A DNA stretch of 64,000 nucleotides. It comes from Escherichia phage V18. Position 1 is the first letter of the stretch. Each line of letters opens with the position of its first letter. The stretch lies in sequence record NC_041937.1. The stretch is one strand, 5' to 3'. The position numbers and the translations under genes are program-made. Positions 1-64,000 of the stretch are shown one piece after another. The notes under the pieces are model-generated. The model did not search any database and was not told where the DNA came from. It was given only the letters and a program-made list of their open reading frames with translations.

Positions 1-71
1 TTCCTGCACGGCGGTCGCGTGCTTCTTTACGAGTTTTGAAGTGTTCGTAGATGAAAATCATAACTGTCTCC

Positions 72-1007
72 TTATTTGGTGTTATTCTTTGTATCAATCA
101 GCTCACGGTATTCAATCATAGCAGGGGTGTCCCAATATTTCAAGCCTACATGCTTCAAAAGTGGATATTTCTTTTCCAATCTTGCAATATAGGCCTTCCC
201 GCATTTGACTCGGTTGGCGATTAAGATTTTGGCACGATGATTTAGCTCACTATGCTTCCACGCGGTGTTACCTTCCCACTTGTGGAAATGTGGCCGATAA
301 TTTCCAAAATCTTGCATGGGGATAATTTTCCCCAATTGTCTATACAGGCTGTCATATGAAGTTTCATTTGCTGCGCGAGTCAGTAAGAATTTCCAAGCAT
401 CCTCTTTCAACAAATGTTCCACACTCTTCTCTGTAACATACTGGCAATCAGGATCAGTCCAAAGCAGACGAGATTCTGATACCAGGTACAGATCTTCCCC
501 TTCAGGAATCTGAAGTGCCGCACGCACACGGTCATAATTTTGCTGGTAGATGTTACTCAGCTGTCCCAGCCAACAACTTCCACGTTGGATATCTCCCTCA
601 TAAGGAATGCAGTGCTTAATCTTCTTGAACTCTGCCTTAGTAATACGCTCACGACGGAAGTAACCATCCTTCTCAAGTTTTTTAACCCAATAGCCTGGCT
701 CATAATGAGTTTTTGTTTCACCTTTCTTCGCAGGTCGGCGAGGTAGCTCTGATAACAATTTGACCGTATCTGCAAAGAACGGATGGTGTGCCGCCTCTTT
801 AAACTCTTTCACCAGATCCGTGTTCCGGCAATAGAAAACGTTGCGTCCGGTGATCTCGCTTAAGTAGTTACACTTATTTCGGTTATATTTGCCGTCTCCG
901 TCGTTAAATACTAAATAGACTCCCCGTAAGAATTCTACCTTTCCGTAACAAGCGTAACCTATGCGGCCTTTATTTAAGCCGCCAGCGAAGATCTCACAGT
1001 CCCCCAA
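72..1007 (-). CDS. hypothetical protein; N-terminal acidic FNDGDG motif that may be Toprim-like; lies 5 nt downstream of the GHKL ATPase ORF in a different frame
   Basis: 311-aa ORF from track; motif MGDCEIFAGG...VFNDGDG loosely resembles Toprim E/DxDxG signatures; no HMM run. Confidence 0.45.
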   Translation of the reverse strand: MGDCEIFAGGLNKGRIGYACYGKVEFLRGVYLVFNDGDGKYNRNKCNYLSEITGRNVFYCRNTDLVKEFKEAAHHPFFADTVKLLSELPRRPAKKGETKTHYEPGYWVKKLEKDGYFRRERITKAEFKKIKHCIPYEGDIQRGSCWLGQLSNIYQQNYDRVRAALQIPEGEDLYLVSESRLLWTDPDCQYVTEKSVEHLLKEDAWKFLLTRAANETSYDSLYRQLGKIIPMQDFGNYRPHFHKWEGNTAWKHSELNHRAKILIANRVKCGKAYIARLEKKYPLLKHVGLKYWDTPAMIEYRELIDTKNNTK

Positions 1008-1012
1008 ATTTC

Positions 1013-2053
1013 CTAGACCTGTCTCTTCCCATCGTTCCCAATAAAATTCTTACCGAAGATGTGCCCGAACACTCCACTGTTCTTCATCATCTCGCGTGCT
1101 TCTGAGGATGTTTTTGCTGTTTCCAATTCCGCAACAACTTCTGCCCCACGAAGACGGATACCCTCTTTGACAAAAGCCTCCAGACGCTCTTGGAATCCAC
1201 CATCGTCGTGACCCTCTATGGTCCATTCGCGCCCAGGGTTAATATTGCAATCCCCGATAGGGATCTCTACACAGATTGCAGGGTAGTCTGTCAATGTTTC
1301 CAGAAACTTAGAGCGGTAAGGTTGGTGTCCCATCACCACACGGCTCTCATCAGAGCTGGTATAACCTTTCAGGATGGTCATTTTCCAACCATCTTTCTCG
1401 TAGTGATACTGCGCCTCAACCTTGTCACCTTCCAGCATCTTACTGGTCATAGGGTCGGTAACAGTAAACGGAAACTTTGCATAGCGTAGGCACGATGCAA
1501 TAGCAGTGCGATATTTCAGAACATGCTCTTTCTTAACATGGAACTGAACTTTTACCCCATTGTGCTCTTCAGTCTTCCGCTCGCGGATCTTGGTAACGTT
1601 TGGGATACCCTGATCCAAGAACAATAGATATGTGCTTTCAACACCATTGTGCACACTGATCACATCGAAAGTGTCCACCATGCTGAACGGAGCCTTTGAA
1701 CCAACACCTTTATTGCCAACCAGGGCGTTGCTGTTGCGTTTGGTTGACTCCCCGAGGTTCATGAAAGTGTTGCGGACCATCTCTTCTGACATGCCCAATC
1801 CAACGTCCTGCACAAAGAAGTACGGTTCAAGATCTGTAGGAGAGTGAATGATGATCGGCACATCACCCCGTCCAGACTCAACATGGGAGTCCACAGCATT
1901 AAAGATTGGTTCACGGCAGCTTGCCAGCACCTTATCTTCGTAAATCCCTTTAATGATTAGCCCAAAAGTCTCTTTGTTCAGAGAAATTGAGCCCCTGGTG
2001 ACCTCCATATTCCCGGTTAGTACCGCTTTAGTTTCATTACTGTTTACGATCAT
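1013..2053 (-). CDS. GHKL-superfamily ATPase (Bergerat-fold ATP-binding domain, GyrB/MutL/Hsp90-like)
   Basis: 346-aa ORF; N-box-like EPIFNAVDS, G1 box VQDVGLGMS, G2 box GNKGVGSKAPF in the expected order. Confidence 0.6.
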   Translation of the reverse strand: MIVNSNETKAVLTGNMEVTRGSISLNKETFGLIIKGIYEDKVLASCREPIFNAVDSHVESGRGDVPIIIHSPTDLEPYFFVQDVGLGMSEEMVRNTFMNLGESTKRNSNALVGNKGVGSKAPFSMVDTFDVISVHNGVESTYLLFLDQGIPNVTKIRERKTEEHNGVKVQFHVKKEHVLKYRTAIASCLRYAKFPFTVTDPMTSKMLEGDKVEAQYHYEKDGWKMTILKGYTSSDESRVVMGHQPYRSKFLETLTDYPAICVEIPIGDCNINPGREWTIEGHDDGGFQERLEAFVKEGIRLRGAEVVAELETAKTSSEAREMMKNSGVFGHIFGKNFIGNDGKRQV

Positions 2054-2550
2054 TTATTGCGCTCCTTGTAGTAGATATGGCTCCCGAATTGAGCTGTCCT
2101 CTGCATCTTTTTTGCCCATTTCGGTCGTACTTTGGTTGTATGGTAGTGTGTTGCTCCACCTGTTATATCCATAGCCATGTATGCAACATGGTTGTTATTA
2201 TAGACCTTTAGAAGCATCTTTGCAAGACTTTTAGCGTGATCCCATGAATCTTTTTCTGTCACCTTAAAAGTTTTGCTGTGGTTTGTCCACGAAAACTGGT
2301 TAGGTTGGTAGACAATCTTTCTTATAGTGTCTGGGTATTTGGGGTGAGATTTCCTGTTTAATGTGGCAAACCCAGATGCCAGCATACCCATCGTGCCATC
2401 CCCTCTGGCCTCCCTGTAGATATTGCATGCCAGAATGTTTTCCTTAGTATCCGATGGCTTGCAAGTATGATATACTTTTTGTTTTGGTGCTGCAACAACA
2501 GGCAGCGATAAAAATGCGCTCAAAATAATAGCAAAGATCTTAATTTTCAC
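2050..2550 (-). CDS. secreted cell-wall hydrolase, SleB/Hydrolase_2-like (candidate endolysin)
   Basis: 166-aa ORF; N-terminal signal-peptide-like MKIKIFAIILSAFLSLPVVAAP; motifs NIYREARGDG and YQPNQFSW typical of SleB-type hydrolases. Confidence 0.55.
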   Translation of the reverse strand: MKIKIFAIILSAFLSLPVVAAPKQKVYHTCKPSDTKENILACNIYREARGDGTMGMLASGFATLNRKSHPKYPDTIRKIVYQPNQFSWTNHSKTFKVTEKDSWDHAKSLAKMLLKVYNNNHVAYMAMDITGGATHYHTTKVRPKWAKKMQRTAQFGSHIYYKERNK

Positions 2551-2560
2551 AATAACTCCA

Positions 2561-2587
2561 AATAGAAAATCCCCGCCGAAGCGGGGG
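2561..2587 (-). terminator. rho-independent terminator (hairpin CCCCGCCGAAGCGGGGG then U-run on minus strand)
   Basis: GC-rich hairpin preceded on plus strand by an A-run, directly downstream of minus-strand gene 2599..2979. Confidence 0.5.
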
Positions 2588-2598
2588 TGTCTTAGAAA

Positions 2599-2979
2599 TT
2601 AATCGTAGTGTGCCAAAATCTCTCCATCGTTGCAAGTTCCCTCTACAAAGTTATGAAGATTCATGCACTCATCTTGATAGAAGAATTTACCGCTTTTCAG
2701 CCGTAGGCCAAACAACTCCGCATCTCCACGATGGCAAGCCTCTACAAGTTCATAGATTTCATACGGCAACTCTCCGTCGTCATGGAAGAACCCAGCCTTA
2801 TCGTTGACATAGATGAAGAAATAATCACTGCTGTCGCAAGCGTCTAATATTTCAAACCAGATTTCATCTACATCTTTTTCTCGGATATCGATCACGCAAG
2901 TGGAGCTGCATTCGTACTCCTTCTCTGGCTCCTCGGTCAATACCACCCGGTAGTTTCCCCGCTTACCTACTTTAGCCAT
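2599..2979 (-). CDS. hypothetical acidic protein
   Basis: 126-aa ORF with plausible RBS spacing and terminator downstream. Confidence 0.4.
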   Translation of the reverse strand: MAKVGKRGNYRVVLTEEPEKEYECSSTCVIDIREKDVDEIWFEILDACDSSDYFFIYVNDKAGFFHDDGELPYEIYELVEACHRGDAELFGLRLKSGKFFYQDECMNLHNFVEGTCNDGEILAHYD

Positions 2980-2988
2980 ACAACCCCC

Positions 2989-4173
2989 TTAAGCTTTAGC
3001 TAAAATGGCGCTAAACTCTTCACCAAACTCTTTTACAATCTTCATCAGGTTTGGGTACGCTTTGATCAGTTGAGCAACGATCTTGTCACGCCCTTTACCG
3101 ATAAGCAAGGCATTTCCTAAGGCATTAGGTTTCATCATCGCCATAAAGACTGAGAATACAAAATCTCGGTTCTCGTCCTTGAAATTTTCCCAAAGGAAAT
3201 CGAGGAAGTTTGCCACACAGCTAACAAGATCTTCGTCAGAGATACTTGCATTTTCCATCATATTGCGAATAGCGATACACCCTTCAGATCCAAGAATCCA
3301 CAAAATGTCTGGCTGCTTAGGACCTACGTATTCTTTGCAACCCCCTGCCATAATCCGACCGATTTCCGGTAAGTTGCGTTTCTTGGTGTGGTAGGTCCAG
3401 ATCTCTACCGCTGCAGTGTGACCAATAGCCCCTTGCAGAAGAACACGGGCCATAGCGTCAGAAATAATACCGCTGTCAAAATCGTGCAAGATGTCAGATG
3501 CAGCAACCCAAGATCGCGGTGTGGCAAAAGATGGACAATTAATCTCAGCCATAGCCTCATAATTATCGATAGCTGATGGAACTCTTTTCAGATACCCAAT
3601 TACAGAGGAGTGCACCCCATTAAGGAATGCGTAGTCCTCAATAAACACCTCTGCATTGCTTGTAACTTCTACAATGATAAAGCGGTTAGCCAGAGGAGCT
3701 TCGAGCGCCGAGAGAACCGCACCATCTGTAGAACGGTTACCCGCAGCCACAAAAACAGAGCCTTTAGGGAATGCATAGGTGCCGCACTTGTGGTCGAGCA
3801 TAATCTGCATTGCAACCTTTTGCAGATAGTTATCTGCATGAGTAAGCTCATCCAGAAAGATAATCCCGCTCCAGTCCGGATCTGCAGGCCAAAATTCTGG
3901 AATTGCAAACACTGTACGTGTAGTTCCATCCGCTTCTACAGGGATAGGTAGCCCAGATAAGTCGGCAGGATCTTTATCCGACAGTCGCACGTCAACCAGG
4001 TTGTCATCTCGCTCACCGAACATATTATCGGCGATCTGCTTCATTACCTGGCTCTTCCCCACACCCATTGGTCCTAAAATCAGGACAGATCGGTTATGAC
4101 GCTGGGCAAACTGAATGATAGCTGGCAACTCACGGACAGTGATTTGACCACTTTCAAATACGTTTCTTGACAT
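2989..4173 (-). CDS. MoxR-like AAA+ ATPase (CobS/AAA_5-like)
   Basis: 394-aa ORF; Walker A LILGPMGVGKSQ, Walker B IIFLDELTHA, overall MoxR-like layout. Confidence 0.7.
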   Translation of the reverse strand: MSRNVFESGQITVRELPAIIQFAQRHNRSVLILGPMGVGKSQVMKQIADNMFGERDDNLVDVRLSDKDPADLSGLPIPVEADGTTRTVFAIPEFWPADPDWSGIIFLDELTHADNYLQKVAMQIMLDHKCGTYAFPKGSVFVAAGNRSTDGAVLSALEAPLANRFIIVEVTSNAEVFIEDYAFLNGVHSSVIGYLKRVPSAIDNYEAMAEINCPSFATPRSWVAASDILHDFDSGIISDAMARVLLQGAIGHTAAVEIWTYHTKKRNLPEIGRIMAGGCKEYVGPKQPDILWILGSEGCIAIRNMMENASISDEDLVSCVANFLDFLWENFKDENRDFVFSVFMAMMKPNALGNALLIGKGRDKIVAQLIKAYPNLMKIVKEFGEEFSAILAKA

Positions 4174-4355
4174 TAGTAAAAGTCCTCTACTTGTGTGTAA
4201 GTGTTTTCAAAGTTTTCCAAAACAGATGTCACATCGGATCTGTCAATATCGTACACAACTTCCCAGTTGTATGCAACCCTTTCTGCTGTCGCCTCTTCAG
4301 GACTTAGCCGCCTGCTGGGATGAAAGAATGCAATATCTGTGGGTAACTTTGTCAA
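4173..4355 (-). CDS. small hypothetical protein
   Basis: 60-aa ORF, start overlaps stop of upstream gene; codon usage similar to neighbours. Confidence 0.3.
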   Translation of the reverse strand: MTKLPTDIAFFHPSRRLSPEEATAERVAYNWEVVYDIDRSDVTSVLENFENTYTQVEDFY

Positions 4356-4440
4356 AATTTAACTCTTTTTCTGCACAAAGTTCGTGTTTCTGGTATAACA
4401 TGTTTATTACTCTTCTAAGCGGCATCCCTGCCCCCACCTG

Positions 4441-4821
4441 CTAGAATGCAGTTCGAATCCAGATAAGGTTCTTATCTGCCCAATCATAGAGGCAAGTCAT
4501 TGCGCTATTGAATTGCTCACACGGAGGATAATCTTCTTCCATCTGGCGCATAGCAGAGCCTTGCGGGTAAATATCCCGTGCTGCAAGCCACGCATCGTAG
4601 TCATCCACGGTATCGAAGTAGTATACAACATCCTCCAACTCAGGATCGAACTTTGAATTATCAGGATCCAGTTGTTCAGGGAACTTGGAGCGTAACTTGC
4701 CAGCCACAATGCTTGCCAACTCGCTAACATGCTTATTGTCCCACTCTACTAGTTTCCCGTCTTCAGCGATGCGTCCTAACCACTGATCATGAAGGTCAAC
4801 TGTTGTCTTCCACCGGGCCAT
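4441..4821 (-). CDS. hypothetical protein
   Basis: 126-aa ORF in co-directional gene string. Confidence 0.45.
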   Translation of the reverse strand: MARWKTTVDLHDQWLGRIAEDGKLVEWDNKHVSELASIVAGKLRSKFPEQLDPDNSKFDPELEDVVYYFDTVDDYDAWLAARDIYPQGSAMRQMEEDYPPCEQFNSAMTCLYDWADKNLIWIRTAF

Positions 4822-4823
4822 TA

Positions 4824-5081
4824 TCAGTCCACCTCTTCTTCTCGTTGCAGTTCAAGATACCCGTAGGTCTGGATATCTTCAAGGGTGTGGAAATCCCCAT
4901 CTGCCGCTAAGGCACGAACAACTTGGCACAAAACTTTATGAGGAACTTCATCCAGACCCAGATTCAGTGCAGGGAACACCTTATCTAAGTCAACAAAATA
5001 AACGAACTGTAGCTCACCAGCTTCAAAAGGTGTATCTTCAATAAACATCTTCTCGGCATTAGTCAAGATCTGCACTTTCAT
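4824..5081 (-). CDS. hypothetical protein
   Basis: 85-aa ORF tightly packed with neighbours. Confidence 0.4.
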   Translation of the reverse strand: MKVQILTNAEKMFIEDTPFEAGELQFVYFVDLDKVFPALNLGLDEVPHKVLCQVVRALAADGDFHTLEDIQTYGYLELQREEEVD

Positions 5082-5458
5082 TATTCTGCCTCCTCTTCTT
5101 TTTCTTCGGCGTTAGTTTCAGTGCTACCCCACTCTGGAGTTTCCACCTCGATAGTAAACTCACGCACTACACGGTAATTGCCCATGAGGCGCTCCACTTC
5201 GTCAAGGTTTATGGAGAGGCCATTGGCAACCAGGTCTGCAGCACCCTCTTCTACCAGGTAGTCCAGATTGGCTTCCAAAGCTTCAGGCTCAAACCCTGTC
5301 AATGCAATCAGATAACCTTTCCCTTCATCAGGGAGGACAATACAGCCCAACTGATTTTCTTTAAAAAGGCAGTGACCATCATTATTGATTGGGTGTTCAT
5401 TGCAGTAAATAGCTGCACGATAAGTAACTTTAGACATCGGTAAGGCCTCCTTAGGCAA
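5081..5458 (-). CDS. hypothetical acidic protein
   Basis: 125-aa ORF; ATGA-type overlap with next gene. Confidence 0.45.
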   Translation of the reverse strand: MPKEALPMSKVTYRAAIYCNEHPINNDGHCLFKENQLGCIVLPDEGKGYLIALTGFEPEALEANLDYLVEEGAADLVANGLSINLDEVERLMGNYRVVREFTIEVETPEWGSTETNAEEKEEEAE

Positions 5459-5729
5459 TTGTCATTTTACACTCTTGAAATTTTAACACAAGACGGTGAT
5501 TGTGTCTAGTGTCTAAAAAGATTTTTTCAACCATCAGGCACACGGTATAACCGTCCATCTTGTTAACAACAAAATCTCCAGGGTGAGGGAGGATGTCTCC
5601 CGGGTTGGGGAAACATAGTCCGCTCAAGAAGGCATCGTCGGTGGTAGACTTAATGGATTTCCACACGCTATCTGCCTGAACATTCTCACCCACATAGTAT
5701 ACGCTACCACATGTCTTCATCATAGTCAA
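5451..5729 (-). CDS. hypothetical protein
   Basis: 92-aa ORF (track start is TTG; an ATG two codons in is an alternative start). Confidence 0.4.
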   Translation of the reverse strand: MTMMKTCGSVYYVGENVQADSVWKSIKSTTDDAFLSGLCFPNPGDILPHPGDFVVNKMDGYTVCLMVEKIFLDTRHNHRLVLKFQECKMTIA

Positions 5730-5922
5730 ATCTCCGCGTAAATTAAACTGGAATCAGTATACTTCTTTAATGGGTAAATATCCTGTCCATAGATGCAGTC
5801 ATTAAACACCTCATCTACCCAAAGGCTACACTTATATCCCATCATTTCTAAAACACCCATCTCTTCTTCGGTAAACTTATCACCGCTCTTGCAAGATGTC
5901 AATACCTCATTCTGTACTCTTG

Positions 5923-6609
5923 CTACCTCGAAGCGGTATTGGCGATCAAATACTCCCCTAAAGGGTGTGCGGCATTAAAGATGCACAGTGGGCGGTTGAC
6001 GTAATAGTCTCCAGGTGTATAAAAATTATTGAGGTCTTTCACTAGAACATTCTTATCAGTCACTTCATTTATAACATCATGCATATCGCACATCTTTATA
6101 TGTTTGAGGATTCCATCCCCCATCACAAAATAAAAACTTGCTGAGGCACTTTCGGCATAGATCTTACTAGATCCGTTGTAGTTGTATTTTACTCGGATGC
6201 TAACGGGGGTTTTTCCTGTCGCGTTAGCCATCATCCAAAGAAATGGCAGCTCATACTTCTCCTCTGAGGAAACAAAAGGTGAAGTAGCCAGAGATCGAAA
6301 ACCTCCAGAGAAGTTGAAAGTTACAGAACCGCTCCGGCGGTATGATACCGCGTATTCTACTTTTATATCGACATACCCGTTGGAATAGGTGTGTCCTTCA
6401 TTATCTAAATATGTCCACTTATCAGACCCAGATACCAATCTACGTTCAATCACCTTCATCACTATAGGAATTAGTGGGTTGGTACAAACCGCTTTTGAAG
6501 TAGCTTTAGCATCTAGAGCCTCGTAAATTGCAGAAAGGATATCTCCAGCTGAGAGATTGGTTGTTATATCATGTTGCCACCTGGTGCTAAAACTGTTAAG
6601 ATTTGCCAT
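5923..6609 (-). CDS. hypothetical protein
   Basis: 228-aa ORF, first gene leftward of the divergent promoter region. Confidence 0.5.
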   Translation of the reverse strand: MANLNSFSTRWQHDITTNLSAGDILSAIYEALDAKATSKAVCTNPLIPIVMKVIERRLVSGSDKWTYLDNEGHTYSNGYVDIKVEYAVSYRRSGSVTFNFSGGFRSLATSPFVSSEEKYELPFLWMMANATGKTPVSIRVKYNYNGSSKIYAESASASFYFVMGDGILKHIKMCDMHDVINEVTDKNVLVKDLNNFYTPGDYYVNRPLCIFNAAHPLGEYLIANTASR

Positions 6610-6649
6610 GAGTAAGTGCTCCTATGTTAGTTTTCTTTCGAATGGGTGC

Positions 6650-6720
6650 ACTATATCTGGAATTTAGAGTAAAGTCAACACGTTTTTGATGTTGACATCT
6701 GTTGAGACAATTGATAAGAT
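6650..6720. promoter_or_regulatory. divergent back-to-back sigma70-like promoters sharing a palindromic -35 core
   Basis: Palindrome GTCAACA-n9-TGTTGAC (6674..6696). Plus strand: TTGACA 6692..6697, 17-bp spacer, TAAGAT 6715..6720. Minus strand: TTGACT (rc of 6674..6679), 17-bp spacer, TATAGT (rc of 6650..6655). Confidence 0.4.
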
Positions 6721-6751
6721 TTCTTCACTTACAGAGCACGAGAGACAACTC

Positions 6752-6844
6752 ATGAATCTTGAAAAATATTATACACCAGAAGAGTTAGAGCGCCTGCTCA
6801 AAAATATAGACGCAAACAGAATAATGCACGGAAACGAGATATAG
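6752..6844 (+). CDS. small ORF (30 aa) in leader of plus-strand block
   Basis: ATG..TAG ORF MNLEKYYTPEELERLLKNIDANRIMHGNEI downstream of predicted promoter; weak RBS; below ORF-track size cut-off. Confidence 0.25.
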   Translation: MNLEKYYTPEELERLLKNIDANRIMHGNEI

Positions 6845-6905
6845 AGTTCGACCTGTCGTGGGAAGAATACCTCCTATTTGGTAAAAAACTTTTAGGAGAA
6901 GGGGT

Positions 6906-7727
6906 ATGCGACTATACCTTATACCTTTCGACATGCACACAGATGAAAACGGGCTGGGAAATCCTTTCTACCCATCTCTGGAGCGGATAGATGATGAAGG
7001 TCCTTACGCAATTGATAATTGTTGTGTGGTAGGGTTGAGGTGCAACGCTCTGAAGGACTGTCTGGTAGATAAAAAGACCGCAATCCTGATTAAAGACAAA
7101 ACTGATCGAAAAATTGTCCAGCAGATGATGCTACATCTGAGCGAAGAGCGTATGGAGAAGTTGAAAGGTGATTATACTTTTGAAGATTTCATCTTGCAAT
7201 ACGGGACAGAAGAAGATAAACTAGCACTTTTTGACGAAGAGGAAGAAGATATGTCACCAATGCAGGACTTTAAAAATTTCATGGCTGATCGTGCAGCCAA
7301 CAAACACATTTCAGACATCGTAAACGAAACTGTGACAGAAGAAATTGAAGAACAGAACTCTGAAGAGGAAAAAGAGCCTCAGAAGGTCGAAGAGGAGATT
7401 GCAGAAGAGGTTCCTGCACTGCCTGATGATGTTGAGGTTGCTAAGGCTTACACTTTCTATTGTCAAACGTTCTACGATGCAGGTATGAAAGTTGATCTGT
7501 CGTTCAGCCAATTTAAGAGTACGTATATTCGCAAATGCTGTGCTTTAACTGGTGAACGTCTAGGAGCGGGACTTAAACCCCTGTTGGTGACCGACTGGAA
7601 TAAAGGTTTCACTAAAGGAAACTTTATGGTAGTATCTCCAATTATGGAGAAAGCTATGACAGATCTTATGAAAACCACCCGCATGACAATGACCGAGTTG
7701 GCAGGTATTTTCAAACACGTTAAATAA
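6906..7727 (+). CDS. hypothetical protein with central poly-acidic tract
   Basis: 273-aa ORF; strong RBS AGGAGAAGGGG upstream of ATG. Confidence 0.45.
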   Translation: MRLYLIPFDMHTDENGLGNPFYPSLERIDDEGPYAIDNCCVVGLRCNALKDCLVDKKTAILIKDKTDRKIVQQMMLHLSEERMEKLKGDYTFEDFILQYGTEEDKLALFDEEEEDMSPMQDFKNFMADRAANKHISDIVNETVTEEIEEQNSEEEKEPQKVEEEIAEEVPALPDDVEVAKAYTFYCQTFYDAGMKVDLSFSQFKSTYIRKCCALTGERLGAGLKPLLVTDWNKGFTKGNFMVVSPIMEKAMTDLMKTTRMTMTELAGIFKHVK

Positions 7728-7760
7728 TGACAGGGGCCATTGGCCCCTTCTGGAGTTTTA

Positions 7761-9221
7761 ATGGATAGCAGAAGTTCAGAAATCATTGCCTCACAGAAAG
7801 ATGATGCCCTGAGAATGTTGCAGGCTGCACGTATGTATCTCCTTGAAAAGCTGCCGTTTTATGGCACGCTACTGTCAGGGTTGCAGTTCGTAGAAAACCA
7901 CACATGGTGCTCTACCATGGCAACCGACCATAAACGCATCTATTACAGTCCTGAGTTCATTATGGGGTTGGCTGATGAACGCAAGGCTATTCTTAAGACC
8001 TCTCTAACTGGCGAGCAGTTTGAAATGGCTGAAGTTTTCTATTCACCCAAATCTGTGAAAGAGGTGGCCTTCCTTCTGTCACATGAGGTGGGGCATATTA
8101 TCTGTGATCACCTGGTCCGTGGTAAAAGCTTTGAGCCGGAACTGTTCAATATTGCTTGTGATCACGTTATCAACACAGGTCTTGTGGTTGACTTTAGCAA
8201 GCCTCCTTGTGTTTTCTTCCCGAAGGGGAAAAGCACTACGTTTGTGAAAGGTAAGCCTTTTGGCTTCTTAGCCAGCTGCTACTGCGACATGAAGTTTCAT
8301 GGATGGATTGCTGAGAACGTCTATGCAGTTCTTGATAAGCAAAGAGATCAGAATAACGGTAAAAGTAAGAGCGGTAAAGGTGAGAACTCTCAAGAGGATA
8401 AGCGACAAACCGATGATCACATGAGTGGGAACGGTGGCACCAGTGATGATCTTGGAAAGGCTATGGGATATAATCAGCCACAACCTGTAATCAGCCAATC
8501 TGATAAAGATCAGGCCATGCAGGACTCTGGTGACATGCTGGAGGCAGCAATGCAAGCTTCCGGAGGTCGTTGCCCTGAGGCGGTGCGTGAGTTTGTCAAG
8601 AACAGAGGTAAGCCTGTAATCAACTATATAGACATCATTAAGCAACGCATGTTGTCTAAACGAAAGGCTGAACTGACCTACAGAAAACCTGGTCGCCGAT
8701 CTGGGTCTTTGACCAGCACAATGCGAAAAGTTGGGGCTATAAACAAGAACCAGCACGTTATTGTTCCCGGTCGTAATCCGGAAAACACTATAGATATTGT
8801 GGTGGCTTTAGACGTTTCTGGCTCGATCTCTCAAAGAACTTTAAAGAAAATGTTCAATGAAATCACCGGATTGTGCAATCTGTATAAAGAGTTTAAGGTT
8901 ACAATGTTCTGTTGGTCAACTGAGGTTGGAGAGGTTAAAGTATACACTCGCGGTAACATAGATGAGATGATCAACTATGAGGTCCACTCAACATGGGGCA
9001 CAACAGCTGCTTGCGTGTTCGAGTATCTGGATGCCAACATACCGAATGCAAAAGATGTCATCGTCCTGACCGACCTATACTTTGAGCATAACTTTGAACA
9101 AAAGGCTGTTGACAACAAGTGGAAAAAGTACGATACTTTATGGGTTCTCACCGAGGGGTATAATAAAAATTATATCCCGAGCTTTGGGAAAACTGTAGAA
9201 TTAATCGAGTACGCCAAGTAA
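7761..9221 (+). CDS. vWA-domain protein with N-terminal putative zinc-metallopeptidase domain (DUF2201-like)
   Basis: HEVGHIICDH (HExxH) and MIDAS-like VVALDVSGSIS; start moved to ATG 7761 with GGAG RBS (track start 7740 lies inside a hairpin). Confidence 0.65.
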   Translation: MDSRSSEIIASQKDDALRMLQAARMYLLEKLPFYGTLLSGLQFVENHTWCSTMATDHKRIYYSPEFIMGLADERKAILKTSLTGEQFEMAEVFYSPKSVKEVAFLLSHEVGHIICDHLVRGKSFEPELFNIACDHVINTGLVVDFSKPPCVFFPKGKSTTFVKGKPFGFLASCYCDMKFHGWIAENVYAVLDKQRDQNNGKSKSGKGENSQEDKRQTDDHMSGNGGTSDDLGKAMGYNQPQPVISQSDKDQAMQDSGDMLEAAMQASGGRCPEAVREFVKNRGKPVINYIDIIKQRMLSKRKAELTYRKPGRRSGSLTSTMRKVGAINKNQHVIVPGRNPENTIDIVVALDVSGSISQRTLKKMFNEITGLCNLYKEFKVTMFCWSTEVGEVKVYTRGNIDEMINYEVHSTWGTTAACVFEYLDANIPNAKDVIVLTDLYFEHNFEQKAVDNKWKKYDTLWVLTEGYNKNYIPSFGKTVELIEYAK

Positions 9222-9227
9222 GAGAGG

Positions 9228-9494
9228 ATGTTATTTATGGCAACAGAGGTAGTAATCAAAGCTGAACGCCCAGTTAAAAAAGCTATCAACACGTTCCCTG
9301 TGGGAACCATTGTGAGCATGATCACAGAGTCAGGCCGTGTATCTACGCTGCTGATTGTGAAATCTGCATGTTCTTCTTGTGTGTGGGCTTACGATCTGGA
9401 CGAGAAAGAACTAAAAGATTTTGTTGGGGAGCTGAAAGCAACCGAGCTCGATGCTCGTATCGAAGTATTTGGTGAAACTATGGAGGAAGAGTAA
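9228..9494 (+). CDS. small hypothetical protein (member of tandem trio)
   Basis: 88-aa ORF. Confidence 0.4.
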   Translation: MLFMATEVVIKAERPVKKAINTFPVGTIVSMITESGRVSTLLIVKSACSSCVWAYDLDEKELKDFVGELKATELDARIEVFGETMEEE

Positions 9495-9757
9495 TGACCA
9501 CGAAAATCACTATTGCAGAACCGAAAGCTAACACTCAACCCATCGAAAAATTTAAATGCGGTGAGGTGGTAACATTTACACCAGATAATGAAGATGCTAA
9601 GATTTTCGCCATGGTCACAGCTGAGTGGATGTGCGACAACACCACACAGGTTCTGCGTTTTGACACCTACCTTACAGATGAAATCAGGAACGATAAGATC
9701 GTGACTGGTGTAGATACTGAAATTATTTTCTACAAGAGCTTTTTAGAGGGTTTCTAA
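9494..9757 (+). CDS. small hypothetical protein (member of tandem trio)
   Basis: 87-aa ORF. Confidence 0.4.
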   Translation: MTTKITIAEPKANTQPIEKFKCGEVVTFTPDNEDAKIFAMVTAEWMCDNTTQVLRFDTYLTDEIRNDKIVTGVDTEIIFYKSFLEGF

Positions 9758-9758
9758 T

Positions 9759-9995
9759 ATGGCGAAAATTCGTAAATTATCCAACAAGCAGGTTGTGAAA
9801 GATTTTGAACCAGGAGAGATTCTGTATGTTCGTGATGCAGATGACGAAGGAGAAGATCTTGTCATGCTGCTAGGGCACGCTGCTGAGGACGGATGCATCC
9901 AGGCTGTTTTTCTTGAAACAGCTATGGTGCACTGGATAGAGCTGGACATGAAAGCACGAAAACCTAAAGCAGAAATCCTGATTTACGAAGATTAA
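9759..9995 (+). CDS. small hypothetical protein (member of tandem trio)
   Basis: 78-aa ORF. Confidence 0.4.
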   Translation: MAKIRKLSNKQVVKDFEPGEILYVRDADDEGEDLVMLLGHAAEDGCIQAVFLETAMVHWIELDMKARKPKAEILIYED

Positions 9996-10011
9996 CAAAA
10001 AGGAGAGAGCC

Positions 10012-10461
10012 GTGTTGAGCAAACGTGAATGCGACAGCATTAGCCTGAATTCTTATAAGAAACAATGGTTTGGGGTAGAAGTTTGCCGACTGCGGCTAGG
10101 CTCCTACCTGAACTTCGTTTATTACGAGAGCGACAGTCGTATCGTTTCTTATGAAGTGTTCTACACTAAGAACACATTCGAACTGCGCCGTAAAGTAGAG
10201 GGAGGGAGAACTACCACCCAGAATAATTGGGAAACTATTCTGCCTCCAGATGTTATAGGAAGTCCCCTGAATGTATCTGAAGATGAAAATCTTATGGTTC
10301 ATGCTATGATGGGACTTGACAGCTTAGAGCTGGCGATCTATGATATGTCCATCGAAGCAGTTAAGCTGGACTACATCGAAAACACTTTAGAGGAAGGTAT
10401 CAAGAAGTTTCTCAGTGAGAAATTAAAAGATCACTTTCATAAGGAGCTATACCTGTTATGA
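10012..10461 (+). CDS. hypothetical protein
   Basis: 149-aa ORF. Confidence 0.45.
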   Translation: MLSKRECDSISLNSYKKQWFGVEVCRLRLGSYLNFVYYESDSRIVSYEVFYTKNTFELRRKVEGGRTTTQNNWETILPPDVIGSPLNVSEDENLMVHAMMGLDSLELAIYDMSIEAVKLDYIENTLEEGIKKFLSEKLKDHFHKELYLL

Positions 10462-10703
10462 AGACCCGTAAAGAACGTAACAAAATTTTACCTGGGGCTC
10501 TCGAACACCTGATGAAGTGCAGATCTATTTGGCACTCTGCCAAGGAAGGGCAGAAGGTGGTTGTGGTTAGTGACAATACCAACCCGTTTGGAGATTATAC
10601 CACCATGATGGCCCCATATGTCCGTGATGGCGTTGTGGAGGTGGTCCCTTACAACGGTCTGCATGAACGTCACTTTGAAAGCACTTTGCTAGTGGAGCTA
10701 TAG
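10458..10703 (+). CDS. hypothetical protein
   Basis: 81-aa ORF, ATGA overlap with upstream gene. Confidence 0.4.
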   Translation: MKTRKERNKILPGALEHLMKCRSIWHSAKEGQKVVVVSDNTNPFGDYTTMMAPYVRDGVVEVVPYNGLHERHFESTLLVEL

Positions 10704-10705
10704 TC

Positions 10706-11272
10706 ATGGCGGTCAATGTGGCTTACAACACAGGAAAGCTTGACAGAGACATTGGGTGTCTTGTCCTTTCAGATACAGAAGAGTATTGGGGCTATGGGTT
10801 GCTGTCAGACCCACACCCGAGCAACCTTGTATCAACAGTGCTATACCGCTACGACCCTGTGCCAACGGTACACGACAAAGACATTCACGACCTTCGGATT
10901 AAGTGTTTGGAAGATCTGCTGAACAATGGTTGCAACGATCTGCGGGTAGCCAAAGAGAAGCTTACAAACATTCACAAAGAGGAAGTGATGAGCACCCTCA
11001 GTAAGAGATCAGTGCACAAAAAGATGATGCTGAACTTTGCAATGGGTATCTACATGGATGGGTATAAGGGAGGTGATCCGATTCTCAAGCTTCGCTGCCC
11101 GACATTGTGGGAAAGAGTGGTTGACAGCAAGGACGGTACTGCCCTGCTCGAACTCCACACTGCAGGTTGGATTTGGCGGTATGTAGACGGATACCCTCTG
11201 TGGGCATGTGGACCTGGGGAATTTGTTGACAGGCCTAGTGCGGTGGTGGACTTACTATTGCAGTTTGAATAA
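10706..11272 (+). CDS. hypothetical protein
   Basis: 188-aa ORF. Confidence 0.5.
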   Translation: MAVNVAYNTGKLDRDIGCLVLSDTEEYWGYGLLSDPHPSNLVSTVLYRYDPVPTVHDKDIHDLRIKCLEDLLNNGCNDLRVAKEKLTNIHKEEVMSTLSKRSVHKKMMLNFAMGIYMDGYKGGDPILKLRCPTLWERVVDSKDGTALLELHTAGWIWRYVDGYPLWACGPGEFVDRPSAVVDLLLQFE

Positions 11273-11329
11273 AAAGGTGAGTTATAAGGTATTCATACAC
11301 CTACCAACAATACAACAGGAGAGACTGAG

Positions 11330-11605
11330 ATGACGAAAGAAGAGGCCGACGTATTAGATTTTGCACTAGAGGCTACGCAGGAGGCTTTGGTGTTAGCTTG
11401 GAAAATGAACCAGCGTGCTGCAGAATGCAACCGCCGCATTAATGAGATTCTGGGCATGTCCATGTATGATTTCACTATGCATGCTGGAGAGATTCCTGAA
11501 TTAACTGCAGAGATGAATGATCTTGACAATAAAATCAATATCATTCTGAAGACAGCAGAAACAACTCACCAAACCACCCGTAAATTTATCAACGAGAAGG
11601 TGTGA
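11330..11605 (+). CDS. hypothetical protein
   Basis: 91-aa ORF. Confidence 0.45.
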   Translation: MTKEEADVLDFALEATQEALVLAWKMNQRAAECNRRINEILGMSMYDFTMHAGEIPELTAEMNDLDNKINIILKTAETTHQTTRKFINEKV

Positions 11606-11794
11606 ATATGGACTACAGCTACTGCGGGGAAGAAGTCCCTTTTAATTACAGCAATCTTACCACGAGCAATCCATATGAGACTCGCCACGCACGCACATCA
11701 TTGCCATTGACTTTGATGGAACGTTTAATGCGAGCCCTTTCATCTTCTCCCGCCTGACAGGGATCTAAAGAAGGAGGGGTGGACAGTCTACCTT

Positions 11795-12070
11795 GTGACT
11801 TTCCGATTCATTACTCAAGACAATGTAGACATTGAGTATTGGCGCAAGGAGCTCGATGTTGGTGTGTTTTATACTGGTGGTGTTCAGAAGGCAGCCTATC
11901 TGGCGCAGTTTGATATCTACCCAGATATCTGGATTGATGATTCTCCGGCATGTATTCCGGCTAAGAATCAGTTAGAGTTTGCAATGAAGGAGATCGAGTA
12001 TAAGTCTGAGGCTAAGCGGAACGGATGGCCCTTTATTATTGAAGATTACCCAGATCCTGAACCGGAGTAA
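11795..12070 (+). CDS. hypothetical protein (GTG start)
   Basis: 91-aa ORF; GGAGGGG about 15 nt upstream. Confidence 0.4.
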   Translation: MTFRFITQDNVDIEYWRKELDVGVFYTGGVQKAAYLAQFDIYPDIWIDDSPACIPAKNQLEFAMKEIEYKSEAKRNGWPFIIEDYPDPEPE

Positions 12071-12299
12071 GAGCCATGAGGCGAAGATATCATTACCTGA
12101 TGTGGAAGTTATATCAAAATGCTGCCAAAGCCTATCATACCATGTTTGGCAATGACGATCACTACATCATGTTACATCTCACCGCTATTGAGCATCACAA
12201 TGAGTGGATTCATGCAATCGTGGCAGGTGATAAAGACTTTAAGTAAAAATATGCCTTAAAACGCAAAAGGACATAGCTTTCTAGACGGAGACTGATTAA

Positions 12300-12680
12300 A
12301 TGTGCAAGTGTAAATCCTATAATTGGAAAGTGAAAGGTGCCAAGCATCCAAATGTTATCGTTGATGTGCCTAAAAAGCTCCGTGACGGCAAAAAACGTGT
12401 GTGCCTTGATAAGTGCATGGTTAAGCCTATTATGAGTCTATGGGCAGCAGGATTGAAAACTCTAAACTGCTGCTGTGGTCACAACAAAGATGTTCCAAGC
12501 ATCATTATCCCAGAAGATGCAGACCCTAAAGCTTATGCCAAAATACTGACCCGCTACCCAAGCACCTTTCTGATCGGAAAATGGTATCACGATGAACTTC
12601 AATGGTGGATAGCGTACGGTAGTGTAGGTGCTGCTTTTGGCTTCCCAGCTTTGTCAGAGCGCTACGTCAAAGCGTCATAA
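12300..12680 (+). CDS. hypothetical Cys-rich protein
   Basis: 126-aa ORF with CKCK, CLDKC and NCCCGH motifs; possible metal-binding. Confidence 0.45.
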   Translation: MCKCKSYNWKVKGAKHPNVIVDVPKKLRDGKKRVCLDKCMVKPIMSLWAAGLKTLNCCCGHNKDVPSIIIPEDADPKAYAKILTRYPSTFLIGKWYHDELQWWIAYGSVGAAFGFPALSERYVKAS

Positions 12681-12805
12681 TCTGTTTTAAGGCCTCAAAC
12701 GAGGCCTGTGCCTTCATAAATTGCCCTACCTTATGTGATTACCCTCCTGAACAAAATACCTCCCCAAAATCGTTTAAAATTAAGCTTGACCCCAACATCA
12801 GATCT

Positions 12806-13252
12806 ATGTATGATTATCTCACCAACCAAACAGGGGAGATCGTCATGGATAATCTTGCAAGTGTGAACGTCGAAATTGTTAAACTAAAGTTTTTGGGATT
12901 TCGAGACCCTAATTCTTTAACAGCCATACTAATGGATACCCACTTCACGCCAGGGAAAGAGTACACCGCCTTCCGTTATATTTGTGGAGATCACGAATCA
13001 GCTTATAGTGTGAATACAAACCTCGGCGAGGGATATTTCATCAGAGATATCACAGATCACTTATGGGGAATGTGGGAGTTGGTGGAAGAAGAGAATAAAT
13101 CCCTTCCTAAAGAGATTTGGGTGCACACCTTCCACACAGGTAAGTTTGGAGGTACGGAACATAAGTCTATCCACTATGATGAAGAAAGTGCCATCAAACA
13201 ACAAGCTGTGCTTGGTGGATCTGTAGAAAAATTTGTTAAATGCGAGGACTGA
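12806..13252 (+). CDS. hypothetical protein
   Basis: 148-aa ORF. Confidence 0.45.
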   Translation: MYDYLTNQTGEIVMDNLASVNVEIVKLKFLGFRDPNSLTAILMDTHFTPGKEYTAFRYICGDHESAYSVNTNLGEGYFIRDITDHLWGMWELVEEENKSLPKEIWVHTFHTGKFGGTEHKSIHYDEESAIKQQAVLGGSVEKFVKCED

Positions 13253-13255
13253 GAA

Positions 13256-13456
13256 ATGGCTGATTTTTGTAAAGATTGCTCTGAAGAGTTGTTTGGCTTT
13301 GACTGCAAAGATTTGGAAGGTCTGATCACTGAGGATCAGTGGAAGGAAGGCTATGCAGCACCTGTTATTTGTGAAGGTTGTGGCTATACTTATGTTGACC
13401 ATAAAGGTAAGCGCGTCAAGCCGTCTGAAGATGGGGCATGTTGGGAGTATTACTAA
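13256..13456 (+). CDS. small zinc-ribbon-like protein
   Basis: 66-aa ORF with two CxxC pairs (CKDC ... CEGC). Confidence 0.45.
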   Translation: MADFCKDCSEELFGFDCKDLEGLITEDQWKEGYAAPVICEGCGYTYVDHKGKRVKPSEDGACWEYY

Positions 13457-13469
13457 CTATAAAAAGAAA

Positions 13470-13493
13470 GGGGCCAAACGGCCCCTTTTTTTT
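13470..13493. terminator. bidirectional rho-independent terminator
   Basis: GGGGCC-AAAC-GGCCCC hairpin flanked by A-run upstream and T-run downstream, between convergent genes. Confidence 0.6.
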
Positions 13494-13502
13494 ACCCCCT
13501 TG

Positions 13503-14495
13503 TTAACGAGAAAAGGTTGCGTAGGCTTCTAGACGATACTGCTGGTCACCAGGGAACATAACACCTATAGAGGCTGTCCCTAGAATCCTGCCTTCCTTTC
13601 CAGACTCCATTCTGAACCCTACCCATCCTGAACTCCTTGCAGCCTCGATGTTGTCGCTATACCCGAAAGTGGCAAGATCGTCAACACCAGCCCCAAACAG
13701 CAACTGAAGCTGACTTCTAGGAAGCCCTATAATTTCAGGAATATACGCACCAAAGTACACCATCTGCCCTACCTTAGGACCGCTGCCGTACTCCATCGGT
13801 TTGCTTGTAGAGAAAGTCTTCATACCAGAAGTACCTGCCGGATTAGGGTATGCCCCGTTTGTTGCTGTACCTATCCACATTCTCCACTGTGGTGCCATCT
13901 GTTTGACAGTAAACGATGTTGAAGACGTTTTGCGGCCTGCATCATCTGTAACTACAAACCTTATAGTGACATTCCCAGGAGCTTTAAATGTTACCAGTCC
14001 TGTGGTAGCATCCACTGTTGCAATGTTGGTATTACTACTTTCCCAAGTCTTTCTGATTCCTGGCACATTGGAAGGGGTAATAGAAGGTTCCTGCATCTGC
14101 AGTTTACCACCTACAATCCCTATCCCGTTTCCTGGATTATACAACGCACCAACCTCGTCTACAATGTTACCTGCCTTGAGACTGTACTTTTTAGAGAAGT
14201 TGTAAGTGCCGTTATATGTGTGTGTCCCTGAGAAGGTTACATCTGCCTTGCCGTTGGAGATGCAAACCAAAGCATACTTCCTGTCAGGCAACTGTGCCCC
14301 AGTTTCTGGGTGAGTTTTACCAACCTGGAACACACTCGGGTCAGTGGAGTCATGGCTATCACTAATGGAGTTTGGGCCACCCATCAGCTGTGACAAACAA
14401 TTCCTTACCCATGTCCAGTTATTATCACTGGAGAAGTCCACAGTCAAATCGAATACAACCCACTCATTTGGCTTCCATACAGGAGTTGTAATCAA
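13503..14495 (-). CDS. structural protein with bacterial Ig-like (Big_2-type) domain
   Basis: 330-aa ORF; segment ATVDATTGLVTFKAPGNVTIRFVVTDDAGRKTSSTSFTV resembles Ig-like domains. Confidence 0.5.
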   Translation of the reverse strand: MITTPVWKPNEWVVFDLTVDFSSDNNWTWVRNCLSQLMGGPNSISDSHDSTDPSVFQVGKTHPETGAQLPDRKYALVCISNGKADVTFSGTHTYNGTYNFSKKYSLKAGNIVDEVGALYNPGNGIGIVGGKLQMQEPSITPSNVPGIRKTWESSNTNIATVDATTGLVTFKAPGNVTIRFVVTDDAGRKTSSTSFTVKQMAPQWRMWIGTATNGAYPNPAGTSGMKTFSTSKPMEYGSGPKVGQMVYFGAYIPEIIGLPRSQLQLLFGAGVDDLATFGYSDNIEAARSSGWVGFRMESGKEGRILGTASIGVMFPGDQQYRLEAYATFSR

Positions 14496-15175
14496 CTTAC
14501 CAACAGAAGGGTTGGAGACTGTTCAGTGATCAGGGCAGAGTATGCCAGAGTGCCTAACTGCATGGTCTGGCTTGCTGTCCTCACTACCTTAGAATCAACA
14601 TCTGTGAAGTTGTTGATGATTTGGAATGTACCATAAGTGTTTTTACAGGTAATTCTGGCGTTCAGTGTGTCAATCTTCCTCACATCTGCCATAGCAGTGT
14701 TAGACACAGAGAAGTCAGAAGCTCTAGCCGAGTTTGCTGCAACAGCTGGATCAACGTTGAGAGTTGCGTTGAACTGGCAGGCAGGAGTAACCAGTAGCTT
14801 GTTATCACCTATTTGCTTCCATGAAACACTTTGAACAGGGAGATTCCATTTAATACCTGAGAAAACTTTAGCAACCCTTGGTCCCAGAGCTCCAGTCCTG
14901 TTGTCTTTACAGCTCATGGACATGGTGATCGTTGACGGAGTGGCCTGACCAAACAATTGCTGTGCTTTTGCAGAGGACATGGTGTAGAAATTGTCCTTAA
15001 CAAACTCATCAGCCGCTAACGATCCGTCAGATCTCCACCATTGCACCTGGTAGCCTGTCTTATCCCAGCCACCAACCTGCTTCAAGTCCTCCCAAGAGAT
15101 TTCCAGATCCCCAGTGGTAGGTTGATTGCCGCAGTTCCCGGTGTTCCAGATGACCATATTGGGATATCGAACCAC
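14492..15175 (-). CDS. hypothetical tail-associated protein (start uncertain; 94-nt overlap with upstream ORF)
   Basis: 227-aa ORF from track. Confidence 0.4.
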   Translation of the reverse strand: MVRYPNMVIWNTGNCGNQPTTGDLEISWEDLKQVGGWDKTGYQVQWWRSDGSLAADEFVKDNFYTMSSAKAQQLFGQATPSTITMSMSCKDNRTGALGPRVAKVFSGIKWNLPVQSVSWKQIGDNKLLVTPACQFNATLNVDPAVAANSARASDFSVSNTAMADVRKIDTLNARITCKNTYGTFQIINNFTDVDSKVVRTASQTMQLGTLAYSALITEQSPTLLLVS

Positions 15176-16047
15176 GCTGGTTTAACAGACTGCACTGCGT
15201 TAGGTCCTATTGCAGCAGCAAGTTGTTGACCCATCAATACGCGAGTATCTTTCACATAACCCCACTCGATCATAGACCCAGAGTAACCCTCTTTCTTATA
15301 CGCGGATGACCCATTCAAGTGAATAAGTCTACTTGTGCCGAAGTTATACGCCCCACCACCATTATCATCTGCAAAATTGTATATGATTCTATCCCTAATA
15401 TCTTTCCATGCCCTACCGCCAATCTCGTAGTCATGGTCATAGCATCTTTGCAGCGTTGTCCAGCAGATGATTGCCATCCTTCTACCGTTACTGAAGCCGA
15501 AAGCCTGATCGTTAAGCTCTCTCCACAAGTAGCAGTTGGTGGTCCACATGGCTCTGTGAATGTTGTACCAGTTTATAGATTTGGCAGAGTTGTTCCACTG
15601 AGTTCCGGGTAATTCAGGCCATACTGCATTAACCAGCATGTCCTCTGTCCCTGCATCTATCAAGAAGCCTCTCACCTTCTTACCCATACCTACTCTGTCT
15701 TTGGCAATCCATGCGCCAAACAATCTCAGTTTTGGACCGTAAACATCCTCTTCGCGATGCTCAAGAGAAACATACTTTAGATATACCGTAGGGTCACCGT
15801 AGGTGTCGGATATTCTTTTATCCCCTGCATATGGTGAGTCTGCAAACTGGTAGTGCAGAGCAACTTCAAAAGGATGTGTGGATGTTCCGTTTTCTGCAAG
15901 AACTTGCTTCCCGATCAGATCGCATTTAATAATCATCACGACACGTTTGTACCCCCAGGTTAACGGAACAACAAACGGAATCAGGCAGTTCACCAGGTCC
16001 CCAGAATATTGCTCCGGAACAGTTGTAGAACCACTTGTTAGGATCAT
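15082..16047 (-). CDS. hypothetical tail-associated protein
   Basis: 321-aa ORF, ATGA overlap with upstream gene. Confidence 0.45.
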   Translation of the reverse strand: MILTSGSTTVPEQYSGDLVNCLIPFVVPLTWGYKRVVMIIKCDLIGKQVLAENGTSTHPFEVALHYQFADSPYAGDKRISDTYGDPTVYLKYVSLEHREEDVYGPKLRLFGAWIAKDRVGMGKKVRGFLIDAGTEDMLVNAVWPELPGTQWNNSAKSINWYNIHRAMWTTNCYLWRELNDQAFGFSNGRRMAIICWTTLQRCYDHDYEIGGRAWKDIRDRIIYNFADDNGGGAYNFGTSRLIHLNGSSAYKKEGYSGSMIEWGYVKDTRVLMGQQLAAAIGPNAVQSVKPAWFDIPIWSSGTPGTAAINLPLGIWKSLGRT

Positions 16048-18065
16048 AGTTGTTCTTGAAGGTCTGAACCTCGTTTGCCTGTTTCAACAAGAAAACATGC
16101 CTGTCGATCAGCATATCCAGGTTGGTTAAACCACTGATTGCAAGAATAGTCCCGCATATAGTCATAATCAGAGTATTTGTTGTTTGCATCCTCGTTCCAA
16201 CACAAGTTCAGGTTGGTGCCGCCCATGCACACAATATATTCTTCAACGTATTTATCACTTCGGGTGGGAATACCTATGAACCATCTGTTAACAGGTTCGT
16301 CCCAAGCTGTGCGCTCATCTTTAACGCAGATAGCAATCCAGTCATGTGTTCCTGTTTTCTTGCACACATCGCGCTTCATACCGTAGTAGAACTCTTTAGT
16401 ATTTGGCTCAGGTGCGCTTATCAGGTAGCTCCACGCCTGGTCTGCATAGGTTCCGTTGGTGCGAGGGTCATGATCAAAGGCATACATGAGGATCCTTTCC
16501 CCACCAAGATGTTCGCCAAGAGTAACTTTGACATTCACATCGCCGTAACCGTTGCGAACAACATCCATATTGTCAATAGAGATGCCTCTAGGGGTGTAGG
16601 CAATTTTCAGTGAGTTATCCTCACTAGTGCCACCAAGGGTGATCCCTATGTTATTTGTTGTCCCGTCGGCATATCTTACTGTAGCTTCCCAGCGTATTCC
16701 GAAATATCCTGCATCATGGCTAACAATTTTCAGTGTACGAGCACCAGAGTTAGGTTTTCCAGGATCAGGCCAAGGGTTTGGGTGTTCGTGAACAGTCAAC
16801 GATGTCCCGTTTTGTTCATTGACCTGCAACATTTTACCACCTCTGCCGTTTGGGTTGAACTCCCATAAGGCCTGTGTCTGCACCAAGTTATCATAGGTAT
16901 TTCGTCGCTGATTATAAATCTCTTGGGTAACATCATAAGTTACTGATCCAGCATCCATTCTGTGGAGTCTGACCATATACGATGTATCCCCTTCTACTGC
17001 AGGCTGAGCCGCATTCAGCCCAAAGTATACAGTATCATTAACATGGAACTGTTTGTTTCTACCGGCAGTATGCCATTTACCATCAGACGGGTACGCTGGG
17101 ACGATAGTGTTCCAGTTCAAAGTCCTTGTTGTGTGGGTTCTGCCTGTGCCATGTTTGTCATGATAGGTTCTGTTAACATTTCTGTTATATTGGGTAACAA
17201 CAACTTCGTTGGCCCCGCCGTGGTTCCAGTTGGTGGAGAATTGGTAATTTGCATCTGTAACAACCGTGCCTGCAGCATTTACCAGCTCAATCTTGTCAAT
17301 AATGAACGTAGCCCCTTCTGGCTGAGGCTTCAATTTCATCTTGACCGTGTCACCAATGTAAATATTGCTAACGCTGCTAACACCGTTAACGTCGAAAATA
17401 TCATCAACACCCCAACTATCTACCGGGACATTTTTATACCAATTCTCCGGAATCTCTGTGAACCCTTGGCTGTTAAGTCTGCCGCCAAAGAGGTTATTAG
17501 ATCCTGAAAAACTACCACGTGGTATTCCTGACCACCAAAGCTTTCCATTTACCACACAGAATGTGCCTAAGAAACCTTCCCTGTGGATCCCTTGAAAATA
17601 AACGCTTTCTGTCCAACTTACTGGCTCTGTCTGTTCAACAAACTTAGCTGTTGCCAGCGCTCTGTAATGAATAAAATTGGCCCTAGGGTTGTTGTTTGCA
17701 GATTGAGCACCAATATCATTACACAAGTTGCGAGAGAATCCACGATACTGCTTAGTGCCATTGTTGAAGAAAATGCCACTTGTGCCGTACCCACGAGCCA
17801 TTATTACCTCATGAACATTCCAGGCTGTTTCGCTCGGATAGTTTATAGGGCTACGATCCCCAGTGCGGCACTCTCCGAACTTGTTATAGCCAGTAATATT
17901 AAGCTGACCATCATCAAAAAGTATAGCTAAGCTATTTACATAGGATACTGTGTTGCTTGTACCATCACTGTTGTCTATTGGGTATGACAGAACAGCAAGT
18001 TCCTTAATTCCACCCCTCTTATCGAGGAAATGACGACCAAGTTTTAGCAAAGGGATTGGAAGCAT
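16044..18065 (-). CDS. large tail fibre/tailspike-like protein
   Basis: 673-aa ORF rich in G/N/T/S/Y; position in fibre cluster. Confidence 0.5.
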   Translation of the reverse strand: MLPIPLLKLGRHFLDKRGGIKELAVLSYPIDNSDGTSNTVSYVNSLAILFDDGQLNITGYNKFGECRTGDRSPINYPSETAWNVHEVIMARGYGTSGIFFNNGTKQYRGFSRNLCNDIGAQSANNNPRANFIHYRALATAKFVEQTEPVSWTESVYFQGIHREGFLGTFCVVNGKLWWSGIPRGSFSGSNNLFGGRLNSQGFTEIPENWYKNVPVDSWGVDDIFDVNGVSSVSNIYIGDTVKMKLKPQPEGATFIIDKIELVNAAGTVVTDANYQFSTNWNHGGANEVVVTQYNRNVNRTYHDKHGTGRTHTTRTLNWNTIVPAYPSDGKWHTAGRNKQFHVNDTVYFGLNAAQPAVEGDTSYMVRLHRMDAGSVTYDVTQEIYNQRRNTYDNLVQTQALWEFNPNGRGGKMLQVNEQNGTSLTVHEHPNPWPDPGKPNSGARTLKIVSHDAGYFGIRWEATVRYADGTTNNIGITLGGTSEDNSLKIAYTPRGISIDNMDVVRNGYGDVNVKVTLGEHLGGERILMYAFDHDPRTNGTYADQAWSYLISAPEPNTKEFYYGMKRDVCKKTGTHDWIAICVKDERTAWDEPVNRWFIGIPTRSDKYVEEYIVCMGGTNLNLCWNEDANNKYSDYDYMRDYSCNQWFNQPGYADRQACFLVETGKRGSDLQEQL

Positions 18066-18085
18066 TGTGTTCTCCAGATAAGAAA

Positions 18086-18108
18086 ACCGCCCCGTCAGGA
18101 GCGGTTAG
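18086..18108 (-). terminator. putative terminator hairpin
   Basis: AACCGC...GCGGTT stem downstream of 18114..19859. Confidence 0.4.
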
Positions 18109-18113
18109 ATATA

Positions 18114-19859
18114 TTAACGTTGTGCAATTACTACGTCTACGATATCACCAACACCACAATACGTTAATTGCAGCAAGGTAACACTGTTAGCCTTGTTGTT
18201 AATAACAGGTGTTGCCGACAGGATAGCATACTTATCGTGCAAAGTCACGTTGTGACCTACAGCATCCTGAATTACATAGATAACCGCAGTGAATGGATAA
18301 GGTTTATCTTCCGCTGATGTCCCAGGCCACTGTCCTATTGTAAAATCCCCTTTCGCGTGGACAACATACATACTGGCCTGCCCGTTAGGTGTCCATGTCC
18401 CACTGGACGCGTCAACCTCCTCTAAATCAAAATCTACCTTTCCTGCGTGGAAAGTAGGGGCAGTAATGGTTTTACCAGCCTCAATTTCTTGAGAGGTGGT
18501 TATCTTACCGCTGGAGTTAATGCCATTACAAACAAAGTTGACATTAGAGAAGTCTGGCAGCCACCCAGTCACTGTGCCGGATATTTCAAGGTTGTGAAGG
18601 TAGGTGGTGCCCGTCCCTGCTGCGTTTAAACTAACATCTCCATTTACCTGCAAGTTTCGGGTAACGTTGCAGTTTTCAGAGTTTGCAGTTGTTGCAGCTA
18701 AAGTGGTGGTTGTCAGCTCGGTAATTGTACCTTTATTAGCTGTAAGCCCTTCTCCTTCAAAAGTTGCACGCTCATTAACTCTTAAGGTATTCAGAGCTAT
18801 GTTTTGGATAGAGGCTGTACCTCGAATAACTACAGATCCACCAACCTCCAAATCGCCATTTATCAATGCGTCACCCGTGCTTTCAATATAGCTAGGGTAG
18901 ATCATGGTGCCATCGACAGAGTAGGTTATCCCTGTAACAGTACCTGTCACCTCAAGGTTCTTAACCCTGGTGGTCCCATCGACCTGCAATGTCGGTTCGG
19001 TTGCTGCCTTCATGGCATTACCACGAATGTACACGTAGTCAAAAAAGTTATTACCTAGACCATCAAAATGTACATCGTTATTATTAGCCACTGGTTTCCC
19101 AGAAGTTATAGTGTCAGCTATAATCCTGTGGGTAGACACTTCATGAGGTTGCAGCTCTGTGCTTCTCCAGTCTGCATGCTTAGGATCACTCCACGCAAAA
19201 GTAAGTGTAGAAGTATTTGCCGTGAGGATTAGGTTCCTGAAGCGTGCAGTAGAATCTGCTCCATTAACAGGCCCATGTAAGGTGAGTGTGCCCCCGACTA
19301 TGGTGTTAGCAAGTTCTGTAAGACCTTTTACCACCAAAGACCCTACAGTAACTTTCATCCCCTCCATGGCTTCAAATATGCTATCCACATAGTCAACAAC
19401 AAACTCTGTGTTTGCTATAGACTCAGACTTATCGTCCATTGGAGGCGTAGGTACTCGCGGGTCACCTTCGAACCTCGGACTGTTAAGTTTTGCGTAGTAT
19501 TTTGCCATTACTGCAGAATCGGTATATAATCTCCAGTTTGGAGATTGTGAAGGATCTGCTGGCATTCTAACCGGGTTAGATTTTGATGCTGCGGGAGCGT
19601 ACCACCACTGAGGGCCTGTGTCCCCCTTAAACTCGTACAGCTGGTTAAAAACTGTTGTGGATGCACCATACGCCCAAGGGATCGGTGGCGTTTTAAAATA
19701 AAGGGTGTCAAGCATGGCTTTTCGTACCGTAGGGATGGTGGTCCCATCCTCTACGACAACTTCATCCACAGCGTTACCGTTGACAATCAGGTGCAAACGT
19801 TCAGAATCAACAATTACTTGATCTACCGCCTGCTCAAAGCTTGTCATGTCTTGCGCCAT
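18114..19859 (-). CDS. tail fibre/tailspike protein
   Basis: 581-aa ORF with repetitive beta-rich segments (NLEVTGTVTG..., NLEISGTVTG...). Confidence 0.55.
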   Translation of the reverse strand: MAQDMTSFEQAVDQVIVDSERLHLIVNGNAVDEVVVEDGTTIPTVRKAMLDTLYFKTPPIPWAYGASTTVFNQLYEFKGDTGPQWWYAPAASKSNPVRMPADPSQSPNWRLYTDSAVMAKYYAKLNSPRFEGDPRVPTPPMDDKSESIANTEFVVDYVDSIFEAMEGMKVTVGSLVVKGLTELANTIVGGTLTLHGPVNGADSTARFRNLILTANTSTLTFAWSDPKHADWRSTELQPHEVSTHRIIADTITSGKPVANNNDVHFDGLGNNFFDYVYIRGNAMKAATEPTLQVDGTTRVKNLEVTGTVTGITYSVDGTMIYPSYIESTGDALINGDLEVGGSVVIRGTASIQNIALNTLRVNERATFEGEGLTANKGTITELTTTTLAATTANSENCNVTRNLQVNGDVSLNAAGTGTTYLHNLEISGTVTGWLPDFSNVNFVCNGINSSGKITTSQEIEAGKTITAPTFHAGKVDFDLEEVDASSGTWTPNGQASMYVVHAKGDFTIGQWPGTSAEDKPYPFTAVIYVIQDAVGHNVTLHDKYAILSATPVINNKANSVTLLQLTYCGVGDIVDVVIAQR

Positions 19860-19868
19860 GATTTCTCC

Positions 19869-20135
19869 TTAAGCTTTTTGCTCTTCGTTTTTAACGTGGT
19901 CAGGGTGCTGGCAACCCCACCGGAGCGAGATGAATTTGCTAATAAGCTGGGGGCAAGCTACTGAAGGTGCATATATCCACGCATACCATTCGGGAAGCGT
20001 ATCATTGTACCCCATATGAATAAACACCCCAGTCATCACCGCCATGCCTATGTTCGACCATAGCTTAGATTGGGACACTTTCGTAGGGTCATCAGATGCC
20101 GCAACCAGCCCCCATAAAAACTGAGTTAGTTTCAT
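19869..20135 (-). CDS. small membrane protein
   Basis: 88-aa ORF with hydrophobic segment LWSNIGMAVMTGVFIHM. Confidence 0.4.
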   Translation of the reverse strand: MKLTQFLWGLVAASDDPTKVSQSKLWSNIGMAVMTGVFIHMGYNDTLPEWYAWIYAPSVACPQLISKFISLRWGCQHPDHVKNEEQKA

Positions 20136-20146
20136 TTACCCTCTTT

Positions 20147-21190
20147 TTAAGCATAAGATATAGTGATCCATTGACCATTTACAAGTTTTTGGATAGCACC
20201 TGTCCAGTAATCACCTTGATAAGGGTGTTTATAAGCGTAGTTACCAGAGCACATCACATGTCCAGGGTAGACTCTTGACTCTCTGTAGGTGGTTTTGAAA
20301 CGGTTTGCTATCCTTACATCATCAACCCCTCTGCTGGGCATAGGGATAGTAAGGTTACCACTACCGTCTGCGCTGTTACCATTTACCCTGCGGACCACGT
20401 TTCTTCCACCAACTGTTGCATATTGGCCCCTGACGGTTTCATCGTTACAATCAACTCTTTCACCTATTTGAGCGCTTCCGCAGGATTGTTGTCCGTTAAC
20501 AGTAGCTCTTGGTATCGTGACCGCATTGGCATTTGCAGAGGAACTTTTTGCATCGTTGCATTCAAGATTTCCTTGGATAGCCAGTCTTGCACGGTTGGCA
20601 GTTATAGCATTGAGCTTCATAGCCGAAAACACAGGCTGCCCACCAGAAGGTTGAAATCTCCAACGGAACCCGTCTATTTGGTGAGAAGGATCATCAAGAT
20701 CTGTGCCGTCAGCACCACCGATGTTGTCCATAATCCAGAAATCCATTGTCGTCTTGTCTGGAGTTATGGTGGTATATATTGCCGCACTGTCTGTTGACGC
20801 AGATGCAAACTCGATTCTTTGAAGACCTAAAGTTTGAGTCTGAGTCATTATGTCTCCCGACTTGTCAATATATAGATCGTCCATTTCTTCAGGCGAGTAT
20901 ACATTGAGAACTTGACGTGCAGCAGCTTTGTCTGGAACGTCTGCTAGATTATTAGTGACCCTTAAGAATCTATTATCCCATCCTGGGACAACATCTTCTG
21001 TTAAATGCTTTAACCACGCAGAAAGCATGTGAAGTTCAAAGTTAACAACTTCACATGCCACTCTTTGTGTCATATCCCAACCTTTCAATCTCTCTTCTTT
21101 TTTTGGTTGAGACTTATTCAATTCTCCCGTATTTTCAAGCACAACATCCTGATTGGCCCAAATATCAAGAGGGATAACTGGTTTAGTCAT
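20147..21190 (-). CDS. short tail fibre/receptor-binding protein (paralog B)
   Basis: 347-aa ORF; N-terminus MTKPVIPLDIWANQD and C-terminus QKLVNGQWITISYA shared with 22205..23244. Confidence 0.55.
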   Translation of the reverse strand: MTKPVIPLDIWANQDVVLENTGELNKSQPKKEERLKGWDMTQRVACEVVNFELHMLSAWLKHLTEDVVPGWDNRFLRVTNNLADVPDKAAARQVLNVYSPEEMDDLYIDKSGDIMTQTQTLGLQRIEFASASTDSAAIYTTITPDKTTMDFWIMDNIGGADGTDLDDPSHQIDGFRWRFQPSGGQPVFSAMKLNAITANRARLAIQGNLECNDAKSSSANANAVTIPRATVNGQQSCGSAQIGERVDCNDETVRGQYATVGGRNVVRRVNGNSADGSGNLTIPMPSRGVDDVRIANRFKTTYRESRVYPGHVMCSGNYAYKHPYQGDYWTGAIQKLVNGQWITISYA

Positions 21191-21279
21191 CGCGTTCTCC
21201 TGAGAAAATTCCTTAGGACTATTTTAACACTTTAGAGAACAAAATGCAAGAACGGAGTCCTTTCCGTTCCGACCTTTGT

Positions 21280-21594
21280 TTACCTTTTACTATGCTCTAC
21301 GAGCATGTGCAAAATCTTTTGTACATCAGCTCGGATGCCGGAAACATCTGTCCTGACATCCTGCTTAAGGTCGTTAATATCGGCCTCTAGCTTGCTTAAC
21401 CGGGTCTCGATAACGGAATCAAGTCTATCTTTTGTAACCATACTGTTTTTCACTAAGATGAGGTCTTTCTCCAGTTCATCCAACCTCTTGGAAATGCCTT
21501 TCCATTTGGTGTGCCACTGGTTGAAAGCCCATACACAGATCGGGACAACGGTACCCATGCAGATACCGTACAATGCCGCCAAATCCAACTCCAC
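21280..21594 (-). CDS. small protein with N-terminal transmembrane segment and coiled coil
   Basis: 104-aa ORF; hydrophobic LAALYGICMGTVVPICVWAF followed by heptad-like region. Confidence 0.4.
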   Translation of the reverse strand: MELDLAALYGICMGTVVPICVWAFNQWHTKWKGISKRLDELEKDLILVKNSMVTKDRLDSVIETRLSKLEADINDLKQDVRTDVSGIRADVQKILHMLVEHSKR

Positions 21595-21605
21595 AACACC
21601 TCCTC

Positions 21606-22190
21606 TTAGAGGGTAGGTCGCTCCGGGAAGAAAATGTCAGGGGCTTTAGATGTATCTATTTCAAGAAGTTTTACCCTGTACATTTTCAAATCTCTGATGT
21701 TGCGTTTCTGGTCATCAGTAAGATCATATTCAAGGTCAATCATGTCTTGATAGGCACCAATTCTAGCAGTAGCCCAAGCAAGTTCTGTCTCTATGACACC
21801 CTCTGCCTGTTGAACAAAGAATTCATTGTCTGTGACAAATTCATCACCAACTAAACGCAAAGCGTCGTGGTGAAGCATAATGTTTTCTGGTACCTCTTCT
21901 TTTTTGGCGATAACCACACGAAGACCTGGAGCAGGCCATAAGGCATCAGGTTCTTCTGTAGATGTCTTAAGAATTCCCTTCTCGTCAACAAGTAGGAAGA
22001 TACACCCCGGATTTTCTTGTCGTAATGTTCGTGACTGCACATACCAATCGCCATCATCATTACGTAAAAAATACCCAGTGTATGCGGTGTAATCCTCAAC
22101 CTCTTGAGGGGTCAGCTCCTTGGTTTCCTTGTTGGCGTAGTATTCGCCAGATCCCGGTTGGTAAAGTTTAAACTCTTGAAGTATTTTCAT
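21606..22190 (-). CDS. tail fibre assembly protein (Tfa-like chaperone)
   Basis: 194-aa ORF; C-terminal YRVKLLEIDTSKAPDIFFPERP resembles the conserved Tfa C-terminus; sits between fibre genes. Confidence 0.6.
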   Translation of the reverse strand: MKILQEFKLYQPGSGEYYANKETKELTPQEVEDYTAYTGYFLRNDDGDWYVQSRTLRQENPGCIFLLVDEKGILKTSTEEPDALWPAPGLRVVIAKKEEVPENIMLHHDALRLVGDEFVTDNEFFVQQAEGVIETELAWATARIGAYQDMIDLEYDLTDDQKRNIRDLKMYRVKLLEIDTSKAPDIFFPERPTL

Positions 22191-22204
22191 GCTAGTCCTC
22201 CGAT

Positions 22205-23244
22205 CTATGCATAATTAACAGTGATCCATTGACCATTTACAAGTTTTTGTAAAGGTCCTGCCCAGTAAGTTGAACCACGCATCTCTTTTTTGTCACCGAA
22301 ATGCCAGCCTGTGACAACGTAGCCGTTGCGGATTGGAGATTCAGAAACGCCGTCCACAAGTCTTGCACCGATTCTGATGTCTTGCACACCCGTCTGCGGG
22401 ATAGTGATCGTTACATCACCGTTACCGTTAGCCGTCACTCCGTTCACAGAGCGAACCACATTTCTGTTACCTACAACACAGTGCTGGCTTCTTACAACCA
22501 TACTGTCACAACTTGCACCACCATTAACATATACTGACCCAGCCGTCAACTGACTAGCCACATTACAGTTGGTGAATGTTGCGGTATTGCTGATAGTAAG
22601 GTTATTGCACCTCATGTTATCGACAGCTTCAACATTGCCTACCACTTTCAACAGCGCACGGTTAGCAGTGATCGCGTTAAGGTACATCAAAGTGAACTCT
22701 GGATTAATATCCGGCTGAGTTGGCTGGAATCTCCAACGAAACGCATCTATTGTAGATGTACCACCATCATCAAACGACCCAATATTATCACTTAACCCAA
22801 AGTCGAGAGTTGTCTTATCTGGGCCAATAGTTGTCTCTATCCAAGCCTTATCTGTCTCGGCAGCTTTAAAGTTGATACGTTGCAAACCCAATGGGCCTGT
22901 CATTGTATCACCTGTAACTTTTACATACCTGGCGTCTGCCTCTTCCTTGGTAATAATCCCAAGGTTTCTACGGGCAACAGGAATGTTCAAAAGATCACTC
23001 AAGTTATTATCACGTACCAGATAACGGCCTTCTTGAGCGGGGATCTGCTCGTCAGCAATGTATTTTGCCCAAGTTCCGAGCATATTGAAAATATAGTTAA
23101 GTTCTTCACATGAGGGCTTTTGACCAAGATCCCAACCTTTTCTCCACAAATCATCAATCGGGCGTAGCTGTTCTGTCTGTGGGTGTTAGGCAGAACCTGA
23201 TCCTCCTCTGCCCAAATCTCTAATGGAAAACTAGGTTTTGACAT
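22205..23244 (-). CDS. short tail fibre/receptor-binding protein (paralog A), apparent frameshift near 23180..23190
   Basis: ORFs 22205..23149 and 22999..23244 in different frames; together they align with paralog B from N-terminal PLxIWA motif to C-terminal KLVNGQWIT; shift maps to a CCC run. Confidence 0.5.
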
Positions 23245-23256
23245 TTTATCTCCTGA

Positions 23257-25329
23257 TTATGAGAAGTCTGGCGGGACAACATCTTCTACATACCCTTTCA
23301 GAGCAACCTGCCCCATATGAAGCACGGTAGAATCTCTAGCGGTAACAGTGATGCTGTCAGACATTACTTGCGGGTATGCCCACACATACTGTTTTACCTC
23401 AGGGTATCTATACTCTATAGTTGCCATGTTTCCGCAAATACATCTCCATAAAAATTCTTGGTAATTCCTAGTTGGGTCGTAGCCATATACCGGAGCAAGC
23501 TCTTTACTAGGAACGAACCCTGCAAGGTATTGTATTTCAGACGGTTGCCAACCTAACTTAACGATAGGTATGTTTACAGACTCTTTTGCCTTTTCAATAC
23601 CTCCCTGCATCACCCAATCGTAGCACTCGGTGCAGAAGAAATCAAGAGCACCTGCTTCCTTTTTATATTGGTCAGCAAGGTTCAGCTTTTGTGTAAGCTC
23701 AGTTTCCATAATGGTTGGGAAAAACAACAAAGCTGTCATCTGAGCTGATGCAGCGTGTGCCTTTATTGCCTTTGAAATAGCCGCAATACGAGCGCCAAGC
23801 TTACCACGACAAAATGCTACATACTTGTCGTAAACACCGCCAGTTTTAGGATCGTCAATAGTCCCAATATCTAATGCATACTCACCTGTCTCATCATAAA
23901 ACGCCTGCTTTGTAGGATAATCATAAATACAAGGTCTACGAGTATCGGTATTGTACCACCACCACGGTTCACCAACCTGCATAATCACTGGCAGGTTGTT
24001 TCTCATAGCGGCTGATGCAAAATTCTTAAATACTGCAGTAAGGAAATTCATACCCTCTTCAATGGTTGGAGACAGGAGGTAGCTACAAGGTGTATACCCT
24101 GTTTTAGCGTAGTTATCGTTCCAGTCTCTTTGGGTCCATTCCAACGGGCAGGCATCGCTGAAAAGCTCAAAACTTACAGATTGCATAACGTCGAAGTTAT
24201 GTCGTTTGGCATTGTACATAAAATCATCATGCCATTTATAAGCTGCAGCGTTTAGCGCTCCTGTTCTGTTTATAGACCATTGAGTTCCTGACCATGTGTA
24301 GTCATAATAATGACTCATACCAACATAATGGTTTATGGTTCCGGTATAGCCCAGACGCTTGATATTGTTCAACACCCTTAAAGGAGATACGTTCCACATG
24401 TCGTCATATGCGGTGCAGATCCCAACGTCGTGCTCTCTCACCTGAATATTGTTAAGTTGCATCATTTTCCAGCCTGTGTCTGGCTGAAGCAGATCTAGGC
24501 GCAACTCACACTCTACATTTTCCGTTCTCGGGTCTGTGCTATTACTTACCCAGTCTTTAGGCATGAGCGGTATTAAAATCCTTCTCACCTGCCGAGGATC
24601 AACACCCATCATGCTGTTATTCTGGTCCATCCCGACGCAGTCCTCAAAATCAATATGAATTTCTGCAACATTCTTATCCTCTGAGATGCTGACAGCATAT
24701 TGAGCTAAAGGAACATAGATGATTGTGCCATCAACAAGGTCTACAGTCATAATCATCTTTTCAGGAGTGGAGAAGTTGCTGGCGTTGGTTATTGACATTC
24801 TGAACCAAAGCTTGGTGTTTCTCATCTCATAGTGATCATCGAACCCAATACCGAAATGGTCATACTTGTCAACTGTTTCCCAAATGCACCCAGCCATACC
24901 TCCATATGTTCTTGACACTAAACGGTTAATACAACAGTTGTTATCTGCAACAATACAGGTACTTTCAGTCTGCTGAGTAGTTGTAACCCAATACCTTGGG
25001 TGGAACATTCTCTCCTCGACAGTATCCCAAGATATCCTGTCAAGATTCTCATCTGAAACTATTGTACATTTCGCCCTTTGTGTCCCAATCATCACCCCTT
25101 GGGATTTTGATGAAAACTCCATAAAGAAGCTTCTTGGCAACCTATTGGGTAATTTGTCAACAATTTCCACCGGGATCTCAATACTGGTTGCCCCAATTGG
25201 GATAGTTACATCGCCCTCAACATGATTATAATCCCTACCAGGAACAGCAGTATCCTGAACTGTTCGGTAATGAAACTGTGCGGCCATTGTAGAGTAATCA
25301 CGGTAAGGTTTAAAAACAGCTGTTGCCAT
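23257..25329 (-). CDS. large tail-associated protein with Calx-beta-like N-terminal domain
   Basis: 690-aa ORF; DYNHVEGDVTIPIGATSIEIPVEIVD resembles Calx-beta motif. Confidence 0.5.
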   Translation of the reverse strand: MATAVFKPYRDYSTMAAQFHYRTVQDTAVPGRDYNHVEGDVTIPIGATSIEIPVEIVDKLPNRLPRSFFMEFSSKSQGVMIGTQRAKCTIVSDENLDRISWDTVEERMFHPRYWVTTTQQTESTCIVADNNCCINRLVSRTYGGMAGCIWETVDKYDHFGIGFDDHYEMRNTKLWFRMSITNASNFSTPEKMIMTVDLVDGTIIYVPLAQYAVSISEDKNVAEIHIDFEDCVGMDQNNSMMGVDPRQVRRILIPLMPKDWVSNSTDPRTENVECELRLDLLQPDTGWKMMQLNNIQVREHDVGICTAYDDMWNVSPLRVLNNIKRLGYTGTINHYVGMSHYYDYTWSGTQWSINRTGALNAAAYKWHDDFMYNAKRHNFDVMQSVSFELFSDACPLEWTQRDWNDNYAKTGYTPCSYLLSPTIEEGMNFLTAVFKNFASAAMRNNLPVIMQVGEPWWWYNTDTRRPCIYDYPTKQAFYDETGEYALDIGTIDDPKTGGVYDKYVAFCRGKLGARIAAISKAIKAHAASAQMTALLFFPTIMETELTQKLNLADQYKKEAGALDFFCTECYDWVMQGGIEKAKESVNIPIVKLGWQPSEIQYLAGFVPSKELAPVYGYDPTRNYQEFLWRCICGNMATIEYRYPEVKQYVWAYPQVMSDSITVTARDSTVLHMGQVALKGYVEDVVPPDFS

Positions 25330-25892
25330 TAACCCTCCTGTCTAGTTGCGTTTACTGTAATACTTTCACAATAAATGGTTGTGGTGTCCCAATCAGGTCT
25401 TACGTCAGGAACATACAGCAAAGTAGCCAGCCCACCAACTCCGAATTGGTTTTCTTCCCACACTGATCCGAAGCCAAGAGCTGTAGAGTCCCCTTCAAAA
25501 CCAAAAGCTTGCCCTTGCGATTCTGTAAGACGCAAATGACAAGGCAATGGTAGCATATCTAAGATCTGATCGATAGACTGCAATATGTCAAAGCAAGTTT
25601 TTCTAATATTTATGTCAAACCGGAAGTTGTCTCCTTTCCACGTATCGAAATTGTCTCTTCCGAACAATTGTCGCAAGGTGGAGATGACATCTTCACGAGT
25701 CCCGCCCCTTGATGCTGCGGCCTGCTGAATAATTAGTGTGGCACGAAAATCAGCATCTGAAAGTCCATTCCTAAGAATACCAAGTTGATTACCAACTTCG
25801 TCAAGGTATCTTCCGCTGGCATTGTTAAGCAATCTTCCTTCAGCCAAACCTACCAGCATCTTATCAACATCCTCCAACCTTTTAAGGTACAC
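25329..25892 (-). CDS. hypothetical baseplate/tail protein
   Basis: 187-aa ORF coupled to neighbours. Confidence 0.4.
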   Translation of the reverse strand: MYLKRLEDVDKMLVGLAEGRLLNNASGRYLDEVGNQLGILRNGLSDADFRATLIIQQAAASRGGTREDVISTLRQLFGRDNFDTWKGDNFRFDINIRKTCFDILQSIDQILDMLPLPCHLRLTESQGQAFGFEGDSTALGFGSVWEENQFGVGGLATLLYVPDVRPDWDTTTIYCESITVNATRQEG

Positions 25893-26025
25893 GGTTAAGA
25901 ATGTGACTAAATTAACCTTCTCAGCCAGAAAATCTCCAGGCAGGTAGTCAAGACCTCCCTGAACAAAATCTGGCAGAGTGTGGATGTGGTTAACATCGAC
26001 TTAATCTCTGCCATATCTCGCCGCC

Positions 26026-27516
26026 TTAAATAGTTTGTTGGAAAGTTATATTACTTTCGTCAAGGTCAAACACCTCGGTCATGTTCGCAACAATATCGTT
26101 TGTAGTGTAAGCTTCATCAGAAGCTCCTACTGGTTTAACTTGAATTACCAGTCTATTAAATCTGCCTATTGACACAGCAGCAGATGCAGCACCGACCAAT
26201 TGGATATTATACAACGTATCTGCAACATCCAGTCCGTTAACAACCTGTAAAAGAGCCTCTATAATAGCATCTTTTTCGGTTGTGGAAAGCGCAGCACCGG
26301 AGTAGGTAATTCTTACATCTAGGCGGTAGGTATTTGCCTTGGAGTAATAAATTCTTTCAGTTTGACCGTCAGATGTAGTGACATCGTAGAAAATATTACC
26401 ATAAGTCCTGTTCGTACAGGCTATAGTTTGGTAAAGTGCTTGGCAAATGTCCTCCGTTGCACCACCAAACACAACCACTTGGAACTTGTAAGGAGGTATA
26501 CCTTTAGCATCAGTTTTATCAGTGTTGTTGGAGAACACTCTCACTTTCTCAACACCTTTCACCTCGCTTACAGCGCTAAGGATTGCAGGACGGGTAGCCT
26601 TAGATGTTAACTGTTTTGTGCTGGAAGCTCTTAAGCGATACTCTGAGTCTTTCTCAACATCTCTGCCCTCATTGAATCTTTCTCGGTTGGTAAGCTTGAT
26701 AAATCCACTGGGTGTAGGAGACATTGTTGTTACGGTTTCTGCCTCTCTTGACAGCTCACCAGCCTCGTTAGCGATAACATCCAGGGTGATAGTTCTTTCC
26801 CCTACAATCGGGGATACTCTGAAATCTACTCTACTATTAAGTCCAACTTGATCAAGATTCGAATTGTACCCTATCCACAACGTTCCTGTCAACATATCGA
26901 TCTGAATCAAATCGTCGTTCAACAGGGTTGTATTATCGACAATAAACTGCTTAATCTCTCCGTAAAAGCTTGGCAGATCAGAAGAGTCCAGAGACTTATC
27001 TGTTAAAACCAGACTTTTTGTTTTGATACTTCCATCTGTCTGGTTGGTAATTTGAAAGTTGTATTTACCAATCCTTAGGTCTGGAGCATTTATTCTGTGA
27101 GCAATAAGATTCCCTGCTACTTGCACATCGTTGCTAAGCACAAAGTTGCCACTGTCCAGCGTATAAGTTTTGGAATCATAAATCATATTGTACGGCACAG
27201 TTGTGTTGATTGTCAACTGACAGGTGCCTGATGATTTAGAACGGCCTCTTCGGTAAATACCCTGTCTTCCAAGAAGCTCATCCAGGTAAATACCTTCTGC
27301 CCCATACAGCGTCTGTGATGCGTATACAGATGCTGCCATAAGAATAAGTTGATACTCTCGCTCGTTGAAGATAGTGGTCAGCTTATCTGCAACGGAGTTA
27401 CTCTGTACGTTGAAGTTTTCGCCAAAAGCACGGATCAGGCTTTGCTTAGTTTCAACGATTAGGTCATTTAGGGTTGGTATAACGAAACCAGCCTCTGTCA
27501 ATCCATACTTAGCCAC
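26026..27516 (-). CDS. baseplate J-like (gp6-like) protein, tentative
   Basis: 496-aa ORF; N-terminal pattern resembling Baseplate_J family; assignment from memory only. Confidence 0.45.
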   Translation of the reverse strand: MAKYGLTEAGFVIPTLNDLIVETKQSLIRAFGENFNVQSNSVADKLTTIFNEREYQLILMAASVYASQTLYGAEGIYLDELLGRQGIYRRGRSKSSGTCQLTINTTVPYNMIYDSKTYTLDSGNFVLSNDVQVAGNLIAHRINAPDLRIGKYNFQITNQTDGSIKTKSLVLTDKSLDSSDLPSFYGEIKQFIVDNTTLLNDDLIQIDMLTGTLWIGYNSNLDQVGLNSRVDFRVSPIVGERTITLDVIANEAGELSREAETVTTMSPTPSGFIKLTNRERFNEGRDVEKDSEYRLRASSTKQLTSKATRPAILSAVSEVKGVEKVRVFSNNTDKTDAKGIPPYKFQVVVFGGATEDICQALYQTIACTNRTYGNIFYDVTTSDGQTERIYYSKANTYRLDVRITYSGAALSTTEKDAIIEALLQVVNGLDVADTLYNIQLVGAASAAVSIGRFNRLVIQVKPVGASDEAYTTNDIVANMTEVFDLDESNITFQQTI

Positions 27517-27586
27517 GTCACTCCTCCGGTATGAAAATCTCTACAAGGTATTTTACCAAATTTTGTAACAATAGTCAATCTGAGCA

Positions 27587-27612
27587 TAAAAATAAACCCC
27601 GCCGAAGCGGGG
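27587..27612 (-). terminator. rho-independent terminator (CCCCGCCGAAGCGGGG motif)
   Basis: Hairpin plus U-run on minus strand downstream of 27622. Confidence 0.5.
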
Positions 27613-27621
27613 CTTTAAAGG

Positions 27622-30365
27622 TTAGTCGTGAGACTCGTTCCAAGGTCCCTGGAAGCTAGAGTTTGAACGACTTACTATCACAGTAGGACAGGATATTGTA
27701 ACACCTGTTACAGCTGAGGTGGACCAGCGTGTGTAAATTTCAACAATAATGTCTATGGTTTGTTCACCCAGCCCTGTTATCCCGACTGCACACATACCAT
27801 CGTTATCGTTACCATACTTCTTGCCGTTAAGCTTAAAGAAGAATGTTACGTTCTTGCCTTGGCCTTGAACGTTATCCACGTATCTCCATCTCCAACGGCA
27901 AACCTGCTGCCGAGAGTTGTATACTGGAGGACAGTCACCGTAGGTCTTGTGTGCAACTATTGCACCTTCGAACTGGTTAGCACGGATAACGGAAGCTTCT
28001 ACACGTCCACGGAATGTACCTCCTGTTGCATCTATGGTTCCTCTAAAGCTACCATTGTTGGCATAAACATCTCCACGGAAGGTACCACTGGTGGCGTTAA
28101 CTGCCCCTGTGAAGTTACCTGCACTAGCGTTGATGTTACCTTTCACCCACACATCCATAAACTGGGCGTGCCCGTTCTTGTTAATATACCAACCGTATTT
28201 ATGGTACCCGTTGCCATCGTAGTTGTTTGACGAAATCTCTTGTGCGATCTTGGCAGAGGAGATCGTGCCATTCTCTATAAAAGCGTCTTTCAAGAACGCT
28301 TGGTTGTTCTTGATTGCGAAAGCAAGGGTTGCTGTTCCATTGCCGGGGTTGTATACCGCAAAATTGTTTGCACTAACCATGAAGTAGGATTGAACTTGGC
28401 CCCCAGACCCTTCCATCCCCAACTGGATACCTGCAACATATTTAAGCAGCGTGCAGCGCATTCTACAAACTGAGAACTACCAAAAGCGTTTGTGGTTCGA
28501 ATATACCAATAATAAACCTTATCGTTCTGCAGACCTTCAGATGTCCAAGTTGAACCAACACCCATACGGGTGGCGTTTGAAGTAACGGTTGCATCGCTGG
28601 TGTCGGGCAACCTTGTCATACCAGATGTCCAAAAGTCATACTGGGTGCTTACACTTGCTAAATCCCTGCTGTGTGGAATCAAGGTGATAGCAAAGTATCC
28701 CTGCTTAACCTCTACAGAAACAGGAGCTTCAGGTGCCTGAATGTTAAACTCGCAGTACGCTTCTGGAGATACACCACCTTTATAAGATGTTGCAACCACG
28801 GTTGCTGTGTATGATCCTTTGGTCAAGCCTTCTACTCGGACAAACTGCTCAACTGTCTGTGCTGTCCAAACAATCTCTCCGTTCTTTCTTACCTGCACAA
28901 TATTTTGAGCGTAAGTTCCAACGTTGTCCCAAGCCAAAACACCGTGAGTTACTTCCCCGGCTTGGAGAACGGAATATCTGAAGTTTTGCGGTTGAGCTAC
29001 ACCAGATGGAGATATCGGAATATCTACATTGCCAGAATCCGGAAGTTGCCCTGTGGCATCATTCCACTCTTTAGCATCTTGACGAAGTTTTACCTTGACA
29101 CCACCCTTTTTGGTAAACTCCCATTCAAGAACCCTCATTTCTTGGCCCACTATACCAATACTTGGAAGGTTCATTGTAACGTAACGACCAGGTTTAAATT
29201 TAAAACCCCGCATATTGCAGGTGACTTCAATAATCCTGCCAGCTCTAGCGCGTCTTAAGAAGATTGCAGAAACACGCTGAGCTTGATAAGGGCTGGTAAC
29301 AAAGCGATAGTCTATATCGATTATCTTTCTTTCTCCATCCTTCTCTATCCACTCTGGGACAAACACTGATGGAAAATCTGTTTCAGAATACCCTTTAGTC
29401 GGACTGGTGAATCTGCCAGTTATTGTGTTGGATCTTTTGTCAAACGAGGCTTCCGGATAGATCTTGACCTCACCACAGACACAGTCCTCACTCAGTGTCA
29501 TTGTTGCTGGACCATAATATGCACCTACCAGCAGTCCATACTTACCAGCTACATAACTGAGATCTGCACCACAAGCTTTCAGCATTTCTGCCATAATACT
29601 TGCTGGAGCCTCATCCATGTCGAACTCACCATTGATGGTGTAACGGCGCTCACTAGTTCCGTCCGCGTTTCTTACCGCCTCATCGCATATGTTGGCAGCC
29701 TCCTTGAAGGACTCCCAGTTGATGGTTTCGTCAGGACATTTAAGGTACGTTCTTAAATAATCTAGAATCACCAAGGCCGCGTTATTGGTATACACCTCTT
29801 TACTGATACGAGGATCATAGCATTTTTTACCAACCTTGACGAGTGTAACGTTTGGCAACCCAAAAGGGAACTTGTTAGGGTCAAACCTGAAGCTGGCACG
29901 TAGCCAACTGATCCCTCTACCTATCATGTCTGGTGACCACGATGGGCAGTGTGTACCCATGAAAGGATCAGATGTTTTTCTGTCGTTATGTAGCTCCCAC
30001 GATACCAAATCTCCATACGAGGAAATAGGATTACCGTCGATAAGTATGTCCTCTATACCTTCCAGAGGGTGATTGGCAAGAACAATAGCACAATGGAGGG
30101 TTCTGTCGCTATCCTGCTCCAAAAACGCAAGCAATCCAGATGTGCGTGTCTTTCCATACACTACAGAGCAAGGTGCAGCAGAAGATCTGAGAAGCTTTTG
30201 TCTATCTTGCTGACTTCTGTAAGATTTGTTGCCCTCAAAAATCTTATCCAAAGTTCTGGTGGTCACAGTGTTCAGGCTGTCAGCCAGAGCTGCCTTGGAT
30301 GCGTTCCAGTCATAACTTGAAGATCTTGCAGAAGCAACGATGTTATCAATCATTGCAATTGGCAT
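27622..30365 (-). CDS. lambda J-like tail tip/host specificity protein, interrupted by a frameshift near 28440..28465
   Basis: 28290..30365 carries APEAPVSVEVKQGYFAITLIPH and YYWYIRTTNAFGSSQFVE, closely matching my recollection of lambda J; 27622..28461 in another frame continues with KYVAGIQLGME... and fibre repeats. Confidence 0.6.
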
Positions 30366-30802
30366 TAATACCTCCAGACATCAACAACGATAGAATCTTT
30401 CATGTCGAACATAAAGACCCCTTTATCACCTTTCGCCCAAATCTGGTTGTTCCAGAACACACCAGCGGTGAGCCCGTTCAGACCTTCGAAAATAACAATA
30501 TCGCCACGCTGAACCTGTTTAGGAGTACCCAGTCGAGTCATAAAGAGATCAAAAATAGTAGGCAGGTGTGTAGTTTTGAAACGAAGCATGCACCATCTTT
30601 TGCTTTCCAACTCTGTTTTATACGTTCCTTCGAAGTTGGAAAGAAAATCTGTTCCGTATTGGGCATCAACACACTTAGCTGCAAAGGTGCAACAATCGTG
30701 GAATCCCCATTCAAAAGGTATGGTGGCCTCTTCGTCAAACACTTTCCACAATCTTTCTTGCCAATCCACTAAACGAGGGTGTGTGCTCATTAAACCTCCC
30801 AA
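30365..30802 (-). CDS. NlpC/P60-like tail-associated peptidase, tentative
   Basis: 145-aa ORF; FHDCCTF motif around candidate catalytic Cys; immediately upstream of J-like gene. Confidence 0.45.
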   Translation of the reverse strand: MGGLMSTHPRLVDWQERLWKVFDEEATIPFEWGFHDCCTFAAKCVDAQYGTDFLSNFEGTYKTELESKRWCMLRFKTTHLPTIFDLFMTRLGTPKQVQRGDIVIFEGLNGLTAGVFWNNQIWAKGDKGVFMFDMKDSIVVDVWRY

Positions 30803-31356
30803 ATGATCGGGCGGCTCGCCACCTGATCCACATATTTAAAAAATCTGTCATTATCGTTTCTTGAGCTGTGGCTTTCCTCCGTGTACCGATAAGGAAAACC
30901 TCTTAACCAGCTGTTGAAGATGGAAGAGATGGATATGGACAAAGCACTATTCTCTCCTGTCTGAATAGCCATATCTGTTATAAGGCCGTCAAACAAGCCA
31001 TTAGTTGTGACAGGCAGACCATTCTCCATAGCGGTAATGTACAACGTGGCACGACAACCAGAATACTCCGTCTTCAGCAGATCACCCACATACTTAGGAT
31101 CAAACCCGTTTAATGTTGCTACCACAGACCCGAAGTTGGTGGCATCTTTCTCAGACACAGCAGTTAATGTTGCTGATCCACCTATCCCTATAAAATGTTG
31201 CCCCTCAATTACCACAACACCAGTGCCTGAGCACACCCTGACAGTTCCTGTCGGTAGCTCCAGCTTTGCAGCAATTAAGATCTCAACACCATCAAGCTCC
31301 AGCTTTTCAAGAAATAAATTATCTAATGGCGCTCTGATCATCTTAGAAATCCTCAA
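30790..31356 (-). CDS. minor tail protein
   Basis: 188-aa ORF in distal tail module. Confidence 0.4.
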   Translation of the reverse strand: MRISKMIRAPLDNLFLEKLELDGVEILIAAKLELPTGTVRVCSGTGVVVIEGQHFIGIGGSATLTAVSEKDATNFGSVVATLNGFDPKYVGDLLKTEYSGCRATLYITAMENGLPVTTNGLFDGLITDMAIQTGENSALSISISSIFNSWLRGFPYRYTEESHSSRNDNDRFFKYVDQVASRPIIWEV

Positions 31357-31368
31357 AGAAGTTGATAA

Positions 31369-31932
31369 CTATATTATCACCTTTTTGCATAGCATCGACT
31401 TTTTGCTTAATTTTATAAATATCTCTGATATGAAACCTACCTTCGGAGATTGAGTTATTATCTTCATGGTGTCCCCTGCGGCAATAGGTTTTCTAAGTCT
31501 TGGCGATATGCTTATAACAGCAGACCCAACACCATCACTACGCACTGGAGCTGTTACCACTTTCAATTCATCATTGACAGATATTTTATCTCCAGCTCTG
31601 GCTATGTCTCTGTTTGGCTCCCATCCGACCGTCTTCAAAAAATCGTCGTTACCAGTAGGCCCAAGGGCGATTGGCTCATTAGCTGTTACTGAGTGACCGT
31701 AAGTTTTAATAAGAAAGATGTTCCCATCTTTATACACCTGATCAACAAAGCTCTTAAGCTCTAGCAACTGTGACTCGCTGATATTGGAAACTGTCAAAGT
31801 GCCTTTCCAGTTAGGTGTGGCATAGGTTACTTTTTGCGTTTTACCTGTAAACGGACTTTTAAACGTAACAATATCTGCCAGCAGCTCCAATCTAATATCT
31901 GGAAGATATCTAGGCCTTTCCCATAAAAACAT
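31369..31932 (-). CDS. minor tail protein
   Basis: 187-aa ORF in distal tail module. Confidence 0.4.
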   Translation of the reverse strand: MFLWERPRYLPDIRLELLADIVTFKSPFTGKTQKVTYATPNWKGTLTVSNISESQLLELKSFVDQVYKDGNIFLIKTYGHSVTANEPIALGPTGNDDFLKTVGWEPNRDIARAGDKISVNDELKVVTAPVRSDGVGSAVISISPRLRKPIAAGDTMKIITQSPKVGFISEIFIKLSKKSMLCKKVII

Positions 31933-31994
31933 TGTGCCTCCAGGTTAAACAATCATGATAGTTATTTTACCAGATTTTAAGTTAATACGCAATA

Positions 31995-32024
31995 CAAACA
32001 AAAAGCCCCCGCCGAAGCGAGGGC
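31995..32024 (-). terminator. rho-independent terminator (variant of CCCCGCCGAAGCGGGG motif)
   Basis: Hairpin GCCCCCGCCGAAGCGAGGGC plus U-run on minus strand, just downstream of 32032. Confidence 0.45.
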
Positions 32025-32031
32025 AAAACAG

Positions 32032-33064
32032 TTACTTCAGTTTCTCTTGCAACCCAGTAACAACCTCTGTCAATTTTTTAACCTGCTCCTCAAGGGCGGT
32101 TATTTTATCATCCTGCTCCCTGCAAACCTGGACAAGCAAGCCTGTTACAGCTGCGTAATCCACGCTGTAGAATCTTTCCTCTGTTATCAAAGGAGTTCCA
32201 TCTTGATCAGGGTTTGGGATTTCCTTTCTTTGCACGAAAGAGCTAACTGCTTCCGGCAGCGCTTCAAGCACCTCTTGTGCTATAACACCTGCATAAGGCA
32301 TACCATTCTCTTTCAAGGTGTAGGTATAACCCTTCATCTTACGGATAGCTTCTAACGCATCAGGAATAACAACTATGTTATCTTTCAGGTCTCTGTCAGA
32401 ACTCTGATTGACAGATGTGCAATTCACAGCACCGTTTACAGAAAGATATCTTGATTTATCCGGCAAGGTACCGCAATGCCATACATAAGCTGATTGAGAC
32501 TCGTCAAGAACCTTAAACTCTAGCACGTTTGGACGAGTCCCTGCACTGCCGTTGCCCCAATAATGCTGCCATCTGGAAAGCGTAGTTTCCAGAAAATGCC
32601 ACAGACAACCCGCCAACAACCATTGAACCTTCAGGTCCGTTGACGTTGCCAGCCAGTATTTTGGATGGGTTGTTAGGCCCAAACTGGTTGTTCCAGTCTG
32701 CACCAGTATGACATACAAAACCACCCGGTGCTGAGAAAGTGCCATCTTTGTTGAAGTTGTAGAATCTATGAGCTGTGCCTACAACATCGCGAACGATAAC
32801 TTGACCAGCTTCCGGAGTAGATCTGAACTCTGCCTGGCCTTGCAGTCTTGCACCATTACCACATTTAGAGGTAAAGGTGTTGTTGATCAGATCCTCTGTT
32901 CCTTCTGATGCAGCTTGGAACCCTGCGTTAGAGAACAGTGCTTTTCTAGTGGTCTGACTACCAGGACAAATGTAGTCAATACCGTCTGCCCAAAGCTCGA
33001 CTTTAGGCATGTTCATTTTGCTCATCACTGCATAGCGTTCAGGAGTCCCCAGGTAGTGCCACAT
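32032..33064 (-). CDS. tail fibre distal segment with C-terminal intramolecular chaperone (peptidase S74-like) domain; internal frameshift
   Basis: ORF 32513..33064 and ORF 32032..32745 overlap in different frames; C-terminal SSDRDLKDNIVVIPDALEAIRKMKGY...VIAQEV matches the S74 autoproteolytic chaperone signature. Confidence 0.5.
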
Positions 33065-33163
33065 AGTTCCACCACCAGTGTAGAAACCTGATGTTCCTTT
33101 GAACTCAACCAGAGGTCTGGTGTTTGTTACATCATCACCTTTGATTGCAAGACTTGGAAAGAA

Positions 33164-34963
33164 TCACCTCTGTCTGTCCAGCCACCAGTTCTGTAGTGAC
33201 ACTGTAGTGTAGCACAGTTCATTGGGTCCCCCTACAGTCCTGGCACTGGTACCACCACAAGCTATCGGTAGTGGTTCCCATTTGGCTTTCCGGTTGTTAT
33301 AAACACCCCATTCCAAACTGCCGTTACCGGATTCGTCCATCCCGCCATCCCAGATGACCATCTTGGCGGCTTTCTTAGATCCCCAGAAACCTCTTTCTGC
33401 TCCTGAACTGCGGATCCATTCTCCAAGTCCCCAGTTTGCCAGCTGACCGTTCAGATCACCAACCTGCATATATTTAGGACAATCTAAGACCCCATCCTCA
33501 CGGAAGCCTAAATATCTATGAGTTTCAGATCCTTTTGCGCCTTTGTGCAGGTGGATTGTCAACCAAGCCTTATTGTCGTTTCTTACCTCAGAGTAGATCC
33601 TATACCCATGCTCAAGGACACCGTCAGCGCTGTATTTGTCCCCGTTAACAATACCTGATGCTGACTTAACATCAGCAGAACTTTGAGACAGGTAAAGGTG
33701 CCCAAAGGTAGGGGAGTTTCTAGACCCGAGACCGATGTGTGCTCTAAAGGTATCATCGTTACGAGGTCTGACCATCGGCTGCCATGCAGTCCACTGATTT
33801 GTGTTGGCCTGGTAGGTTCTCAAATACCAAACATCTACGTTAGAGAATGGATAGTATTCCTGACGACAACCTGTACCGCCGTTAGCATTGTTCTGCCAAA
33901 CAATCAAGTGACCAGCACCAGAACCTGCAGGGTAACCATTTGCCTCAGTTGCATAGGCAGTCATCGGCTGGTAGTACACACCATCCTGATTACCAGTTAA
34001 GTTATTGATATTGAAATTTGGCTCAAGGGCTGCACGTTGCTTATAGAAAGCCCCCAAGTTAATGCGTGAACCTGCGGCATCCCTGGCACCTGTGCCGCCT
34101 TGCTCTATAGCAAGAGGTTGCCACGAAGCTGTTTGTTGGTTCCACATACCCCAACGGCCTGTTGCATCAAGCTGCAAGTACCCTGCTGTGTTTAAATCAT
34201 CTCCAGCACGGATAACTGTTCTTGTTGGGTTGTTTGCCTCTAGGCGTTTAAATTCATCACGAAGTGCTATTCTTTTTGTTGTTGCTACACCGTTGGTTAC
34301 TGCAATGGTATACATGGCTCCGGTGGTAGCGCCACGGAAAATACCATCAACAGTTGTAGTATCACGACGAGATACCACACCATTCAGAAATTTTTCACCA
34401 GCTGCTACAGAAGGGTAGTTGGTAGTTCTTCCCTCTTCAATAACTGCAGGGCCAACAAAGTTATCAAGGTGAATAACATCGCCTACAGTGTGCACTGTAC
34501 CAAAATCTACACGCTGTGCAAGGGCTTTAGCATCGTTAGCTGTCTGAACAGTAACATCCATTACATCCTGGACAGACTGCCCTTCGGCTGTCATAATCAT
34601 AGATGCGCCAATGGTAGATTCCAGCTCCTCCCTTAAGGACGGATCTGTATATACCATCCATGCAGCGTCAGTAATCCCACCATCGGAGTACGGTGAAGAT
34701 AGTGCAGGGACAGTGTGTGGAAATTCGCCTTTCCAACGCAGGTAGAGGTCTTCCTCTTCGAAGTAGGCAAAATCCATTGGGCCGTTTAACTTACCACCTT
34801 CCTTAAAGGAGATTACATGAGAAACAGTCCCATCCACATGGACAACATCGCCAATTTTTACACGACGAGTCAGGTCTGGTTGTTGAACAACCAGGTAATC
34901 ATCCTCTGTCACTGCGGTAGTGGCAGGAAGAGATTCAATTCTGACAACTTTAATATCAGCCAT
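33164..34963 (-). CDS. tail fibre protein (N-terminal anchor plus shaft)
   Basis: 599-aa ORF; N-terminal DDYLVVQQPDLTRRVKIGDVV shared with 37598..38266; ends at a TGA that is in frame with the downstream fibre segment. Confidence 0.55.
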   Translation of the reverse strand: MADIKVVRIESLPATTAVTEDDYLVVQQPDLTRRVKIGDVVHVDGTVSHVISFKEGGKLNGPMDFAYFEEEDLYLRWKGEFPHTVPALSSPYSDGGITDAAWMVYTDPSLREELESTIGASMIMTAEGQSVQDVMDVTVQTANDAKALAQRVDFGTVHTVGDVIHLDNFVGPAVIEEGRTTNYPSVAAGEKFLNGVVSRRDTTTVDGIFRGATTGAMYTIAVTNGVATTKRIALRDEFKRLEANNPTRTVIRAGDDLNTAGYLQLDATGRWGMWNQQTASWQPLAIEQGGTGARDAAGSRINLGAFYKQRAALEPNFNINNLTGNQDGVYYQPMTAYATEANGYPAGSGAGHLIVWQNNANGGTGCRQEYYPFSNVDVWYLRTYQANTNQWTAWQPMVRPRNDDTFRAHIGLGSRNSPTFGHLYLSQSSADVKSASGIVNGDKYSADGVLEHGYRIYSEVRNDNKAWLTIHLHKGAKGSETHRYLGFREDGVLDCPKYMQVGDLNGQLANWGLGEWIRSSGAERGFWGSKKAAKMVIWDGGMDESGNGSLEWGVYNNRKAKWEPLPIACGGTSARTVGGPNELCYTTVSLQNWWLDRQR

Positions 34964-34998
34964 TCTTTCTCCTGAAAGGGGGCAAACAGCCCCCTATG

Positions 34999-37596
34999 TT
35001 AAAGGTACAATCCACGGTATTGAGCATAAAGGCCTAGACCGCGAAGGATTTCGCCAGAGTGATAGCCAACCGGGTCAGAAACTGCCCAGCAGCCGTTTAA
35101 AATATTATCCCCATTAATGAAGTGGTGCTTTTGCAGTAGCTTCACACAGGCTTCCACAACAATATCTATTTGAGGTATTGTCTCTGAATACCCGCAAAGA
35201 CCTAGCCAGCAGCAACCTGCAAGCCATTCACCTACCACCCACATCCTGTCTCCTCTGTCCTGATAAGAATATCCCCCAGAGGTGTTAAAGTCTGTAGGCA
35301 GATTTCCTGAATGAGATGACTGGAATCTGTTGAGGAACCATGCCCATTTCTGGCAGAACAGGAATAGTCTTTCATCAACAGGTTCTTTATGTTTCTTGAG
35401 CTCATATATTGTGCGGCACGCAGCAACAAAAGATCTTGACTGGAGCTTAGAGTTATCTACCATCTCCCACCAACCAGTCAACCCTTCATTACCTCTTTGC
35501 CATACATAACGTGAGGCAACTGGACCCTCTGTCTTAAATGTATTATTATACCAGACTTGAGCGTCATACAGAAAGCCTATTGTATTTGACAATCTATGGC
35601 GATCTATGTTTTCTGCACCCATGCAGTAGACTGCTGGGTATTGCATGCCAGGGTAGGGCCAATTTGGCTTTTCCTCTAAGAGATAGTTTTCCTTATCTAT
35701 CATCTTTCCGGCAGGGAACACACCCGGTGTGTGCCTGTATGCACCTTGCTTGTAGTTTCTGACATAGCAATCTCCAACCTTAGCGGTTGATTCTGTCTTG
35801 CTTGCCATCCATACACTAAACCAGATTAGATAAGCATCCCTATCTGCAATATAGAATTGCGGCAGCGTGTTGACGCAATATAGATCAAACAAGCCATTAC
35901 CTATCTGCCTGTCGCTTAGGCTGAAATCTACAGAGGTGAGCCCCTTAGGATTAGCAAAGAAAGGTTTAATCTCTTCTTCGGTGTGGTGAGGTTGTGTCGG
36001 ATCTAGTTTGAAATCTCCTAGAGTAAGAGTTTCTGTTATCCATTGTCCATTAGTGGCATATAGATCAGCATACCATAACCACCTGTCTTTGTCAAGAAAT
36101 TTGACCCTTACCATCTCATCATCTGATCGATAAGTTACTGAGTTTAAAGAAACCTCTCTTCCAAAATTGAAAGTTACTTTACCTCTTGCTATATTACAAC
36201 GGGTGAAGTTGTCAGAGTGGTTGTAAATGTCGGTATCATACTGCATACTGACACTAGCGCCACCGCTCACGGCAATGTTTTCCTCTTTAGGTAAGAGATA
36301 CGGATTACCGTCTTTACCAACCACCTCTACAAAATCAGTAACCTTGGCAACTGTTTCTGTTACCTCTGCCCCTCCAAAAGGGACACCTATTCTGTACTGT
36401 TTTTTGTTATTGTTACCATCATTAAGGATGAAATGTGGTTGGAACAGAACCCCTTCTCCTCCGAAATTCATAACAATTTCAGCATCTCTGCCTATTTTGT
36501 ATGTAGTCCCTTTTTGGATTATTTCGCAAGGCTGGCGTGCGTTCATTCTAAAATTGATATATCCGTCACTATCCCTACTCATGACAGGTACTGTTCCTGC
36601 AACTAGACAAGTGCCATCTGTGAACGGGGCCTTAATCAACGTGGTCTTTCTGAACAGCTTGTCGTAGGCATTTATATCACTAAAATTAAGCAACTTATTG
36701 TAAGACTGCTTAAACGCGGTGTAATACTTTTCCTCACCTGTCAAGGTATAGAGTTGATAGCAAGCGTCACACCACATCTCTTCCCCGTCTAACTCTGTGG
36801 CTTGATTGTCTGCAACCACATTTATAGGATTTACAATTACAGGGGATCCAGCAGGTATCACCGATCCACCCTGCTCTTGTGGCAATCTCACACAGTAGGT
36901 CACCTTGTGGCTGCCTGTAACACCCTTATCCTGCAGTTGGATTGTGCCGAACTCTGCAGACGTATGACCACTATCGGCTATGCTACCGTTGGCCCAATAG
37001 CGGTTACCATCCCATGCTATATACCACTCAACCCACCAACTTAACCCGGATGTTGTCCAATCTGGGTTAGCATCTGTGCCACCGTAAACATCAGAGTCTA
37101 CAGTGTTTCTTCCTAATACACCGTTATATGCTTGAAATGCCTTGTCCAGGTATTCCCCCCATGTCGGAGATCCAGCTGGGATTTTTCCTCTACCATTGGT
37201 AAAAGATACCACCACATCTTTAAACCCACCATGTGATGGAACCCCATCTGTGGATAGAGGGTAGTGGGACAATCTTTGCATTTTACTTTCTACTGCATAT
37301 GCACCCAAAAGATGACTATTGTAAGCTTCCCAAGCATCTTTTGCCCTATCCAAGTAGAAATCGCTTTTCGATGCCCTGTATGCTTCAATGTACCCCAGAA
37401 TCAACACAGCTTGGGACTCATGCATTGCCCAATCATTATTTATCTTATTACCTGCCCACCCTGCAGCTATAAGACCATCAGGGTTTACTAGCTTATTTTG
37501 TGTGGGAGTGTTGGTAATACCTGTGTTGTTATCGAGGCACTTCCTGTGCCCCTCAATCATCTGAAATACGTTATCAATGTTGTGTTGAATACGCAT
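34999..37596 (-). CDS. large tail-associated protein, possible polysaccharide-degrading domain
   Basis: 865-aa ORF; enzymatic assignment is a guess from composition. Confidence 0.45.
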   Translation of the reverse strand: MRIQHNIDNVFQMIEGHRKCLDNNTGITNTPTQNKLVNPDGLIAAGWAGNKINNDWAMHESQAVLILGYIEAYRASKSDFYLDRAKDAWEAYNSHLLGAYAVESKMQRLSHYPLSTDGVPSHGGFKDVVVSFTNGRGKIPAGSPTWGEYLDKAFQAYNGVLGRNTVDSDVYGGTDANPDWTTSGLSWWVEWYIAWDGNRYWANGSIADSGHTSAEFGTIQLQDKGVTGSHKVTYCVRLPQEQGGSVIPAGSPVIVNPINVVADNQATELDGEEMWCDACYQLYTLTGEEKYYTAFKQSYNKLLNFSDINAYDKLFRKTTLIKAPFTDGTCLVAGTVPVMSRDSDGYINFRMNARQPCEIIQKGTTYKIGRDAEIVMNFGGEGVLFQPHFILNDGNNNKKQYRIGVPFGGAEVTETVAKVTDFVEVVGKDGNPYLLPKEENIAVSGGASVSMQYDTDIYNHSDNFTRCNIARGKVTFNFGREVSLNSVTYRSDDEMVRVKFLDKDRWLWYADLYATNGQWITETLTLGDFKLDPTQPHHTEEEIKPFFANPKGLTSVDFSLSDRQIGNGLFDLYCVNTLPQFYIADRDAYLIWFSVWMASKTESTAKVGDCYVRNYKQGAYRHTPGVFPAGKMIDKENYLLEEKPNWPYPGMQYPAVYCMGAENIDRHRLSNTIGFLYDAQVWYNNTFKTEGPVASRYVWQRGNEGLTGWWEMVDNSKLQSRSFVAACRTIYELKKHKEPVDERLFLFCQKWAWFLNRFQSSHSGNLPTDFNTSGGYSYQDRGDRMWVVGEWLAGCCWLGLCGYSETIPQIDIVVEACVKLLQKHHFINGDNILNGCWAVSDPVGYHSGEILRGLGLYAQYRGLYL

Positions 37597-37597
37597 C

Positions 37598-38266
37598 TTA
37601 GATAGCTCCTGCGATAATCAGTGCCCCGTACCAAGTTAACCCGTTGTCGTAGGTTTCCAACTTGAAAATATCTGTTGCACCAGCTGTAAATGTTAGGATA
37701 GGATCTCTTCCGTAGGACCATTTAACATTATCAGGCCAATAGACTTTGTTGCCGCCAGAGGTCTGAGTAATGCATACGGTTATAGTTCTCGCCACCCCTT
37801 CAAGACCTTCTGCTTGATTTTCAAAAGAGATTGTGGTATTTGAAGTTAGTCGAACCTTAAAGGTATCCGCAACTTCAAGATCCATATCAAGCTGACCACC
37901 GATAGATCCGTAATCAACTATTCTGCCAGAAGAAGTTGCAGCAAGCTCACCAAAAACAGACCAGGCATTTGCAGACACACCCCCAGCACCCTCTACAGTG
38001 GAGTCTGGGAGGATTATTTTAGGATAATCCCCGTTCCACGTGTAGTAGCGCTTAGTCTCTGGGTCATAAGCAAAGTCCTTCTTGCTCTTAAGATAACCAC
38101 CCTCTGTGAAATAGACTATCTTAGTGATACTAAGATCGTTGACAACATCGTCAATCTTAGCCTTTCTTGTCCCATCAGTCTGGTTGACAACCAAGAAGTC
38201 ATCACTCAGGACTGTTTCTGCATCTTCAAGATCTGGAATTGGTATTGTAGGATAAGCTACAGCCAT
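37598..38266 (-). CDS. tail protein with fibre-type N-terminal anchor domain
   Basis: 222-aa ORF; N-terminus similar to 599-aa fibre; stop is 1 nt from next start. Confidence 0.45.
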   Translation of the reverse strand: MAVAYPTIPIPDLEDAETVLSDDFLVVNQTDGTRKAKIDDVVNDLSITKIVYFTEGGYLKSKKDFAYDPETKRYYTWNGDYPKIILPDSTVEGAGGVSANAWSVFGELAATSSGRIVDYGSIGGQLDMDLEVADTFKVRLTSNTTISFENQAEGLEGVARTITVCITQTSGGNKVYWPDNVKWSYGRDPILTFTAGATDIFKLETYDNGLTWYGALIIAGAI

Positions 38267-38275
38267 GATTTCTCC

Positions 38276-38992
38276 TTAGTTAACATCAATAGCACGACCA
38301 GACTGGTTGGCAATAGCCTCATCGTTGGAGGTAGCAATAACACCAGAGTATTCGCGCTCATCTGGAGCAAGCGTCCAGGTATTGCGGTTAATGGTTTGTT
38401 CTGCCTCAGTCATCAGCAGATCTTTATCCTGAGTCAACAGAGAGCCTACAGGGATCGGGTTTTCCATCTCAGGACCAGCATACTGGTTCCACCATGTGGC
38501 ATCTCCGGTTCTAGGCAATCTGAAGTTGATCAGATAGTACAGTTTATTAGCCCACTTAATCCAACCCTCATCATCACAAAGAGAGGTTGTCCCAGAATCA
38601 GGTTGTGGGTAGGTGAACTGATCAAGACCTACGAAAGCCAGTCTTACAATCTCGTTCTCTTTGGTAACAACCTCAAAGAACGCTTGGTATGTTCTCGATC
38701 TTCGATCCATGGTGGACTGGAAGTTTATGATGTTTAGCACATCCGGCTCTTGTCTTGCCACTTCCATGATCTTGTTATCAAGAACAGTCTTCATGACCTT
38801 CTTACTGAGAAAGTCCATATAAGGGAAGCCAAACAGCTCGTCGAAGTACCAGCTCCCCTTCCACGTATTAAACCTCATCCACAAGCGCTGGCGCAGACTT
38901 ACCTGGTTTGAATCTATCAACTCAAGACCTTTGTCTATCGCCAAATCGCCTGTCTGTGGGTCCATCAATATATCACTATAAAGCGTAGCCAT
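38276..38992 (-). CDS. baseplate wedge protein, T4 gp25/GPW-like
   Basis: 238-aa ORF; LYSDI...TWKGSWYFDELFG matches the gp25 signature LYSDI...TRKGSRPFDPEFG. Confidence 0.65.
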   Translation of the reverse strand: MATLYSDILMDPQTGDLAIDKGLELIDSNQVSLRQRLWMRFNTWKGSWYFDELFGFPYMDFLSKKVMKTVLDNKIMEVARQEPDVLNIINFQSTMDRRSRTYQAFFEVVTKENEIVRLAFVGLDQFTYPQPDSGTTSLCDDEGWIKWANKLYYLINFRLPRTGDATWWNQYAGPEMENPIPVGSLLTQDKDLLMTEAEQTINRNTWTLAPDEREYSGVIATSNDEAIANQSGRAIDVN

Positions 38993-39004
38993 GAAAGCCC
39001 TCTA

Positions 39005-39682
39005 TTAGTGTGGTCCACTTGTCTCGCCATCAGGGCAAGAGTGGGTATGACCTTTATATTCTGCATAGAATGAATCCAAATCCACACCAGCAGCAGTTAT
39101 AATTCTACCAGATGGGTCTATTGTGGCACCATTCATTCTGATATTTCCATCCACAGCAGCTCGCAAATTGGCAGCCCCATTAGTGAAAGAAAACTCCCCA
39201 CTGCTGTCGCACCGTAATGTCCCACCAGGTGTTTGAAGCTCAAAATCGCCAGAAGGTGTCAGTTTAAAATAAACCCTATCATTCCATAACTCTACGTTAT
39301 CAGGATCGATCTGTAAAGAGTTTGAGTCTGAATGAACAGAGGTGATTGCCCACCCTGGAAACAGGCCGTGAGTTTGTTGATCGTCGTTATTGTTTTCATT
39401 TCTCTCTGAAAACTGCAATCCTACAACATCTCCGGCCTTAATAGGAAGTGTTAACCTTGCCTTTCCGCTGTTTGCAGACATCACCTGAATTGGAACGTCA
39501 TAGATAAGAGGGTATCTCTCCACATCTCCGTCATCAAACGTGGTTTCAGCTATTGGCTGCACGGCTGCAGAAGGAATACTGTAGTCAACACTGACAACTC
39601 TGGCCCTGATGCTGGTGTGGTAGTCCCTCATTATTTTTTCTATAAAGGATCTTACAGCAGCGTCTTTCCTATTTATTGCCAT
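39005..39682 (-). CDS. baseplate central spike-like protein (gpV/gp45-like), tentative
   Basis: 225-aa ORF; OB-like N-terminal region and His-rich C-terminal tip GHTHSCPDGETSGPH. Confidence 0.4.
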   Translation of the reverse strand: MAINRKDAAVRSFIEKIMRDYHTSIRARVVSVDYSIPSAAVQPIAETTFDDGDVERYPLIYDVPIQVMSANSGKARLTLPIKAGDVVGLQFSERNENNNDDQQTHGLFPGWAITSVHSDSNSLQIDPDNVELWNDRVYFKLTPSGDFELQTPGGTLRCDSSGEFSFTNGAANLRAAVDGNIRMNGATIDPSGRIITAAGVDLDSFYAEYKGHTHSCPDGETSGPH

Positions 39683-39866
39683 TATACCTCCTCAGTTTTG
39701 TCAACAACTCCACCCACTGTTTCCCCAAGGCCAAGCTCTGTAGTGTAATCACCGCCTTCTATGGTGCCCTTATGATGCACCGTGATCACCTTATAGAAGC
39801 CTGTATATTGCTTGCTTTTAAGATAAATAGTGGACTCTGGGAGGATAGCTCCGTTAAGGCATGTGG

Positions 39867-40679
39867 TTACAGTAAGACCGACATCCTCTCTCGGGTTTTT
39901 CTTTTTCTTACGTGTGCCACCTTTCGCAGCAGCTTTAGCTTTTCGTTTTTTAGCAGGCTCGGGGTTTTTAGGGTGGGAGATCCGTGCATCCCAGACTCTG
40001 CACTTATTTCAAACACAGAGTCCTTGAACCTTTTTCCAACCTTGGTCCAATACAAAGCCCCATCCTGAACGCTAAATGTGGAGTTGGTCAGTCTTGCAAA
40101 CCTGCGGAGGTTCTCTGCAGTGTTTCCAGAGAAAGCCATAGAGTATTGCAAAGTCTGGTTTCCAAAACCAACAACCCTACCTTTTGGCAAGTTCATATCC
40201 TTCAGTAGGTCATTAAGCACAGAGTTCAGAGGTGTGCCTTTCTGATAAGATCTTGTGCTTTGGCACTTAATGATGTTCTCAGTACCATCCCCGAAGATGA
40301 ACTTAGTTTTTCTGGTCGGACCTTCCCATCTGTCTTCAACAAACTCTACAGTTCCGGAGAATATCAACTGGTTCTCATCATCATAGCCAGCTTCAAACAT
40401 AACTGCAAGGGCATCAGCCTGATGCATATCCAGATAGTTAACTGTATCGTCAGACAGGTTGTAAACTGTCACATAACCTTTGTTTGGCTCTTTGGTATTG
40501 TCCTTTTGTATGTCAAACTCTATATTGGCGGCACCAGTGTCTGAGCTAACTTCATAAACTCCGGAATCACTCTCCCCTTTCTTTTCAACAGATTTTGGGA
40601 TATTGGTTTTTGATTTACCGCCATGCTCTACCGGACGACCAAACAATAATCGCCATGTTCTACGTCTGTACTCTGCCAT
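39867..40679 (-). CDS. baseplate/tail structural protein
   Basis: 270-aa ORF. Confidence 0.4.
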   Translation of the reverse strand: MAEYRRRTWRLLFGRPVEHGGKSKTNIPKSVEKKGESDSGVYEVSSDTGAANIEFDIQKDNTKEPNKGYVTVYNLSDDTVNYLDMHQADALAVMFEAGYDDENQLIFSGTVEFVEDRWEGPTRKTKFIFGDGTENIIKCQSTRSYQKGTPLNSVLNDLLKDMNLPKGRVVGFGNQTLQYSMAFSGNTAENLRRFARLTNSTFSVQDGALYWTKVGKRFKDSVFEISAESGMHGSPTLKTPSLLKNEKLKLLRKVAHVRKRKTRERMSVLL

Positions 40680-41059
40680 TATTCTAACCCTTGCTGTTCC
40701 TTGTAAAGATCAACCGGGGTGCCGTATACAAGTTGTAGCTCAGATCTCGCCCCAAGGTTATATCTTCCAACCCTACCCCAATATTGATCGTCTTTAAACG
40801 ACAGCGCCATCAGTCTACCTTTCGGTAAATCATCTCTGTAATGCAGTCCGTCTAAAATATCTTGACAAGCTGTTACTTTTCTGGTTACTAAAGGGCTGTC
40901 ACCTACTGGACCAAGAGATAACCACCAGGACTCATCCCTCTCATTCCATTGCATACGCATTTCATACGTTTCATTGTCTAAAACAACACGCATGGTTTGA
41001 TCAGGAAAGCCGTCAATGTCCCACACAAAGGTGATTATGCACCAATCTTTAAGCTCCAT
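40679..41059 (-). CDS. structural protein
   Basis: 126-aa ORF. Confidence 0.4.
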   Translation of the reverse strand: MELKDWCIITFVWDIDGFPDQTMRVVLDNETYEMRMQWNERDESWWLSLGPVGDSPLVTRKVTACQDILDGLHYRDDLPKGRLMALSFKDDQYWGRVGRYNLGARSELQLVYGTPVDLYKEQQGLE

Positions 41060-41071
41060 TATACGCTCCCC

Positions 41072-41983
41072 TTATTTCCCGTTAACTTTGTCGTAGTTTC
41101 CCTGTTCAGATGGGACTATGGTAGAAGGTCTTCCATATTCCTGATAATACCAATCCGCAGCCGATTGGGTAACACCGTTTTCATCTGTCCACATCATAGA
41201 TTTATATGGCTGCCACTCCTCTGCAGCATTTGTGGATGCAGTGTCTGCAAATGCCCCTGTGTCCCTCTTGTTACCTACGTTACTACCATTCTTACAGTCG
41301 TTGACAGCACCTTTTTGTTGGGTCTTGCCTACTTTCTTAGGGTTGCTGTATACGGTTGCATTAACAACCTTGTTCAAGTAGAATGTGCGGAACTCTGTAA
41401 GTTCTACATCAAACACCATTGCAGCACCTTCACCAACAGACTTGCTGGCAGAAAGGCTGGTTATGATGTAGTTCTCAAGAAGTCTCTCCTCGGTAACCAA
41501 AGAAACCAACTGTCGCTTATTAATGATCTCAGTCAAAGCCTCCAGTGCGGCACCTGGTCGCATAGATGCTGCAGGGTTTTTAGAGTCAGTATTCCTATCG
41601 ATGTAGTTTTGCTCATAGATTATATGTGGGGATGTATTTACCCTACCAGTAAAAGAAAATACACCATCTTTAATCACAGCGTGGTCTGACAGGGTAGATT
41701 TATCTTCCACCGCAAACCCCGTCTTATCAACAGAGTGTTTGAAAGAGTAATTCTCAACCTGATCGAAGATAATGGCAAGATCGTTAGTGAAGTTTTTACC
41801 CTTCATCTCTATGTTGCGACCGCCATAGTTAAGACCGCTGACAAACATAGTGTACTTTACATCGCTTTCGGTTTGCTGCTCTGCCTTTTCAGCCTTTGGA
41901 GATTTAACCTCTCGAGGCTTGTACAGGTCTTTTTCATCAACTATGTTACTTTGCATAACCTCTCCAGGACACTCCGATACCAT
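41072..41983 (-). CDS. structural protein
   Basis: 303-aa ORF. Confidence 0.4.
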   Translation of the reverse strand: MVSECPGEVMQSNIVDEKDLYKPREVKSPKAEKAEQQTESDVKYTMFVSGLNYGGRNIEMKGKNFTNDLAIIFDQVENYSFKHSVDKTGFAVEDKSTLSDHAVIKDGVFSFTGRVNTSPHIIYEQNYIDRNTDSKNPAASMRPGAALEALTEIINKRQLVSLVTEERLLENYIITSLSASKSVGEGAAMVFDVELTEFRTFYLNKVVNATVYSNPKKVGKTQQKGAVNDCKNGSNVGNKRDTGAFADTASTNAAEEWQPYKSMMWTDENGVTQSAADWYYQEYGRPSTIVPSEQGNYDKVNGK

Positions 41984-42022
41984 TTAAATATTGTATCATA
42001 AAATAGCCGTTTTTACAACACT

Positions 42023-42049
42023 GATAAAATAAAGGGGGCCAGAGCCCCT
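42023..42049 (-). terminator. putative rho-independent terminator
   Basis: AGGGG-n7-CCCCT hairpin plus U-run on minus strand downstream of 42060. Confidence 0.45.
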
Positions 42050-42059
42050 GCACAGTTTA

Positions 42060-43559
42060 TTACCAAAGGTCGGTAGACATGAAGTTGATATCTTTGCTGT
42101 TCTCCCACTCAAGTTTTGCATCAAGTATTTTGCTAAACTCACCCTCATCTATGGAAAGCGTGATTTTCCCATCACTGATCTCTAAAGGTAGCATTTCCAT
42201 AGTTCTTAATTGAGAAGCAAAACCAGGGCCACCTGGCAACGGAAGAGTCCCGCCCGGCAAAGTGTCCAAAGGATTAACAAACCCGTTACCTCCCGATATG
42301 ATATCTTTGCGAATCATATCGCTGATAGTATCCAGTTGCTGATTTCTTTCACTCAGTGGGTTGAAACGGTCATTAAATAATTCCCCGGCGCTTAATATTG
42401 TACCGATAATGCCCAGCTTGCCGAGCAGACCAACTTTACCACCAGGTGTCTTGAGGCCACCTCCACCTTTTCCTGCCGCGCCACCACTACTAGATCCTTC
42501 TGCAGTAGCGGCACCCGCTGCTCCAGCTGCACCCCTTAGAGAGTTAAGGAATTTAAAGGTTTTTACAAGCATAGATGCCATGACAAAACCTTTTGTTAGG
42601 GCGTTGACTACCAGCATGATGGCAGCAGCAAACCCTGCCCATTTAGCATAGCTAAAGGTGTCATGAAGCTCTTCAGAATATTCCTTCGTCTTAGCTGTTA
42701 TGAATCCCCATTTAATCCCCCATTCAAGGAAAAACATGCGGATCTTGACTATAGTGTTGTTTAGTTCACCAACTACCCAGTTAAGGCCTCTCACAAACCC
42801 ACTAACAAAATCACCAGAGGCATCCCACACAAATTGCAGAGTCTCACCAGTGCGGATTAATGTATAATAGAACTCTGTTAGTTCGTCAGACCAACGGGTG
42901 AACAGTTTCTGACGAGTCAGTTCGATGAAGGTTTTCAGTCTGTTTTCTGCCAGCACGTTAGACTTCTGCATTCTTTCATAACCAGCTGCAGATGCCTCGT
43001 TCATGTACTTAGCCACATACTTCATGATCTTGGCTGTTTTAACCTCACCTTTCTTCATCATGTCCATGAACTGATCCATGGATAGTTCAGAAAGACCAAA
43101 AGCCTCTTTAGTGGCCTTGATAAAAGGTTCGTATGCACCAGGCAAGGCTTCAGCAAGTTGTTGCTTCAGTTCTTCGGACATTACTTGTCCCTTGCCAAGC
43201 ATCTGTTGGATTGCCATAATACCGCGCTGGTATTTTACCTCATCAGCACCATAAGCAGCAGCATACTGGGAGTATGCAGAAAACAGCTCATGCACTTCCT
43301 GATTTGTCATCTGGTTTTTGGCGTTTACCGACATCTGGGCGTAACCTTGAAGACCAGATTTGAGATCAAAACCAAGACGCATAGCCTCTTGCTGGACAAA
43401 CGCAACCTCACTGTTGGCTTTGTTTGGATCTCCAGTAACAGCAGTAAGAGCAGCACTTGCCCCCTCCATCATGTGACCGGATCTGTTAACCGCAGCAAAT
43501 CCAGAAAAAGCTGTATACGCAGCTGTTGCATTAATAACAGATCTACGTAAGTCTCTCAT
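42060..43559 (-). CDS. tape measure protein (C-terminal part or whole)
   Basis: 499-aa ORF; helical, Gly/Ala-rich internal tract, position between chaperones and baseplate. Confidence 0.5.
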   Translation of the reverse strand: MRDLRRSVINATAAYTAFSGFAAVNRSGHMMEGASAALTAVTGDPNKANSEVAFVQQEAMRLGFDLKSGLQGYAQMSVNAKNQMTNQEVHELFSAYSQYAAAYGADEVKYQRGIMAIQQMLGKGQVMSEELKQQLAEALPGAYEPFIKATKEAFGLSELSMDQFMDMMKKGEVKTAKIMKYVAKYMNEASAAGYERMQKSNVLAENRLKTFIELTRQKLFTRWSDELTEFYYTLIRTGETLQFVWDASGDFVSGFVRGLNWVVGELNNTIVKIRMFFLEWGIKWGFITAKTKEYSEELHDTFSYAKWAGFAAAIMLVVNALTKGFVMASMLVKTFKFLNSLRGAAGAAGAATAEGSSSGGAAGKGGGGLKTPGGKVGLLGKLGIIGTILSAGELFNDRFNPLSERNQQLDTISDMIRKDIISGGNGFVNPLDTLPGGTLPLPGGPGFASQLRTMEMLPLEISDGKITLSIDEGEFSKILDAKLEWENSKDINFMSTDLW

Positions 43560-44395
43560 GCATCGCCTAGTGTAAGCGTTTGGCTGGTGGCACTTTTAAA
43601 TCCAGACTGCAGTGCTGACAGGTGGGCGTTAAAGGTTGACTTTTTCATCTCCCCGCGAGCAAACCTGGACTCTAACTCTGAGTATCCTGGCAAGCTTCCA
43701 CGGAATCCGGCCCCATACTTGGCAGAAAGTCTTATCGCGGAGTTGTAGAGGTGGGTTCTTCTTGCCTCACGATCCGACATAAGCCTATTATCCATACCAG
43801 CTTTACCGTCCCTTCTTAGCTGTCTATGATAACGATTCATAGCAGCTGTCTGAGCTTTTACAAGATTAGGGTCGGAAGCCACACCACCCATATTAGGGTT
43901 ACCGGGGATATATTTGAAAGCTTTGGCATTAGCCAGAACTCTTGCCTTAGGTGCCTTATAACCGCCGTAAGACACTGGTGCAGATTTGGCAGCCTTTTTG
44001 GCCTCTTTAGCTTGCTGCTGGTAGAACTTACGCATCCTAGCCATTTCTGGATTTTTAGCGGTAAGATTACCTACAGCTTGTTTACGTCTCGCATTCTCCC
44101 TACGTTCTATTGCAGCCCTTACTGCAGCCTCTTTCTTGGCCTGTGCTACGCTCTCCCTGTGCAGCTTAGCATTTGCCTGAGATTGCTGTCTGGCAACCCG
44201 CTGCATTGTCTGCTGGGTTTTAACAGCTACCGCCTGCCATCTACTCATGGGGTTGGCTGAGTTAAAATCCTCACCTAGTTTCCTGAACTCCCTCCCAATA
44301 CTGCGAATTTTCTCTACAGCTTTTTTGTAGGAGGAGTTCTCTATCTCAAAGCCAATCTTGTTGACTGTTGTGGCAACTATTTTGTTTGTAGCCAT
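43556..44395 (-). CDS. basic coiled-coil protein, possibly N-terminal part of tape measure
   Basis: 279-aa K/R/A/Q-rich ORF; ATGA overlap with 42060..43559. Confidence 0.45.
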   Translation of the reverse strand: MATNKIVATTVNKIGFEIENSSYKKAVEKIRSIGREFRKLGEDFNSANPMSRWQAVAVKTQQTMQRVARQQSQANAKLHRESVAQAKKEAAVRAAIERRENARRKQAVGNLTAKNPEMARMRKFYQQQAKEAKKAAKSAPVSYGGYKAPKARVLANAKAFKYIPGNPNMGGVASDPNLVKAQTAAMNRYHRQLRRDGKAGMDNRLMSDREARRTHLYNSAIRLSAKYGAGFRGSLPGYSELESRFARGEMKKSTFNAHLSALQSGFKSATSQTLTLGDA

Positions 44396-44402
44396 GGTTT
44401 CC

Positions 44403-44445
44403 TCATAATAAAAAGGGCCAGATCCCAGAAAAGGAATCCGGCCCT
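44403..44445 (-). terminator. putative terminator hairpin
   Basis: Imperfect 9-bp stem plus U-run on minus strand downstream of 44450. Confidence 0.4.
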
Positions 44446-44449
44446 TAGA

Positions 44450-44698
44450 TTATCCTCTCCTGCGCTTAGCTTTCGCAGCAGCTGCGGCAGCCTTCTGCTC
44501 CCGCTCCATTTCCCTGTTTTGGACGGTATCTAGGAATTCTTCGATATCAAGATACTCACAGAGCTTCAGGAAATACGCCATATCTGCAAGATTTAGCGAT
44601 TCAAAATTTTCCCCTTTGAAATTCTTGAGCACCCTGCACCAAAGAAAGTCGAACCAGTTGAGTGAACTGTTCTTGGCTGCCCACTCACTGGCCCTCAC
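44450..44698 (-). CDS. tail assembly chaperone, tentative
   Basis: 82-aa ORF downstream of 157-aa ORF, in the position of a chaperone pair. Confidence 0.35.
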   Translation of the reverse strand: MRASEWAAKNSSLNWFDFLWCRVLKNFKGENFESLNLADMAYFLKLCEYLDIEEFLDTVQNREMEREQKAAAAAAKAKRRRG

Positions 44699-44709
44699 AA
44701 CAACCTTAC

Positions 44710-45183
44710 TTATTCCTGCTCTTCCGGAGTCTGATCCAGGTTGTTCACCTGCTGAATCATACCCATCTGCTGTAACATCTCCAGAAGGCTTCCTAAACCG
44801 TCTTGTGTGAAAAAACAGCCGTAGTTAACCTCCAGAACCTTACCTGCCAGCTTAATCATCTCCAGCAGATGCCCTGCAAACACAACATCTGGGTTAAGCT
44901 TATCCACACCATCTACGGTAATATCTTCGAACAAGATTTTAAATAACTCTTCAATAGAGCTATCATCAAGTTCTTGGAACAGGTAAGCCAGAGCAGTAGG
45001 AAGGACCTCTGCCATATTCTGACCACCAGAGATAATAGATCCACCGATAGCACCTAGCGGGACAGCCACAATCTTACCGATTTTAGGCATGTTTTTCATT
45101 GCTTTCATCGGTCCCCAGTGGGTGATCACAAAGTTGTGCCCTGCTAAATCAATCTCTGTTGTAGGTCTAAAGTTTATAGCCAT
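44710..45183 (-). CDS. tail assembly chaperone, tentative
   Basis: 157-aa acidic ORF between tube and tape measure genes. Confidence 0.4.
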   Translation of the reverse strand: MAINFRPTTEIDLAGHNFVITHWGPMKAMKNMPKIGKIVAVPLGAIGGSIISGGQNMAEVLPTALAYLFQELDDSSIEELFKILFEDITVDGVDKLNPDVVFAGHLLEMIKLAGKVLEVNYGCFFTQDGLGSLLEMLQQMGMIQQVNNLDQTPEEQE

Positions 45184-45299
45184 TTTATAGCATCCTTATT
45201 AGTCATGTTGTGCACCATATTTGTGTATTTTACCATGATTATGGTGCATTGTCAATTTAACCTTTCAAGCAATTCAAGAACGTGTGTCAAAACCATAAA

Positions 45300-45327
45300 A
45301 GCAAAAAGCCCCACCCGAAGGTGAGGC
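45300..45327 (-). terminator. rho-independent terminator after tube gene
   Basis: 8-bp stem (one mismatch), CGAA loop, U-run on minus strand. Confidence 0.5.
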
Positions 45328-45345
45328 TTATGCTAAAGTGTGCCC

Positions 45346-45819
45346 TTAGATAATACCTGCAAGACCTGCGAGGCCAGTAAGAGCACCAGTGATGTTATCA
45401 CGGTTGAGCCATGCATCCAGAATACCGATATCCCAGTCCAGCTGACCTACTTCGGTTCCGTAAGTCAGGTCAGGCTGTTTCTGGATCCAACCAATTGTGG
45501 AAATACCAGGGCCCTGGCTACCTTCCAGCAGAACCGGGAAGAATACCAGGCCAGTAATCGATGCCTGTTTCTGCCAGTCAGAAAGGTAAGCGTTCCATAC
45601 AGAAGTGTTCTGCAAAGACACGGTCATAACACCAGATTGGTTACGAGACAGAGCTGCAGACATTTCACCATCCACACCGACGTGAGGATAAATGTTGTCT
45701 TCGTTTCTTGAAACAACAATCTTGGTGTCAGCAGCGAAGCCAGTGACACGCTGCTGCATCAGATACAGTTTGACCTTTTTAGGGTCATACGCATAAGGAG
45801 TTAAAATTTGAGTTTCCAT
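45346..45819 (-). CDS. tail tube-like protein
   Basis: 157-aa ORF, codon usage of a highly expressed gene, directly downstream of sheath-like gene. Confidence 0.5.
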   Translation of the reverse strand: METQILTPYAYDPKKVKLYLMQQRVTGFAADTKIVVSRNEDNIYPHVGVDGEMSAALSRNQSGVMTVSLQNTSVWNAYLSDWQKQASITGLVFFPVLLEGSQGPGISTIGWIQKQPDLTYGTEVGQLDWDIGILDAWLNRDNITGALTGLAGLAGII

Positions 45820-45829
45820 CTAGGCTTCC

Positions 45830-47206
45830 TTATTCAGTCATTGCAACAGCATTGGTGGATTTAGAACCAACTTTGTCCAGAAGGACGTTGATCCGGATAC
45901 GAACGAAGTGCAGGGCGTTGTTATACACCAGTTCTACTTTCACACCTTCCAGAACACGAGCAGCCAACTGATTGGTTGGAATCTCTGCACGTTTAGGAAC
46001 TGTGATGATCGGGTCGTAGAACACATTGTTGTCTTCGTCAAAACCTGTCAGGATCGCACCATTCTTAATGCCAGTGTTGATTGGGTTGTTCATCAGGACA
46101 GACTTGATAACCGGAAGATCATCATCAGACATCTTCATGCTTAAACCCATGTTGGAGCGACGATGCATGTACCCAAACATAGATTCTTCAGATCTGAACT
46201 TGATCCAGTGTGCAAAACGAATAGCGTCTGCATACTGACCTGAAGCACACTTGCCTTCCCAGAAAGCACCAACACCGTTAATCATTCTGTAGAAGTTAAC
46301 GTGGTTTTCCCAAATCGCCATACGCTGAGTTAAAGTCATAGATGGTGCAATCACACCCGGCATCTGTTTTAAGTGCAAGCTGTCACCGTAAGACGGATCG
46401 TTGGATGCCATAGCGCCTACGATACCACCCTCTGGAAAATCTTTATCAGCACGAGGATCGTACATGCCAACACTGTCATATTGTGCAGCCATCAGTTTGG
46501 TGGCAATGTTATTATCTTTACCAGTCACATCTTCTGCAGTAGAGTAGACATGCAGCTTGTAGTTAGCCTGAGCCCACTTAGCACATGCTTCAATGTCGGT
46601 GTGGTCTTCATGGCACAGGAAGTACCAATTGTCACGCTCAGCATTGATCTTATCAACTACTGTAGAAGGTTTTTCAGCATTGGCGATATTTTTGATTGTA
46701 TAGTTACCAGTATGGTAACCAACAGTACAGTCACCCGTGATGGTGATAACACCTTCAGAAGCCTCTACAGTGATATCGTCCAAGTTATCATCTGCTTCGA
46801 TTTTAGTCTTCATTGACTCTGCAATCTGAGTTGCACCTGTTCCACCAGAGATAGGCACTATCAAAGAAGTATTGTAGCTACCTTTTGCAATAGTCATTAC
46901 GACATCGGTATCAGCTGCGGCAGCAATACCTTTAAAATCTACAGTGGTCTTTTCTTTGGCCTGTCTGCCGATCATAACGTATTGTGGAGGGAATACACCA
47001 CCAAAAGCTTTTGCTGCAAACTCATACGCTGCAGAGCCTTGTGCGAAACCATCTTCCACCATCTGATCCAGCTCTGCATATACGCGAGCTCGCTCAGTAA
47101 AGTTGTTGTGGATAGCGATGAACAGGGGAGTTTCGAAACCTACAGTGTCAATAGGCTGGGTTCCGAGGTTAACTGTAACATCTACCACTTTATCTAAATA
47201 TGGCAT
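45830..47206 (-). CDS. tail sheath-like protein
   Basis: 458-aa ORF, codon usage of a highly expressed gene; order large protein, 157-aa protein, chaperones, tape measure; gp25-like gene supports a contractile tail. Confidence 0.5.
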   Translation of the reverse strand: MPYLDKVVDVTVNLGTQPIDTVGFETPLFIAIHNNFTERARVYAELDQMVEDGFAQGSAAYEFAAKAFGGVFPPQYVMIGRQAKEKTTVDFKGIAAAADTDVVMTIAKGSYNTSLIVPISGGTGATQIAESMKTKIEADDNLDDITVEASEGVITITGDCTVGYHTGNYTIKNIANAEKPSTVVDKINAERDNWYFLCHEDHTDIEACAKWAQANYKLHVYSTAEDVTGKDNNIATKLMAAQYDSVGMYDPRADKDFPEGGIVGAMASNDPSYGDSLHLKQMPGVIAPSMTLTQRMAIWENHVNFYRMINGVGAFWEGKCASGQYADAIRFAHWIKFRSEESMFGYMHRRSNMGLSMKMSDDDLPVIKSVLMNNPINTGIKNGAILTGFDEDNNVFYDPIITVPKRAEIPTNQLAARVLEGVKVELVYNNALHFVRIRINVLLDKVGSKSTNAVAMTE

Positions 47207-47445
47207 TTGTTTCCTCTTAATATCTGTGCACGGATATCAAACACGCAGTGTAATCATTACACTACACAATTATAACGATTACTGACCACTGTCTGTAACC
47301 GCTTTACCAGAATTGGGTGAAGGGAAGTGTGTGGTTATTTCAGCCTTAATTCCCTGAAGATCCTCAAAAGCCCCAATGTCTGTTTCAACAAACCTTACGT
47401 TAAATGTCAGCATCACAGTGGCTCTATTTTCATACGTCTGCTTAT

Positions 47446-47829
47446 TCAACGGCACTCTTTGAGGTGAGATTGTTGAATTGTTAGAGTAGGCAAAGCACGA
47501 TCCAGAGGGAAATACTTATCATAAAACATTGGAAGGTTTATTGCTTGCAATACTCTGCTAAGTGCAGCATATGCCCTGCCACGATAAGCTGTTAGCAGAT
47601 AGGTAACAGTGTAACTGTGGGTGACACAAGCATTACCCTCCGCATCTTGAAACTCATTATCTTCCCAAGTGGTAGGATTGATCGCCAAGGTTTGTAAAAG
47701 TACAAACTCACCTTCCGGCTTCGGTATGGTAGAGCTTTCTGCCAGAACTACAGTTCTTCCTGTGGCAACCTTGACGAGCTTAGCAATGGTTGTTTCAAGA
47801 TCAGAAAAAACTTTTTCGAAAGCTTCCAT
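47446..47829 (-). CDS. neck/tail completion protein
   Basis: 127-aa ORF. Confidence 0.4.
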   Translation of the reverse strand: MEAFEKVFSDLETTIAKLVKVATGRTVVLAESSTIPKPEGEFVLLQTLAINPTTWEDNEFQDAEGNACVTHSYTVTYLLTAYRGRAYAALSRVLQAINLPMFYDKYFPLDRALPTLTIQQSHLKECR

Positions 47830-48254
47830 CAGTTTTCTCCTTCAGGCTCTTCTACCACAAAAAATCTATATCTCCCACCACCAGAGGTAACATATGCATC
47901 GCATTTTAAAACGGTAAACCATTTCAAGTCACCACGGATGTCAGGAAGTTGAATTTGATCAGCCATTGCATATGTTCCTTCATCCGGACTATACAACTTG
48001 GTTGAGGAGTAAACTGTAAAAGCCTCGTACTGTCTGTCACCTTCAGGATTTATTTGAGAGGAGTAATCTTTAGCTGCCCTTCCTGTCAACGGCTGCACAA
48101 CACACTCTAAGACATCAAACTCTTCATACTCAAGCTCTAACCCCTCGTTGGCAAAAGGACCACCAACTGTTTTGTTATACACTCTGTGGCGACCTTTGAA
48201 TGTTTTACGAGGTATTAGTCTGTTCTTTCCTATCAGCTTATAACCTGCTGCCAC
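47829..48254 (-). CDS. neck/tail completion protein
   Basis: 141-aa ORF. Confidence 0.4.
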   Translation of the reverse strand: MAAGYKLIGKNRLIPRKTFKGRHRVYNKTVGGPFANEGLELEYEEFDVLECVVQPLTGRAAKDYSSQINPEGDRQYEAFTVYSSTKLYSPDEGTYAMADQIQLPDIRGDLKWFTVLKCDAYVTSGGGRYRFFVVEEPEGEN

Positions 48255-48269
48255 TCAACCCCCTTATTT

Positions 48270-48740
48270 TTACTGTCCGATTTTAAAGGTTGCAGATTCA
48301 AGCAGCACATCGTAATGCCGCATAGCCTCGTTGAAGCCCTTTTCTTGTGCCCACTGCTCACTAACAGTAGGATTACTAAACTGCCCAGCCTCAATAACAA
48401 ACTGGATAGCTTTGGCCCCTGTGTCCCCCATCTGCTTAAGAATAGCCTCTGCACTTGATCCTCTAGCCATAGCTCTCAACAATTTTTCTGTCAAGGTCTG
48501 TAGTTGAGCACTGTGAAATGCAAAGGCTGTCTCCATGAAATTGCGAACAGGCAGCCCGTTCCAACCGAAGTTGTGAATGGCTGCCAATGTTGCCATATTT
48601 AAGCCTGACGGGTGAGGTTCGTCATAAAAGCCGTAGGTTATTGTTTTGCTTTCAAGTCTCACAAGATCTTTGTAGAAGCGATCTAAACGCTTTAGGTTGA
48701 ACCTTGTTTGACACTTAACCTTTAGCATTATATCCCTCAC
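48270..48740 (-). CDS. head-tail joining protein
   Basis: 156-aa ORF. Confidence 0.4.
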   Translation of the reverse strand: MRDIMLKVKCQTRFNLKRLDRFYKDLVRLESKTITYGFYDEPHPSGLNMATLAAIHNFGWNGLPVRNFMETAFAFHSAQLQTLTEKLLRAMARGSSAEAILKQMGDTGAKAIQFVIEAGQFSNPTVSEQWAQEKGFNEAMRHYDVLLESATFKIGQ

Positions 48741-48781
48741 TAATGTATTTTACCACAAAGATACATCAAAAGCAACAGTTT

Positions 48782-49402
48782 TTAAAAACTGCGTTTGCGT
48801 CTTGGGTGGCGAGGAGGTTGATTATTTAGACCACTGATAGGTGTAATCCCCTGGACATCAAACGGTCCGTTGCTGTTTTCATTAAATTTAACCCGAATTC
48901 CTTCGTCTACACGAACACCACCAATGATAATCATTCTGCTGTAAGCATCCAGTTCAGAATCTACATAGTCAGGGTGTGCCAGCAGCCAATCAAGGAAATC
49001 TTTCCATTGGGCGTAGGAAGATCCACCACGAATCTCTATGGTCTCATCACCTATTTTTTCCAGACGGGAAGTTATACTTGCATTACCGCTGGACACTTCC
49101 TGCATCATCAGCCACCGCACAAGCTGCACAAGCACATTGTACTTAAGCAGAGGTAGCTTATCAGGGTCTGCTGGATAATTTAGTTTCAGCTTCTCCATGT
49201 CAAGGAATGTTTTAATTACCTCGTCAGGGAGGGTTTCCTCATCAACATTGCCAAGCAACAACCTCATAATATTAATAAGGGGTTGGTCTGGATCAGGTTC
49301 CGGAGGTACAGGATCTTCTTTTGGTGGTTCTTCTGGGGTATCAACTACACCATCATGGTTAGGCGGGGACGGGATAATCTCTTCATCTTCATACCATGCC
49401 AT
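48782..49402 (-). CDS. hypothetical head/neck protein
   Basis: Start moved to ATG 49402 (MAWYEDEE) with GAGG RBS; track start 49459 overlaps a hairpin. Confidence 0.4.
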   Translation of the reverse strand: MAWYEDEEIIPSPPNHDGVVDTPEEPPKEDPVPPEPDPDQPLINIMRLLLGNVDEETLPDEVIKTFLDMEKLKLNYPADPDKLPLLKYNVLVQLVRWLMMQEVSSGNASITSRLEKIGDETIEIRGGSSYAQWKDFLDWLLAHPDYVDSELDAYSRMIIIGGVRVDEGIRVKFNENSNGPFDVQGITPISGLNNQPPRHPRRKRSF

Positions 49403-49461
49403 TTGAAAATACCTCGTAAAAATAAAGCCCCATTCCTGATTTGGAAGGGGCCTTAACAAAA

Positions 49462-49914
49462 TTATGCCAGTGCAGCCTCAAAATCTTTCATCATATTTTG
49501 GAAAGTTTTTGCCTTACTTAAGGTAACACCGTACTCTTTGGCGAAGGTTTGGAGTGCATCTTTTGAACCACTTTTGTCATCTTCGTTGTTAAGAGCTGCT
49601 GCCTGCTGTAGTATGGCATCAACATCACTGCGAGAAGATCTTGATTCTTGTGCCTGTTCAGGATCCTGCTCAGTGCCTTCCTCAGGTACAGTCGGGCCTT
49701 GAGATTCTTCACCACCACCAGGTTCAGTAGGACCTACAGGCGGCTCCGGCTCTGGTTCAGGCGGTGGAGCTACCGTAGAGGTCAGTCCAAGATTCACAAC
49801 CTGAGAACGTTTCTTAGGCCACTCAATGGTGAAAGTTTGGGTATCTTCTTCATAAACAATGCTGCATTGCTCATCGTTTATGGTCACTTTTTTAGGCATC
49901 CCTACAGGTCCCAT
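49462..49914 (-). CDS. Pro/Glu-rich head-associated protein
   Basis: 150-aa ORF. Confidence 0.4.
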   Translation of the reverse strand: MGPVGMPKKVTINDEQCSIVYEEDTQTFTIEWPKKRSQVVNLGLTSTVAPPPEPEPEPPVGPTEPGGGEESQGPTVPEEGTEQDPEQAQESRSSRSDVDAILQQAAALNNEDDKSGSKDALQTFAKEYGVTLSKAKTFQNMMKDFEAALA

Positions 49915-50306
49915 AGATGGCCCTCTGCCACGGAAACTTGGAAAGCAGCGTCTACCTCTTTAAACACTGACGGGGTGAGTGTAATATTGACATCCCCGCT
50001 TTGCAGTGTTAAAGTGCTTTCATCAAGGTTCTCTGTGAAGAACAGAAGAATAACACCCATACGGATAGTTGAAATACCAGTATCAATTGGCAGGCCTGTA
50101 TGTTTTGCAATCTTCTCGAAGAAGTCTACAATCGTTCTGCATGGATAGTGAACACTGCCAATAACGAACTCTGTTGGTGGCAGCAAGGCTGATAAACCGA
50201 CATTGATTTCTGGATTATATTGTGCTAAAAATTGATAAAAACTTAACTGATTGTTGAAAACTCTTAATAGAGGATCATACTCAACTGGGTAGACGGTTCG
50301 CTTCAC
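49902..50306 (-). CDS. head completion/connector protein
   Basis: 134-aa ORF. Confidence 0.4.
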   Translation of the reverse strand: MKRTVYPVEYDPLLRVFNNQLSFYQFLAQYNPEINVGLSALLPPTEFVIGSVHYPCRTIVDFFEKIAKHTGLPIDTGISTIRMGVILLFFTENLDESTLTLQSGDVNITLTPSVFKEVDAAFQVSVAEGHLWDL

Positions 50307-50326
50307 GGGACACTCCTGTTAAACCC

Positions 50327-50362
50327 TAATAAATAAAAAGGGGAGGGGGAGAACCCCCTCCC
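50327..50362 (-). terminator. strong rho-independent terminator after capsid gene
   Basis: GGGAGGGGG-AGAA-CCCCCTCCC hairpin plus long U-run on minus strand. Confidence 0.55.
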
Positions 50363-50387
50363 CATATGGGATGAATCACCTCAGTGA

Positions 50388-51212
50388 TTATTCACCACCT
50401 TTCAGAGTTGCTTTAACAACCAGCTCTGGACGGGTGTTAACTGCCAGCATGGAAGTTTCAGATTCAATCTTCTCTTCACGCAGGTATGCAGAGTGTTTAT
50501 ACCACATGTACAGTTCCTGTGCTGGAGTGTTTGCTTCGTTAACATCGTCTGCCGGAGCAAAGTGCAGCTGGAACATCTGATCAATACCCATCGGCAGAAT
50601 GCGAGCTTCTTTCTTAGGAATATTGCCAGAGATATCTTCGATAAAGGTGATACCTTTATGCTCAAACACACGGTATACGCTGTCTTGACCGCCAGCACCC
50701 AGACGGCGACGCAGAGGTTCCTGAGCAGAGCCGTAATAGGTGTATGCCAGTTCTACCAGAGGGTCATACTGACAGGTTGTGTCACCAGGTGCATAGGATT
50801 TACCCAGAATAGCCTGGAACAGCGCTTTCTCACGCAGTGCTTCATGAGAAACACGGATACGGCGAACAACGCGGGTTACTACGTCCTGAACAGTTTTCGG
50901 AGCATCAGGTGTGAAGTAACGACGGAAGTTCTGAACATCTGCTGCGGTGATGCCTTTGTCCAGAGGGAAGAACGGGATGTTCAGGTTTTTAACCTGAGCA
51001 CGTTCACTACCAACGTAGTTACGCTCACCACCACGACGGCGTGCCGGAATGTCGGTTACAACTTCATCAACACGCTCAATCTGAGCAATTGTTGAGGTGC
51101 CGAGACGGGTTTCGAACAGATCCATACCAGTAATCAGGCGGAATTGACGCGGAACAAGGTCCAGAGTAGCACCTAAATCAACAATGCCAAATTCATCTTT
51201 ACGAGTAATCAT
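50388..51212 (-). CDS. putative major capsid protein
   Basis: 274-aa ORF, codon usage of a highly expressed gene, strong terminator downstream, position after portal/scaffold; short for an HK97-fold capsid protein. Confidence 0.45.
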   Translation of the reverse strand: MITRKDEFGIVDLGATLDLVPRQFRLITGMDLFETRLGTSTIAQIERVDEVVTDIPARRRGGERNYVGSERAQVKNLNIPFFPLDKGITAADVQNFRRYFTPDAPKTVQDVVTRVVRRIRVSHEALREKALFQAILGKSYAPGDTTCQYDPLVELAYTYYGSAQEPLRRRLGAGGQDSVYRVFEHKGITFIEDISGNIPKKEARILPMGIDQMFQLHFAPADDVNEANTPAQELYMWYKHSAYLREEKIESETSMLAVNTRPELVVKATLKGGE

Positions 51213-51296
51213 TTATTTCTCCAAAGTAAAATTGTAGCCAGCATCGCTAGAATCAACTTTGCCGAGCACGATATCAGAATATTGAGCGGTAATCAT
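51213..51296 (-). CDS. 27-aa upstream ORF duplicating the capsid gene initiation region
   Basis: GAAATAAATGATTAC occurs twice (51205..51219 and 51289..51303); uORF MITAQYSDIVLGKVDSSDAGYNFTLEK ends TAA immediately before the capsid ATG. Confidence 0.3.
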   Translation of the reverse strand: MITAQYSDIVLGKVDSSDAGYNFTLEK

Positions 51297-51380
51297 TTAT
51301 TTCCCCCGTTAAACTCTTATGCTTCAGCAGATCCAGATACTCTTTAGTTTTGGTTGCGTCCCTTGATCAGGTTCCCTTCT

Positions 51381-51728
51381 TTATCGAAGAGATCCCAGCC
51401 TACCAATACAAGACTCTGCGTCAGCTTGCGCCCATTCCCAATCAGGATGCTCTTTAGCCCAAGCCTCCTCTTCAATCTCAAAACCAAGCATGTGTGCAAG
51501 TGCTTTAGCATCATCATACCACATATCGAAGAAACGACGCAAGTATTCTTCAAAACTAAGCTCCACAGTAACTTGGCGAAGTGCCTTAACAATATCGTCT
51601 GTTAACTGCTCAGGCTTAAGATCACTCTTCATCAAAAGAGATACAGGTCTGTTGTTAGCGCTATAGCCTTGCGCCTTATGGCACAGGGCAATCCCCTTCT
51701 CTTTAATAGTAATCGTTTTTTCAGACAT
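51381..51728 (-). CDS. head protein (decoration or scaffold-associated)
   Basis: 115-aa ORF between scaffold/protease-like and capsid genes. Confidence 0.4.
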   Translation of the reverse strand: MSEKTITIKEKGIALCHKAQGYSANNRPVSLLMKSDLKPEQLTDDIVKALRQVTVELSFEEYLRRFFDMWYDDAKALAHMLGFEIEEEAWAKEHPDWEWAQADAESCIGRLGSLR

Positions 51729-52159
51729 TATTCATTGCCCTCTTCTACAACACTGATCCCGAAGTTTACGTTGGTAATTTCACCAGTTTCTTCATCAACA
51801 TTACCTGTTGCCTGAATGCTTAGGCCACCAACAATGCCAGCCTTCTTAGCTTCCCATAATTCAGGATTATTGTATTTAACTTTAGCAACCCAAGAGCCAG
51901 CCTTGATGACCTGCTCAGTGCCAATTACTACAACATCAAACTCTTCTTGAATCCACGTCTTTTCAATAGTGAAAGCATCTGTAGAGGTCAAGTGAAAAAG
52001 GTTTTCAGAAACTAGGCCTGCGGCGTATGCTGCGTCCCAATTATCTTTAGCCTTTTTGATGGTGTCTTTACTCATCCACTCACCGTGAGCATCTTTAGTG
52101 TCAGGTTCGTAGATGATTTCGTAGGAAATCATTTCTTCCTGTGGCATCTTATTCCTCAT
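51728..52159 (-). CDS. head scaffolding or maturation protein
   Basis: Start moved to ATG 52159 (MRNKMPQ...) to avoid 88-nt overlap with portal. Confidence 0.4.
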   Translation of the reverse strand: MRNKMPQEEMISYEIIYEPDTKDAHGEWMSKDTIKKAKDNWDAAYAAGLVSENLFHLTSTDAFTIEKTWIQEEFDVVVIGTEQVIKAGSWVAKVKYNNPELWEAKKAGIVGGLSIQATGNVDEETGEITNVNFGISVVEEGNE

Positions 52160-52214
52160 GTGGATTATTTTATCACGCCAAAGGAGGTTTTGCAACCCCC
52201 TGTGTTGATAATTT

Positions 52215-53771
52215 TTAATTTTCCATGTTGGATATGGAATTATCTCTGGTTGATGACATCTTAGAAGTGCCGTTGCCAGTGGATCCTGCAGCCATTCCAT
52301 CACCAGCCCTACTAATGTCCTGGCCCAAGAGCTTCATCAGCTCTTCCTGATCCATGTCCTCGTCAAATCTTTCATCAAACCCGCCTACTTCAAGAATCTT
52401 ATTAATTACTGCAGGAGTTTTTGGCAAGTAACCTACAGCACCGATCCTCTGGACAAACTTGGAGAAGCTCTCCATATCCACTTCTTCAATCAGACCAGGT
52501 TTCAGTTTAGGCATATCATCATCTTCAAGGATGATACCATTCAATGCCAGAAGCTGTGGAATAAGATCTTTATTGAAGGCCTCAGTGATAATATCTATAT
52601 CACGCTGAACAAAATGACCATGGATAGACTGTTTTGACTCAGACAGAGAGAAGGATCCAACGTTATCGTTACCGAGGTTAATAAAGCCAGCACCGAAACG
52701 GTCAAGGATCGCCTTCTTACGGGCATCAATCAAATCTTTAGTGGAATACTGCTTACCCATACCGTCAACCCCCTTCAGGGTCATGGAGTAAAGCTCTTTA
52801 CCAGACTTATCTCTATCAGACGGAAGTATAAAGAAACTTTGCTCACCACTATGGGCGTTTGCTGCGTCAAGCATAAGGTCTGCAACCATTCTCCCTTCCA
52901 TTGAATTCGGGTCAATGCTGGCCTTGTTCAAAATATTGGAAGGAATTTTCAGCTCAAGCACACCACCAAGGTCTTTAGAACAGCCAACAACCTCAAGGTT
53001 TTCAATCAGAACTTTCTCACGGAAAGATCTGTAGCAACCTATCATCGGTGACACACCTGCAGGGTTAGATTCTGTTCCTGACAGGGTCATGAGCATAAGC
53101 TTTTTAGCAGGGATGAAAATTTCAGGCTCATTAAAGCCTTTTGAAGGCATTGCAGCAAGAGGTCCAGCCCAGCGTGCATTTTGAGTGTTTAGAAATGCAT
53201 TAGGTGATTGATAAATACCTGTCAGTGTTCTGCTATTCTTGTCAAAGACAAACGGCTCTGATCTGGACAAACTGGCCTGAGGTCGGAATGCAATTTTATC
53301 AATAAGAAGCATCCCGGCATATTTACCTTCTTTCTCTCTGCGGTATACTTTCTCAAACAGTGAAAAACCATACTCGTTAAAGGTAGCTGCGCTTCTTGCA
53401 ATATCTCGAAGAGTTTGTTGGTTTGCCAAATTACGCAAAGAATACTCTATAAGCTCGGCAGCTTTCTTAGAGTCTTCACTTTTAACATTATAAAGGATCT
53501 TAAAATCATTGAATGCTTTCGTGATGAAAACATATTTTGTATCTAAGGCAGTAGCAACTGTGGAATCACATTTCATAGTCTCCACTGTAGCAATCAGCTG
53601 AGGCCAACGCAATTCCTCAACCATCATAGATTGCGATTCTGCCATAATTTGGGAAAGTGCGCCAGAACCGATCTCACTCATACGAACATTATGAGTTGGT
53701 GCGCCTGCGTTCCCAGATTTATTCACAGTTTTGGCTGTGGCGTTGTGTTTCCTGCGGTTCTTTTTGGACAC
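52215..53771 (-). CDS. portal protein
   Basis: 518-aa ORF directly downstream of terminase large subunit. Confidence 0.6.
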   Translation of the reverse strand: MSKKNRRKHNATAKTVNKSGNAGAPTHNVRMSEIGSGALSQIMAESQSMMVEELRWPQLIATVETMKCDSTVATALDTKYVFITKAFNDFKILYNVKSEDSKKAAELIEYSLRNLANQQTLRDIARSAATFNEYGFSLFEKVYRREKEGKYAGMLLIDKIAFRPQASLSRSEPFVFDKNSRTLTGIYQSPNAFLNTQNARWAGPLAAMPSKGFNEPEIFIPAKKLMLMTLSGTESNPAGVSPMIGCYRSFREKVLIENLEVVGCSKDLGGVLELKIPSNILNKASIDPNSMEGRMVADLMLDAANAHSGEQSFFILPSDRDKSGKELYSMTLKGVDGMGKQYSTKDLIDARKKAILDRFGAGFINLGNDNVGSFSLSESKQSIHGHFVQRDIDIITEAFNKDLIPQLLALNGIILEDDDMPKLKPGLIEEVDMESFSKFVQRIGAVGYLPKTPAVINKILEVGGFDERFDEDMDQEELMKLLGQDISRAGDGMAAGSTGNGTSKMSSTRDNSISNMEN

Positions 53772-53873
53772 AAGCTTTACCCCTCAAAACAGTATAACAA
53801 AATAGCCCTCATGTTAGAGGGCTAGTATCTCCGATTACTCTATTCTACCACATCTAATTAAGATTGGCAACAC

Positions 53874-55429
53874 TTAGATAAAACGCTTGAACATAGAAGG
53901 TGATGAGATTGATGGAATCACACAAGGAAGTGCTACCTCCTCTTTCTCCAGGAAATTAATCGCAGAAGCTACACAGTCGGCCCAGTCGTCTTTTCTGTTA
54001 AATGTTGATCTTTCCCCGTTGAATTTTTCAAGTTCAGTCAGAAATGCTTCCAGAGTATCAGGATGGAAACTGGATTTTACAATCCTCACCATTCCTTGTT
54101 GGGCAAGATTGGCAAAAGGTGAGAACCTTGTCAGTTTAGATTTGTTGGAAGGCATTGGGTCTTCTTCAACCCTAAACCCTTCGGCAAGCAAGGATCTGGA
54201 GGAGGTTAAGAACTCACTCTTACCTGCCTGACCGGGGTCCACAGAGAATACGATTATACAATCATCACCATCAAACTGCGCCTGTTTCCTGATGATCACA
54301 TCTCGTTCACCAGCCTTTTTACAGAACTTGCCTTCCAGACCTGTGGAATACCTCCCGTCATCCACGTTCTCAGGACAATAATCCCCGGACAGGTAATAAA
54401 AGCCGTCGCTATCTTTACTTACCTTGACACTGGCGGTAAAGTCAGGAAATTTATTACCGGAAGTTCTCTCGGTTCCTGCTTTATCCCATGCCCTGCAAGA
54501 CACTGATCCAAGGGGTACTCTATCGGCATCACGAAGGAAAGATCTTTGAAAATAGTTTGCACCCTCAGGCTTTGCAAACCAGTTACCATGGAGAAGCTGA
54601 GCTTTTTCAAGCTCGGGCAGACCTTCAAGGAAAGCAAGGTATTCTGGGTTGTCTCTTAAGCAGACAGGATTATCGAAGATTGTTGCGCCTATAAACGAGA
54701 ATGACAACGGTCTCGGCTTGATCTCTACACCCAGTCCGTTAACCGTGGTGTATTTCTCTATCAACTCTTCTTTAGAGTCTCCCCAGATAAATTCACCGTC
54801 GCGTCGGATAAAATATCTTTTCTTACCGCATTTCTCCGGATCTGGATACCCTTCATCGTCCAACCACCACCTAACCAGTTTGGCAAGCATGTGTTCTGAA
54901 TCGGGGTTACAGCTGATAACCATTCTTGATGGATACTTTGACTGAGATCTCAGACGAGACATCAGATAGTCTATCTGCTCCCATTCGAACTGCGTGCCTC
55001 ATCGAAGCAAACCAAGCAAACCATGGTATACTCAAGCCCTTGATGGTTAAGCTTATCTTGTACATACTCCATGTGGCAGTATTTTACAACAGCTCCCTTT
55101 TTGCTTCTATCCCACTTGCCAGTGTTCGGATCAAACCGTGGAAAAATGAACTTATGATCCTTCTCTCTGAACTTTGGCTTAATGTTTTCAGGCAGATCAC
55201 TATAAATAGCTACTGCTTTAGGCCATAGTCCACCCTCACCTTCCAACTGTGGGGTTGTTCTTCGGAACATAACCACAGAGCTGTGGGGGTCATCAATAAT
55301 TTTAAGTGGCATCAATTGCAAGAGGAACGACTTGCCAGACCCTGCGGCACCGCCGATTACCAAAATATCTGCATCGTTTTCGAGGATCATCTTCTGCTTT
55401 TCAGAACACGGTCCGTAAATCTTAGACAT
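53874..55429 (-). CDS. terL: terminase large subunit, split by apparent frameshift at about 54975..54998
   Basis: N-terminal ORF 54971..55429 has Walker A GGAAGSGKS and Walker B LVCFDEA; C-terminal frame is open from 54998 (QFEWEQIDYLMSRL...) and continues in ORF 53874..54962. Confidence 0.7.
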
Positions 55430-55716
55430 TAACCTCTCTCCTTTGGAAACAGTGTTCTAATATAGTCTTGCAAAATGATCAATTTAGCTCTATCATTGCT
55501 ACAAGACAGATTATTATCCCTCATAATGCCAGAATTCACTGCATCTGGCGCACCTTTCTTCAAAGGCATAGCTTTAGCAGGTGGTTTCATGGCACCTTCC
55601 GGGGGTTTAACAATCAACCTTCCTACATCAGGAGGGTCAATCTTGTATTCTCTCTCAACGCTGGTTGCACACCCACATAATAACAAGCAAACAATAAACA
55701 GTGTAGCAACTCTCAT
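55429..55716 (-). CDS. o-spanin (Rz1-like outer-membrane lipoprotein)
   Basis: 95-aa ORF; signal sequence with lipobox-like LLLCGCA; Pro-rich mature region. Confidence 0.5.
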   Translation of the reverse strand: MRVATLFIVCLLLCGCATSVEREYKIDPPDVGRLIVKPPEGAMKPPAKAMPLKKGAPDAVNSGIMRDNNLSCSNDRAKLIILQDYIRTLFPKERG

Positions 55717-56111
55717 TGATCCTCCTGATTGATACTCTCATTATAAATATCTATAAGCTGATCAGGAAGTGTTGACTTCTTGCCTTCAGGTGACTGGAGG
55801 TAGATAATCTGCTTTTCTTTACCTGCCTTCTCAGCCATATTTAATTTATCCTGCAGATCAGAAAGGGATTTTTCAAGGTTTTTAACCTCCTCTGCGTGGC
55901 CCATTTTAATTTTGTCGGCCTGCTTTTGTTGCTGATCAAGGATCCGTTCCCACTTTAACTCTGTTGCTGACACACCCTCTTGGTAGGCTTCATTAAGCTT
56001 AGAGTTAAACCAATATACGGCCCCAAGATAAGCTGTACCTAGCGCAGCTGCAAAAACTAAACCTTTTATGATCCCTCTATACCTACTCAGCCATGTTAAA
56101 ACTGAAATCAT
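55713..56111 (-). CDS. i-spanin (Rz-like)
   Basis: 132-aa ORF; N-terminal transmembrane segment then coiled coil; ATGA overlap with o-spanin. Confidence 0.55.
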   Translation of the reverse strand: MISVLTWLSRYRGIIKGLVFAAALGTAYLGAVYWFNSKLNEAYQEGVSATELKWERILDQQQKQADKIKMGHAEEVKNLEKSLSDLQDKLNMAEKAGKEKQIIYLQSPEGKKSTLPDQLIDIYNESINQEDQ

Positions 56112-56119
56112 TTTAAGGC

Positions 56120-56155
56120 TCCAGAAACGAAAAAACCCCGCAGCTATACAGCTAA
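56120..56155 (-). terminator. rho-independent terminator
   Basis: Composite hairpin CCCCG...CGGGG then TTTTTT on minus strand, downstream of 56210..56485. Confidence 0.45.
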
Positions 56156-56209
56156 CGGGGCGGGTTAAAATTGAGTAACCTAAATAGATCGAAACTAACT
56201 AAAAGGAGA

Positions 56210-56485
56210 CTAATACTTATCGAGCACTCGGTGGATGATTCTAACAGTAACTGCATTTTCATTCATCAAGTATGCATCTACATCTCTGTAAATATAAAAC
56301 TTCTGCTCACTATCAACAACACAAGCTACTGCCCCTTCAGAGTTGTCTTCAAAAAAGACCACCACTGCATCGCAGCTGAGTTCATGATATGACTCTCGAA
56401 GATTTACAGCCAGAGGATTGAAATCGTCACGAAAATCTACAGTATGGGTTGGATTTACACGCTCTACAATTTTAAGTGTATACAT
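56210..56485 (-). CDS. hypothetical protein
   Basis: 91-aa ORF. Confidence 0.4.
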   Translation of the reverse strand: MYTLKIVERVNPTHTVDFRDDFNPLAVNLRESYHELSCDAVVVFFEDNSEGAVACVVDSEQKFYIYRDVDAYLMNENAVTVRIIHRVLDKY

Positions 56486-56531
56486 TTTAAAGGTTCCTTT
56501 TGTTTATATATGTTTAAAGTATAACTGAAAG

Positions 56532-56608
56532 TGGTCTCCACGGAGTGATTCGAACACTCGACCTCCTGATCCCAATGGTTTATCTCTACCAAGCTGAGCT
56601 ACGCGGAG
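56532..56608 (-). tRNA. tRNA-like gene, possible anticodon TGG (Pro), anticodon stem does not pair as read
   Basis: Good acceptor stem, TTCGAAT T-loop and encoded CCA; putative anticodon loop ATTGGGA but flanking stem unpaired. Confidence 0.45.
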
Positions 56609-56619
56609 TATTTATTATT

Positions 56620-56694
56620 TGGTGGCCCTGGGTGGAATTGAACCACCGTCTGGCGATTATGAGTCGCTTGCTTGAACCTTCCAGCTACAGGGCA
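56620..56694 (-). tRNA. tRNA-Met/Ile-like (anticodon CAT)
   Basis: T-arm GGTGG-TTCAATT-CCACC, anticodon loop CTCATAA, encoded CCA; position 1:72 mismatched. Confidence 0.55.
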
Positions 56695-56770
56695 TGGTGC
56701 TGATAGCAGGACTCGAACCTGCAACCTATTGATTACAAATCAATTGCACTACCAATTGTGCTACATCAGC
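56695..56770 (-). tRNA. tRNA-Thr (anticodon TGT)
   Basis: Clean cloverleaf: 7-bp acceptor, D-stem GCAC/GTGC, anticodon stem ATTGA/TCAAT with loop TTTGTAA, T-arm GCAGG-TTCGAGT-CCTGC, CCA encoded. Confidence 0.7.
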
Positions 56771-56775
56771 AAAAA

Positions 56776-56860
56776 GGTGCTAGGTGATGGAATCGAACCA
56801 CCTATGTATTCAACGACCAATAGATTTACAGTCTACACCGCTACCTCTACGGGATAACTC
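56776..56860 (-). tRNA. tRNA-like sequence, Tyr-like anticodon arm (GTA) with long variable region; no acceptor stem found
   Basis: Anticodon stem-loop GTAGA-CTGTAAA-TCTAT and T-arm with TTCGATT loop present; 5' and 3' ends do not pair. Confidence 0.3.
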
Positions 56861-56867
56861 CCCAATT

Positions 56868-56942
56868 TGGCACCCCGTACTGGACTCGAACCAGTGTCAA
56901 CGGCTTAGAAGGCCGCTGCTTTATCCACTAAGCTAACAGGGC
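56868..56942 (-). tRNA. tRNA-Arg (anticodon TCT)
   Basis: Acceptor GCCCTGT/ACGGGGT (with G-U pairs), anticodon stem GCGGC/GCCGT with loop CTTCTAA, T-arm ACTGG-TTCGAGT-CCAGT, CCA encoded. Confidence 0.65.
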
Positions 56943-57038
56943 ACTGGGTGGCTTTCTTTTACACCTTAGCCGCCAGAAAAGGTGGGAGACCATGTTTACA
57001 ATATTACACTGTTAAGCAAAGTTTGTCAAGAAAATATT

Positions 57039-57377
57039 TTAGCTATTGCTAACAGGTTGTATTTCTGTGGTAAATGGCATAAAAGGTGCTGGTTTTTCAG
57101 CCTCTTCTACTACCACCTCTTCCTCTTCACCAAACATCTCATCATATTCTTCCTGCATTCGGTCTGCCTTATCAAGAACATACTCTGCAATGCTTTGACG
57201 AATATTTTGTTTGGTTTTCGGGTCCAACATCAGCTCTCTTAAAACTTTGTGAGCTTCTGGAACCATCGCTATAAAAGATTCCTTCATATCAAGGATGTTC
57301 TTCTCTAGCTGAATGGCGTTGGACTCCTCTTTCAGAGGTCTGCCTCTACGGCGACGCTTTTTAGTTGTATCCGCCAT
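57039..57377 (-). CDS. AT-hook-like DNA-binding protein
   Basis: Start moved to ATG 57377 with GGAGGA RBS; N-terminus MADTTKKRRRRGRPLKE contains an RGRP AT-hook-like motif; acidic C-terminus. Confidence 0.4.
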   Translation of the reverse strand: MADTTKKRRRRGRPLKEESNAIQLEKNILDMKESFIAMVPEAHKVLRELMLDPKTKQNIRQSIAEYVLDKADRMQEEYDEMFGEEEEVVVEEAEKPAPFMPFTTEIQPVSNS

Positions 57378-57721
57378 GTTTCCTCCATTATCACGTGATA
57401 GGTGGATTTTATCACAGCAAATACTGATTGTCAAGTTCGCCGCAGGGGTGTATTCCCTGCGACTTGCCCAGCGTCCTGGACCAGCAAGACCCAACAAGTG
57501 GGTTACCAGAGCACATTACCGCGCTTTGGCTCGACCTTATTACAGGTTGGCTGGGGTCACATCGTCATGTGCTGGCTGCCCCTACCATTTTAAGTGTGGT
57601 GCACTATCAAGCCCTCTAAGGGGAACTCAGTCTTCTCCGAACCCTGTTTCAAAACATCCGGAGATAAAGCCATCAAATTCATCTTTAAATCGGATATTCA
57701 TCATGATACACGAAAACAACC

Positions 57722-57964
57722 TCATTGTAAAGCACAAATAAATAAAACATACTTAATTTGTTTGTTATCAGGCTCAGGGTAGAAGTAGAAGATCTTGCTA
57801 TCACCGATCTGAACACCACCATCCCAACAGCATAGCCCATAACCCGTATTCATACAAGCTAAGTCGTTGGCAAAATCTATTGCATCATCCAGTGCACGAA
57901 ATTCACCTTCATCTTCTAAATAATCCTCATTCATGGAACGAAAAACGAGCTTAACCTTAAACAT
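57722..57964 (-). CDS. hypothetical protein
   Basis: 80-aa ORF. Confidence 0.3.
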   Translation of the reverse strand: MFKVKLVFRSMNEDYLEDEGEFRALDDAIDFANDLACMNTGYGLCCWDGGVQIGDSKIFYFYPEPDNKQIKYVLFICALQ

Positions 57965-58240
57965 AGCATTACCTGTAGACCTCGTAAGTTAAAATTGTAT
58001 CACATCATATTGCAGATCTTATCAGGTAACATTATTTTTGTCAACAGATTCCGGCCTTATCCCCTCCTGTCTGCATATTCTTTAATCGCAACCTCATCTG
58101 CATTGGCGACTAAATCTTCAAAGTAACTCTCAAGCTCCTCGTCAATGTCAGGAAACCAACTCTTTTTCCTGTCAGTGTGAATCGCAGACTTGTTGAACTT
58201 ATTACAGTTCTTTGCTACCGGATTGTTCATTAATCACCCC

Positions 58241-58819
58241 TCAGCGTTCATAATAAATCTTATTTAACATTACCTCATCCTTTGCAGAGAGAATACCGAG
58301 ATATGCATCACCGAACCTACCTGCAACAACCTCTACATGATACATCACTTCGTTAATATCGTCAAGAGTGATAACTGGATGACCGTATCTCTCTGAGTAT
58401 TGTCTCAGAGTGCGATGTAGGGAATCATCATCGTAGGCAGACTTTTTAATATCACAAACACGACGAATAGCCTTGATGTCGAAAAACCCTGTGCGATACC
58501 AACCAAGAAAAAGGTTTCGTACAGTGTCAACACCTACATCAACACCGTCAAGAACCTTATCTACAAGATAACTGTCATCCTTTGGACCTGCTTCCTTAGT
58601 GCGAATGTAGTTGCCATCTTTTCCAGGTGACATCTCCTTCTCATCACCAACCTGAATACCATCATTTGGTGGTGTTAACCACTTATCCGGATGCTTACGA
58701 TCACGAGCGTTAGAATGATTACGCTGGAAACCTGGCTTCCACTTGAAAGTTTTCTCCATCTGTTCTTCATTCTGATAACGTTTTGCAATCTTTTCACGGT
58801 CATCTTTGCGTGGACTCAT
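58241..58819 (-). CDS. hypothetical protein
   Basis: 192-aa ORF. Confidence 0.45.
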   Translation of the reverse strand: MSPRKDDREKIAKRYQNEEQMEKTFKWKPGFQRNHSNARDRKHPDKWLTPPNDGIQVGDEKEMSPGKDGNYIRTKEAGPKDDSYLVDKVLDGVDVGVDTVRNLFLGWYRTGFFDIKAIRRVCDIKKSAYDDDSLHRTLRQYSERYGHPVITLDDINEVMYHVEVVAGRFGDAYLGILSAKDEVMLNKIYYER

Positions 58820-58924
58820 AGCTGCCTCCTCTTCAAGTTATAGAAAAACTCACTGTATCGCTTTGTAACGAGCTTTTCTATCAAACTGGTGCGATTGCCT
58901 TACCTGGTATAGTTTATATAGCTG

Positions 58925-59190
58925 TGGAGCGATTTAGGGGCCTTCTTGTCCGTTTCCACACATAAACTTCATCCAAGCTCGCGCGGGAGACTCTCAACCG
59001 ACTCCTTACGGCGCTGGCAAGCTTTCGTCGGTGGTCCACATCAGTGCTCGGCCTTTGGCCTGCGCTATCGCTTCGCTCCCACACATGTTAACAGACCTGC
59101 ATGTATGCACTTCTGTTATTGTGTGCACCCGGGAGGCCCGGCATCTCGCCCCTCGTAGCGAGTGCCAATGAAGGGCCGACACTACCCGTA
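58925..59190. other. GC-rich non-coding island, possible structured RNA or origin-associated element
   Basis: About 260 bp visibly richer in G+C than flanking DNA; several short hairpins (CCGGG-AGG-CCCGG, CTCGC-n8-GCGAG); only ORF is a low-complexity 70-aa frame without RBS. Confidence 0.3.
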
Positions 59191-59320
59191 GTAAGTAATA
59201 AATTTAAAACATAGTACTTAGGATCTAGTATATTCTACATAAGTTAAGTATATGTACTTAGTACCATAAGTACTAGATCTTTTATTTTTTATTATTTAGT
59301 TATTTTAGTTATATTCTTTA

Positions 59321-59383
59321 TGTGTCCGTATCACGGACAGTTAGTGTCCGTATGACGGACAGTAGTGTCCGTATCACGGACAG
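59321..59383. repeat. three tandem 21-bp repeats, each containing the palindrome GTCCGT-ATC/ATG-ACGGAC (iteron/operator array)
   Basis: Units at about 59323, 59344 and 59365, read directly from sequence; AT-rich region with inverted repeats GATCTAGTA/TACTAGATC (59222..59279) lies just upstream. Confidence 0.6.
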
Positions 59384-59457
59384 TTACTAACCTCTGTTCC
59401 ATAGCGAACATAAAACATACGAATCCTTATAGTACAGATATTTAAGTTTTTACTGGT

Positions 59458-59808
59458 CTAACCAGTTGTTGACATTCGAATAACTTCTTCTGGTGGCAAA
59501 ACTTTGGAAAATGTGCATCTTTTACCTCTCCCTTGTGTGGATATTTCAACCACTCCTGCACATTCTAAAGTTTTAACGCACGCTGCTGCTTTTGTTTTCT
59601 TTATCCCAATATCTGCTGCAATTTTCCTTGTGCTGGGCGTGAAGCGTGAATTTCCTCCAAGCTTATACCAGTTGTGCAGGTAGCAGTATACGATCTTGTC
59701 ATATAAGTCAAGAACAACAACCTCACCAGTTGTGTCATTCAAAACTTTTGACATAGACAGTATTTCAAGGGGGACTTTAAGATATAGCAGCTTATCCCCA
59801 TCTTTCAT
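59458..59808 (-). CDS. winged-helix/HTH DNA-binding protein
   Basis: 116-aa ORF; STRKIAADIGIKKTKAAACVKTLECAGVVEI resembles wHTH recognition region. Confidence 0.45.
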   Translation of the reverse strand: MKDGDKLLYLKVPLEILSMSKVLNDTTGEVVVLDLYDKIVYCYLHNWYKLGGNSRFTPSTRKIAADIGIKKTKAAACVKTLECAGVVEISTQGRGKRCTFSKVLPPEEVIRMSTTG

Positions 59809-59855
59809 ATCTCCTGATTCTCCTTGTGTGGCAATTTTCTTTAAAATAGCAGGGA

Positions 59856-60410
59856 TTACTCCCCGCTGTCAATAGCAAGACTCATTGCAATACGGTATGC
59901 CTCTTCTAATGGTAAGAGTCTCCCCCACACATCCCAACCGACATCAAACTGCCTGCCAAACAACTGCTGTGTGGTTCCGTGAGCATGACCGAACAGTTGG
60001 ACCGATCCGTGAGGCTTTCTGTTCCACTTTGCAAACTGGTAATGGCTCATACAGATCAAATTCTTGTTGTGGCGAAGCTCGTAATAATCTACAACCTCAT
60101 GACCGAACTCTTTCATAATTCTGACAGTCGTCCTTGTGTCATGGTTACCACGAACAAGAATAATATGTCCGTTCAACATATTTAGAACATCTGGGAGCAA
60201 TTTGTTAATATTCTTATCATTAGTGCACGCAATATCTCCTAAGTGAAACACAGTGTCTGCAGGTGACACAACAGAGTTCCACTTGGTGATGATCCCCGCA
60301 TTCATACTGTCAAGATTGTGATCATACTGAGATCTGTGTTTTTGACATGAGTCAAACTCCATGACCCGCTGGTGGAGAAAGTGTGTGTCGCTTGTTACAA
60401 AGTATTTCAT
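59856..60410 (-). CDS. calcineurin-like metallophosphoesterase (RNA-repair-type phosphatase candidate)
   Basis: Start moved to ATG 60410 with GAGGA RBS; motifs DTHF, GDI and GNHD in canonical order. Confidence 0.6.
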   Translation of the reverse strand: MKYFVTSDTHFLHQRVMEFDSCQKHRSQYDHNLDSMNAGIITKWNSVVSPADTVFHLGDIACTNDKNINKLLPDVLNMLNGHIILVRGNHDTRTTVRIMKEFGHEVVDYYELRHNKNLICMSHYQFAKWNRKPHGSVQLFGHAHGTTQQLFGRQFDVGWDVWGRLLPLEEAYRIAMSLAIDSGE

Positions 60411-60417
60411 ACATTCC

Positions 60418-60885
60418 TCATTTAAGTTTAATGCAGTTTTTAAGCTGGCGTTCCATACGATCCACAACCCTGTCTGGAACATCATGAATGCTTTTACTAC
60501 CATGGCGGTTTTCAACCACGATTACGGTATAACTATACCCATGACTGATCGCCATGTCAATATATTCTTGCACATATTTTTCTTTTGTAAATGTATTACT
60601 TACCACGATACGGTCGTATCCCATACGCATCATATCTTCTACGTTATCTTTGCACCATTTTGCTGCAAGTGTTACTTTACTTGCATCCCAGTTGTAATTT
60701 CCATCATCGTCGTACCAGAACATGTCGTTCTCAAAATGTGGATACAGACCTTCTAAAGATAGCGCACTTGCCAGTGTTGATTTGCCAGACCCTGGTAGAC
60801 CACGCACGATATATAGCATTTTAGACATAGTAATCCTCCGTTTTAATTTCAACGATAGTATACCTAACTGTTTTGTTAATTTCAA
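60418..60885 (-). CDS. P-loop kinase (polynucleotide kinase-like)
   Basis: 155-aa ORF; Walker A GLPGSGKST at N-terminus as in T4 Pnk-type kinases. Confidence 0.6.
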   Translation of the reverse strand: MKLTKQLGILSLKLKRRITMSKMLYIVRGLPGSGKSTLASALSLEGLYPHFENDMFWYDDDGNYNWDASKVTLAAKWCKDNVEDMMRMGYDRIVVSNTFTKEKYVQEYIDMAISHGYSYTVIVVENRHGSKSIHDVPDRVVDRMERQLKNCIKLK

Positions 60886-60946
60886 GTGTTGACACTAGGT
60901 TATTTGTGTGGCAGGATAGACTGACAAAATGACAAATGAGGAACGT

Positions 60947-61606
60947 ATGATGAAGTATTTTAATGCAGACGACCTAGTTGACAAAGGTCTTGTAACCAGC
61001 AGATATTACACAGATCTTGGGTTAAAGATCTATAAATATGCCAGAAAAGTATTTTACAACAATTTATGGCATTTGTCCCCTCGTTTACTGGAGTGCCGAG
61101 GCATTGTTGTCGGTAATGAAGGAAATGTTGTGGCATGGCCCTTCACAAAAGTGTTTAACTTGGGAGAAAACTCCACCAACCTGTCTGACAATAAGCTTGT
61201 GACGGCGGTAGAGAAAAAGAACGGATTCCTTGGTGTGGTATCATCTCATAAAGGTGAACTATTGTTCTCAACAACCGGATCTCTTGATTCTCCATATTGT
61301 AACCTCGCAAAGGAAACCATCCAGGAGCAATGTGGTAATTTAGATCTTATCAAGAAGGTTATGGGCAATGAAAACATGACATTCATGTTTGAAATTTGTC
61401 ACCCTTCAGATCCGCATATTGTTCAGGAAGATCATGGCGCATATTTGATAGGTTGCAGGTATAATGATTCTGGAATAATGCTACCAGAGGCAGCTTTAGA
61501 TGGGATTGCCAAATACCTTGGTGCAAAACGTCCTCACACTGTGCGTGAAATTCCGTTCAGCTATGCAAAAGAATTGGCTGCAGAAACAAGAGGTGAAGGT
61601 ATATGA
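60947..61606 (+). CDS. putative RNA ligase / nucleotidyltransferase
   Basis: Start moved to ATG 60947 with GAGGA RBS; candidate motif I EKKNGF; assignment tentative. Confidence 0.4.
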   Translation: MMKYFNADDLVDKGLVTSRYYTDLGLKIYKYARKVFYNNLWHLSPRLLECRGIVVGNEGNVVAWPFTKVFNLGENSTNLSDNKLVTAVEKKNGFLGVVSSHKGELLFSTTGSLDSPYCNLAKETIQEQCGNLDLIKKVMGNENMTFMFEICHPSDPHIVQEDHGAYLIGCRYNDSGIMLPEAALDGIAKYLGAKRPHTVREIPFSYAKELAAETRGEGI

Positions 61607-61863
61607 TTCGTAAGCCTTACTATCCTTATGATCTGCAGCTGAAGATTAAGTCTCCATACTATCTGGCACGGAAGGCCGTAATGAGGGGTAAAGCTTGGAA
61701 GATTTGGGATGATGATATCTTTAAACGTGTTGACGAAGAGTTTTACGGCATGGTAAACTTCATTCGTAGCAATTACACAGAAGATGTGTGGAACTGCCTC
61801 CTGGAGCAGGAACGCCGTGAGATACTTGACTGCTATTTCCACAACGAGGACTATATGCAATGA
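61603..61863 (+). CDS. small hypothetical protein
   Basis: 86-aa ORF, ATGA overlap with upstream gene. Confidence 0.4.
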   Translation: MIRKPYYPYDLQLKIKSPYYLARKAVMRGKAWKIWDDDIFKRVDEEFYGMVNFIRSNYTEDVWNCLLEQERREILDCYFHNEDYMQ

Positions 61864-62042
61864 AGAAGTGGAAAGTTCTTTTTAATCACTCCAGAGAAAC
61901 GTCAAATTATGGGCTCCCAGACGCTATTTGGCTAAAGAATTCCTCCGAGTTTATGGATTTTATTAACGATAATAGAAAGCTCTACAGACGCGTTTCTGAG
62001 TGGCATATGGACAACGACCTTGGAGAGGTGTTCGAAGGGTAA
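61860..62042 (+). CDS. small hypothetical protein
   Basis: 60-aa ORF. Confidence 0.35.
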   Translation: MKKWKVLFNHSRETSNYGLPDAIWLKNSSEFMDFINDNRKLYRRVSEWHMDNDLGEVFEG

Positions 62043-62211
62043 GACTGTTTTATTGCGCTTGGAAGAGCTATTTGTATTTGGTAAGCCTCCTGTAGTTGAC
62101 AACGTGAAGATTTTCGTGCATACTTCTAACCCATCAGCGGCTCGTAAATTCATGCTTGCGGCTGACTCGTTTAAAAAGTTTGGAATAGAGATTAAACAAA
62201 ACATCTACTGA
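62020..62211 (+). CDS. small hypothetical protein
   Basis: 63-aa ORF overlapping previous. Confidence 0.3.
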   Translation: MERCSKGKTVLLRLEELFVFGKPPVVDNVKIFVHTSNPSAARKFMLAADSFKKFGIEIKQNIY

Positions 62212-62219
62212 GGACACTT

Positions 62220-62921
62220 ATGCGACGACTGATTGTTATCTCCGGTGCTGGTTTGAGTGCTGAATCTGGTATTCCCACTTTCCGATCTGGTAGCACTGCA
62301 ATGTGGGAGAATTTCAGCATCGATGAGGTGTGCAACATCCACACCTTTGCCAAGAACTACTATAAGGTGCATGACTTTTACAATGCACGTCGTGTAGCTT
62401 TAGGCAGTGTTGAGCCTAACCTTGCACATCTTCGGATCGCTGAGTGGTATTCCCGCTGGTCTGGTCGTGTGATCAACCTTACCACCAATGTAGATGATTT
62501 GCTGGAGCGTGCTGGTGTAAAACATGAAGATATTTTACATGTCCACGGGTATTTGCCAGAAATAGTCTATGAGGACGATGAAGGAAGTGACGTCATTAAG
62601 GACATTGGATACTCTGAGGTAGACGCAGGAAAGTATACCTGGGTTAAGCCTAATGTGGTGTTCTTCGGAGAAGTAGCTCCGAAGTATACAGACATGTATG
62701 ACCTGTTGACTTCTCTTACGAGCAATGATATGGTTATCCTTGTAGGGTGCTCCAACACAGTTATCAATTTTAACTGGGAGCATCTAGAGGAGAATGGCAT
62801 TTCACGTAGTGATATTTACCAGTATGAGGATCGCGGCATCCCAGTTTGGTTTAACGGTGCGGTTGATGCCTTCTCTGATAAAACATTCATTGAGACTGTA
62901 GAAAACTTTATGGAACTTTAA
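62220..62921 (+). CDS. Sir2-family NAD-dependent protein deacylase/ADP-ribosyltransferase
   Basis: 233-aa ORF; GAGLSAESGIPTFRS N-terminal sirtuin signature, HG dyad, VFFGE motif. Confidence 0.7.
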   Translation: MRRLIVISGAGLSAESGIPTFRSGSTAMWENFSIDEVCNIHTFAKNYYKVHDFYNARRVALGSVEPNLAHLRIAEWYSRWSGRVINLTTNVDDLLERAGVKHEDILHVHGYLPEIVYEDDEGSDVIKDIGYSEVDAGKYTWVKPNVVFFGEVAPKYTDMYDLLTSLTSNDMVILVGCSNTVINFNWEHLEENGISRSDIYQYEDRGIPVWFNGAVDAFSDKTFIETVENFMEL

Positions 62922-62934
62922 AAGGAGAACTTTA

Positions 62935-63648
62935 ATGCTGAATACTAAATTAATTGACAACCTGGAAAAACTATCCCAACCTGAAAACTACCTTTGGTCT
63001 GCCAACTGGGTGGAAAACTGGAACCGTGTGGCAGCTAAAGTGAAAAAATCATACACACCATTCGAATTACAGCTTAGCTTCATTGAGGAAGAGTTCAATG
63101 AAGTTTTGGAAGAGCTGGAGAAAGGTGATGGTGGAGATCACCTGCTAAAAGAGGCCTGCGATCTTCACGTTGTCACAAGTTATGCCGCTTATCTTGTTAA
63201 TGACAATCACGAAAAGTGGTCAAGCCTGTTTGATAATCCACAGGGTCTTAAGTTCAAGATCGGTGAGTTCTATGATACCCTGATCGCTGCGAAAAACACA
63301 CCTAAGCAAAGAGCGTCAGCTTACCGCTTAGCGGAGTTGTCAACAGCTTTGCTGTTCCAGCTTCGCGGCGATGTGTGCGGGATGATGCGTAAGGTTCTCA
63401 AATCGAATGACAGTAAGTTTGCACGGGTCAACCATCTACGGTATTCACACGGTGCCAGTGCAGATATGCCTGCTGAACAACTCATCGAGTTGGAGATTAA
63501 AGATCTTGAGCGACGCTTTGATGGTAGATATGAAGGTTTTGTTGCTAAGGAAGAGTTCTACAACGGTAATAAAGTTATCATATTCCTTGACAGTAAAGGT
63601 AAGATCATGAAGCCTTCGAGCTTCAAGGATGTAACAGAGTATATTTAA
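62935..63648 (+). CDS. MazG-like nucleotide pyrophosphohydrolase domain protein
   Basis: 237-aa ORF; EEEFNEVLEELEKGDGGDHLLKEACDLHVV matches MazG-type acidic helix motif. Confidence 0.5.
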   Translation: MLNTKLIDNLEKLSQPENYLWSANWVENWNRVAAKVKKSYTPFELQLSFIEEEFNEVLEELEKGDGGDHLLKEACDLHVVTSYAAYLVNDNHEKWSSLFDNPQGLKFKIGEFYDTLIAAKNTPKQRASAYRLAELSTALLFQLRGDVCGMMRKVLKSNDSKFARVNHLRYSHGASADMPAEQLIELEIKDLERRFDGRYEGFVAKEEFYNGNKVIIFLDSKGKIMKPSSFKDVTEYI

Positions 63649-63650
63649 CA

Positions 63651-63680
63651 ACATAGCCGGGATTACCCGGCTTTACTTGT
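63651..63680 (+). terminator. putative rho-independent terminator
   Basis: AGCCGGG-ATTA-CCCGGCT hairpin followed by T-rich tract. Confidence 0.4.
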
Positions 63681-63711
63681 TGTGGAAAGTATGCAAGTGA
63701 GGAAGATAGTT

Positions 63712-64000
63712 ATGTACAAGCACTCTAGAGATCTTGAAAACGATGCTGTGTTTGGGGATCAGATGAAAGAGTTGGTTAAACTCATAGGCAGGATAGAGGA
63801 TAAGTTTGACACTAAGATCTACATCGACAGCAAAGTATTCAACCACAAAATATGGACAAATCTGTGTGTTGGACTACATGGAGATAAAGATGTGGTAAAT
63901 TTAGTTGTAATTAAGTTCATAGTGTGGCAGAATAAAACTATAAATTATTACGATCCACACCTTCTTGTTTACCCGATAAAAGACCTATTAGATAAGGAGG
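63712..64000 (+). CDS. hypothetical protein (partial, runs off window)
   Basis: ATG 63712 preceded by GAGGA RBS; frame open to window end. Confidence 0.4.
   Translation, partial: MYKHSRDLENDAVFGDQMKELVKLIGRIEDKFDTKIYIDSKVFNHKIWTNLCVGLHGDKDVVNLVVIKFIVWQNKTINYYDPHLLVYPIKDLLDKE

Follow-up and report, generated by a model that had tools for sequence, protein, structure and literature searches.

One predicted UUCG-capped terminator hairpin at three minus-strand sites of an rV5-like Escherichia phage

Why one short hairpin should stand, nearly letter for letter, at three well-separated places on the minus strand of an rV5-like Escherichia phage (Vequintavirus), and whether its repetition says anything beyond what a terminator says, is the question raised by this locus. 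A motif search of the whole window (the 64,000 nt stretch analysed) finds CCCCGCCGAAGCGGGG on the plus strand at 2571-2586 (S1) and 27597-27612 (S2), precisely where an earlier note had placed a 16-base repeat. The one-mismatch variant that it gave as 32005..32024 (S3) is also there, although the 16-base core, CCCCGCCGAAGCGAGG on the plus strand, occupies 32007-32022, and the longer interval is an extended 8-bp stem (GCCCTCGC-TTCG-GCGGGGGC on the minus strand). Further matches with up to two mismatches were found neither in the window nor in 100 dinucleotide-preserving shuffles, and the genome-wide motif search that the same note had called for, made on rV5, locates the 10-mer core CGCCGAAGCG only at the three orthologous sites.

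Read on the minus strand each copy is CCCCGC-UUCG-GCGGGG, S3 with one mismatch, and runs into a U-rich tract; the mismatch gives a U.G wobble and so pairing at S3 is kept. All three copies have the four-base UUCG loop on a C-G closing pair (...GC-UUCG-GC...), and a terminator scan assigns them stems of 6-9 bp with 6-7 G-C pairs, the predicted fold energies of the S1, S2 and S3 hairpin regions being -13.6, -16.5 and -16.9 kcal/mol. The plus-strand A-runs noticed earlier are real (aaatagaaaat, cataaaaataaa and caaacaaaaag) and amount to minus-strand U-tracts, clear at S2 and S3, weaker and interrupted at S1. All three hairpins are intergenic, co-oriented with the minus-strand genes, and lie 6-12 nt beyond the stops of the ORFs at 2599-2979, 27622-28461 and 32032-32745, so that the description of them as minus-strand terminator hairpins just past gene stops holds on each point: G+C stem, UUCG loop, U-tract and gene co-orientation.

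Individually the sites differ in what follows them. S1 lies between the gp003 homologue (2599..2979, minus strand, function unknown), the last gene ahead of it, and a gene for an endolysin (a SleB-like cell-wall hydrolase; 2050..2550, minus strand), the first gene past it. Its interrupted U-tract, AUUUUCUAUUU at 2560..2570, directly abuts the endolysin Shine-Dalgarno GGAG (2556-2559; GTG start 2548-2550), and thus there is no space for a promoter after S1; the hairpin stands 10 nt ahead of the endolysin ribosome-binding site with no intervening promoter. The full S2 hairpin, AAGCCCCGC-UUCG-GCGGGGUUU at 27594..27615 on the minus strand, lies 6 nt beyond the stop codon that ends the C-terminal ORF of the J-like central tail fibre (gp037 homologue, 27622..28461, minus strand, the last ORF ahead of it). 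Its U-tract reads UUUAUUUUU as a whole, the remainder AUUUUUAUG at 27585..27593, and a predicted promoter follows at 27549..27578 on the minus strand (TTGACT-N17-TAAAAT with TGGTAAAATA; sigma-70-like plus a putative late motif), ahead of the baseplate wedge subunit gene (gp036 homologue, 26026..27516, minus strand). The extended S3 hairpin, GCCCUCGC-UUCG-GCGGGGGC at 32005..32024, is 7 nt past the stop of the tail-fibre protein C-terminal ORF (gp041 homologue, 32032..32745, minus strand, the last ORF ahead of it), and its U-tract, UUUUUGUUUGUA at 31993..32004 (also written GCUUUUUGUUUG or (GC)UUUUUGUUUG), is followed by a putative late promoter at 31963..31992, TTGCGT-N14-TGGTAAAATA, and then by the distal tail protein gene (gp040 homologue, 31369..31932), all on the minus strand. 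Thus S2 and S3 both have TGGTAAAATA, a putative late-promoter motif, past them. The window holds four UUCG-loop terminators and rV5 six; the fourth here (S4, minus strand, 45306..45329, equal to rV5 t052) serves for comparison and has a different stem, AAGCCUCACC-UUCG-GGUGGGGCUU, with a promoter past it at 45255-45227 (TTGACA-N17-TGGTAAAAT). Other terminators of the same late operon have unrelated hairpins.

Two of the three sites have already been predicted in rV5. Table S4 of the rV5 genome paper lists t003 and t041 among its predicted rho-independent terminators, and P036 and P040 among its predicted promoters (PMC3606486, Kropinski et al. 2013); S1 and S3 are orthologous to t003 and t041, with identical hairpins, and the promoters past S2 and S3 correspond to P036 and P040. 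S2, in the gp037/gp036 gap, is absent from the terminator table of that paper and from the RefSeq annotation, and neither the main text nor Table S4 mentions a hairpin common to three rV5 terminators. To rV5-type annotations the analysis contributes one unannotated predicted terminator, in the gap between the J-like tail-fibre and baseplate-wedge genes.

Very probably S1-S3 are Rho-independent terminators of minus-strand operons, their shared 16-mer carrying no special information. Anatomy and position, as given above, bear this out, as do conservation of structure and generic occurrence, and from these we infer actual termination, leakiness at S1 and protection of mRNA. As the RNA is made, its G+C stem of 6-9 bp with the cUUCGg cap would fold just before the U-rich tract, at which the host RNA polymerase would let the transcript go, and the hairpin remaining at the 3' end should shield the mRNA against 3' exonucleases. 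S3 and S2 would end two consecutive late (tail) transcription units, flanking a J-like tail-tip module (gp040-gp037), with transcription presumably restarted by the TGGTAAAATA promoter 34-38 nt past each, and since each is followed by such a restart promoter the two would act as terminator-promoter insulators. S1 is most likely a leaky terminator (an attenuator), which would tune transcription into the endolysin gene and rIIA.

The same hairpins could be chiefly stabilisers of mRNA 3' ends, or processing barriers against exonucleases after endonucleolytic cleavage, and not polymerase stop sites. Hairpins of the cUUCGg kind have exceptional stability, and Tuerk et al. in 1988 are said to have found them common in T4 intercistronic regions, where they are known as stabilisers; at S1, moreover, the U-tract is poor and endolysin expression requires read-through. 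However, S2 and S3 have good U-tracts right after the stem and promoters of their own, which is the layout expected of termination and re-initiation, and a T-tail also follows most copies of the 16-mer elsewhere, and so a mainly stabilising role appears unlikely.

How ordinary the hairpin is can be seen outside this phage. The exact 16-mer occurs in at least 120 contigs of a viral collection (IMG/VR) and in at least 120 of a bacterial one. Among the matches listed, 98 of 125 viral copies, on 120 unrelated IMG/VR contigs, are followed by at least five T in eight, and 92 of 120 bacterial copies, from many phyla, have a T-tail, around 77% of copies. Because only 16 nt are common and, among these matches, the T-tail is strand-specific in that same proportion, a MITE- or REP-type repeat, or a palindrome acting at the DNA level, was rejected. 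The control 16-mers GCCCGCTTCGGCGGGC and GGGGCCTTCGGGCCCC give at least 120 matches each, and the whole class of G+C stems with UUCG loops, for which SSSSSCTTCGGSSSSSNTTT is a degenerate pattern covering terminators of differing stems, is common; the shared 16-mer would be one of a few equivalent hairpins of this class that recur as terminators across viruses and bacteria. The iGEM artificial forward terminator BBa_B1002, cgcaaaaaaCCCCGCTTCGGCGGGGttttttcgc, is the same hairpin with T6 (10.1101/624551), its hairpin is carried by published primers (PMC8233975), and an independently designed synthetic terminator also has it (10.1101/2021.11.05.467461). With use by many unrelated viruses, bacteria and synthetic biologists, the repeat is real but ordinary.

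Orthologous positions in related phages indicate what is kept. Upstream of the wedge gene, at the S2 position, Henunavirus has CCCGC-UUCG-GCGGG, Seunavirus GGGGC-UUCG-GCCCC, Mydovirus CCACCC-UCCG-GGGUGG, Certrevirus GGGAGCC-UCU-GGCUCCC and Plateaulakevirus GCCUCU-UCAC-AGGGGC. Pairs were counted over Vequintavirus, Henunavirus, Seunavirus and Mydovirus, two genera of the six-genus alignment being left out because differing loop lengths put them out of register; in these four, 20 of 20 cells pair, and four of the five pairs have changed on both sides. At the S1 position, just ahead of the endolysin Shine-Dalgarno, four other genera also have hairpins, of other sequence. Structure and not sequence is thus what is selected, since other genera of the Vequintavirinae keep orthologous terminators with different stems. 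Relatives carry UUCG or UCCG loops at matching positions, and one rV5-like contig has UCCG at S3 and UUAG at S2, so that the tetraloop is a preference and not a requirement. The IMG/VR search for loci related to the window yielded three rV5-like contigs only. The tail genes are split into units bounded by terminator and promoter, a layout conserved upstream of the wedge gene across five genera.

The earlier suggestion that the module may be recognised by a phage factor finds no support in this comparison. It would make the shared sequence the site of a phage-encoded RNA- or DNA-binding factor specific to the three sites, whether antiterminator, processing nuclease, regulator or the like. Stem identity is indeed lineage-specific, and were stems chosen uniformly, fewer near-identical copies than three would be expected in one genome. 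But stems and loops differ at the orthologous sites of sister genera, one rV5-like contig has the divergent loops just described, and S3 itself departs by one wobble; the three sites lie in different operons and contexts, and hundreds of unrelated genomes use the 16-mer as a terminator, with the synthetic part working without any phage factor. The Rfam 15 covariance models, applied to the window at gathering score, return three tRNAs only, and the hairpins match no family. A dedicated factor is for these reasons highly improbable, and identical short GC/UUCG hairpins in a genome do not count as evidence of specific recognition, because the same 16-mer is generic, from phages to Actinomycetota and synthetic parts.

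If the terminator reading accounts for each site, it does not by itself say why one stem is used three times. With 32 possible GC-only 6-bp stems that end in a C-G closing pair as the null, a rough estimate of the probability that three of four UUCG terminators share one stem is 10^-2 to 10^-3, and so the three-copy coincidence is much weaker against a terminator-aware null than against random sequence. A thermodynamic optimum was rejected as the cause, CCCCGC ranking 17th of the 32 with all stems within 1.7 kcal/mol. Given this middle rank, and the diversity of stems that 3.2 Mb of viral contigs show in their non-seed UUCG terminators, neither stability nor a universal preference is sufficient alone. 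Identity was found in none of 2086 non-seed within-locus hairpin pairs of the viral loci, which confines hairpin reuse to the small GC/UUCG class; the rate of identity between loci is inflated by related contigs and gives no usable null. The three stems are likely not fully independent, through copying or through a lineage-specific preference.

Copying is a possible source, held here only tentatively: S1-S3 may be paralogous copies, spread by duplication or short-patch gene conversion and serving as joints for the insertion or exchange of modules, which is compatible with their being terminators. S1 and S2 are unlike in sister genera and identical in Vequintavirus. At the S1 position an (A)GCCCC/GGGGC(U) stem is common to three genera, and the window S1 retains the outer CCCC/GGGG but has GC-UUCG-GC where those genera have the old loop. 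The J-like module gp040-037, between S3 and S2, is missing there in the other genera examined. Aligned without the hairpin, the sequences downstream of S2 and S3 score z 4.4 (1 of 500 shuffles), other terminator-promoter pairs z 1.3-2.8; this likeness may however be one of functional motifs (T-tract, -35, TGGTAAAATA, Shine-Dalgarno), which shuffling does not preserve. A second identical pair in rV5, t213/t232, has a common 22-mer including its G.U wobble, and the IMG/VR loci contain 11 extra copies of the seed hairpin over 3.2 Mb, compared with two foreign-seed copies in about 8 Mb, several of the extra copies having similar downstream promoter or ribosome-binding-site sequence. Set against copying are the brevity of what is shared, 16 nt with unrelated upstream flanks at all three sites, and the lack of identical non-seed pairs within loci. 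Efficient RecA-type recombination requires roughly 23-27 bp, a minimum that 16 bp does not reach, although phage annealases can use less.

It was also proposed that the copies may serve as a recombination hot spot. The window and rV5 show no breakpoint relative to each other at any of the three sites, and no deletion or other rearrangement between copies was found; the flanks of S1 and S2 are colinear in 114 of 114 relatives. S3, however, is exactly at a mosaic junction of the tail-fibre gene: homology stops 2-4 nt upstream of its hairpin in about 35 of 118 relatives, and in FFH2/naswa-type relatives the 3' 540 nt of the gp041-homologue ORF are swapped for another allele. S3 is thus a module boundary for tail-fibre exchange, as any first conserved sequence past a variable gene would be. 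A fuller history, speculative and rather doubtful, would have the terminators homogenised within the genome. Microhomology-templated conversion would have patched the ancestral S1 hairpin, (A)GCCCC-loop-GGGGC(U), of a type that Seuna-, Mydo- and Henunavirus still have, with the GC-UUCG-GC core of S2. S3 and S2 would both go back to a single terminator/late-promoter cassette, duplicated and then separated by the acquisition of a lambda-like J tail-tip module, and short cassettes of this kind would be the landing pads and joints at which Vequintavirinae exchange modules. Overall the result matters little, and its mildly interesting thread is this one, a hairpin possibly spread by copying and marking module joints.

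Against known systems, the preferred reading of S1-S3 as terminators fits the Rho-independent terminators of E. coli and coliphages, with which they have in common the G+C hairpin, the immediate U-tract, the place past stops and the co-orientation with genes. The cUUCGg (UNCG) hairpins of T4 have the same UUCG loop, C-G closing pair and GC stem, with no essential difference. BBa_B1002 is identical to the phage copies over the 16-nt hairpin but sets it in a perfect A6/T6 frame, whereas the phage U-tracts are natural and less perfect. The last comparison is with the PeSLs (promoter-early stem-loops), mobile regulatory cassettes of the T4-type phages RB49 and phi1 (Arbiol et al. 2010, PMC2839356), of which each genome has about 50, concentrated in hyperplastic early regions beside ORFans. 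Their stem-loop is within the promoter or overlaps it, and they are proposed as recombination joints (PMC2839356). In contrast, the whole rV5 genome has three copies, beside tail and lysis genes in late and lysis operons, and the hairpin is 34-38 nt upstream of a -10-like motif; S1 has no promoter, and comparison of the window with rV5 shows no PeSL-type rearrangement. A likeness may be seen in that PeSLs join an intergenic stem-loop terminator to a sigma-70-like promoter while S2, S3 and S4 each have a hairpin and a promoter at similar spacing, that the regions downstream of S2 and S3 are more alike than controls, and that an allele-replacement boundary coincides with S3, though with neither S1 nor S2. 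Were the homogenisation history true, these short cassettes would be the late-gene counterpart of the T4-type PeSLs.

The 16-mer CCCCGCCGAAGCGGGG lies at 2571-2586 (S1) and 27597-27612 (S2) of the window, with a version differing at one position, CCCCGCCGAAGCGAGG, at 32007-32022 (S3), and a window scan allowing up to 2 mismatches gave no further match, as shuffled sequences gave none. The coding strand is the minus strand at all three sites, and the predicted hairpins read CCCCGC-UUCG-GCGGGG then AUUUUCUAUUU at S1, AAGCCCCGC-UUCG-GCGGGGUUU then AUUUUUAUG at S2 and GCCCUCGC-UUCG-GCGGGGGC then UUUUUGUUUG at S3, where the single mismatch gives a U.G wobble. The hairpin regions have predicted folding energies of -13.6, -16.5 and -16.9 kcal/mol respectively, a consensus terminator scan detects all three, no Rfam family matches any of them, and the flanks upstream of the 16-mer are unrelated. 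S1 to S3 are, by prediction, ordinary intrinsic terminators with a generic cUUCGg hairpin; the earlier note had rightly read them as minus-strand terminator hairpins, and the three positions it gave are confirmed.

In rV5 (NC_011041), a Vequintavirus phage, Kropinski et al. 2013 (PMC3606486) predicted 20 rho-independent terminators with ARNold, among them t003 (CCCCGCTTCGGCGGGGATTTTCTATTT), which is S1, t041 (GCCCTCGCTTCGGCGGGGGCTTTTT...), which is S3, and t052, a fourth UUCG terminator with a different stem (window 45329-45306). Two of our three terminators were therefore already published and S2 is missing from the terminator table of that paper; the RefSeq feature table of rV5 lacks all three. 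A search of the complete rV5 genome, which was used for comparison, places the 10-mer core at the three orthologous sites and nowhere else.

S1 separates a gp003 homologue of unknown function, whose stop codon is 12 nt before it, from a SleB-type endolysin gene with a GTG start 20 nt after it, rIIA following. Since the U-tract of S1 continues into the GGAG ribosome-binding site, no promoter fits between S1 and the endolysin. S2 lies between the C-terminal ORF of a J-like central tail fibre and a baseplate-wedge gene, and S3 between the C-terminal ORF of a tail-fibre protein and a distal tail protein gene, at the beginning of the four-gene J-like tail-tip module gp040-gp037. The sequence TGGTAAAATA occurs 38 nt downstream of the S2 hairpin and 34 nt downstream of that of S3, with TTGACT (S2) and TTGCGT (S3) at −35 spacing ahead of it. 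The putative late promoter motif of rV5, TG(G/A)TAAAATA, is at window 27549-27558, 31963-31972, 45226-45235 and 48746-48755, and the rV5 promoters P036 (after S2) and P040 (after S3) belong to the eight-copy putative late motif TggTAaAAtA of PMC3606486.

In sister genera a hairpin stands directly upstream of the baseplate-wedge gene, and reads AAACCCGC-UUCG-GCGGGUUU in Henunavirus, AAGGGGC-UUCG-GCCCCUU in Seunavirus, AACCACCC-UCCG-GGGUGGUU in Mydovirus, AAAGGGAGCC-UCU-GGCUCCCUUU in Certrevirus and AAAAGCCUCU-UCAC-AGGGGCUUUU in Plateaulakevirus. Where the sequences align in register (Vequinta-, Henuna-, Seuna- and Mydovirus), 20 of 20 cells pair, and both sides have changed in four of the five pairs. 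TG(G/A)TAAAATA follows this terminator in five genera (Vequinta-, Seuna-, Mydo-, Henuna- and Certrevirus), its sequence being conserved there and the terminator stems not; the terminator-promoter layout is therefore older than their split. Similarly a hairpin precedes the endolysin ribosome-binding site by 8-12 nt as AGCCCC-UUUCUU-GGGGCU in Seunavirus, AGCCCC-GCAAU-GGGGCU in Mydovirus, AAGCCCC-UAUCGCA-GGGGCUU in Henunavirus and AAGGCUCAG-UGUUAAA-CUGGGCCUU in Certrevirus. One rV5-like IMG/VR contig, its stems intact, carries a UCCG loop at S3 and a UUAG loop at S2. Structure and not sequence is therefore conserved at the S1 and S2 positions, and such variation of stems and loops, across and within genera, argues against a sequence-reading factor, leaving the proposed recognition by a phage factor without support.

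In the terminator after the tape-measure gene (window 42035-42048; sister-genus loci L366, L368 and L369) a GGGGC/GCCCC stem is kept in four genera and the loop drifts, being UCUG in the window, UCCG in rV5 and UUCG in Seuna-, Henuna- and Certrevirus. The annotated 5' end of a cell-wall hydrolase gene of Salmonella phage GEC_vB_MG (L498 769-1341) holds a terminator-like hairpin, AGCCCC-TTTCTT-GGGGCT, and after it a T-tract, the GGAG motif and TTG as a start, the arrangement of the other genera; the true start probably lies about 50 nt downstream of the annotated one.

The 16-mer sequence itself is not special. It occurs exactly in at least 120 unrelated IMG/VR contigs, and among the matches listed (125 copies) flanks are unrelated, 98 copies have at least 5 T in the next 8 nt and only 20 have an A-run ahead. 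One genome per species searched across Proteobacteria, Bacteroidota, Verrucomicrobiota, Actinomycetota, Bacillota, Patescibacteria and cyanobacteria gave at least 120 prokaryotic copies (T-tail in 92 of 120 among the matches listed), and two hairpins of that class run as controls likewise gave at least 120 matches each. The iGEM artificial terminator BBa_B1002 is the same hairpin between A6 and T6 (10.1101/624551), which was also independently designed as a minimal synthetic terminator (10.1101/2021.11.05.467461). The exact S3 variant, wobble included, is found in the post-tape-measure terminator ACCTCGC-TTCG-GCGGGGT of the distantly related coliphage nieznany (Phapecoctavirus; L371 410-427). 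Two G+C-rich IMG/VR viral contigs (L051 10360-11384, L089 2451-3126) carry the 16-mer 2-3 times within longer repeats and with no T-tail, and these copies are probably not terminators.

Because CCCCGC takes only a middle rank in stability among the 32 GC-only stems, and 3.2 Mb of viral loci contain other UUCG terminators whose stems are diverse, one stem in three of the four UUCG terminators of the window is unlikely under independent choice (estimated probability 10^-2 to 10^-3). There are hints that the identical stems arose by intragenomic copying: S1 and S2, identical in the window, are unlike each other in sister genera, S1 has retained the ancestral outer CCCC/GGGG with the old loop replaced by GC-UUCG-GC, and the J-like module flanked by S3 and S2 is absent at that place in other genera examined. 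However, only 16 nt are shared among the three. The resemblance of the S2 and S3 downstream regions, hairpins excluded (z 4.4 vs 1.3-2.8 in other terminator-promoter pairs), is a further hint of copying but could be explained by common functional motifs. Another hint is a second identical pair in rV5, t213/t232 (GCCCTGCCC-GAAA-GGGTGGGGC; rV5 121349-121370 and 132398-132423, outside the window), with differing flanks and a common G.U wobble. In viral loci seeded by one GC/UUCG hairpin, further copies of that hairpin occur at about ten times the background level, some having downstream promoter or RBS sequence in common, which also hints at copying, although 0 of 2086 within-locus pairs of other hairpins are identical.

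Megablast with window 2000-12000 and 26000-34000 gave matches of 91-97% identity in about 120 phage records, almost all of them Vequintavirus (rV5-like Escherichia myophages). Some 16-18 unannotated GenBank records, MG0656xx, carry the name 'Campylobacter phage', with C. jejuni given as host, and share 95-100% identity with the window phage; on that identity their names or hosts look doubtful. The window and rV5 are colinear, every indel being intragenic (J, gp041, gp027 and others). The J-like gene (27622-30365) is two overlapping ORFs, 28290-30365 and 27622-28461, and the window lacks 1039 nt of rV5 gp037 (rV5 29572-30610; junction 28444/28445), not a multiple of 3; either J is truly truncated or frameshifted here or the assembly is in error. 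The giant Ig-like domain gene, one 5.6-kb ORF in rV5 (gp027), is four consecutive ORFs at 13503-18065, with rV5 15810-15961, 16109-16470 and 18185-18883 missing or diverged. About 160 nt at 51231-51395 replace about 1.08 kb of rV5 (54466-55550: head-decoration gene gp061 and part of gp062). The rV5 annotation assembles the terminase large-subunit gene from three joined pieces and places an HNH endonuclease gene inside it; the window region (53874-55429) lacks rV5 58831-59810 and 60122-60456 and is therefore an allele without those insertions. Three tRNA genes (Met, Thr, Arg; 56620-56942) compare with six annotated in rV5 (Pro, Met, Thr, Ser, Tyr, Arg), the tRNA-Ser segment (rV5 62262-62632) being absent.

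S1, S2 and S3 each lie within long colinear blocks against rV5, and in 114 of 114 relatives the alignment spans the whole 80-nt surroundings of S1 and of S2. At S3 the alignment of about 35 of 118 records, of the FFH2 and naswa type, breaks off 2-4 nt beyond the hairpin on its upstream side. There another tail-fibre 3' end and an extra 333-nt ORF adjoin the hairpin, and in FFH2 and naswa homology restarts exactly at UUGCCCUCGCUUCGG (junction at window 32026, L495 2552 and L496 2555). With S3, conserved sequence thus begins again after an exchangeable receptor-binding cassette. S3 is a module boundary, which is no evidence of the 16-mer driving recombination, and the suggested recombination hot spot is not supported. 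The nearest precedent for a role in recombination is the promoter-early stem-loop (PeSL) cassette of the T4-type phages RB49 and phi1 (PMC2839356), which differs from S1 to S3 in copy number, location and architecture.

Follow-up and report, generated by a model that had tools for sequence, protein, structure and literature searches.

In this Vequintavirus (rV5-like) E. coli phage, a MoxR-class AAA+ ATPase and a protein combining a zincin-like HExxH domain with a vWA domain are encoded on opposite arms of a strand switch. The two are probably halves of one conserved system of the phage N4 gp24/gp25 type, split by a rearrangement and still acting together in early or middle infection. Below, the window means the whole 64,000-nucleotide stretch of DNA that was analysed.

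The locus and its strand switch

The sequence-only reading had placed the ATPase and its partner about 3.5 kb apart, in divergent orientation. Indeed, 3,587 nt lie between their start codons, and the genes occupy opposite arms of a strand switch flanked by gene starts at 6609 (minus) and 6686 (plus), across which the sign of the GC skew flips. The locus comprises:

2989..4173, minus strand: MoxR-class AAA+ ATPase, 394 aa, phage N4 gp24 family, phrog_1297
4173..4355, minus strand: small ORF; its stop and the start of the ATPase overlap as TAATG
6574..6602, plus strand: alternative sigma-70-like site TTGCCA-17-TAAGAT (consensus match only)
6610..6685: divergent intergenic junction, 76 bp, with outward-facing sigma-70-like sites
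6678..6650, minus strand: sigma-70-like site TTGACT-17-TATAGT (consensus match only)
6692..6720, plus strand: sigma-70-like site TTGACA-17-TAAGAT (consensus match only)
6686..7727, plus strand: Srd-like 'anti-sigma' gene (rV5 gp11); its place next to the partner, on the upstream side, is conserved in the split clade
7732..7748: GC-rich palindromic hairpin AGGGGCCATTGGCCCCT, downstream of the Srd-like stop (7727) and ahead of the partner ATG (7761)
7761..9221, plus strand: partner, 486 aa, N4 gp25 family, with a zincin-like HExxH domain, a disordered linker, a helical region and a vWA domain with MIDAS

Both ORFs are full length (394 aa for the ATPase; 493 or 486 aa for the partner, counted from 7740 or 7761), match the lengths of the relatives' proteins and share 99.0-99.7% protein identity with phage nom. 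The ATPase ATG at 4173 has GAGGA 8 nt upstream. The partner is likely to start at ATG 7761, since GGAG lies 5 nt upstream, relatives are annotated with the same start, and the competing TTG 7740 falls inside the GC hairpin, at the site of which a terminator is annotated in one relative (Murica). The small ORF upstream of the ATPase, 97 aa in relatives, is shortened here by a private 41-nt deletion at 4331, and the Srd-like gene is split into 6686..6844 and 6906..7727 by two 1-nt deletions. Many frameshifting small deletions occur elsewhere in the window.

The genome paper on rV5 places bidirectional promoters at the corresponding position, between genes 10 and 11. The number of sigma-70-like sites found here is not enriched over shuffled sequence (15 found versus 12.4 expected). 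In rV5-type phages the pair adjoins Srd-like, rIIA and SleB-like genes and is distant from late genes 27-66.

The two proteins and their relatives

A domain search had been suggested as a check on both identities; it bore out the partner, but in its plain form failed to confirm the ATPase as MoxR. The ATPase scores below every Pfam gathering threshold (AAA_5, 16.7 bits against a cut-off of 22; bpMoxR, 15.4 against 27) and has no AAA_3 match, and its MoxR membership therefore rests on transitive homology. It matches AAA_3- or AAA_5-bearing homologues at E 1e-34 to 1e-45, among which S-TIM5, L165 and L098 exceed the AAA_5 cut-off (25.0, 31.8 and 33.9) and L098 is also AAA_3-positive (27.2). Its best profile-versus-PDB sequence match is Midasin (5.6e-10), and the top 12 Foldseek matches of its model are NorQ and CbbQ2 (E 2e-8, target-normalised TM 0.63). 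Together with a predicted helix-2 hairpin, these matches support membership of the MoxR/AAA_5 class, in line with the MoxR-type assignment of the sequence-only reading. The match to phrog_1297 is strong (1.4e-110). Its diagnostic elements, all on the minus strand, are:

4051..4074: Walker A GPMGVGKS, residues 34-41 (G37, G39, K40 and S41 invariant in the ATPase alignment)
3904..3951: helix-2 insert beta-hairpin, residues 75-90, LPIPVEADGTTRTVFA (AF2 model)
3844..3858: Walker B FLDEL (D108, E109)
3508..3738: sensor-1 N146/R147, PLANRF arginine (R164) and sensor-2 ATPRSW (R220), invariant

The AAA+ catalytic set (Walker A and B, sensor 1, arginine finger, sensor 2) is thus complete, and it is invariant across 22 aligned homologues. 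In the AF2 model, a predicted rather than solved structure (pLDDT 84.7), strands 75-81 and 84-90 directly follow helix 69-73, ahead of the Walker B strand, and the flanking residues D71, G74, A90, P92, P96, D98 and P99 are invariant. The helix-2 insert is, by the literature definition, the defining insert of the MoxR clade, and in NorQ it is the element that contacts the vWA protein. Where a pre-sensor-1 hairpin and a pre-sensor-2 insert would be sought, the model contains, respectively, only two-residue bridges at about 129-134, ahead of strand 138-145, and four short helices (174-210) that precede sensor 2.

The partner had been described as a vWA protein with an N-terminal HExxH domain. It carries, from N- to C-terminus, DUF2201_N (1.2e-28, 100.9 bits; cut-off 23.2) and the vWA family DUF2201 (2.6e-11, 44.2 bits; cut-off 26.4). 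Its elements, all on the plus strand, are:

8082..8111: HEVGHIICDH, the HExxH motif (H108, E109, H112) plus H117; putative zinc site
8148..8174: NIACDHVIN with D134, a candidate further zinc ligand
8358..8447: low-complexity linker rich in charged residues and Gly (residues 200-229), joining the peptidase and vWA halves
8811..9074: MIDAS, DVSGS (351-355), G413-T414 and T437-D438, invariant in two alignments

Across the homologue alignments H108, H112, N130, A132, D134 and N138 never vary, and conservation of E109 and H117 is 90% or higher; the zinc-ligand roles in this region are putative. One homologue, P0146, has HAxxH instead of HExxH, which implies that peptidase chemistry is not universal in the family. 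The linker is predicted with pLDDT below 50 and varies in length among homologues. The vWA fold has a complete MIDAS (DxSxS...T...D), and no NorD-like 'finger' was seen in its model. Alignment of homologues shows that both proteins carry insertions specific to the rV5-type clade.

Both proteins are homologous to the gp24 (AAA ATPase) and gp25 (vWFA) pair of N4, which is core in N4-like phages (Schitoviridae). This relationship was established through PhAPEC7, whose gp24 and gp25 are annotated as similar to those of N4: gp24 matches the ATPase at 24% identity (E 3e-15, full phage database), and gp25, which has the same DUF2201_N and DUF2201 architecture, matches the partner at 21% (BLASTP E 9e-18). 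In N4, gp24 and gp25 are middle transcripts beside dCTP deaminase, ThyX and rIIA/B, and in N4-like phages and the window alike the pair lies in a non-late region near rIIA/rIIB. However, the N4-like genes form an adjacent, co-directional pair with dCTP deaminase and ThyX downstream, whereas in the window 3.6 kb separate two divergent genes. The proteins of rV5 type are also longer (394 versus about 350 aa; 486 versus about 390 aa). Another apt reference is the adjacent MoxR AAA+/metallopeptidase-vWA chaperone-cochaperone pair of group 2.2 jumbo phages (Iyer et al, 2021; PMC7824862). Both queries matched jumbo phages 121Q, K64-1, CBB and Atu_ph07, with the same architecture and in the same family. 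That study concerns jumbo phages only and proposes a role in virion assembly, whereas the context in the window and in N4-like phages points to early or middle expression.

The CobS/CobT comparison made earlier turned out to involve the wrong family. Phage CobS/CobT-like genes also encode an AAA_5-type ATPase and a vWA partner, but neither window protein matches a CobS or CobT Pfam family at E <= 0.1, CobT lacks the HExxH domain, and phage CobT-like or 'cobalamin biosynthesis' proteins are only distant structural matches at the vWA level (E about 1e-7, TM about 0.2). The best structural matches for the ATPase belong instead to NorQ-NorD and CbbQ-CbbO, which serve metal insertion into NOR and Rubisco activation. 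The window ATPase shares the NorQ-type helix-2 insert, and the partner the plan of NorD: an N-domain, a disordered linker and a C-terminal vWA with a DxSxS-T-D MIDAS. Nevertheless, sequence identity amounts to only 16-21%, the window ATPase carries an additional helical domain of about 120 aa at its C-terminus, NorD and CbbO lack the HExxH zincin N-domain, and no cognate target enzyme is encoded nearby in the window. Ternary conflict systems (Kaur et al, 2020; PMC7159879) have in common with the window a MoxR and vWA core, proposed to gate an effector, but in the window the effector is fused to the vWA protein itself. No third component (VMAP, iSTAND, FtsH or beta-propeller) was found near the pair, and PADLOC returned only sub-significant P-loop matches on the window. 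Acidianus two-tailed virus (ATV) likewise encodes a MoxR-type ATPase and a vWA partner (Scheele et al, 2011, as cited in later work); this archaeal virus system lacks a peptidase domain and acts in extracellular tail development.

Gene order in phages and bacteria

The expectation that a MoxR ATPase normally lies beside its vWA partner agrees with the loci compared here. In 71 of 72 informative viral loci the partner comes directly after the ATPase, on the same strand, and the two are adjacent and co-directional in 65 of 75 cellular loci; in bacterial chromosomes the pair sits among housekeeping genes. In the examined loci that are not of rV5 type (150+), the genes share a strand in every case and are adjacent in about 90%, and adjacency extends to N4-like, jumbo, cyanophage and Atu_ph07 records. 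Among cultured phages, ATPase and partner have parallel host distributions (811 and 671 records). Some genes next to the pair in jumbo phage 121Q and cyanophage S-TIM5 carry virion-structural annotations, with Hsp20 or Hsp70-like genes close by.

Synteny comparison confined the split, divergent layout to the Vequintavirus/Seunavirus-type clade among the loci examined. There it is kept down to 48% ATPase identity (Seunavirus SalP219), and it is also present in L007. UPEC06, L008 and Certrevirus-type relatives, which belong to the same subfamily or lie near it, keep the two genes side by side on one arm of a comparable divergent junction. We conclude that the ancestral order was ATPase then partner in one operon, and that the split order is a derived, lineage-specific rearrangement.

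How the pair may act

A working mechanism can be modelled on NorQ-NorD, CbbQ-CbbO, RavA-ViaA and Rea1. By analogy, the ATPase would form a hexameric ring, and the partner, with its complete C-terminal MIDAS, disordered charged linker and intact N-terminal zincin-like peptidase, would serve as adaptor-effector, its vWA domain docking physically against the side of the ring that bears the helix-2 insert. A target protein would be caught through one of its acidic residues by the MIDAS metal, and hydrolysis of ATP would remodel the linker or the target, either presenting the target to the peptidase domain for putative proteolysis or switching the peptidase on. In the common ancestor of Vequintavirus/Seunavirus-type phages, a rearrangement would have put the ATPase on the leftward arm while the partner stayed on the rightward one. 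Both arms would be served by the same bidirectional early promoter region, so that co-expression was probably preserved without adjacency; the timing in rV5 and the co-regulation of the two genes are likewise proposed. The pair most likely works within the infected cell, during early or middle infection, and forms no part of the virion: neither protein is named in rV5 virion mass spectrometry, and the virion proteome of W70 includes a separate maturation protease and lacks the homologue W70_33.

It is nevertheless conceivable, if unlikely, that the pair is a chaperone-protease of virion morphogenesis, aiding the assembly and proteolytic processing of structural (e.g. tail) proteins. Such a role has been proposed for the same architecture by Iyer et al (2021), ATV offers a precedent in which it is reported as shown, and the virion-annotated and Hsp-like neighbours in 121Q and S-TIM5 would fit; moreover, an assembly chaperone is not expected in mature virions, and its absence from proteomes is not decisive. 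However, the rV5-type genes lie at an early divergent junction far from the late genes, the N4 pair is expressed in the middle phase, bacterial chromosomes carry the same pair with no virion to build, and a dedicated capsid maturation protease exists separately. The pair is also recurrently linked to replication genes and to ThyA or ThyX, two non-homologous thymidylate synthases: one lies 1.1-2.9 kb downstream in 29 of 46 informative loci, which are phylogenetically non-independent. This linkage, with the dCTP deaminase of N4-likes, could instead suggest a metallo-chaperone or activase resembling NorQD, CbbQO, CoxDE or chelatases, in which ATP would drive the insertion or exchange of a metal cofactor in, or the reactivation of, an enzyme of nucleotide metabolism from the phage or its host; the HExxH domain would then bind or deliver metal rather than act as a protease. 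The NorQ and CbbQ folds, the closest solved ones, and the NorD-like plan of the partner favour this idea, which we regard as improbable. The HExxH glutamate is the catalytic base of zincins, and its conservation fits hydrolysis better than metal delivery. Furthermore, ThyA requires no metal, and the linkage, which may only reflect a middle-gene module, is absent from rV5-, Seunavirus-, UPEC06- and Atu_ph07-type phages and from the inspected bacterial loci.

Finally, the split itself raises the question of whether the two genes have become uncoupled in rV5-type phages, each being recruited to a separate task or one being lost. They now belong to different transcription units, which could equally permit independent regulation or independent functions, the partner has gained the Srd-like gene as a conserved new upstream neighbour, and both proteins have acquired the insertions of their clade. 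Against this, every rV5-, Seunavirus- and L007-type genome examined retains both genes, and no examined lineage has one without the other where sequence is available. All catalytic motifs are intact, the catalytic and helix-2-insert residues are invariant, and the dN/dS values, 0.006 for the ATPase and 0.031-0.039 for the partner, rank with the lowest of the 12 genes tested at the locus. Both genes are under strong purifying selection, and uncoupling is accordingly very improbable. The preferred reading, a single N4 gp24/gp25-type system in two parts, makes the pair an ordinary member of a widespread and already described kind, whose only unusual point is its split, divergent gene order.

The two genes and the junction between them

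The sequence-only reading had placed a MoxR-type ATPase gene and a gene for a vWA protein on opposite arms of a divergent region, about 3.5 kb apart. Both ORFs are present at these positions. Their start codons lie 3,587 nt apart and are divergent, with a strand switch between them at which the sign of the GC skew flips.

ORFs and junction in the window
2989..4173, minus strand, ATPase ORF, 394 aa
6610..6685, strand-switch junction, the 76-bp gap between the minus-strand gene start at 6609 and the plus-strand start at 6686
7761..9221, plus strand, partner ORF, 486 aa

Both ORFs have plausible Shine-Dalgarno sequences, and their boundaries are annotated identically in relatives. The TTG at 7740, located in a GC hairpin, is an improbable alternative start for the partner. 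Over 7 kb, the region shares 96-97% identity with about 120 rV5-like Escherichia myoviruses (Vequintavirus; including slur16, nom and rV5_ev147), whose coordinates are nearly in register with those of the window. Sixteen GenBank 'Campylobacter phage' records (host Campylobacter jejuni; including MG065646, MG065647 and MG065658) are also about 96% identical to rV5-like E. coli phages here, and their host assignment looks doubtful.

A consensus scan found sigma-70-like sites facing outward at the junction, but the number of sigma-70 and terminator sites in the junction region did not exceed that of shuffled controls. The case for promoters is therefore drawn only from the rV5 genome paper, which describes bidirectional promoters at the equivalent site, and from the geometry of the sites. 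Two -35-like hexamers that face outward (TTGACT, minus strand; TTGACA, plus strand) make up an inverted repeat, GTCAACAcgtttttgaTGTTGAC, at 6674..6696. The promoter-like site on the plus strand falls within the 5' end annotated for the Srd-like ORF (rV5 gp11), so that gene may instead begin at 6752, with an in-frame ATG. Between the Srd-like and partner genes, at 7732..7748, is the perfect GC-rich palindrome AGGGGCCATTGGCCCCT, which could be a terminator, attenuator or RNA-processing site setting the level of partner expression.

The window differs from rV5_ev147 and from all 12 closest relatives by many isolated 1-2-nt deletions, as well as by deletions of 16 nt and 41 nt (at 1041, 4331, 5937, 6800, 6918, 11689, 11758, 15120, 23168, 25997, 31440, 42045 and 43560, among others). 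Genes intact as single ORFs elsewhere are interrupted by them: rIIA (now 72..1007 and 1013..2053), gp11 (Srd-like), gene 10 ('fucosyltransferase-like') and a small ORF upstream of the ATPase, as well as the polynucleotide-kinase region and genes for tail and structural proteins. Local decay between the two ORFs was considered and rejected, as a 50-kb comparison revealed frameshifting deletions throughout the window, structural genes included. The scattered deletions look like sequence or assembly errors, or private mutations, rather than the biology of the locus.

Domain content of the ATPase and its partner

A plain domain search for the vWA and MoxR identities confirmed the partner but left the ATPase below the MoxR cut-offs. 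The partner matched DUF2201_N ('putative metallopeptidase', 1.2e-28) and DUF2201 ('VWA-like', 2.6e-11), both over their cut-offs. In an alignment of 17-18 homologues, down to 25% identity, the histidines and glutamate of the HExxH motif, an N-x-A-x-D-x-x-x-N helix downstream of it and a complete MIDAS (DxSxS, GT, TD) were all invariant or nearly so. The partner is thus, as proposed from the sequence, a vWA protein with an N-terminal HExxH domain, for which a PDB sequence search found no solved sequence relative. The family is very large: 26,217 representatives reach E <= 1e-3, and 6,723 reach E <= 1e-30. In PHROGs, phrog_1314 and phrog_3118, to which the partner and the Srd-like gene belong, are both labelled 'HNH endonuclease', a name also given to the partner in many RefSeq phage records. 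Pfam found no HNH domain in the partner, and the label appears to be a propagated mis-annotation.

For the ATPase itself, all Pfam matches were sub-threshold (AAA_5, 16.7 against 22 bits; bpMoxR, 15.4 against 27), and searches of PDB sequences and NCBIfam gave sub-threshold, P-loop-level matches alone (ClpB/ClpC, AAA_14). However, AAA_3 and AAA_5 do occur in homologues at E ~1e-45 (35% identity over 85% of the length), and direct relatives pass the AAA_5 gathering score: S-TIM5 with 25.0, and the bacterial proteins of L165 and L098 with 31.8 and 33.9, the last also passing AAA_3 with 27.2. The best PDB sequence match of the family profile was Midasin (5.6e-10), and the top structural matches of the ATPase model (pLDDT 84.7) were NorQ, from NorQ-NorD vWA complexes, and CbbQ2. 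The model has a beta-hairpin inserted after helix 2 (residues 75-90) with invariant flanking residues; such an insert is the defining feature of the MoxR clade. Walker A, Walker B, sensor 1, the NRF arginine and sensor 2 are likewise invariant in the alignment. Homologues, family profile, fold and helix-2 insert together support placing the ATPase in the MoxR/AAA_5 class, and the original assignment stands on these grounds. Unlike NorQ or CbbQ, the ATPase has an additional C-terminal helical domain of about 120 aa.

Gene order in phages and bacteria

Partner homologues were located by tblastn in loci fetched around ATPase homologues, the viral set comprising IMG/VR contigs together with the first metagenome and genome contigs. 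In every viral locus outside the rV5 group with room downstream of the ATPase, the partner followed it on the same strand, separated by about 95-390 nt (71 loci) or by 538 nt (one locus). Cellular loci with both genes had them on the same strand in 75 of 75 cases; in 65 they were adjacent, ATPase then partner, and in the remaining 10 they were 1.3-6.6 kb apart or in reversed order. The pair is also adjacent in the annotated N4-like phages PhAPEC7 and KP8, the jumbo phage 121Q, cyanophage S-TIM5, Atu_ph07 and UPEC06, and in cultured phages the host distributions of the two proteins run parallel (811 and 671 records). The premise that MoxR ATPases normally sit beside a vWA partner was therefore correct.

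By contrast, the opposite-strand layout was found only in the window, nom, rV5_ev147, an IMG/VR twin (L006), a relative of 53% identity (L007) and the Seunavirus SalP219. The last, at 48% identity, keeps the whole layout, including the Srd-like gene directly upstream of the partner. UPEC06, filed in the same subfamily, and L008, a locus resembling W70 (Septuagintavirus), also have a divergent junction of this kind, with both genes side by side on one of its arms. Since so few loci are split and these two keep adjacency, the split is a derived state, produced by an old rearrangement across the junction. All catalytic motifs are intact in the split pair, and dN/dS, at 0.006 for the ATPase (against phage nom) and 0.031-0.039 for the partner (against three relatives), is among the lowest of 12 genes tested at the locus. 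Low dN/dS and intact motifs argue against decay or uncoupling, as signs of constraint on the sequences rather than proof of interaction.

In the window, the ATPase arm also encodes a rIIA-like protein (72..1007 + 1013..2053) with a HATPase_c_3 (GHKL ATPase) domain, followed by a SleB-type cell-wall hydrolase (2050..2550). Vequintavirus and Seunavirus phages keep both genes on the arm that carries the ATPase, downstream of it. L008 has the hydrolase on the other arm from the pair. In UPEC06 the arm that carries the pair begins with a gene (L088 5816..6379) annotated 'GTP pyrophosphokinase' (RelA/SpoT-like alarmone synthetase), two genes upstream of the ATPase. A thymidylate synthase gene is found 1.1-2.9 kb downstream of the pair in several phage groups that are not related to one another. 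In jumbo 121Q and the L002-type group this enzyme is ThyA; N4-like and S-TIM5-like phages have ThyX, which is not homologous to it. A dCTP deaminase gene lies directly downstream in N4-likes.

Examples of the thymidylate synthase linkage (29 of 46 loci in all)
L002, 9578..10462
L086, 7182..7688 and 9161..10105
L090, 9015..9944
L091, 9667..10338

The same module occurs in bacterial chromosomes, mainly of Campylobacterota and sulfur-oxidising Proteobacteria, and with reversed order in Lachnospiraceae. In the two loci inspected on complete chromosomes (L098 and L165), the flanks hold housekeeping genes (tRNA-synthetase-like, pseudouridine synthase, GreA, phosphoribulokinase) and no obvious prophage context.

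Bacterial loci with the module
L098, Aliarcobacter, OY781917.1
L165, Arenicellales, CP179198.1
L094-L172, about 70 further loci

A divergent copy of the pair from a bacterium, in L005 (GCA_045600625.1, JAZRYF010000023.1; 1496..16807), consists of a 378-aa ATPase-like gene and a DUF2201 protein, P0145. It is flanked by a large SNF2/ResIII helicase on one side and by M50-like peptidase, LRR, metallophosphatase, Ser/Thr kinase, PP2C phosphatase, vWA and JAB-like genes on the other, a context that looks like a conflict or signalling island. For the pair under study, a conflict-system reading was rejected, PADLOC having given no defence-system membership.

Possible action of the pair

The pair resembles NorQ-NorD both in the fold of the ATPase and in the plan of the partner (N-domain, disordered linker, vWA-MIDAS). 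There, a single NorD docks through its vWA domain on the face of the NorQ hexamer that carries the helix-2 insert, its MIDAS engages the target, and the linker is twisted as ATP is hydrolysed (PMC9976466; PMC13036017), a scheme that Kaur et al. extended to MoxR-vWA systems generally (PMC7159879). Because the domain plan and ATPase fold parallel NorQ-NorD, and given that generalisation, we favour an ATP-driven remodelling machine whose adaptor would also bear a zincin active site. We infer from this likeness that the pair may be a two-component AAA+ peptidase. A NorD-like finger was not recognised in the partner model. The earlier analogy to CobS/CobT was rejected.

As to time and place, several observations point to intracellular action early or in the middle of infection. 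The pair lies at the early divergent junction beside Srd-like, rIIA and SleB-like genes. The PhAPEC7 annotation likens its pair to N4 gp24 ('unknown') and gp25 ('vWFA domain'), which are middle transcripts in N4 and among only 14 core genes of N4-like phages (PMC4193335; PMC2784036). Neither protein is among those named in rV5 virion mass spectrometry, and the homologue W70_33 is absent from the 28-protein W70 virion proteome, which holds a separate maturation protease. Together with the housekeeping context of the bacterial copies, which lacks prophage features, these points weaken a role in virion assembly. A metallochaperone is a rival to the remodelling machine. It would suit the resemblance of the ATPase to NorQ/CbbQ and the recurrent linkage to thymidylate synthase (ThyA in some lineages, ThyX in others), seen in 29 of 46 loci that are not independent; rV5-type phages lack this linkage.

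The locus is a member of an already known phage and bacterial two-gene module with a lineage-specific divergent order, not a new system. GenBank records of rV5-like phages already label the genes 'MoxR ATPase' and 'metallopeptidase'; our literature search (DUF2201, MoxR in rV5/Vequintavirinae, N4 gp24/gp25) found no paper linking the two separated rV5 genes or testing any family member. Identifying these genes as the same pair that is found in hundreds of cultured phages and thousands of protein clusters corrects misleading names: the partner has been called 'HNH endonuclease', and the other gene, taken in isolation, 'ATPase' or 'hypothetical protein'. The rV5-type layout shows that adjacency is dispensable and, as these E. 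coli phages are genetically tractable, the expression of each subunit could be manipulated separately.

A broader reading, doubtful when taken as a whole, is that N4 gp24/gp25-type pairs would form a distinct, self-contained class of two-component AAA+ protease, a MoxR ring with a MIDAS-targeted zincin adaptor, with targets encoded elsewhere. In at least five unrelated phage groups (N4-like, rV5/Seunavirus-like, jumbo, cyanophage and L002-type) it would serve in the replication and nucleotide-metabolism phase, often beside ThyA or ThyX, by cleaving or remodelling a single specific protein of host or phage, and bacteria such as Campylobacterota and sulfur oxidisers keep it among housekeeping genes. 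If so, the rV5-type split would show that the subunits need only co-expression, not co-translation from one mRNA.

Follow-up and report, generated by a model that had tools for sequence, protein, structure and literature searches.

The window, by which we mean the whole stretch of 64,000 nt that was analysed, belongs to the genus Vequintavirus (rV5-like coliphages). A total of 116 phage records match the segment 5900-7800 with 85-98% identity, all of them Vequintavirus, with rV5_ev147 as the top match (98.2% identity), and the gene order of the window is collinear with that of rV5. The locus is the point at which the coding strand switches, as the sequence-only reading had claimed: an intergenic gap of 142 nt separates gene 10, read leftward from an ATG at 6609, from gene 11, read rightward from an ATG at 6752. 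The leftward block is comprised of genes 10 to 1 (including rIIA, a cell-wall hydrolase, a MoxR ATPase and small ORFs) and the rightward block of genes 11 to 26. The coordinates of the features are collected in Table 1. Sixteen records labelled as 'Campylobacter phage' (MG065646-MG065690), at least one of which (MG065690) is marked UNVERIFIED, are Vequintavirus genomes that are approximately 90-97% identical to E. coli phages at the gene 10/11 locus, and their host label is probably wrong.

Table 1. Coordinates of the features at the gene 10/11 junction and of related sites (window positions, unless another locus is given).
Feature	Position	Strand	Remarks
Gene 10	5729-6609	-	299 aa in relatives; broken here by a 16-nt deletion at ~5937
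Gene 10 predicted 5' UTR	6610-6643	-	predicted start A6643; leader of 34 nt; 6630-6649 nearly invariant in relatives
P010 -10 box, TATAGT	6655-6650	-	5/6 consensus; kept in 15/16 genomes
P010 -35 box, TTGACT	6678-6673	-	5/6 consensus; invariant in 16/16 genomes; equals rV5 P010
Palindrome GTCAACA-n9-TGTTGAC	6674-6696		arms 6674-6680 and 6690-6696
T5 run between the -35 boxes	6683-6687		invariant in 16 genomes, except for a +1 insertion in L005
P011 -35 box, TTGACA	6692-6697	+	6/6 consensus; invariant in 16/16 relatives; equals rV5 P011
P011 extended -10 box, TG-a-TAAGAT	6712-6720	+	TG 6712-6713; hexamer 6715-6720 (4/6 consensus)
Gene 11 predicted 5' UTR	6727-6751	+	start A6727 predicted from promoter geometry, 7 nt past the -10 box
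Gene 11	6752-7727	+	978 nt/325 aa in relatives; split over three frames here
30-codon ORF (plus stop)	6752-6844	+	16 true gene 11 codons, then 14 out-of-frame codons
A5 run (A6 in all relatives)	6800-6804	+	first 1-nt deletion
Second 1-nt deletion, AC[T/C]CTTATACC	6917-6918	+	from alignment with relatives
Indel sites, including the 16-nt deletion	1041, 5937, 6800, 6917, 11689, 11758, 15120, 23168, 25997, 31440, 39971, 42045, 43560		
Split genes	rIIA ~1041; 346-aa tail fibre 23170; 334-aa tail protein ~39970; tape measure 43560		
Promoter region in L017-L020 (GAP31, SSE121, KpS8, Ro1)	locus ~1120-1160		

The product of gene 10 belongs to PHROG 12338 (unknown function), gave no significant Pfam, NCBIfam or PDB sequence match, and has no homologues outside the genus, all 116 matches being Vequintavirus. 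In records it is labelled 'putative alpha 1-3 fucosyltransferase', a label that found no profile support here. The product of gene 11 matches PHROG 3118 (E = 1e-110) and, more weakly, PHROG 4592 (decoy of host sigma70; 3e-13) and PHROG 1400 (Srd; 1e-9), and is predicted to be Srd-like; no significant Pfam, NCBIfam or PDB sequence match was found for it. An arrangement of gp11 in two Srd/EndoVII-like module copies was considered and dropped (BLASTP E = 0.94). The naming of gp11 in records is inconsistent ('HNH endonuclease', 'anti-sigma factor', 'anti-termination', 'Srd-like'), and in KR698074 the fucosyltransferase label is placed over gene 11. Between the gene 11 stop codon (7725-7727) and the Shine-Dalgarno (SD) sequence (7752-7755) and ATG (7761) of gene 12 lies a G+C-rich hairpin, AGGGGCCATTGGCCCCT (7732-7748), which has no proper T tract on the plus strand and is absent from the rV5 terminator list; it could act as a partial terminator or as an RNA-stabilising element.

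Both genes are damaged in the window. Gene 10 has lost 16 nt between TATTGGC repeats, whereas the gene is intact in all 116 records. In the case of gene 11, alignment with the intact gp11 of APECc02 (97.6-100% identity) places aa 1-17 at 6752-6802, aa 17-57 at 6799-6921 and aa 57-325 at 6918-7724, each in a different frame. The 30-codon ORF results from the shortening of the A run from six to five residues, and the ATG at 6906 resembles the start of a 273-aa ORF because of the second deletion; this ORF is the remainder of gene 11, and ATG 6906 does not belong to the reading frame of the intact gene. When 61 nt spanning the A run were used as a query, none of the 116 records matched perfectly, every top match having the extra base. 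Compared with close relatives, the window shows isolated indels of 1-2 nt throughout, most of which are deletions in short homopolymers, with flanks that are 97-99.7% identical. Besides the split genes listed in Table 1, these indels affect PNK, the 1878-aa gp27 and further tail fibre genes. Formally, the lesions in genes 10 and 11 could reflect a genuine mutant phage stock. The indels are nevertheless read as assembly errors, since a viable phage cannot carry all these lesions; the deletion in the A run is almost certainly such an error, which makes the 30-codon ORF an artefact. The assembly is thus rich in errors, and the split genes and short 'novel' ORFs of the window are not reliable at face value.

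The sequence-only reading had placed a leader ORF of 30 codons downstream of the rightward promoter. The ORF exists, with 30 codons and a stop, and its ATG lies 25 nt past the predicted transcription start, behind a weak SD sequence and ahead of a longer ORF, as could be expected of a genuine leader peptide or upstream ORF regulating the 273-aa ORF; this reading is nonetheless barely credible. In all relatives the equivalent ATG opens one continuous gene of 325 aa (the rV5 annotation starts gene 11 14 codons downstream), so that the ORF represents the beginning of gene 11 cut short by a frameshift, with its last 14 codons out of frame. The deletion that creates it affects a homopolymer and is found in none of the 116 records, and similar frameshifts fill the window, also in essential genes. 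No terminator-like site was found in 6752-6906 and no antiterminator structure, and an Rfam scan of 6400-7100 (E <= 1) gave no match. On comparison with the relatives, a regulatory role of the ORF as a leader is refuted.

The intergenic gap carries two divergent predicted promoters, named here P010 (leftward) and P011 (rightward) after their rV5 counterparts. On either strand the elements claimed by the sequence-only reading, a TTGACA-like -35 box followed after 17 bp by TATAGT (minus) or TAAGAT (plus), can be read directly in the sequence, and in a consensus scan each promoter scored 10/12 with a spacer of 17 nt. The two -35 hexamers are 13 nt apart. Approximately 84 bp separate the predicted starts, with no overlap between the core elements. 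For P010, the -10 box reads TACAGT in one of 16 genomes, with T1, A2 and T6 retained; its end is located 40 nt from the gene 10 ATG, which is preceded at a distance of 9 nt by the SD sequence AGGAG (6623-6619). On the minus strand the T5 run is an A5 tract at approximately -44 to -40 of P010, which may serve as a proximal UP-element subsite, a reading that follows from what is known of E. coli promoters. For P011, the extended -10 TG is invariant in the relatives and the -10 hexamer reads TAAGAT or TACGAT, position 3 alone being variable; C6726 and A6727 at the predicted start are invariant in 16 genomes. The end of its -10 box is located 31 nt from the gene 11 ATG, and the leader of 25 nt contains a weak SD sequence (GAGAG, 6740-6744).

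Two further observations were made next to the promoters. The segment 6626-6649 (GTTTTCTTTCGAATGGGTGC on the plus strand), which covers the start of the predicted gene 10 transcript, is nearly invariant in the 16 genomes and is far better conserved than the adjoining promoter spacers. The first codons of gene 10, read antisense (6571-6604), are 76% identical over 34 nt to P011 at 6689-6722, and include a promoter-like site on the plus strand (6574-6602, TTGCCA-17-TGtTAAGAT). The possibility that this site is a tandem or antisense promoter was considered but is unproven: six of 11 relatives have TTTCCA as the -35-like hexamer, and the coding sequence accounts for the conservation of the site.

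The selective constraint on the promoters was assessed with an intergenic alignment of 16 Vequintavirus genomes, which included the two most divergent ones available. Of the 26 positions in the boxes (the TG and the four hexamers) only two are variable, both of them tolerant positions, compared with 54 of the remaining 116 intergenic positions (Fisher P = 1e-4) and with 31 of the 44 positions that make up the two spacers and the segment separating the -35 boxes (P = 1.7e-7), these column-wise P values overstating independence because the 16 genomes are closely related (85-98% identity). The spacers of both promoters stay at 17 nt in the relatives. Such box-selective conservation is the footprint expected of promoters.

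A matching arrangement was found beyond the genus. Homologues of gp11 with approximately 40% identity are present in Seunavirus (GAP31, SSE121) and Mydovirus (KpS8, Ro1), and in all four phages a rightward block opens with this homologue at a divergent junction. Ahead of each homologue stands (G/T)GTTGACA-17-GATAAT (11/12), whose end is 36-37 nt away from the ATG. Since this sequence is found in front of the gp11 homologue despite intergenic DNA that cannot be aligned, the predicted rightward promoter is conserved in position across the subfamily (Vequintavirinae). The junctions are not identical in other respects: in Seunavirus and Mydovirus the leftward neighbour gene differs, the -35 candidates are 3 nt apart (AATCAA-GTG-TTGACA) instead of 13 nt and form no 7-n9-7 palindrome, and the leftward candidate is weak (TTGATT-17-TATGCT or TATCTT, 8/12 only). 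A second divergent junction is present in the window itself (60830-60929, rV5 genes 81/82), where the -35 candidates are likewise 3 nt apart (TTTCAA-GTG-TTGACA). It carries the published P081 (TTGAAA at 60885-60880, 17 nt, TATACT; PMC3606486) and, on the plus strand, TTGACA (60889-60894) followed after 14 nt by TGgCAGGAT, a candidate gene 82 promoter that is unlisted in the rV5 paper.

Taken at the level of single hexamers, the matches could be fortuitous, with the true promoters of the operons located elsewhere or a phage-specific recognition system in use. Locally, single 9/12 matches are indeed as frequent as in shuffled sequence (6 found versus 5.7 expected), and a separate T4-late-like motif for late genes was reported by the rV5 authors. 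Against this stands the conservation described above, in which the boxes are kept while the spacers are free to vary, as well as the correct orientation and distance of both promoters with respect to the two start codons, and the consensus promoter at the equivalent place in other genera. The probability of a divergent pair of at least 10/12 within a 142-nt gap by chance is approximately 2e-4 (first-order Markov model). Promoter matches are also enriched genome-wide: under the same type of model the whole window contains 43 matches of at least 10/12 versus 17.2 +/- 4.1 expected, and a further enrichment count gave 23 versus 9.1. We hold a fortuitous origin to be quite unlikely. At this locus the rV5-like Vequintavirus very probably has two sigma-70-type promoters arranged back to back, the counterparts of P010 and P011 in rV5, with the 30-codon ORF as an artefact.

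The palindrome GTCAACA-n9-TGTTGAC between the promoters, which in the sequence-only reading provides a -35 box on each strand, is present. Its exact form occurs only once in the window, which would fit a dedicated operator; a search of the window for further copies with up to three mismatches gave chance-level matches only. Its arms are only 2 nt longer than two inverted TTGAC pentamers require. TG precedes TTGAC in 8 of 26 published rV5 promoters (7.4% expected, P = 4e-4) and the window contains 26 copies of the heptamer TGTTGAC (11.9 +/- 3.4 expected), which argues that this extension is a general promoter feature of the phage. Two inverted extended -35 motifs (tgTTGAC) yield the 7-n9-7 dyad automatically, and the palindrome is thus a by-product of two inverted -35 regions for which no separate operator is needed. 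An operator at which a dimeric phage or host regulator switches both promoters, for example for early shut-off, is quite unlikely. Most of the 16 genomes retain the T5 run and the 6-nt cores GTCAAC/GTTGAC, and in the most divergent one, Aya (L009, OX460980), a symmetric double change (GTCAAT...ATTGAC) preserves the dyad; however, the conserved core consists of just the two -35 hexamers, and the Aya change is a single event that could easily be a coincidence. The arm bases at -36/-37 vary, and seven of the 16 genomes have G in place of T at position -37 of P011, which breaks the 7-nt symmetry. One genome from IMG/VR (L006) is changed in the left arm only, and L005 has one T more in the T5 run, which shifts the spacing by +1. 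The -35 boxes at the second junction of the window and in the other genera are 3 nt apart and lack the n9 palindrome, and the half-site centres are here 16 bp apart, approximately 1.5 helical turns, a spacing that is unusual for dimeric helix-turn-helix operators. Conservation of the dyad does not extend beyond the promoter elements, neither a cognate regulator nor a recurring site at co-regulated promoters was found, and no candidate regulator was identified. Of the bidirectional early promoter with operator proposed by the sequence-only reading, the predicted promoter pair is supported by its conservation and its identity with the published in-silico P010/P011, while the operator is not supported, given the variable arm bases, the changed spacing and the different geometry at other divergent junctions. 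There is a distinctly slim chance that the dyad and the T5 tract together form a shared control site, bound by a host factor or an early phage protein that would keep both early operons in balance or turn them off together; if so, the double substitution in Aya would be compensatory. An RNA or DNA hairpin that terminates antisense or read-through transcripts, or that forms a cruciform, is very unlikely. On the minus strand the inverted repeat was picked up as terminator-like in a scan (8 pairs, tail TTTACTCT), but it is weak (-5.4 kcal/mol, z = -1.8, a stability reached by 12 of 200 shuffles), with three G-C pairs only and a poor T tail, and arm complementarity is lost in several genomes. Because the palindrome is located upstream of both predicted starts, neither main transcript contains it.

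The promoter pair is already known, having been predicted in 2013 and annotated in public records. Bidirectional promoters between rV5 genes 10 and 11 were described by Kropinski et al. 2013 (PMC3606486; Virol J 10:76), whose Table S4 lists P010 (6636..6681, minus strand, ...GTG TTGACT TTACTCTAAATCTCCGA TATAGT...) and P011 (6685..6713, plus strand, TTGACATCTGTTGAGACAAT TGATACGAT, with a TTGACA -35 box) (PMC3606486). A GenBank feature of NC_011041 at the homologous site reads 'Sigma70-type promoter; P11', and both 29-nt promoters are annotated in MT682716; the P010 and P011 entries in the paper and in the GenBank records are all in-silico predictions. The window shares with rV5 the locus, the flanking genes, TTGACT and TTGACA, the 17-nt spacers, TATAGT and the TG of the extended -10 box. 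It differs from rV5 in a few spacer bases of P010, in the rightward -10 hexamer (TAAGAT versus TACGAT in rV5, TAAGAT being also present in FV3-type relatives), and in the frameshifting deletions in genes 10 and 11, which are absent from rV5. Our literature search found no transcriptome, RNA-seq or start-site mapping of any Vequintavirus; the activity of the promoters, where they start, their early timing and how far the transcription units extend are predicted here from sequence.

The predicted pair resembles the back-to-back class in the classification of bacterial divergent promoters that was reportedly given by Beck and Warren in 1988: two promoters point outwards with their cores apart and their starts, as predicted, approximately 84 bp from each other, and the upstream regions are common to both. 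In many bacterial examples of this class the promoters are separated by an operator or an activator site, whereas no shared regulator site emerged here. The early promoters of T4 and T5 are recognised by host sigma-70 and combine a near-consensus -35 box with an extended -10 box and A-rich upstream tracts. The consensus -35 box, the extended -10 TG (P011) and the A5 tract at approximately -44 to -40 (P010) are shared with them, as is a position ahead of probable host-takeover genes (rIIA, Srd-like). In contrast to the T4 and T5 promoters, early timing is here a prediction, and sigma-70-type promoters are spread genome-wide in rV5-type phages. The rV5-type phages do not possess the T4 proteins gp33, gp45 and gp55 (PMC3606486).

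In the proposed mechanism, host RNA polymerase holoenzyme (E-sigma70) would bind both promoters after infection and transcribe outwards. The leftward transcript would start at approximately 6643 and run through genes 10 to 3 towards a terminator hairpin at 2571-2586 (minus strand), and the rightward transcript would start at approximately 6727 and run from gene 11 (Srd-like) onwards towards a bidirectional terminator at 13467-13488; these terminators match t003 and t026/t027 of rV5, respectively. Since the upstream contacts of each polymerase would overlie the -35 box of the other promoter, some mutual influence of the two promoters is possible.

By itself the finding matters little, as the promoter pair had already been predicted for rV5 in 2013. 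What is new compared with that paper is the box-selective conservation over 16 genomes, together with the matching promoter in other genera.

Follow-up and report, generated by a model that had tools for sequence, protein, structure and literature searches.

Three tandem small genes of an rV5-like Escherichia phage as diverged paralogs of one lineage-specific family with a predicted SH3-like fold

In the stretch of Escherichia phage V18 DNA analysed here (NC_041937.1, 64,000 nucleotides, called the window below), three small open reading frames follow one another on the + strand at 9228-9494 (88 aa), 9494-9757 (87 aa) and 9759-9995 (78 aa), as a first, sequence-only reading had reported. We refer to them as genes A, B and C. 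They fill a slot between a DUF2201 metallopeptidase/VWA-like gene (the VWA gene below) and gene D, within a + strand operon that extends from about 6.7 to 13.5 kb. The features of the region are the following.

2989-4173, - strand: MoxR ATPase gene
6678-6650, - strand: divergent promoter-like site, opposing the 6692-6720 promoter
6692..6720, + strand: putative sigma-70-like promoter, TTGACA-17-TAAGAT with an upstream TG, from a consensus scan and the ORF layout; head of the operon
7740..9221, + strand: DUF2201_N metallopeptidase plus DUF2201 VWA-like gene, N4 gp25-like (PF13203, 1.3e-28; PF09967, 2.7e-11); left border of the slot
9237-9494, + strand: gene A, 85 aa, pI 4.65, phrog_10698; alternative 88-aa start at 9228
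9494-9757, + strand: gene B, 87 aa, pI 4.46, phrog_12861; diverged paralog
9759-9995, + strand: gene C, 78 aa, pI 4.70, phrog_12046; most diverged paralog
10012..10461, + strand: gene D, 149 aa, phrog_6790; right border of the slot

The back-to-back packing described for these genes was likewise found. At the A/B junction, TAATG, the ATG of B (9494-9496) overlaps the TAA stop of A (9492-9494) by one base, and at the B/C junction the stop of B (9755-9757) is separated from the ATG of C (9759) by a single spacer base. A Shine-Dalgarno sequence precedes each of the three starts (GAGAGG at 9222-9227 for A, GGAGGA at 9482-9487 for B, and AGAGGG at 9745-9750 for C), and the three genes are translationally coupled. 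For gene A there are two start choices, an ATG at 9228 that directly adjoins the Shine-Dalgarno sequence and an ATG at 9237 that lies 9 nt downstream of it. Because the first abuts the Shine-Dalgarno sequence and the majority of the database copies begin with MATEV (85 aa), the true extent of gene A is probably 9237-9494, which would make the 88-aa call three codons too long. All three genes are already present in databases as hypothetical proteins, and their counterparts in phage I29 (I29_13, I29_14, and I29_15) each carry that annotation.

The first genes of the operon encode an anti-sigma-like protein and then the DUF2201 metallopeptidase/VWA protein. The promoter match at 6692-6720 lies a short way upstream of the start (MNLEKYY) assigned to bas54_0056. 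Sigma-70-like consensus matches as a whole showed no enrichment, 22 being found and 16.6 +/- 4.0 expected from shuffles. A literature search found no transcriptome of an rV5-like phage and, besides the HIDEN-SEQ essentiality tables, no functional study of the A, B, and C genes. The host-type (sigma-70-like) promoter match heading the operon, taken with the divergent-promoter layout, suggests that A, B and C are probably expressed early in infection.

Positions 8500-11000 of the window share 97-99% identity with over 100 rV5-like Escherichia phages (Vequintavirus; myoviruses of about 137 kb). The slot holds three copies in the window and in 72 phage records, and four copies in 44 records. A tblastn search of 50,697 phage genomes identified a cassette swap in 44/116 related phages (about 38%), in which a segment of roughly 500 nt with two paralogs stands in place of A. 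In phage EdH4 the two cassette genes are Ed75 and Ed76, which share about 40% identity with A and with one another. The breakpoints of the swap fall inside gene A, at 9252-9481 (+) of the window, and the DNA flanks are about 97% identical. This two-gene cassette in place of A is direct evidence of tandem duplication in the slot. The same tblastn search of 50,697 phage genomes found no relatives of B or C outside Vequintavirus.

The three genes are under strong purifying selection. Compared with the orthologues in phage Bas54, A differs by 14 synonymous codons and 1 nonsynonymous codon, and B by 18 synonymous codons and 0 nonsynonymous ones. Across 116 phage records B is at least 94% identical, and so almost invariant, and C is at least 88% identical. 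We infer that position A is the fast-turnover member of the array and B the fixed, strongly constrained one. The proteins are acidic throughout the family, with a pI of 4.2-5.0 and a net charge of -4 to -9 in every member; the net charge of A, B and C themselves is -6 to -7.

A HMMER search with the A family against 1.84 billion representative proteins gave five hits. One of them, P0040 (83 aa), is encoded on a metagenomic contig of 123 kb whose gene order follows that of the window, and its gene is the only one between the VWA gene and D there. The contig and the window are 65% identical in the anti-sigma-like gene, 61% in the VWA gene, and 47% in both D and E. Four further IMG/VR contigs of this sister clade also have a single-copy slot, with genes 70-99% identical to P0040, and in all of the sister-clade loci (L012, L016-L019) exactly one family gene lies between the VWA gene and D. 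The genes around the slot match as well: the VWA gene is 61% identical to the sister-clade gene next to the slot, and gene D shares 47-49% identity with the next gene after the single-copy member. Gene A is 32-35% identical to the sister-clade single-copy genes and is the member nearest to the single-copy form. An A-like gene (62-64% identical to A) was also found as a solitary copy in another early-region context, on two metagenomic contigs (L010 and L011). Seven other Vequintavirinae genera had no family member in their syntenic regions. Another protein from the HMMER search, the 197-aa repeat protein P0039, which has weak SH3-C_UBE2O and Big_6 Pfam signals, was judged to be a motif-level resemblance and set aside.

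Direct pairwise similarity among A, B and C is weak. By BLAST, A and B gave a non-significant E of 3 and the A-C and B-C comparisons were marginal, and two-sequence BLAST searches among the three gave E values of 0.004-0.08. No Pfam match was found for A, B or C at E up to 1. Word-index homologue searches with A, B and C returned near-identical rV5-type sequences and two 62-64% A variants only. PHROGs, which clusters by remote homology, keeps the three proteins as full-length members of three separate families (A in phrog_10698, E=5.9e-48; B in phrog_12861, E=8.5e-62; C in phrog_12046, E=1e-53), with B also giving a faint full-length match to phrog_10698 (E=0.082). When shallow family profiles were compared (Neff about 1.3), the hhalign probability stayed below 5%, yet all three alignments were in register on F-x-x-G. 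The BLAST values, the shallow-profile probabilities, the separation into three PHROGs families, and a weak direct hhalign comparison of B with C (probability about 5%) would all agree with A, B and C being unrelated small genes that resemble one another by chance, as small beta-rich proteins may.

Enriched profiles argue against chance. An A-family HMM was made from A and the single-copy family, with B and C left out, and searched against all 1,426 ORFs of 40 aa or longer in a six-frame translation of the window and 14 related loci. Apart from the family itself, it matched B best (E=2.8e-6) and C second (E=4e-4), well ahead of the first unrelated ORF (0.18). The family HMM detected no further member within the 64-kb window and gave no match to gene D. 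By hhalign, the A family aligned with B at a probability of 83.5-94.4% (P 8e-6 to 9e-8, 74 columns) and with C at 79-84% (P 7e-6 to 1.6e-5, 66-68 columns). In shuffle controls the score of B was reached by 0/2000 (empirical p <0.0005) and that of C by 3/2000 (about 0.0015). The bridging sequence P0040 matches all three proteins (A, E=1e-10; B, E=3e-5; C, E=2e-4), and one sister-clade gene (L019) is 27.8% identical to B over 79 aa (E=3.6e-6). Profile alignment bore out the proposed kinship once bridging sequences were added: shallow profiles failed to join the proteins, the bridge-enriched A-family profile joined B and C to A significantly, and B and C remained weakly similar to each other. Because of that weak B-C similarity, the membership of C rests on the A/single-copy profile, the synteny, and the predicted fold, and C is the least secure member of the family.

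The sequence-only reading had also pointed to a loose pattern common to the three proteins, a motif followed by a hydrophobic strand and then a Cys. The motif F-x-x-G-[TE]-[IV]-[VL] is indeed present as FPVGTIV in A, FKCGEVV in B and FEPGEIL in C, and it is followed by the hydrophobic strand LLIVK, FAMVT or LVMLL, respectively. The Cys did not hold in the same way, as it aligns only approximately among A, B and C, and G, Y or V stands in its place in P0012, P0040, and Ed75. A metal-binding or disulfide role for this Cys was rejected, since the residue is unconserved across the family.

The AlphaFold2 model of A, predicted from the enriched A-family alignment, is all-beta (pLDDT 84, pTM 0.69). 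The model of C, predicted from the alignment of its own family, is all-beta too, at moderate confidence (pLDDT 64, pTM 0.52). When the secondary-structure strings of A and C were compared through the sequence alignment, they agreed at 76%, with the maximum at zero shift, and the four central strands of the two models occupy identical alignment columns. Two models made from separate alignments thus share both an all-beta architecture and the register of their strands. With the enriched profiles and the one-, three-, and four-copy synteny, they support the earlier proposal of diverged paralogs, with A, B and C as tandem copies of a single lineage-specific gene.

Foldseek searches of the PDB with the A and C models gave no significant match (best E values 0.096 and 0.19), and the lists were dominated by Tudor, PWWP, KOW, SH3, Hfq, and the WYL domain of BrxR. 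Against these small barrels the Foldseek probability was 0.9-1.0 and the TM score about 0.45-0.53 over about 50 residues, at E values of at least 0.096. The core of about 50 residues of A and C superposes on Tudor, PWWP, KOW, Sm/Hfq, and BrxR WYL domains with an rmsd of about 1.5-3 A at a Foldseek probability of at least 0.95, with non-significant E values. At the level of fold class only, the models suggest an SH3-like small beta-barrel core, to which a beta-hairpin is added at the N-terminus and a long strand at the C-terminus. The hairpin and the long strand are additions to the known SH3-like domains, from which A, B and C also differ in being acidic and stand-alone, and not parts of larger proteins. 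They gave no Pfam match to the Tudor, KOW, and LSM families, and conserve neither an aromatic cage nor a W-Y-L motif. A WYL domain (PF13280) was considered and rejected: there was no Pfam match, and the VWAYDL of A is VCAYDL, VGVFDL or IYTVDL in its relatives. A sequence-profile search of the PDB gave spurious weak matches only (vimentin coiled coil, E=0.26; ribosomal L24, E=1.3).

Against predicted viral structures (BFVD), the model of A found its own family first and then many uncharacterised phage proteins of 70-90 aa. Among these are proteins of Erwinia phage Rexella (A0A191ZCX0), Morganella phage MP2 (A0A192YBZ7), and N4 (Gp21, A0MZB1). Their predicted whole-protein fold is similar to that of A (TM 0.5-0.67, E 2.5e-3 to 4e-2), their sequence identity is only 6-19%, and any homology would be tentative. 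Several of them come from N4-like phages, which also carry the gp25-type VWA protein.

The genes have been disrupted in a close relative. HIDEN-SEQ provided a gene essentiality map of Bas54, that is, phage MaxBurger (MZ501093), in which the orthologues of A, B and C are bas54_0054 (98.8% identical), bas54_0053 (100%), and bas54_0052 (92.3%), respectively. All three were non-essential on E. coli K-12, with transposons in 17/17 (A), 13/15 (B), and 12/12 (C) of the TA sites (bioRxiv 10.1101/2025.11.20.689424). In the comparison of K-12 with the uropathogenic clinical isolate CFE311, their insertions showed no significant depletion (log2FC +0.46 for A, +0.33 for B, and -1.32 for C, q >=0.68), and the VWA gene bas54_0055 (-2.2, q=0.009) and the MoxR ATPase gene bas54_0063 (-7.23) were conditionally required; the MoxR ATPase was assigned to overcoming the defence system DS-28 (bioRxiv 10.1101/2025.11.20.689424). 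A, B and C are therefore individually dispensable on E. coli K-12 in single-gene disruptions. This dispensability fits an accessory gene and is no demonstration of an anti-defence function. Redundancy among the paralogs could hide a phenotype in such disruptions, so the single-gene transposon data cannot exclude a role.

Altogether, we favour the view that A, B and C are tandem-duplicated paralogs, small acidic SH3-like barrels that are probably made early and act as stoichiometric binders of protein partners, and we hold this reading as a whole to be probable, though some way from assured. Tandem duplication within the single slot between the VWA gene and gene D would have given rise to the three genes, and a host-type promoter would have them made early in infection. 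Each paralog could then bind a protein partner stoichiometrically, the partner being perhaps a host factor or a defence component, and duplication followed by divergence may have given the copies different target specificities. Small genes with accessory or anti-defence functions, arrayed in tandem, are familiar from phage early regions, as in anti-CRISPR clusters and the accessory clusters of T-even phages. Like the genes of such arrays, A, B and C are small and non-essential, stand in an operon with a putative host promoter, vary in copy number, undergo cassette swaps, and in part diverge fast. Unlike in such arrays, no Aca-like regulator was found beside them, and B is almost invariant and not diversifying. 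The sequence-only reading had mentioned host takeover or anti-defence as common roles of such tandem genes; A, B and C gave no functional PHROG or Pfam match that would indicate such homology.

Among the alternatives, the one that survives best makes A, B and C accessory subunits, adaptors or substrates of a MoxR ATPase/VWA-metallopeptidase machine, for example its target-recognition modules, with copy-number variation retargeting the machine. The family gene lies 11-15 nt downstream of the VWA gene both in Vequintavirus and in the sister clade, MoxR and VWA are conditionally required on CFE311, and SH3/Tudor-like barrels are typical protein-recognition modules. However, A and B insertions were not depleted on that strain and the change for C was not significant. 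No VWA gene was found near the A-like gene in the 9.2-kb and 4.0-kb stretches examined of L010 and L011, and the other Vequintavirinae genera keep the VWA gene followed by unrelated genes. Adjacency in a compact phage operon is also weak evidence, and we consider this explanation unlikely.

The structural neighbours of the models include the WYL domain of BrxR, the KOW domain of Spt5/DSIF, Hfq, a DNA-bound PWWP domain, and the N-domain of eIF5A, which would suit small barrels of the Sm/KOW/Tudor/WYL kind that bind nucleic acids. Such proteins could regulate RNA or DNA of the phage or its host, for instance in the manner of an RNA chaperone, a translational regulator or a ligand sensor. Against this, nucleic-acid binding is made unlikely by the acidity of the proteins, which extends to every member of the family. 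The family alignment has no conserved basic patch motif, none of the Foldseek E values is significant, and Pfam gave no match to WYL, KOW, LSM or Tudor at the cutoff used above. We regard a nucleic-acid-binding role as quite improbable.

A bolder version of the protein-binding view would make the array a set of diversifying SH3-like recognition or decoy modules, working with or in parallel to the MoxR-VWA counter-defence machine, in which every copy would have a target of its own among the immune or housekeeping proteins of the host and cassette swaps at A would retune the specificity. We think this rather far-fetched at present, and if true it would describe a phage counter-defence locus that recognises its targets through modules and grows by duplication. 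Chance resemblance among unrelated genes is largely refuted and very improbable, given the enriched-profile matches, the bridging sequences, the single copy in the same slot of the sister clade, and the identical strand register of independent models.

What is new here is that bridging sequences, synteny, and predicted structure join three orphan PHROGs (phrog_10698, phrog_12861, and phrog_12046) into a single family, which has a predicted fold and a copy history of 1 -> 3 -> 4. In other respects the locus is an ordinary case of accessory genes multiplying in tandem in a large phage. The merger makes the dark matter of the therapeutically used rV5-like phages smaller by three "unrelated hypotheticals", and the presence of an invariant B and a swappable position A within one array offers a handle on what small early proteins bind.

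Two genes of the window were matched to genes of Bas54, the rV5-like phage of the HIDEN-SEQ preprint (bioRxiv 10.1101/2025.11.20.689424):

2989-4173, minus strand: 394-aa gene, partner of the VWA gene; matches bas54_0063 (MoxR ATPase) by size and position
7740-9221, plus strand: DUF2201 VWA/metallopeptidase gene; matches bas54_0055

The 394-aa partner gene lies on the strand opposite to the VWA/metallopeptidase gene. In HIDEN-SEQ, bas54_0055 and bas54_0063 were each conditionally required on the uropathogenic E. coli (UPEC) strain CFE311, and the Bas54 MoxR ATPase was linked to overcoming the defence system DS-28 (bioRxiv 10.1101/2025.11.20.689424). In Extended Data Table 8 of that preprint, the console line of the sheet 'resampling_K-12_vs_CFE303' names the CFE311 library as its source, and the sheet is identical to the CFE311 sheet. 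Since both sheets hold the same comparison, the Bas54 conditional data in the supplement cover CFE311, without CFE303. In PHROGs, the VWA protein carries the label 'HNH endonuclease' (phrog_1314), and the label for gene D, the right neighbour of the trio of small paralogs (genes A, B and C), is 'tail protein' (phrog_6790). In both cases this looks like a mis-annotation that has been propagated.

One further gene of this region is broken:

6.7-7.7 kb, plus strand: anti-sigma/anti-termination-like gene, with a disrupted stretch at 6680-6920

Compared with phage I29, two single-base deletions in homopolymer runs interrupt the gene, one shortening A7 to A6 (near 6800), the other C3 to C2 (near 6917), so that its N-terminal part crosses three reading frames and, because of these frame shifts, ORF calling reported 6906-7727 alone. 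Either the gene is a pseudogene in this isolate, or the disruption is a sequencing error at the homopolymers.

A sequence search with the region 8500-11000 of the window also returned 16 GenBank 'Campylobacter phage' records (MG0656xx, host C. jejuni) with ~97% identity over that region to E. coli rV5-like phages, which suggests that this dataset contains mislabelled or contaminating phage.

The exhaustive profile search with the A family found a 197-aa protein (P0039) with a three-fold repeat (repeat unit FPPGAAVAMFRQSGKVLAALAVDRNGTLNVAWLDL), every repeat being similar to residues 19-57 of protein A (overall E=1.4e-4). Pfam gave weak signals for SH3-C_UBE2O, Big_6 and bMG3, and the likeness to protein A is likely motif-level convergence of beta-hairpin repeats.

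Gene content and order around the trio were compared with sister-clade and other metagenomic contigs:

10706-11272 (window): 188-aa gene, present as two tandem paralogs in the sister clade
8938-9531 and 9577-10128 (L012; also in L016-L019): the two paralogs, 27% and 30% identity
4119-5258 (L012/L013): TnpB-type gene, Pfam matches OrfB_IS605 / Cas12f1-like_TNB

The doubling of the 188-aa gene is a second case of copy-number change within the trio's operon. In the sister-clade phage contigs L012/L013, the TnpB-type gene forms an insertion in the divergent promoter region that lies upstream of the anti-sigma-like gene. Two metagenomic contigs have, directly after the A-like gene, a homologue (L010 3172-3600) of the Cys-rich 126-aa protein that the window encodes at 12300-12680 (MCKCKSYN...); in the window, the gene for this protein lies ~2.8 kb downstream of the trio. 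Evidently, early-region modules have been reshuffled among related phages.
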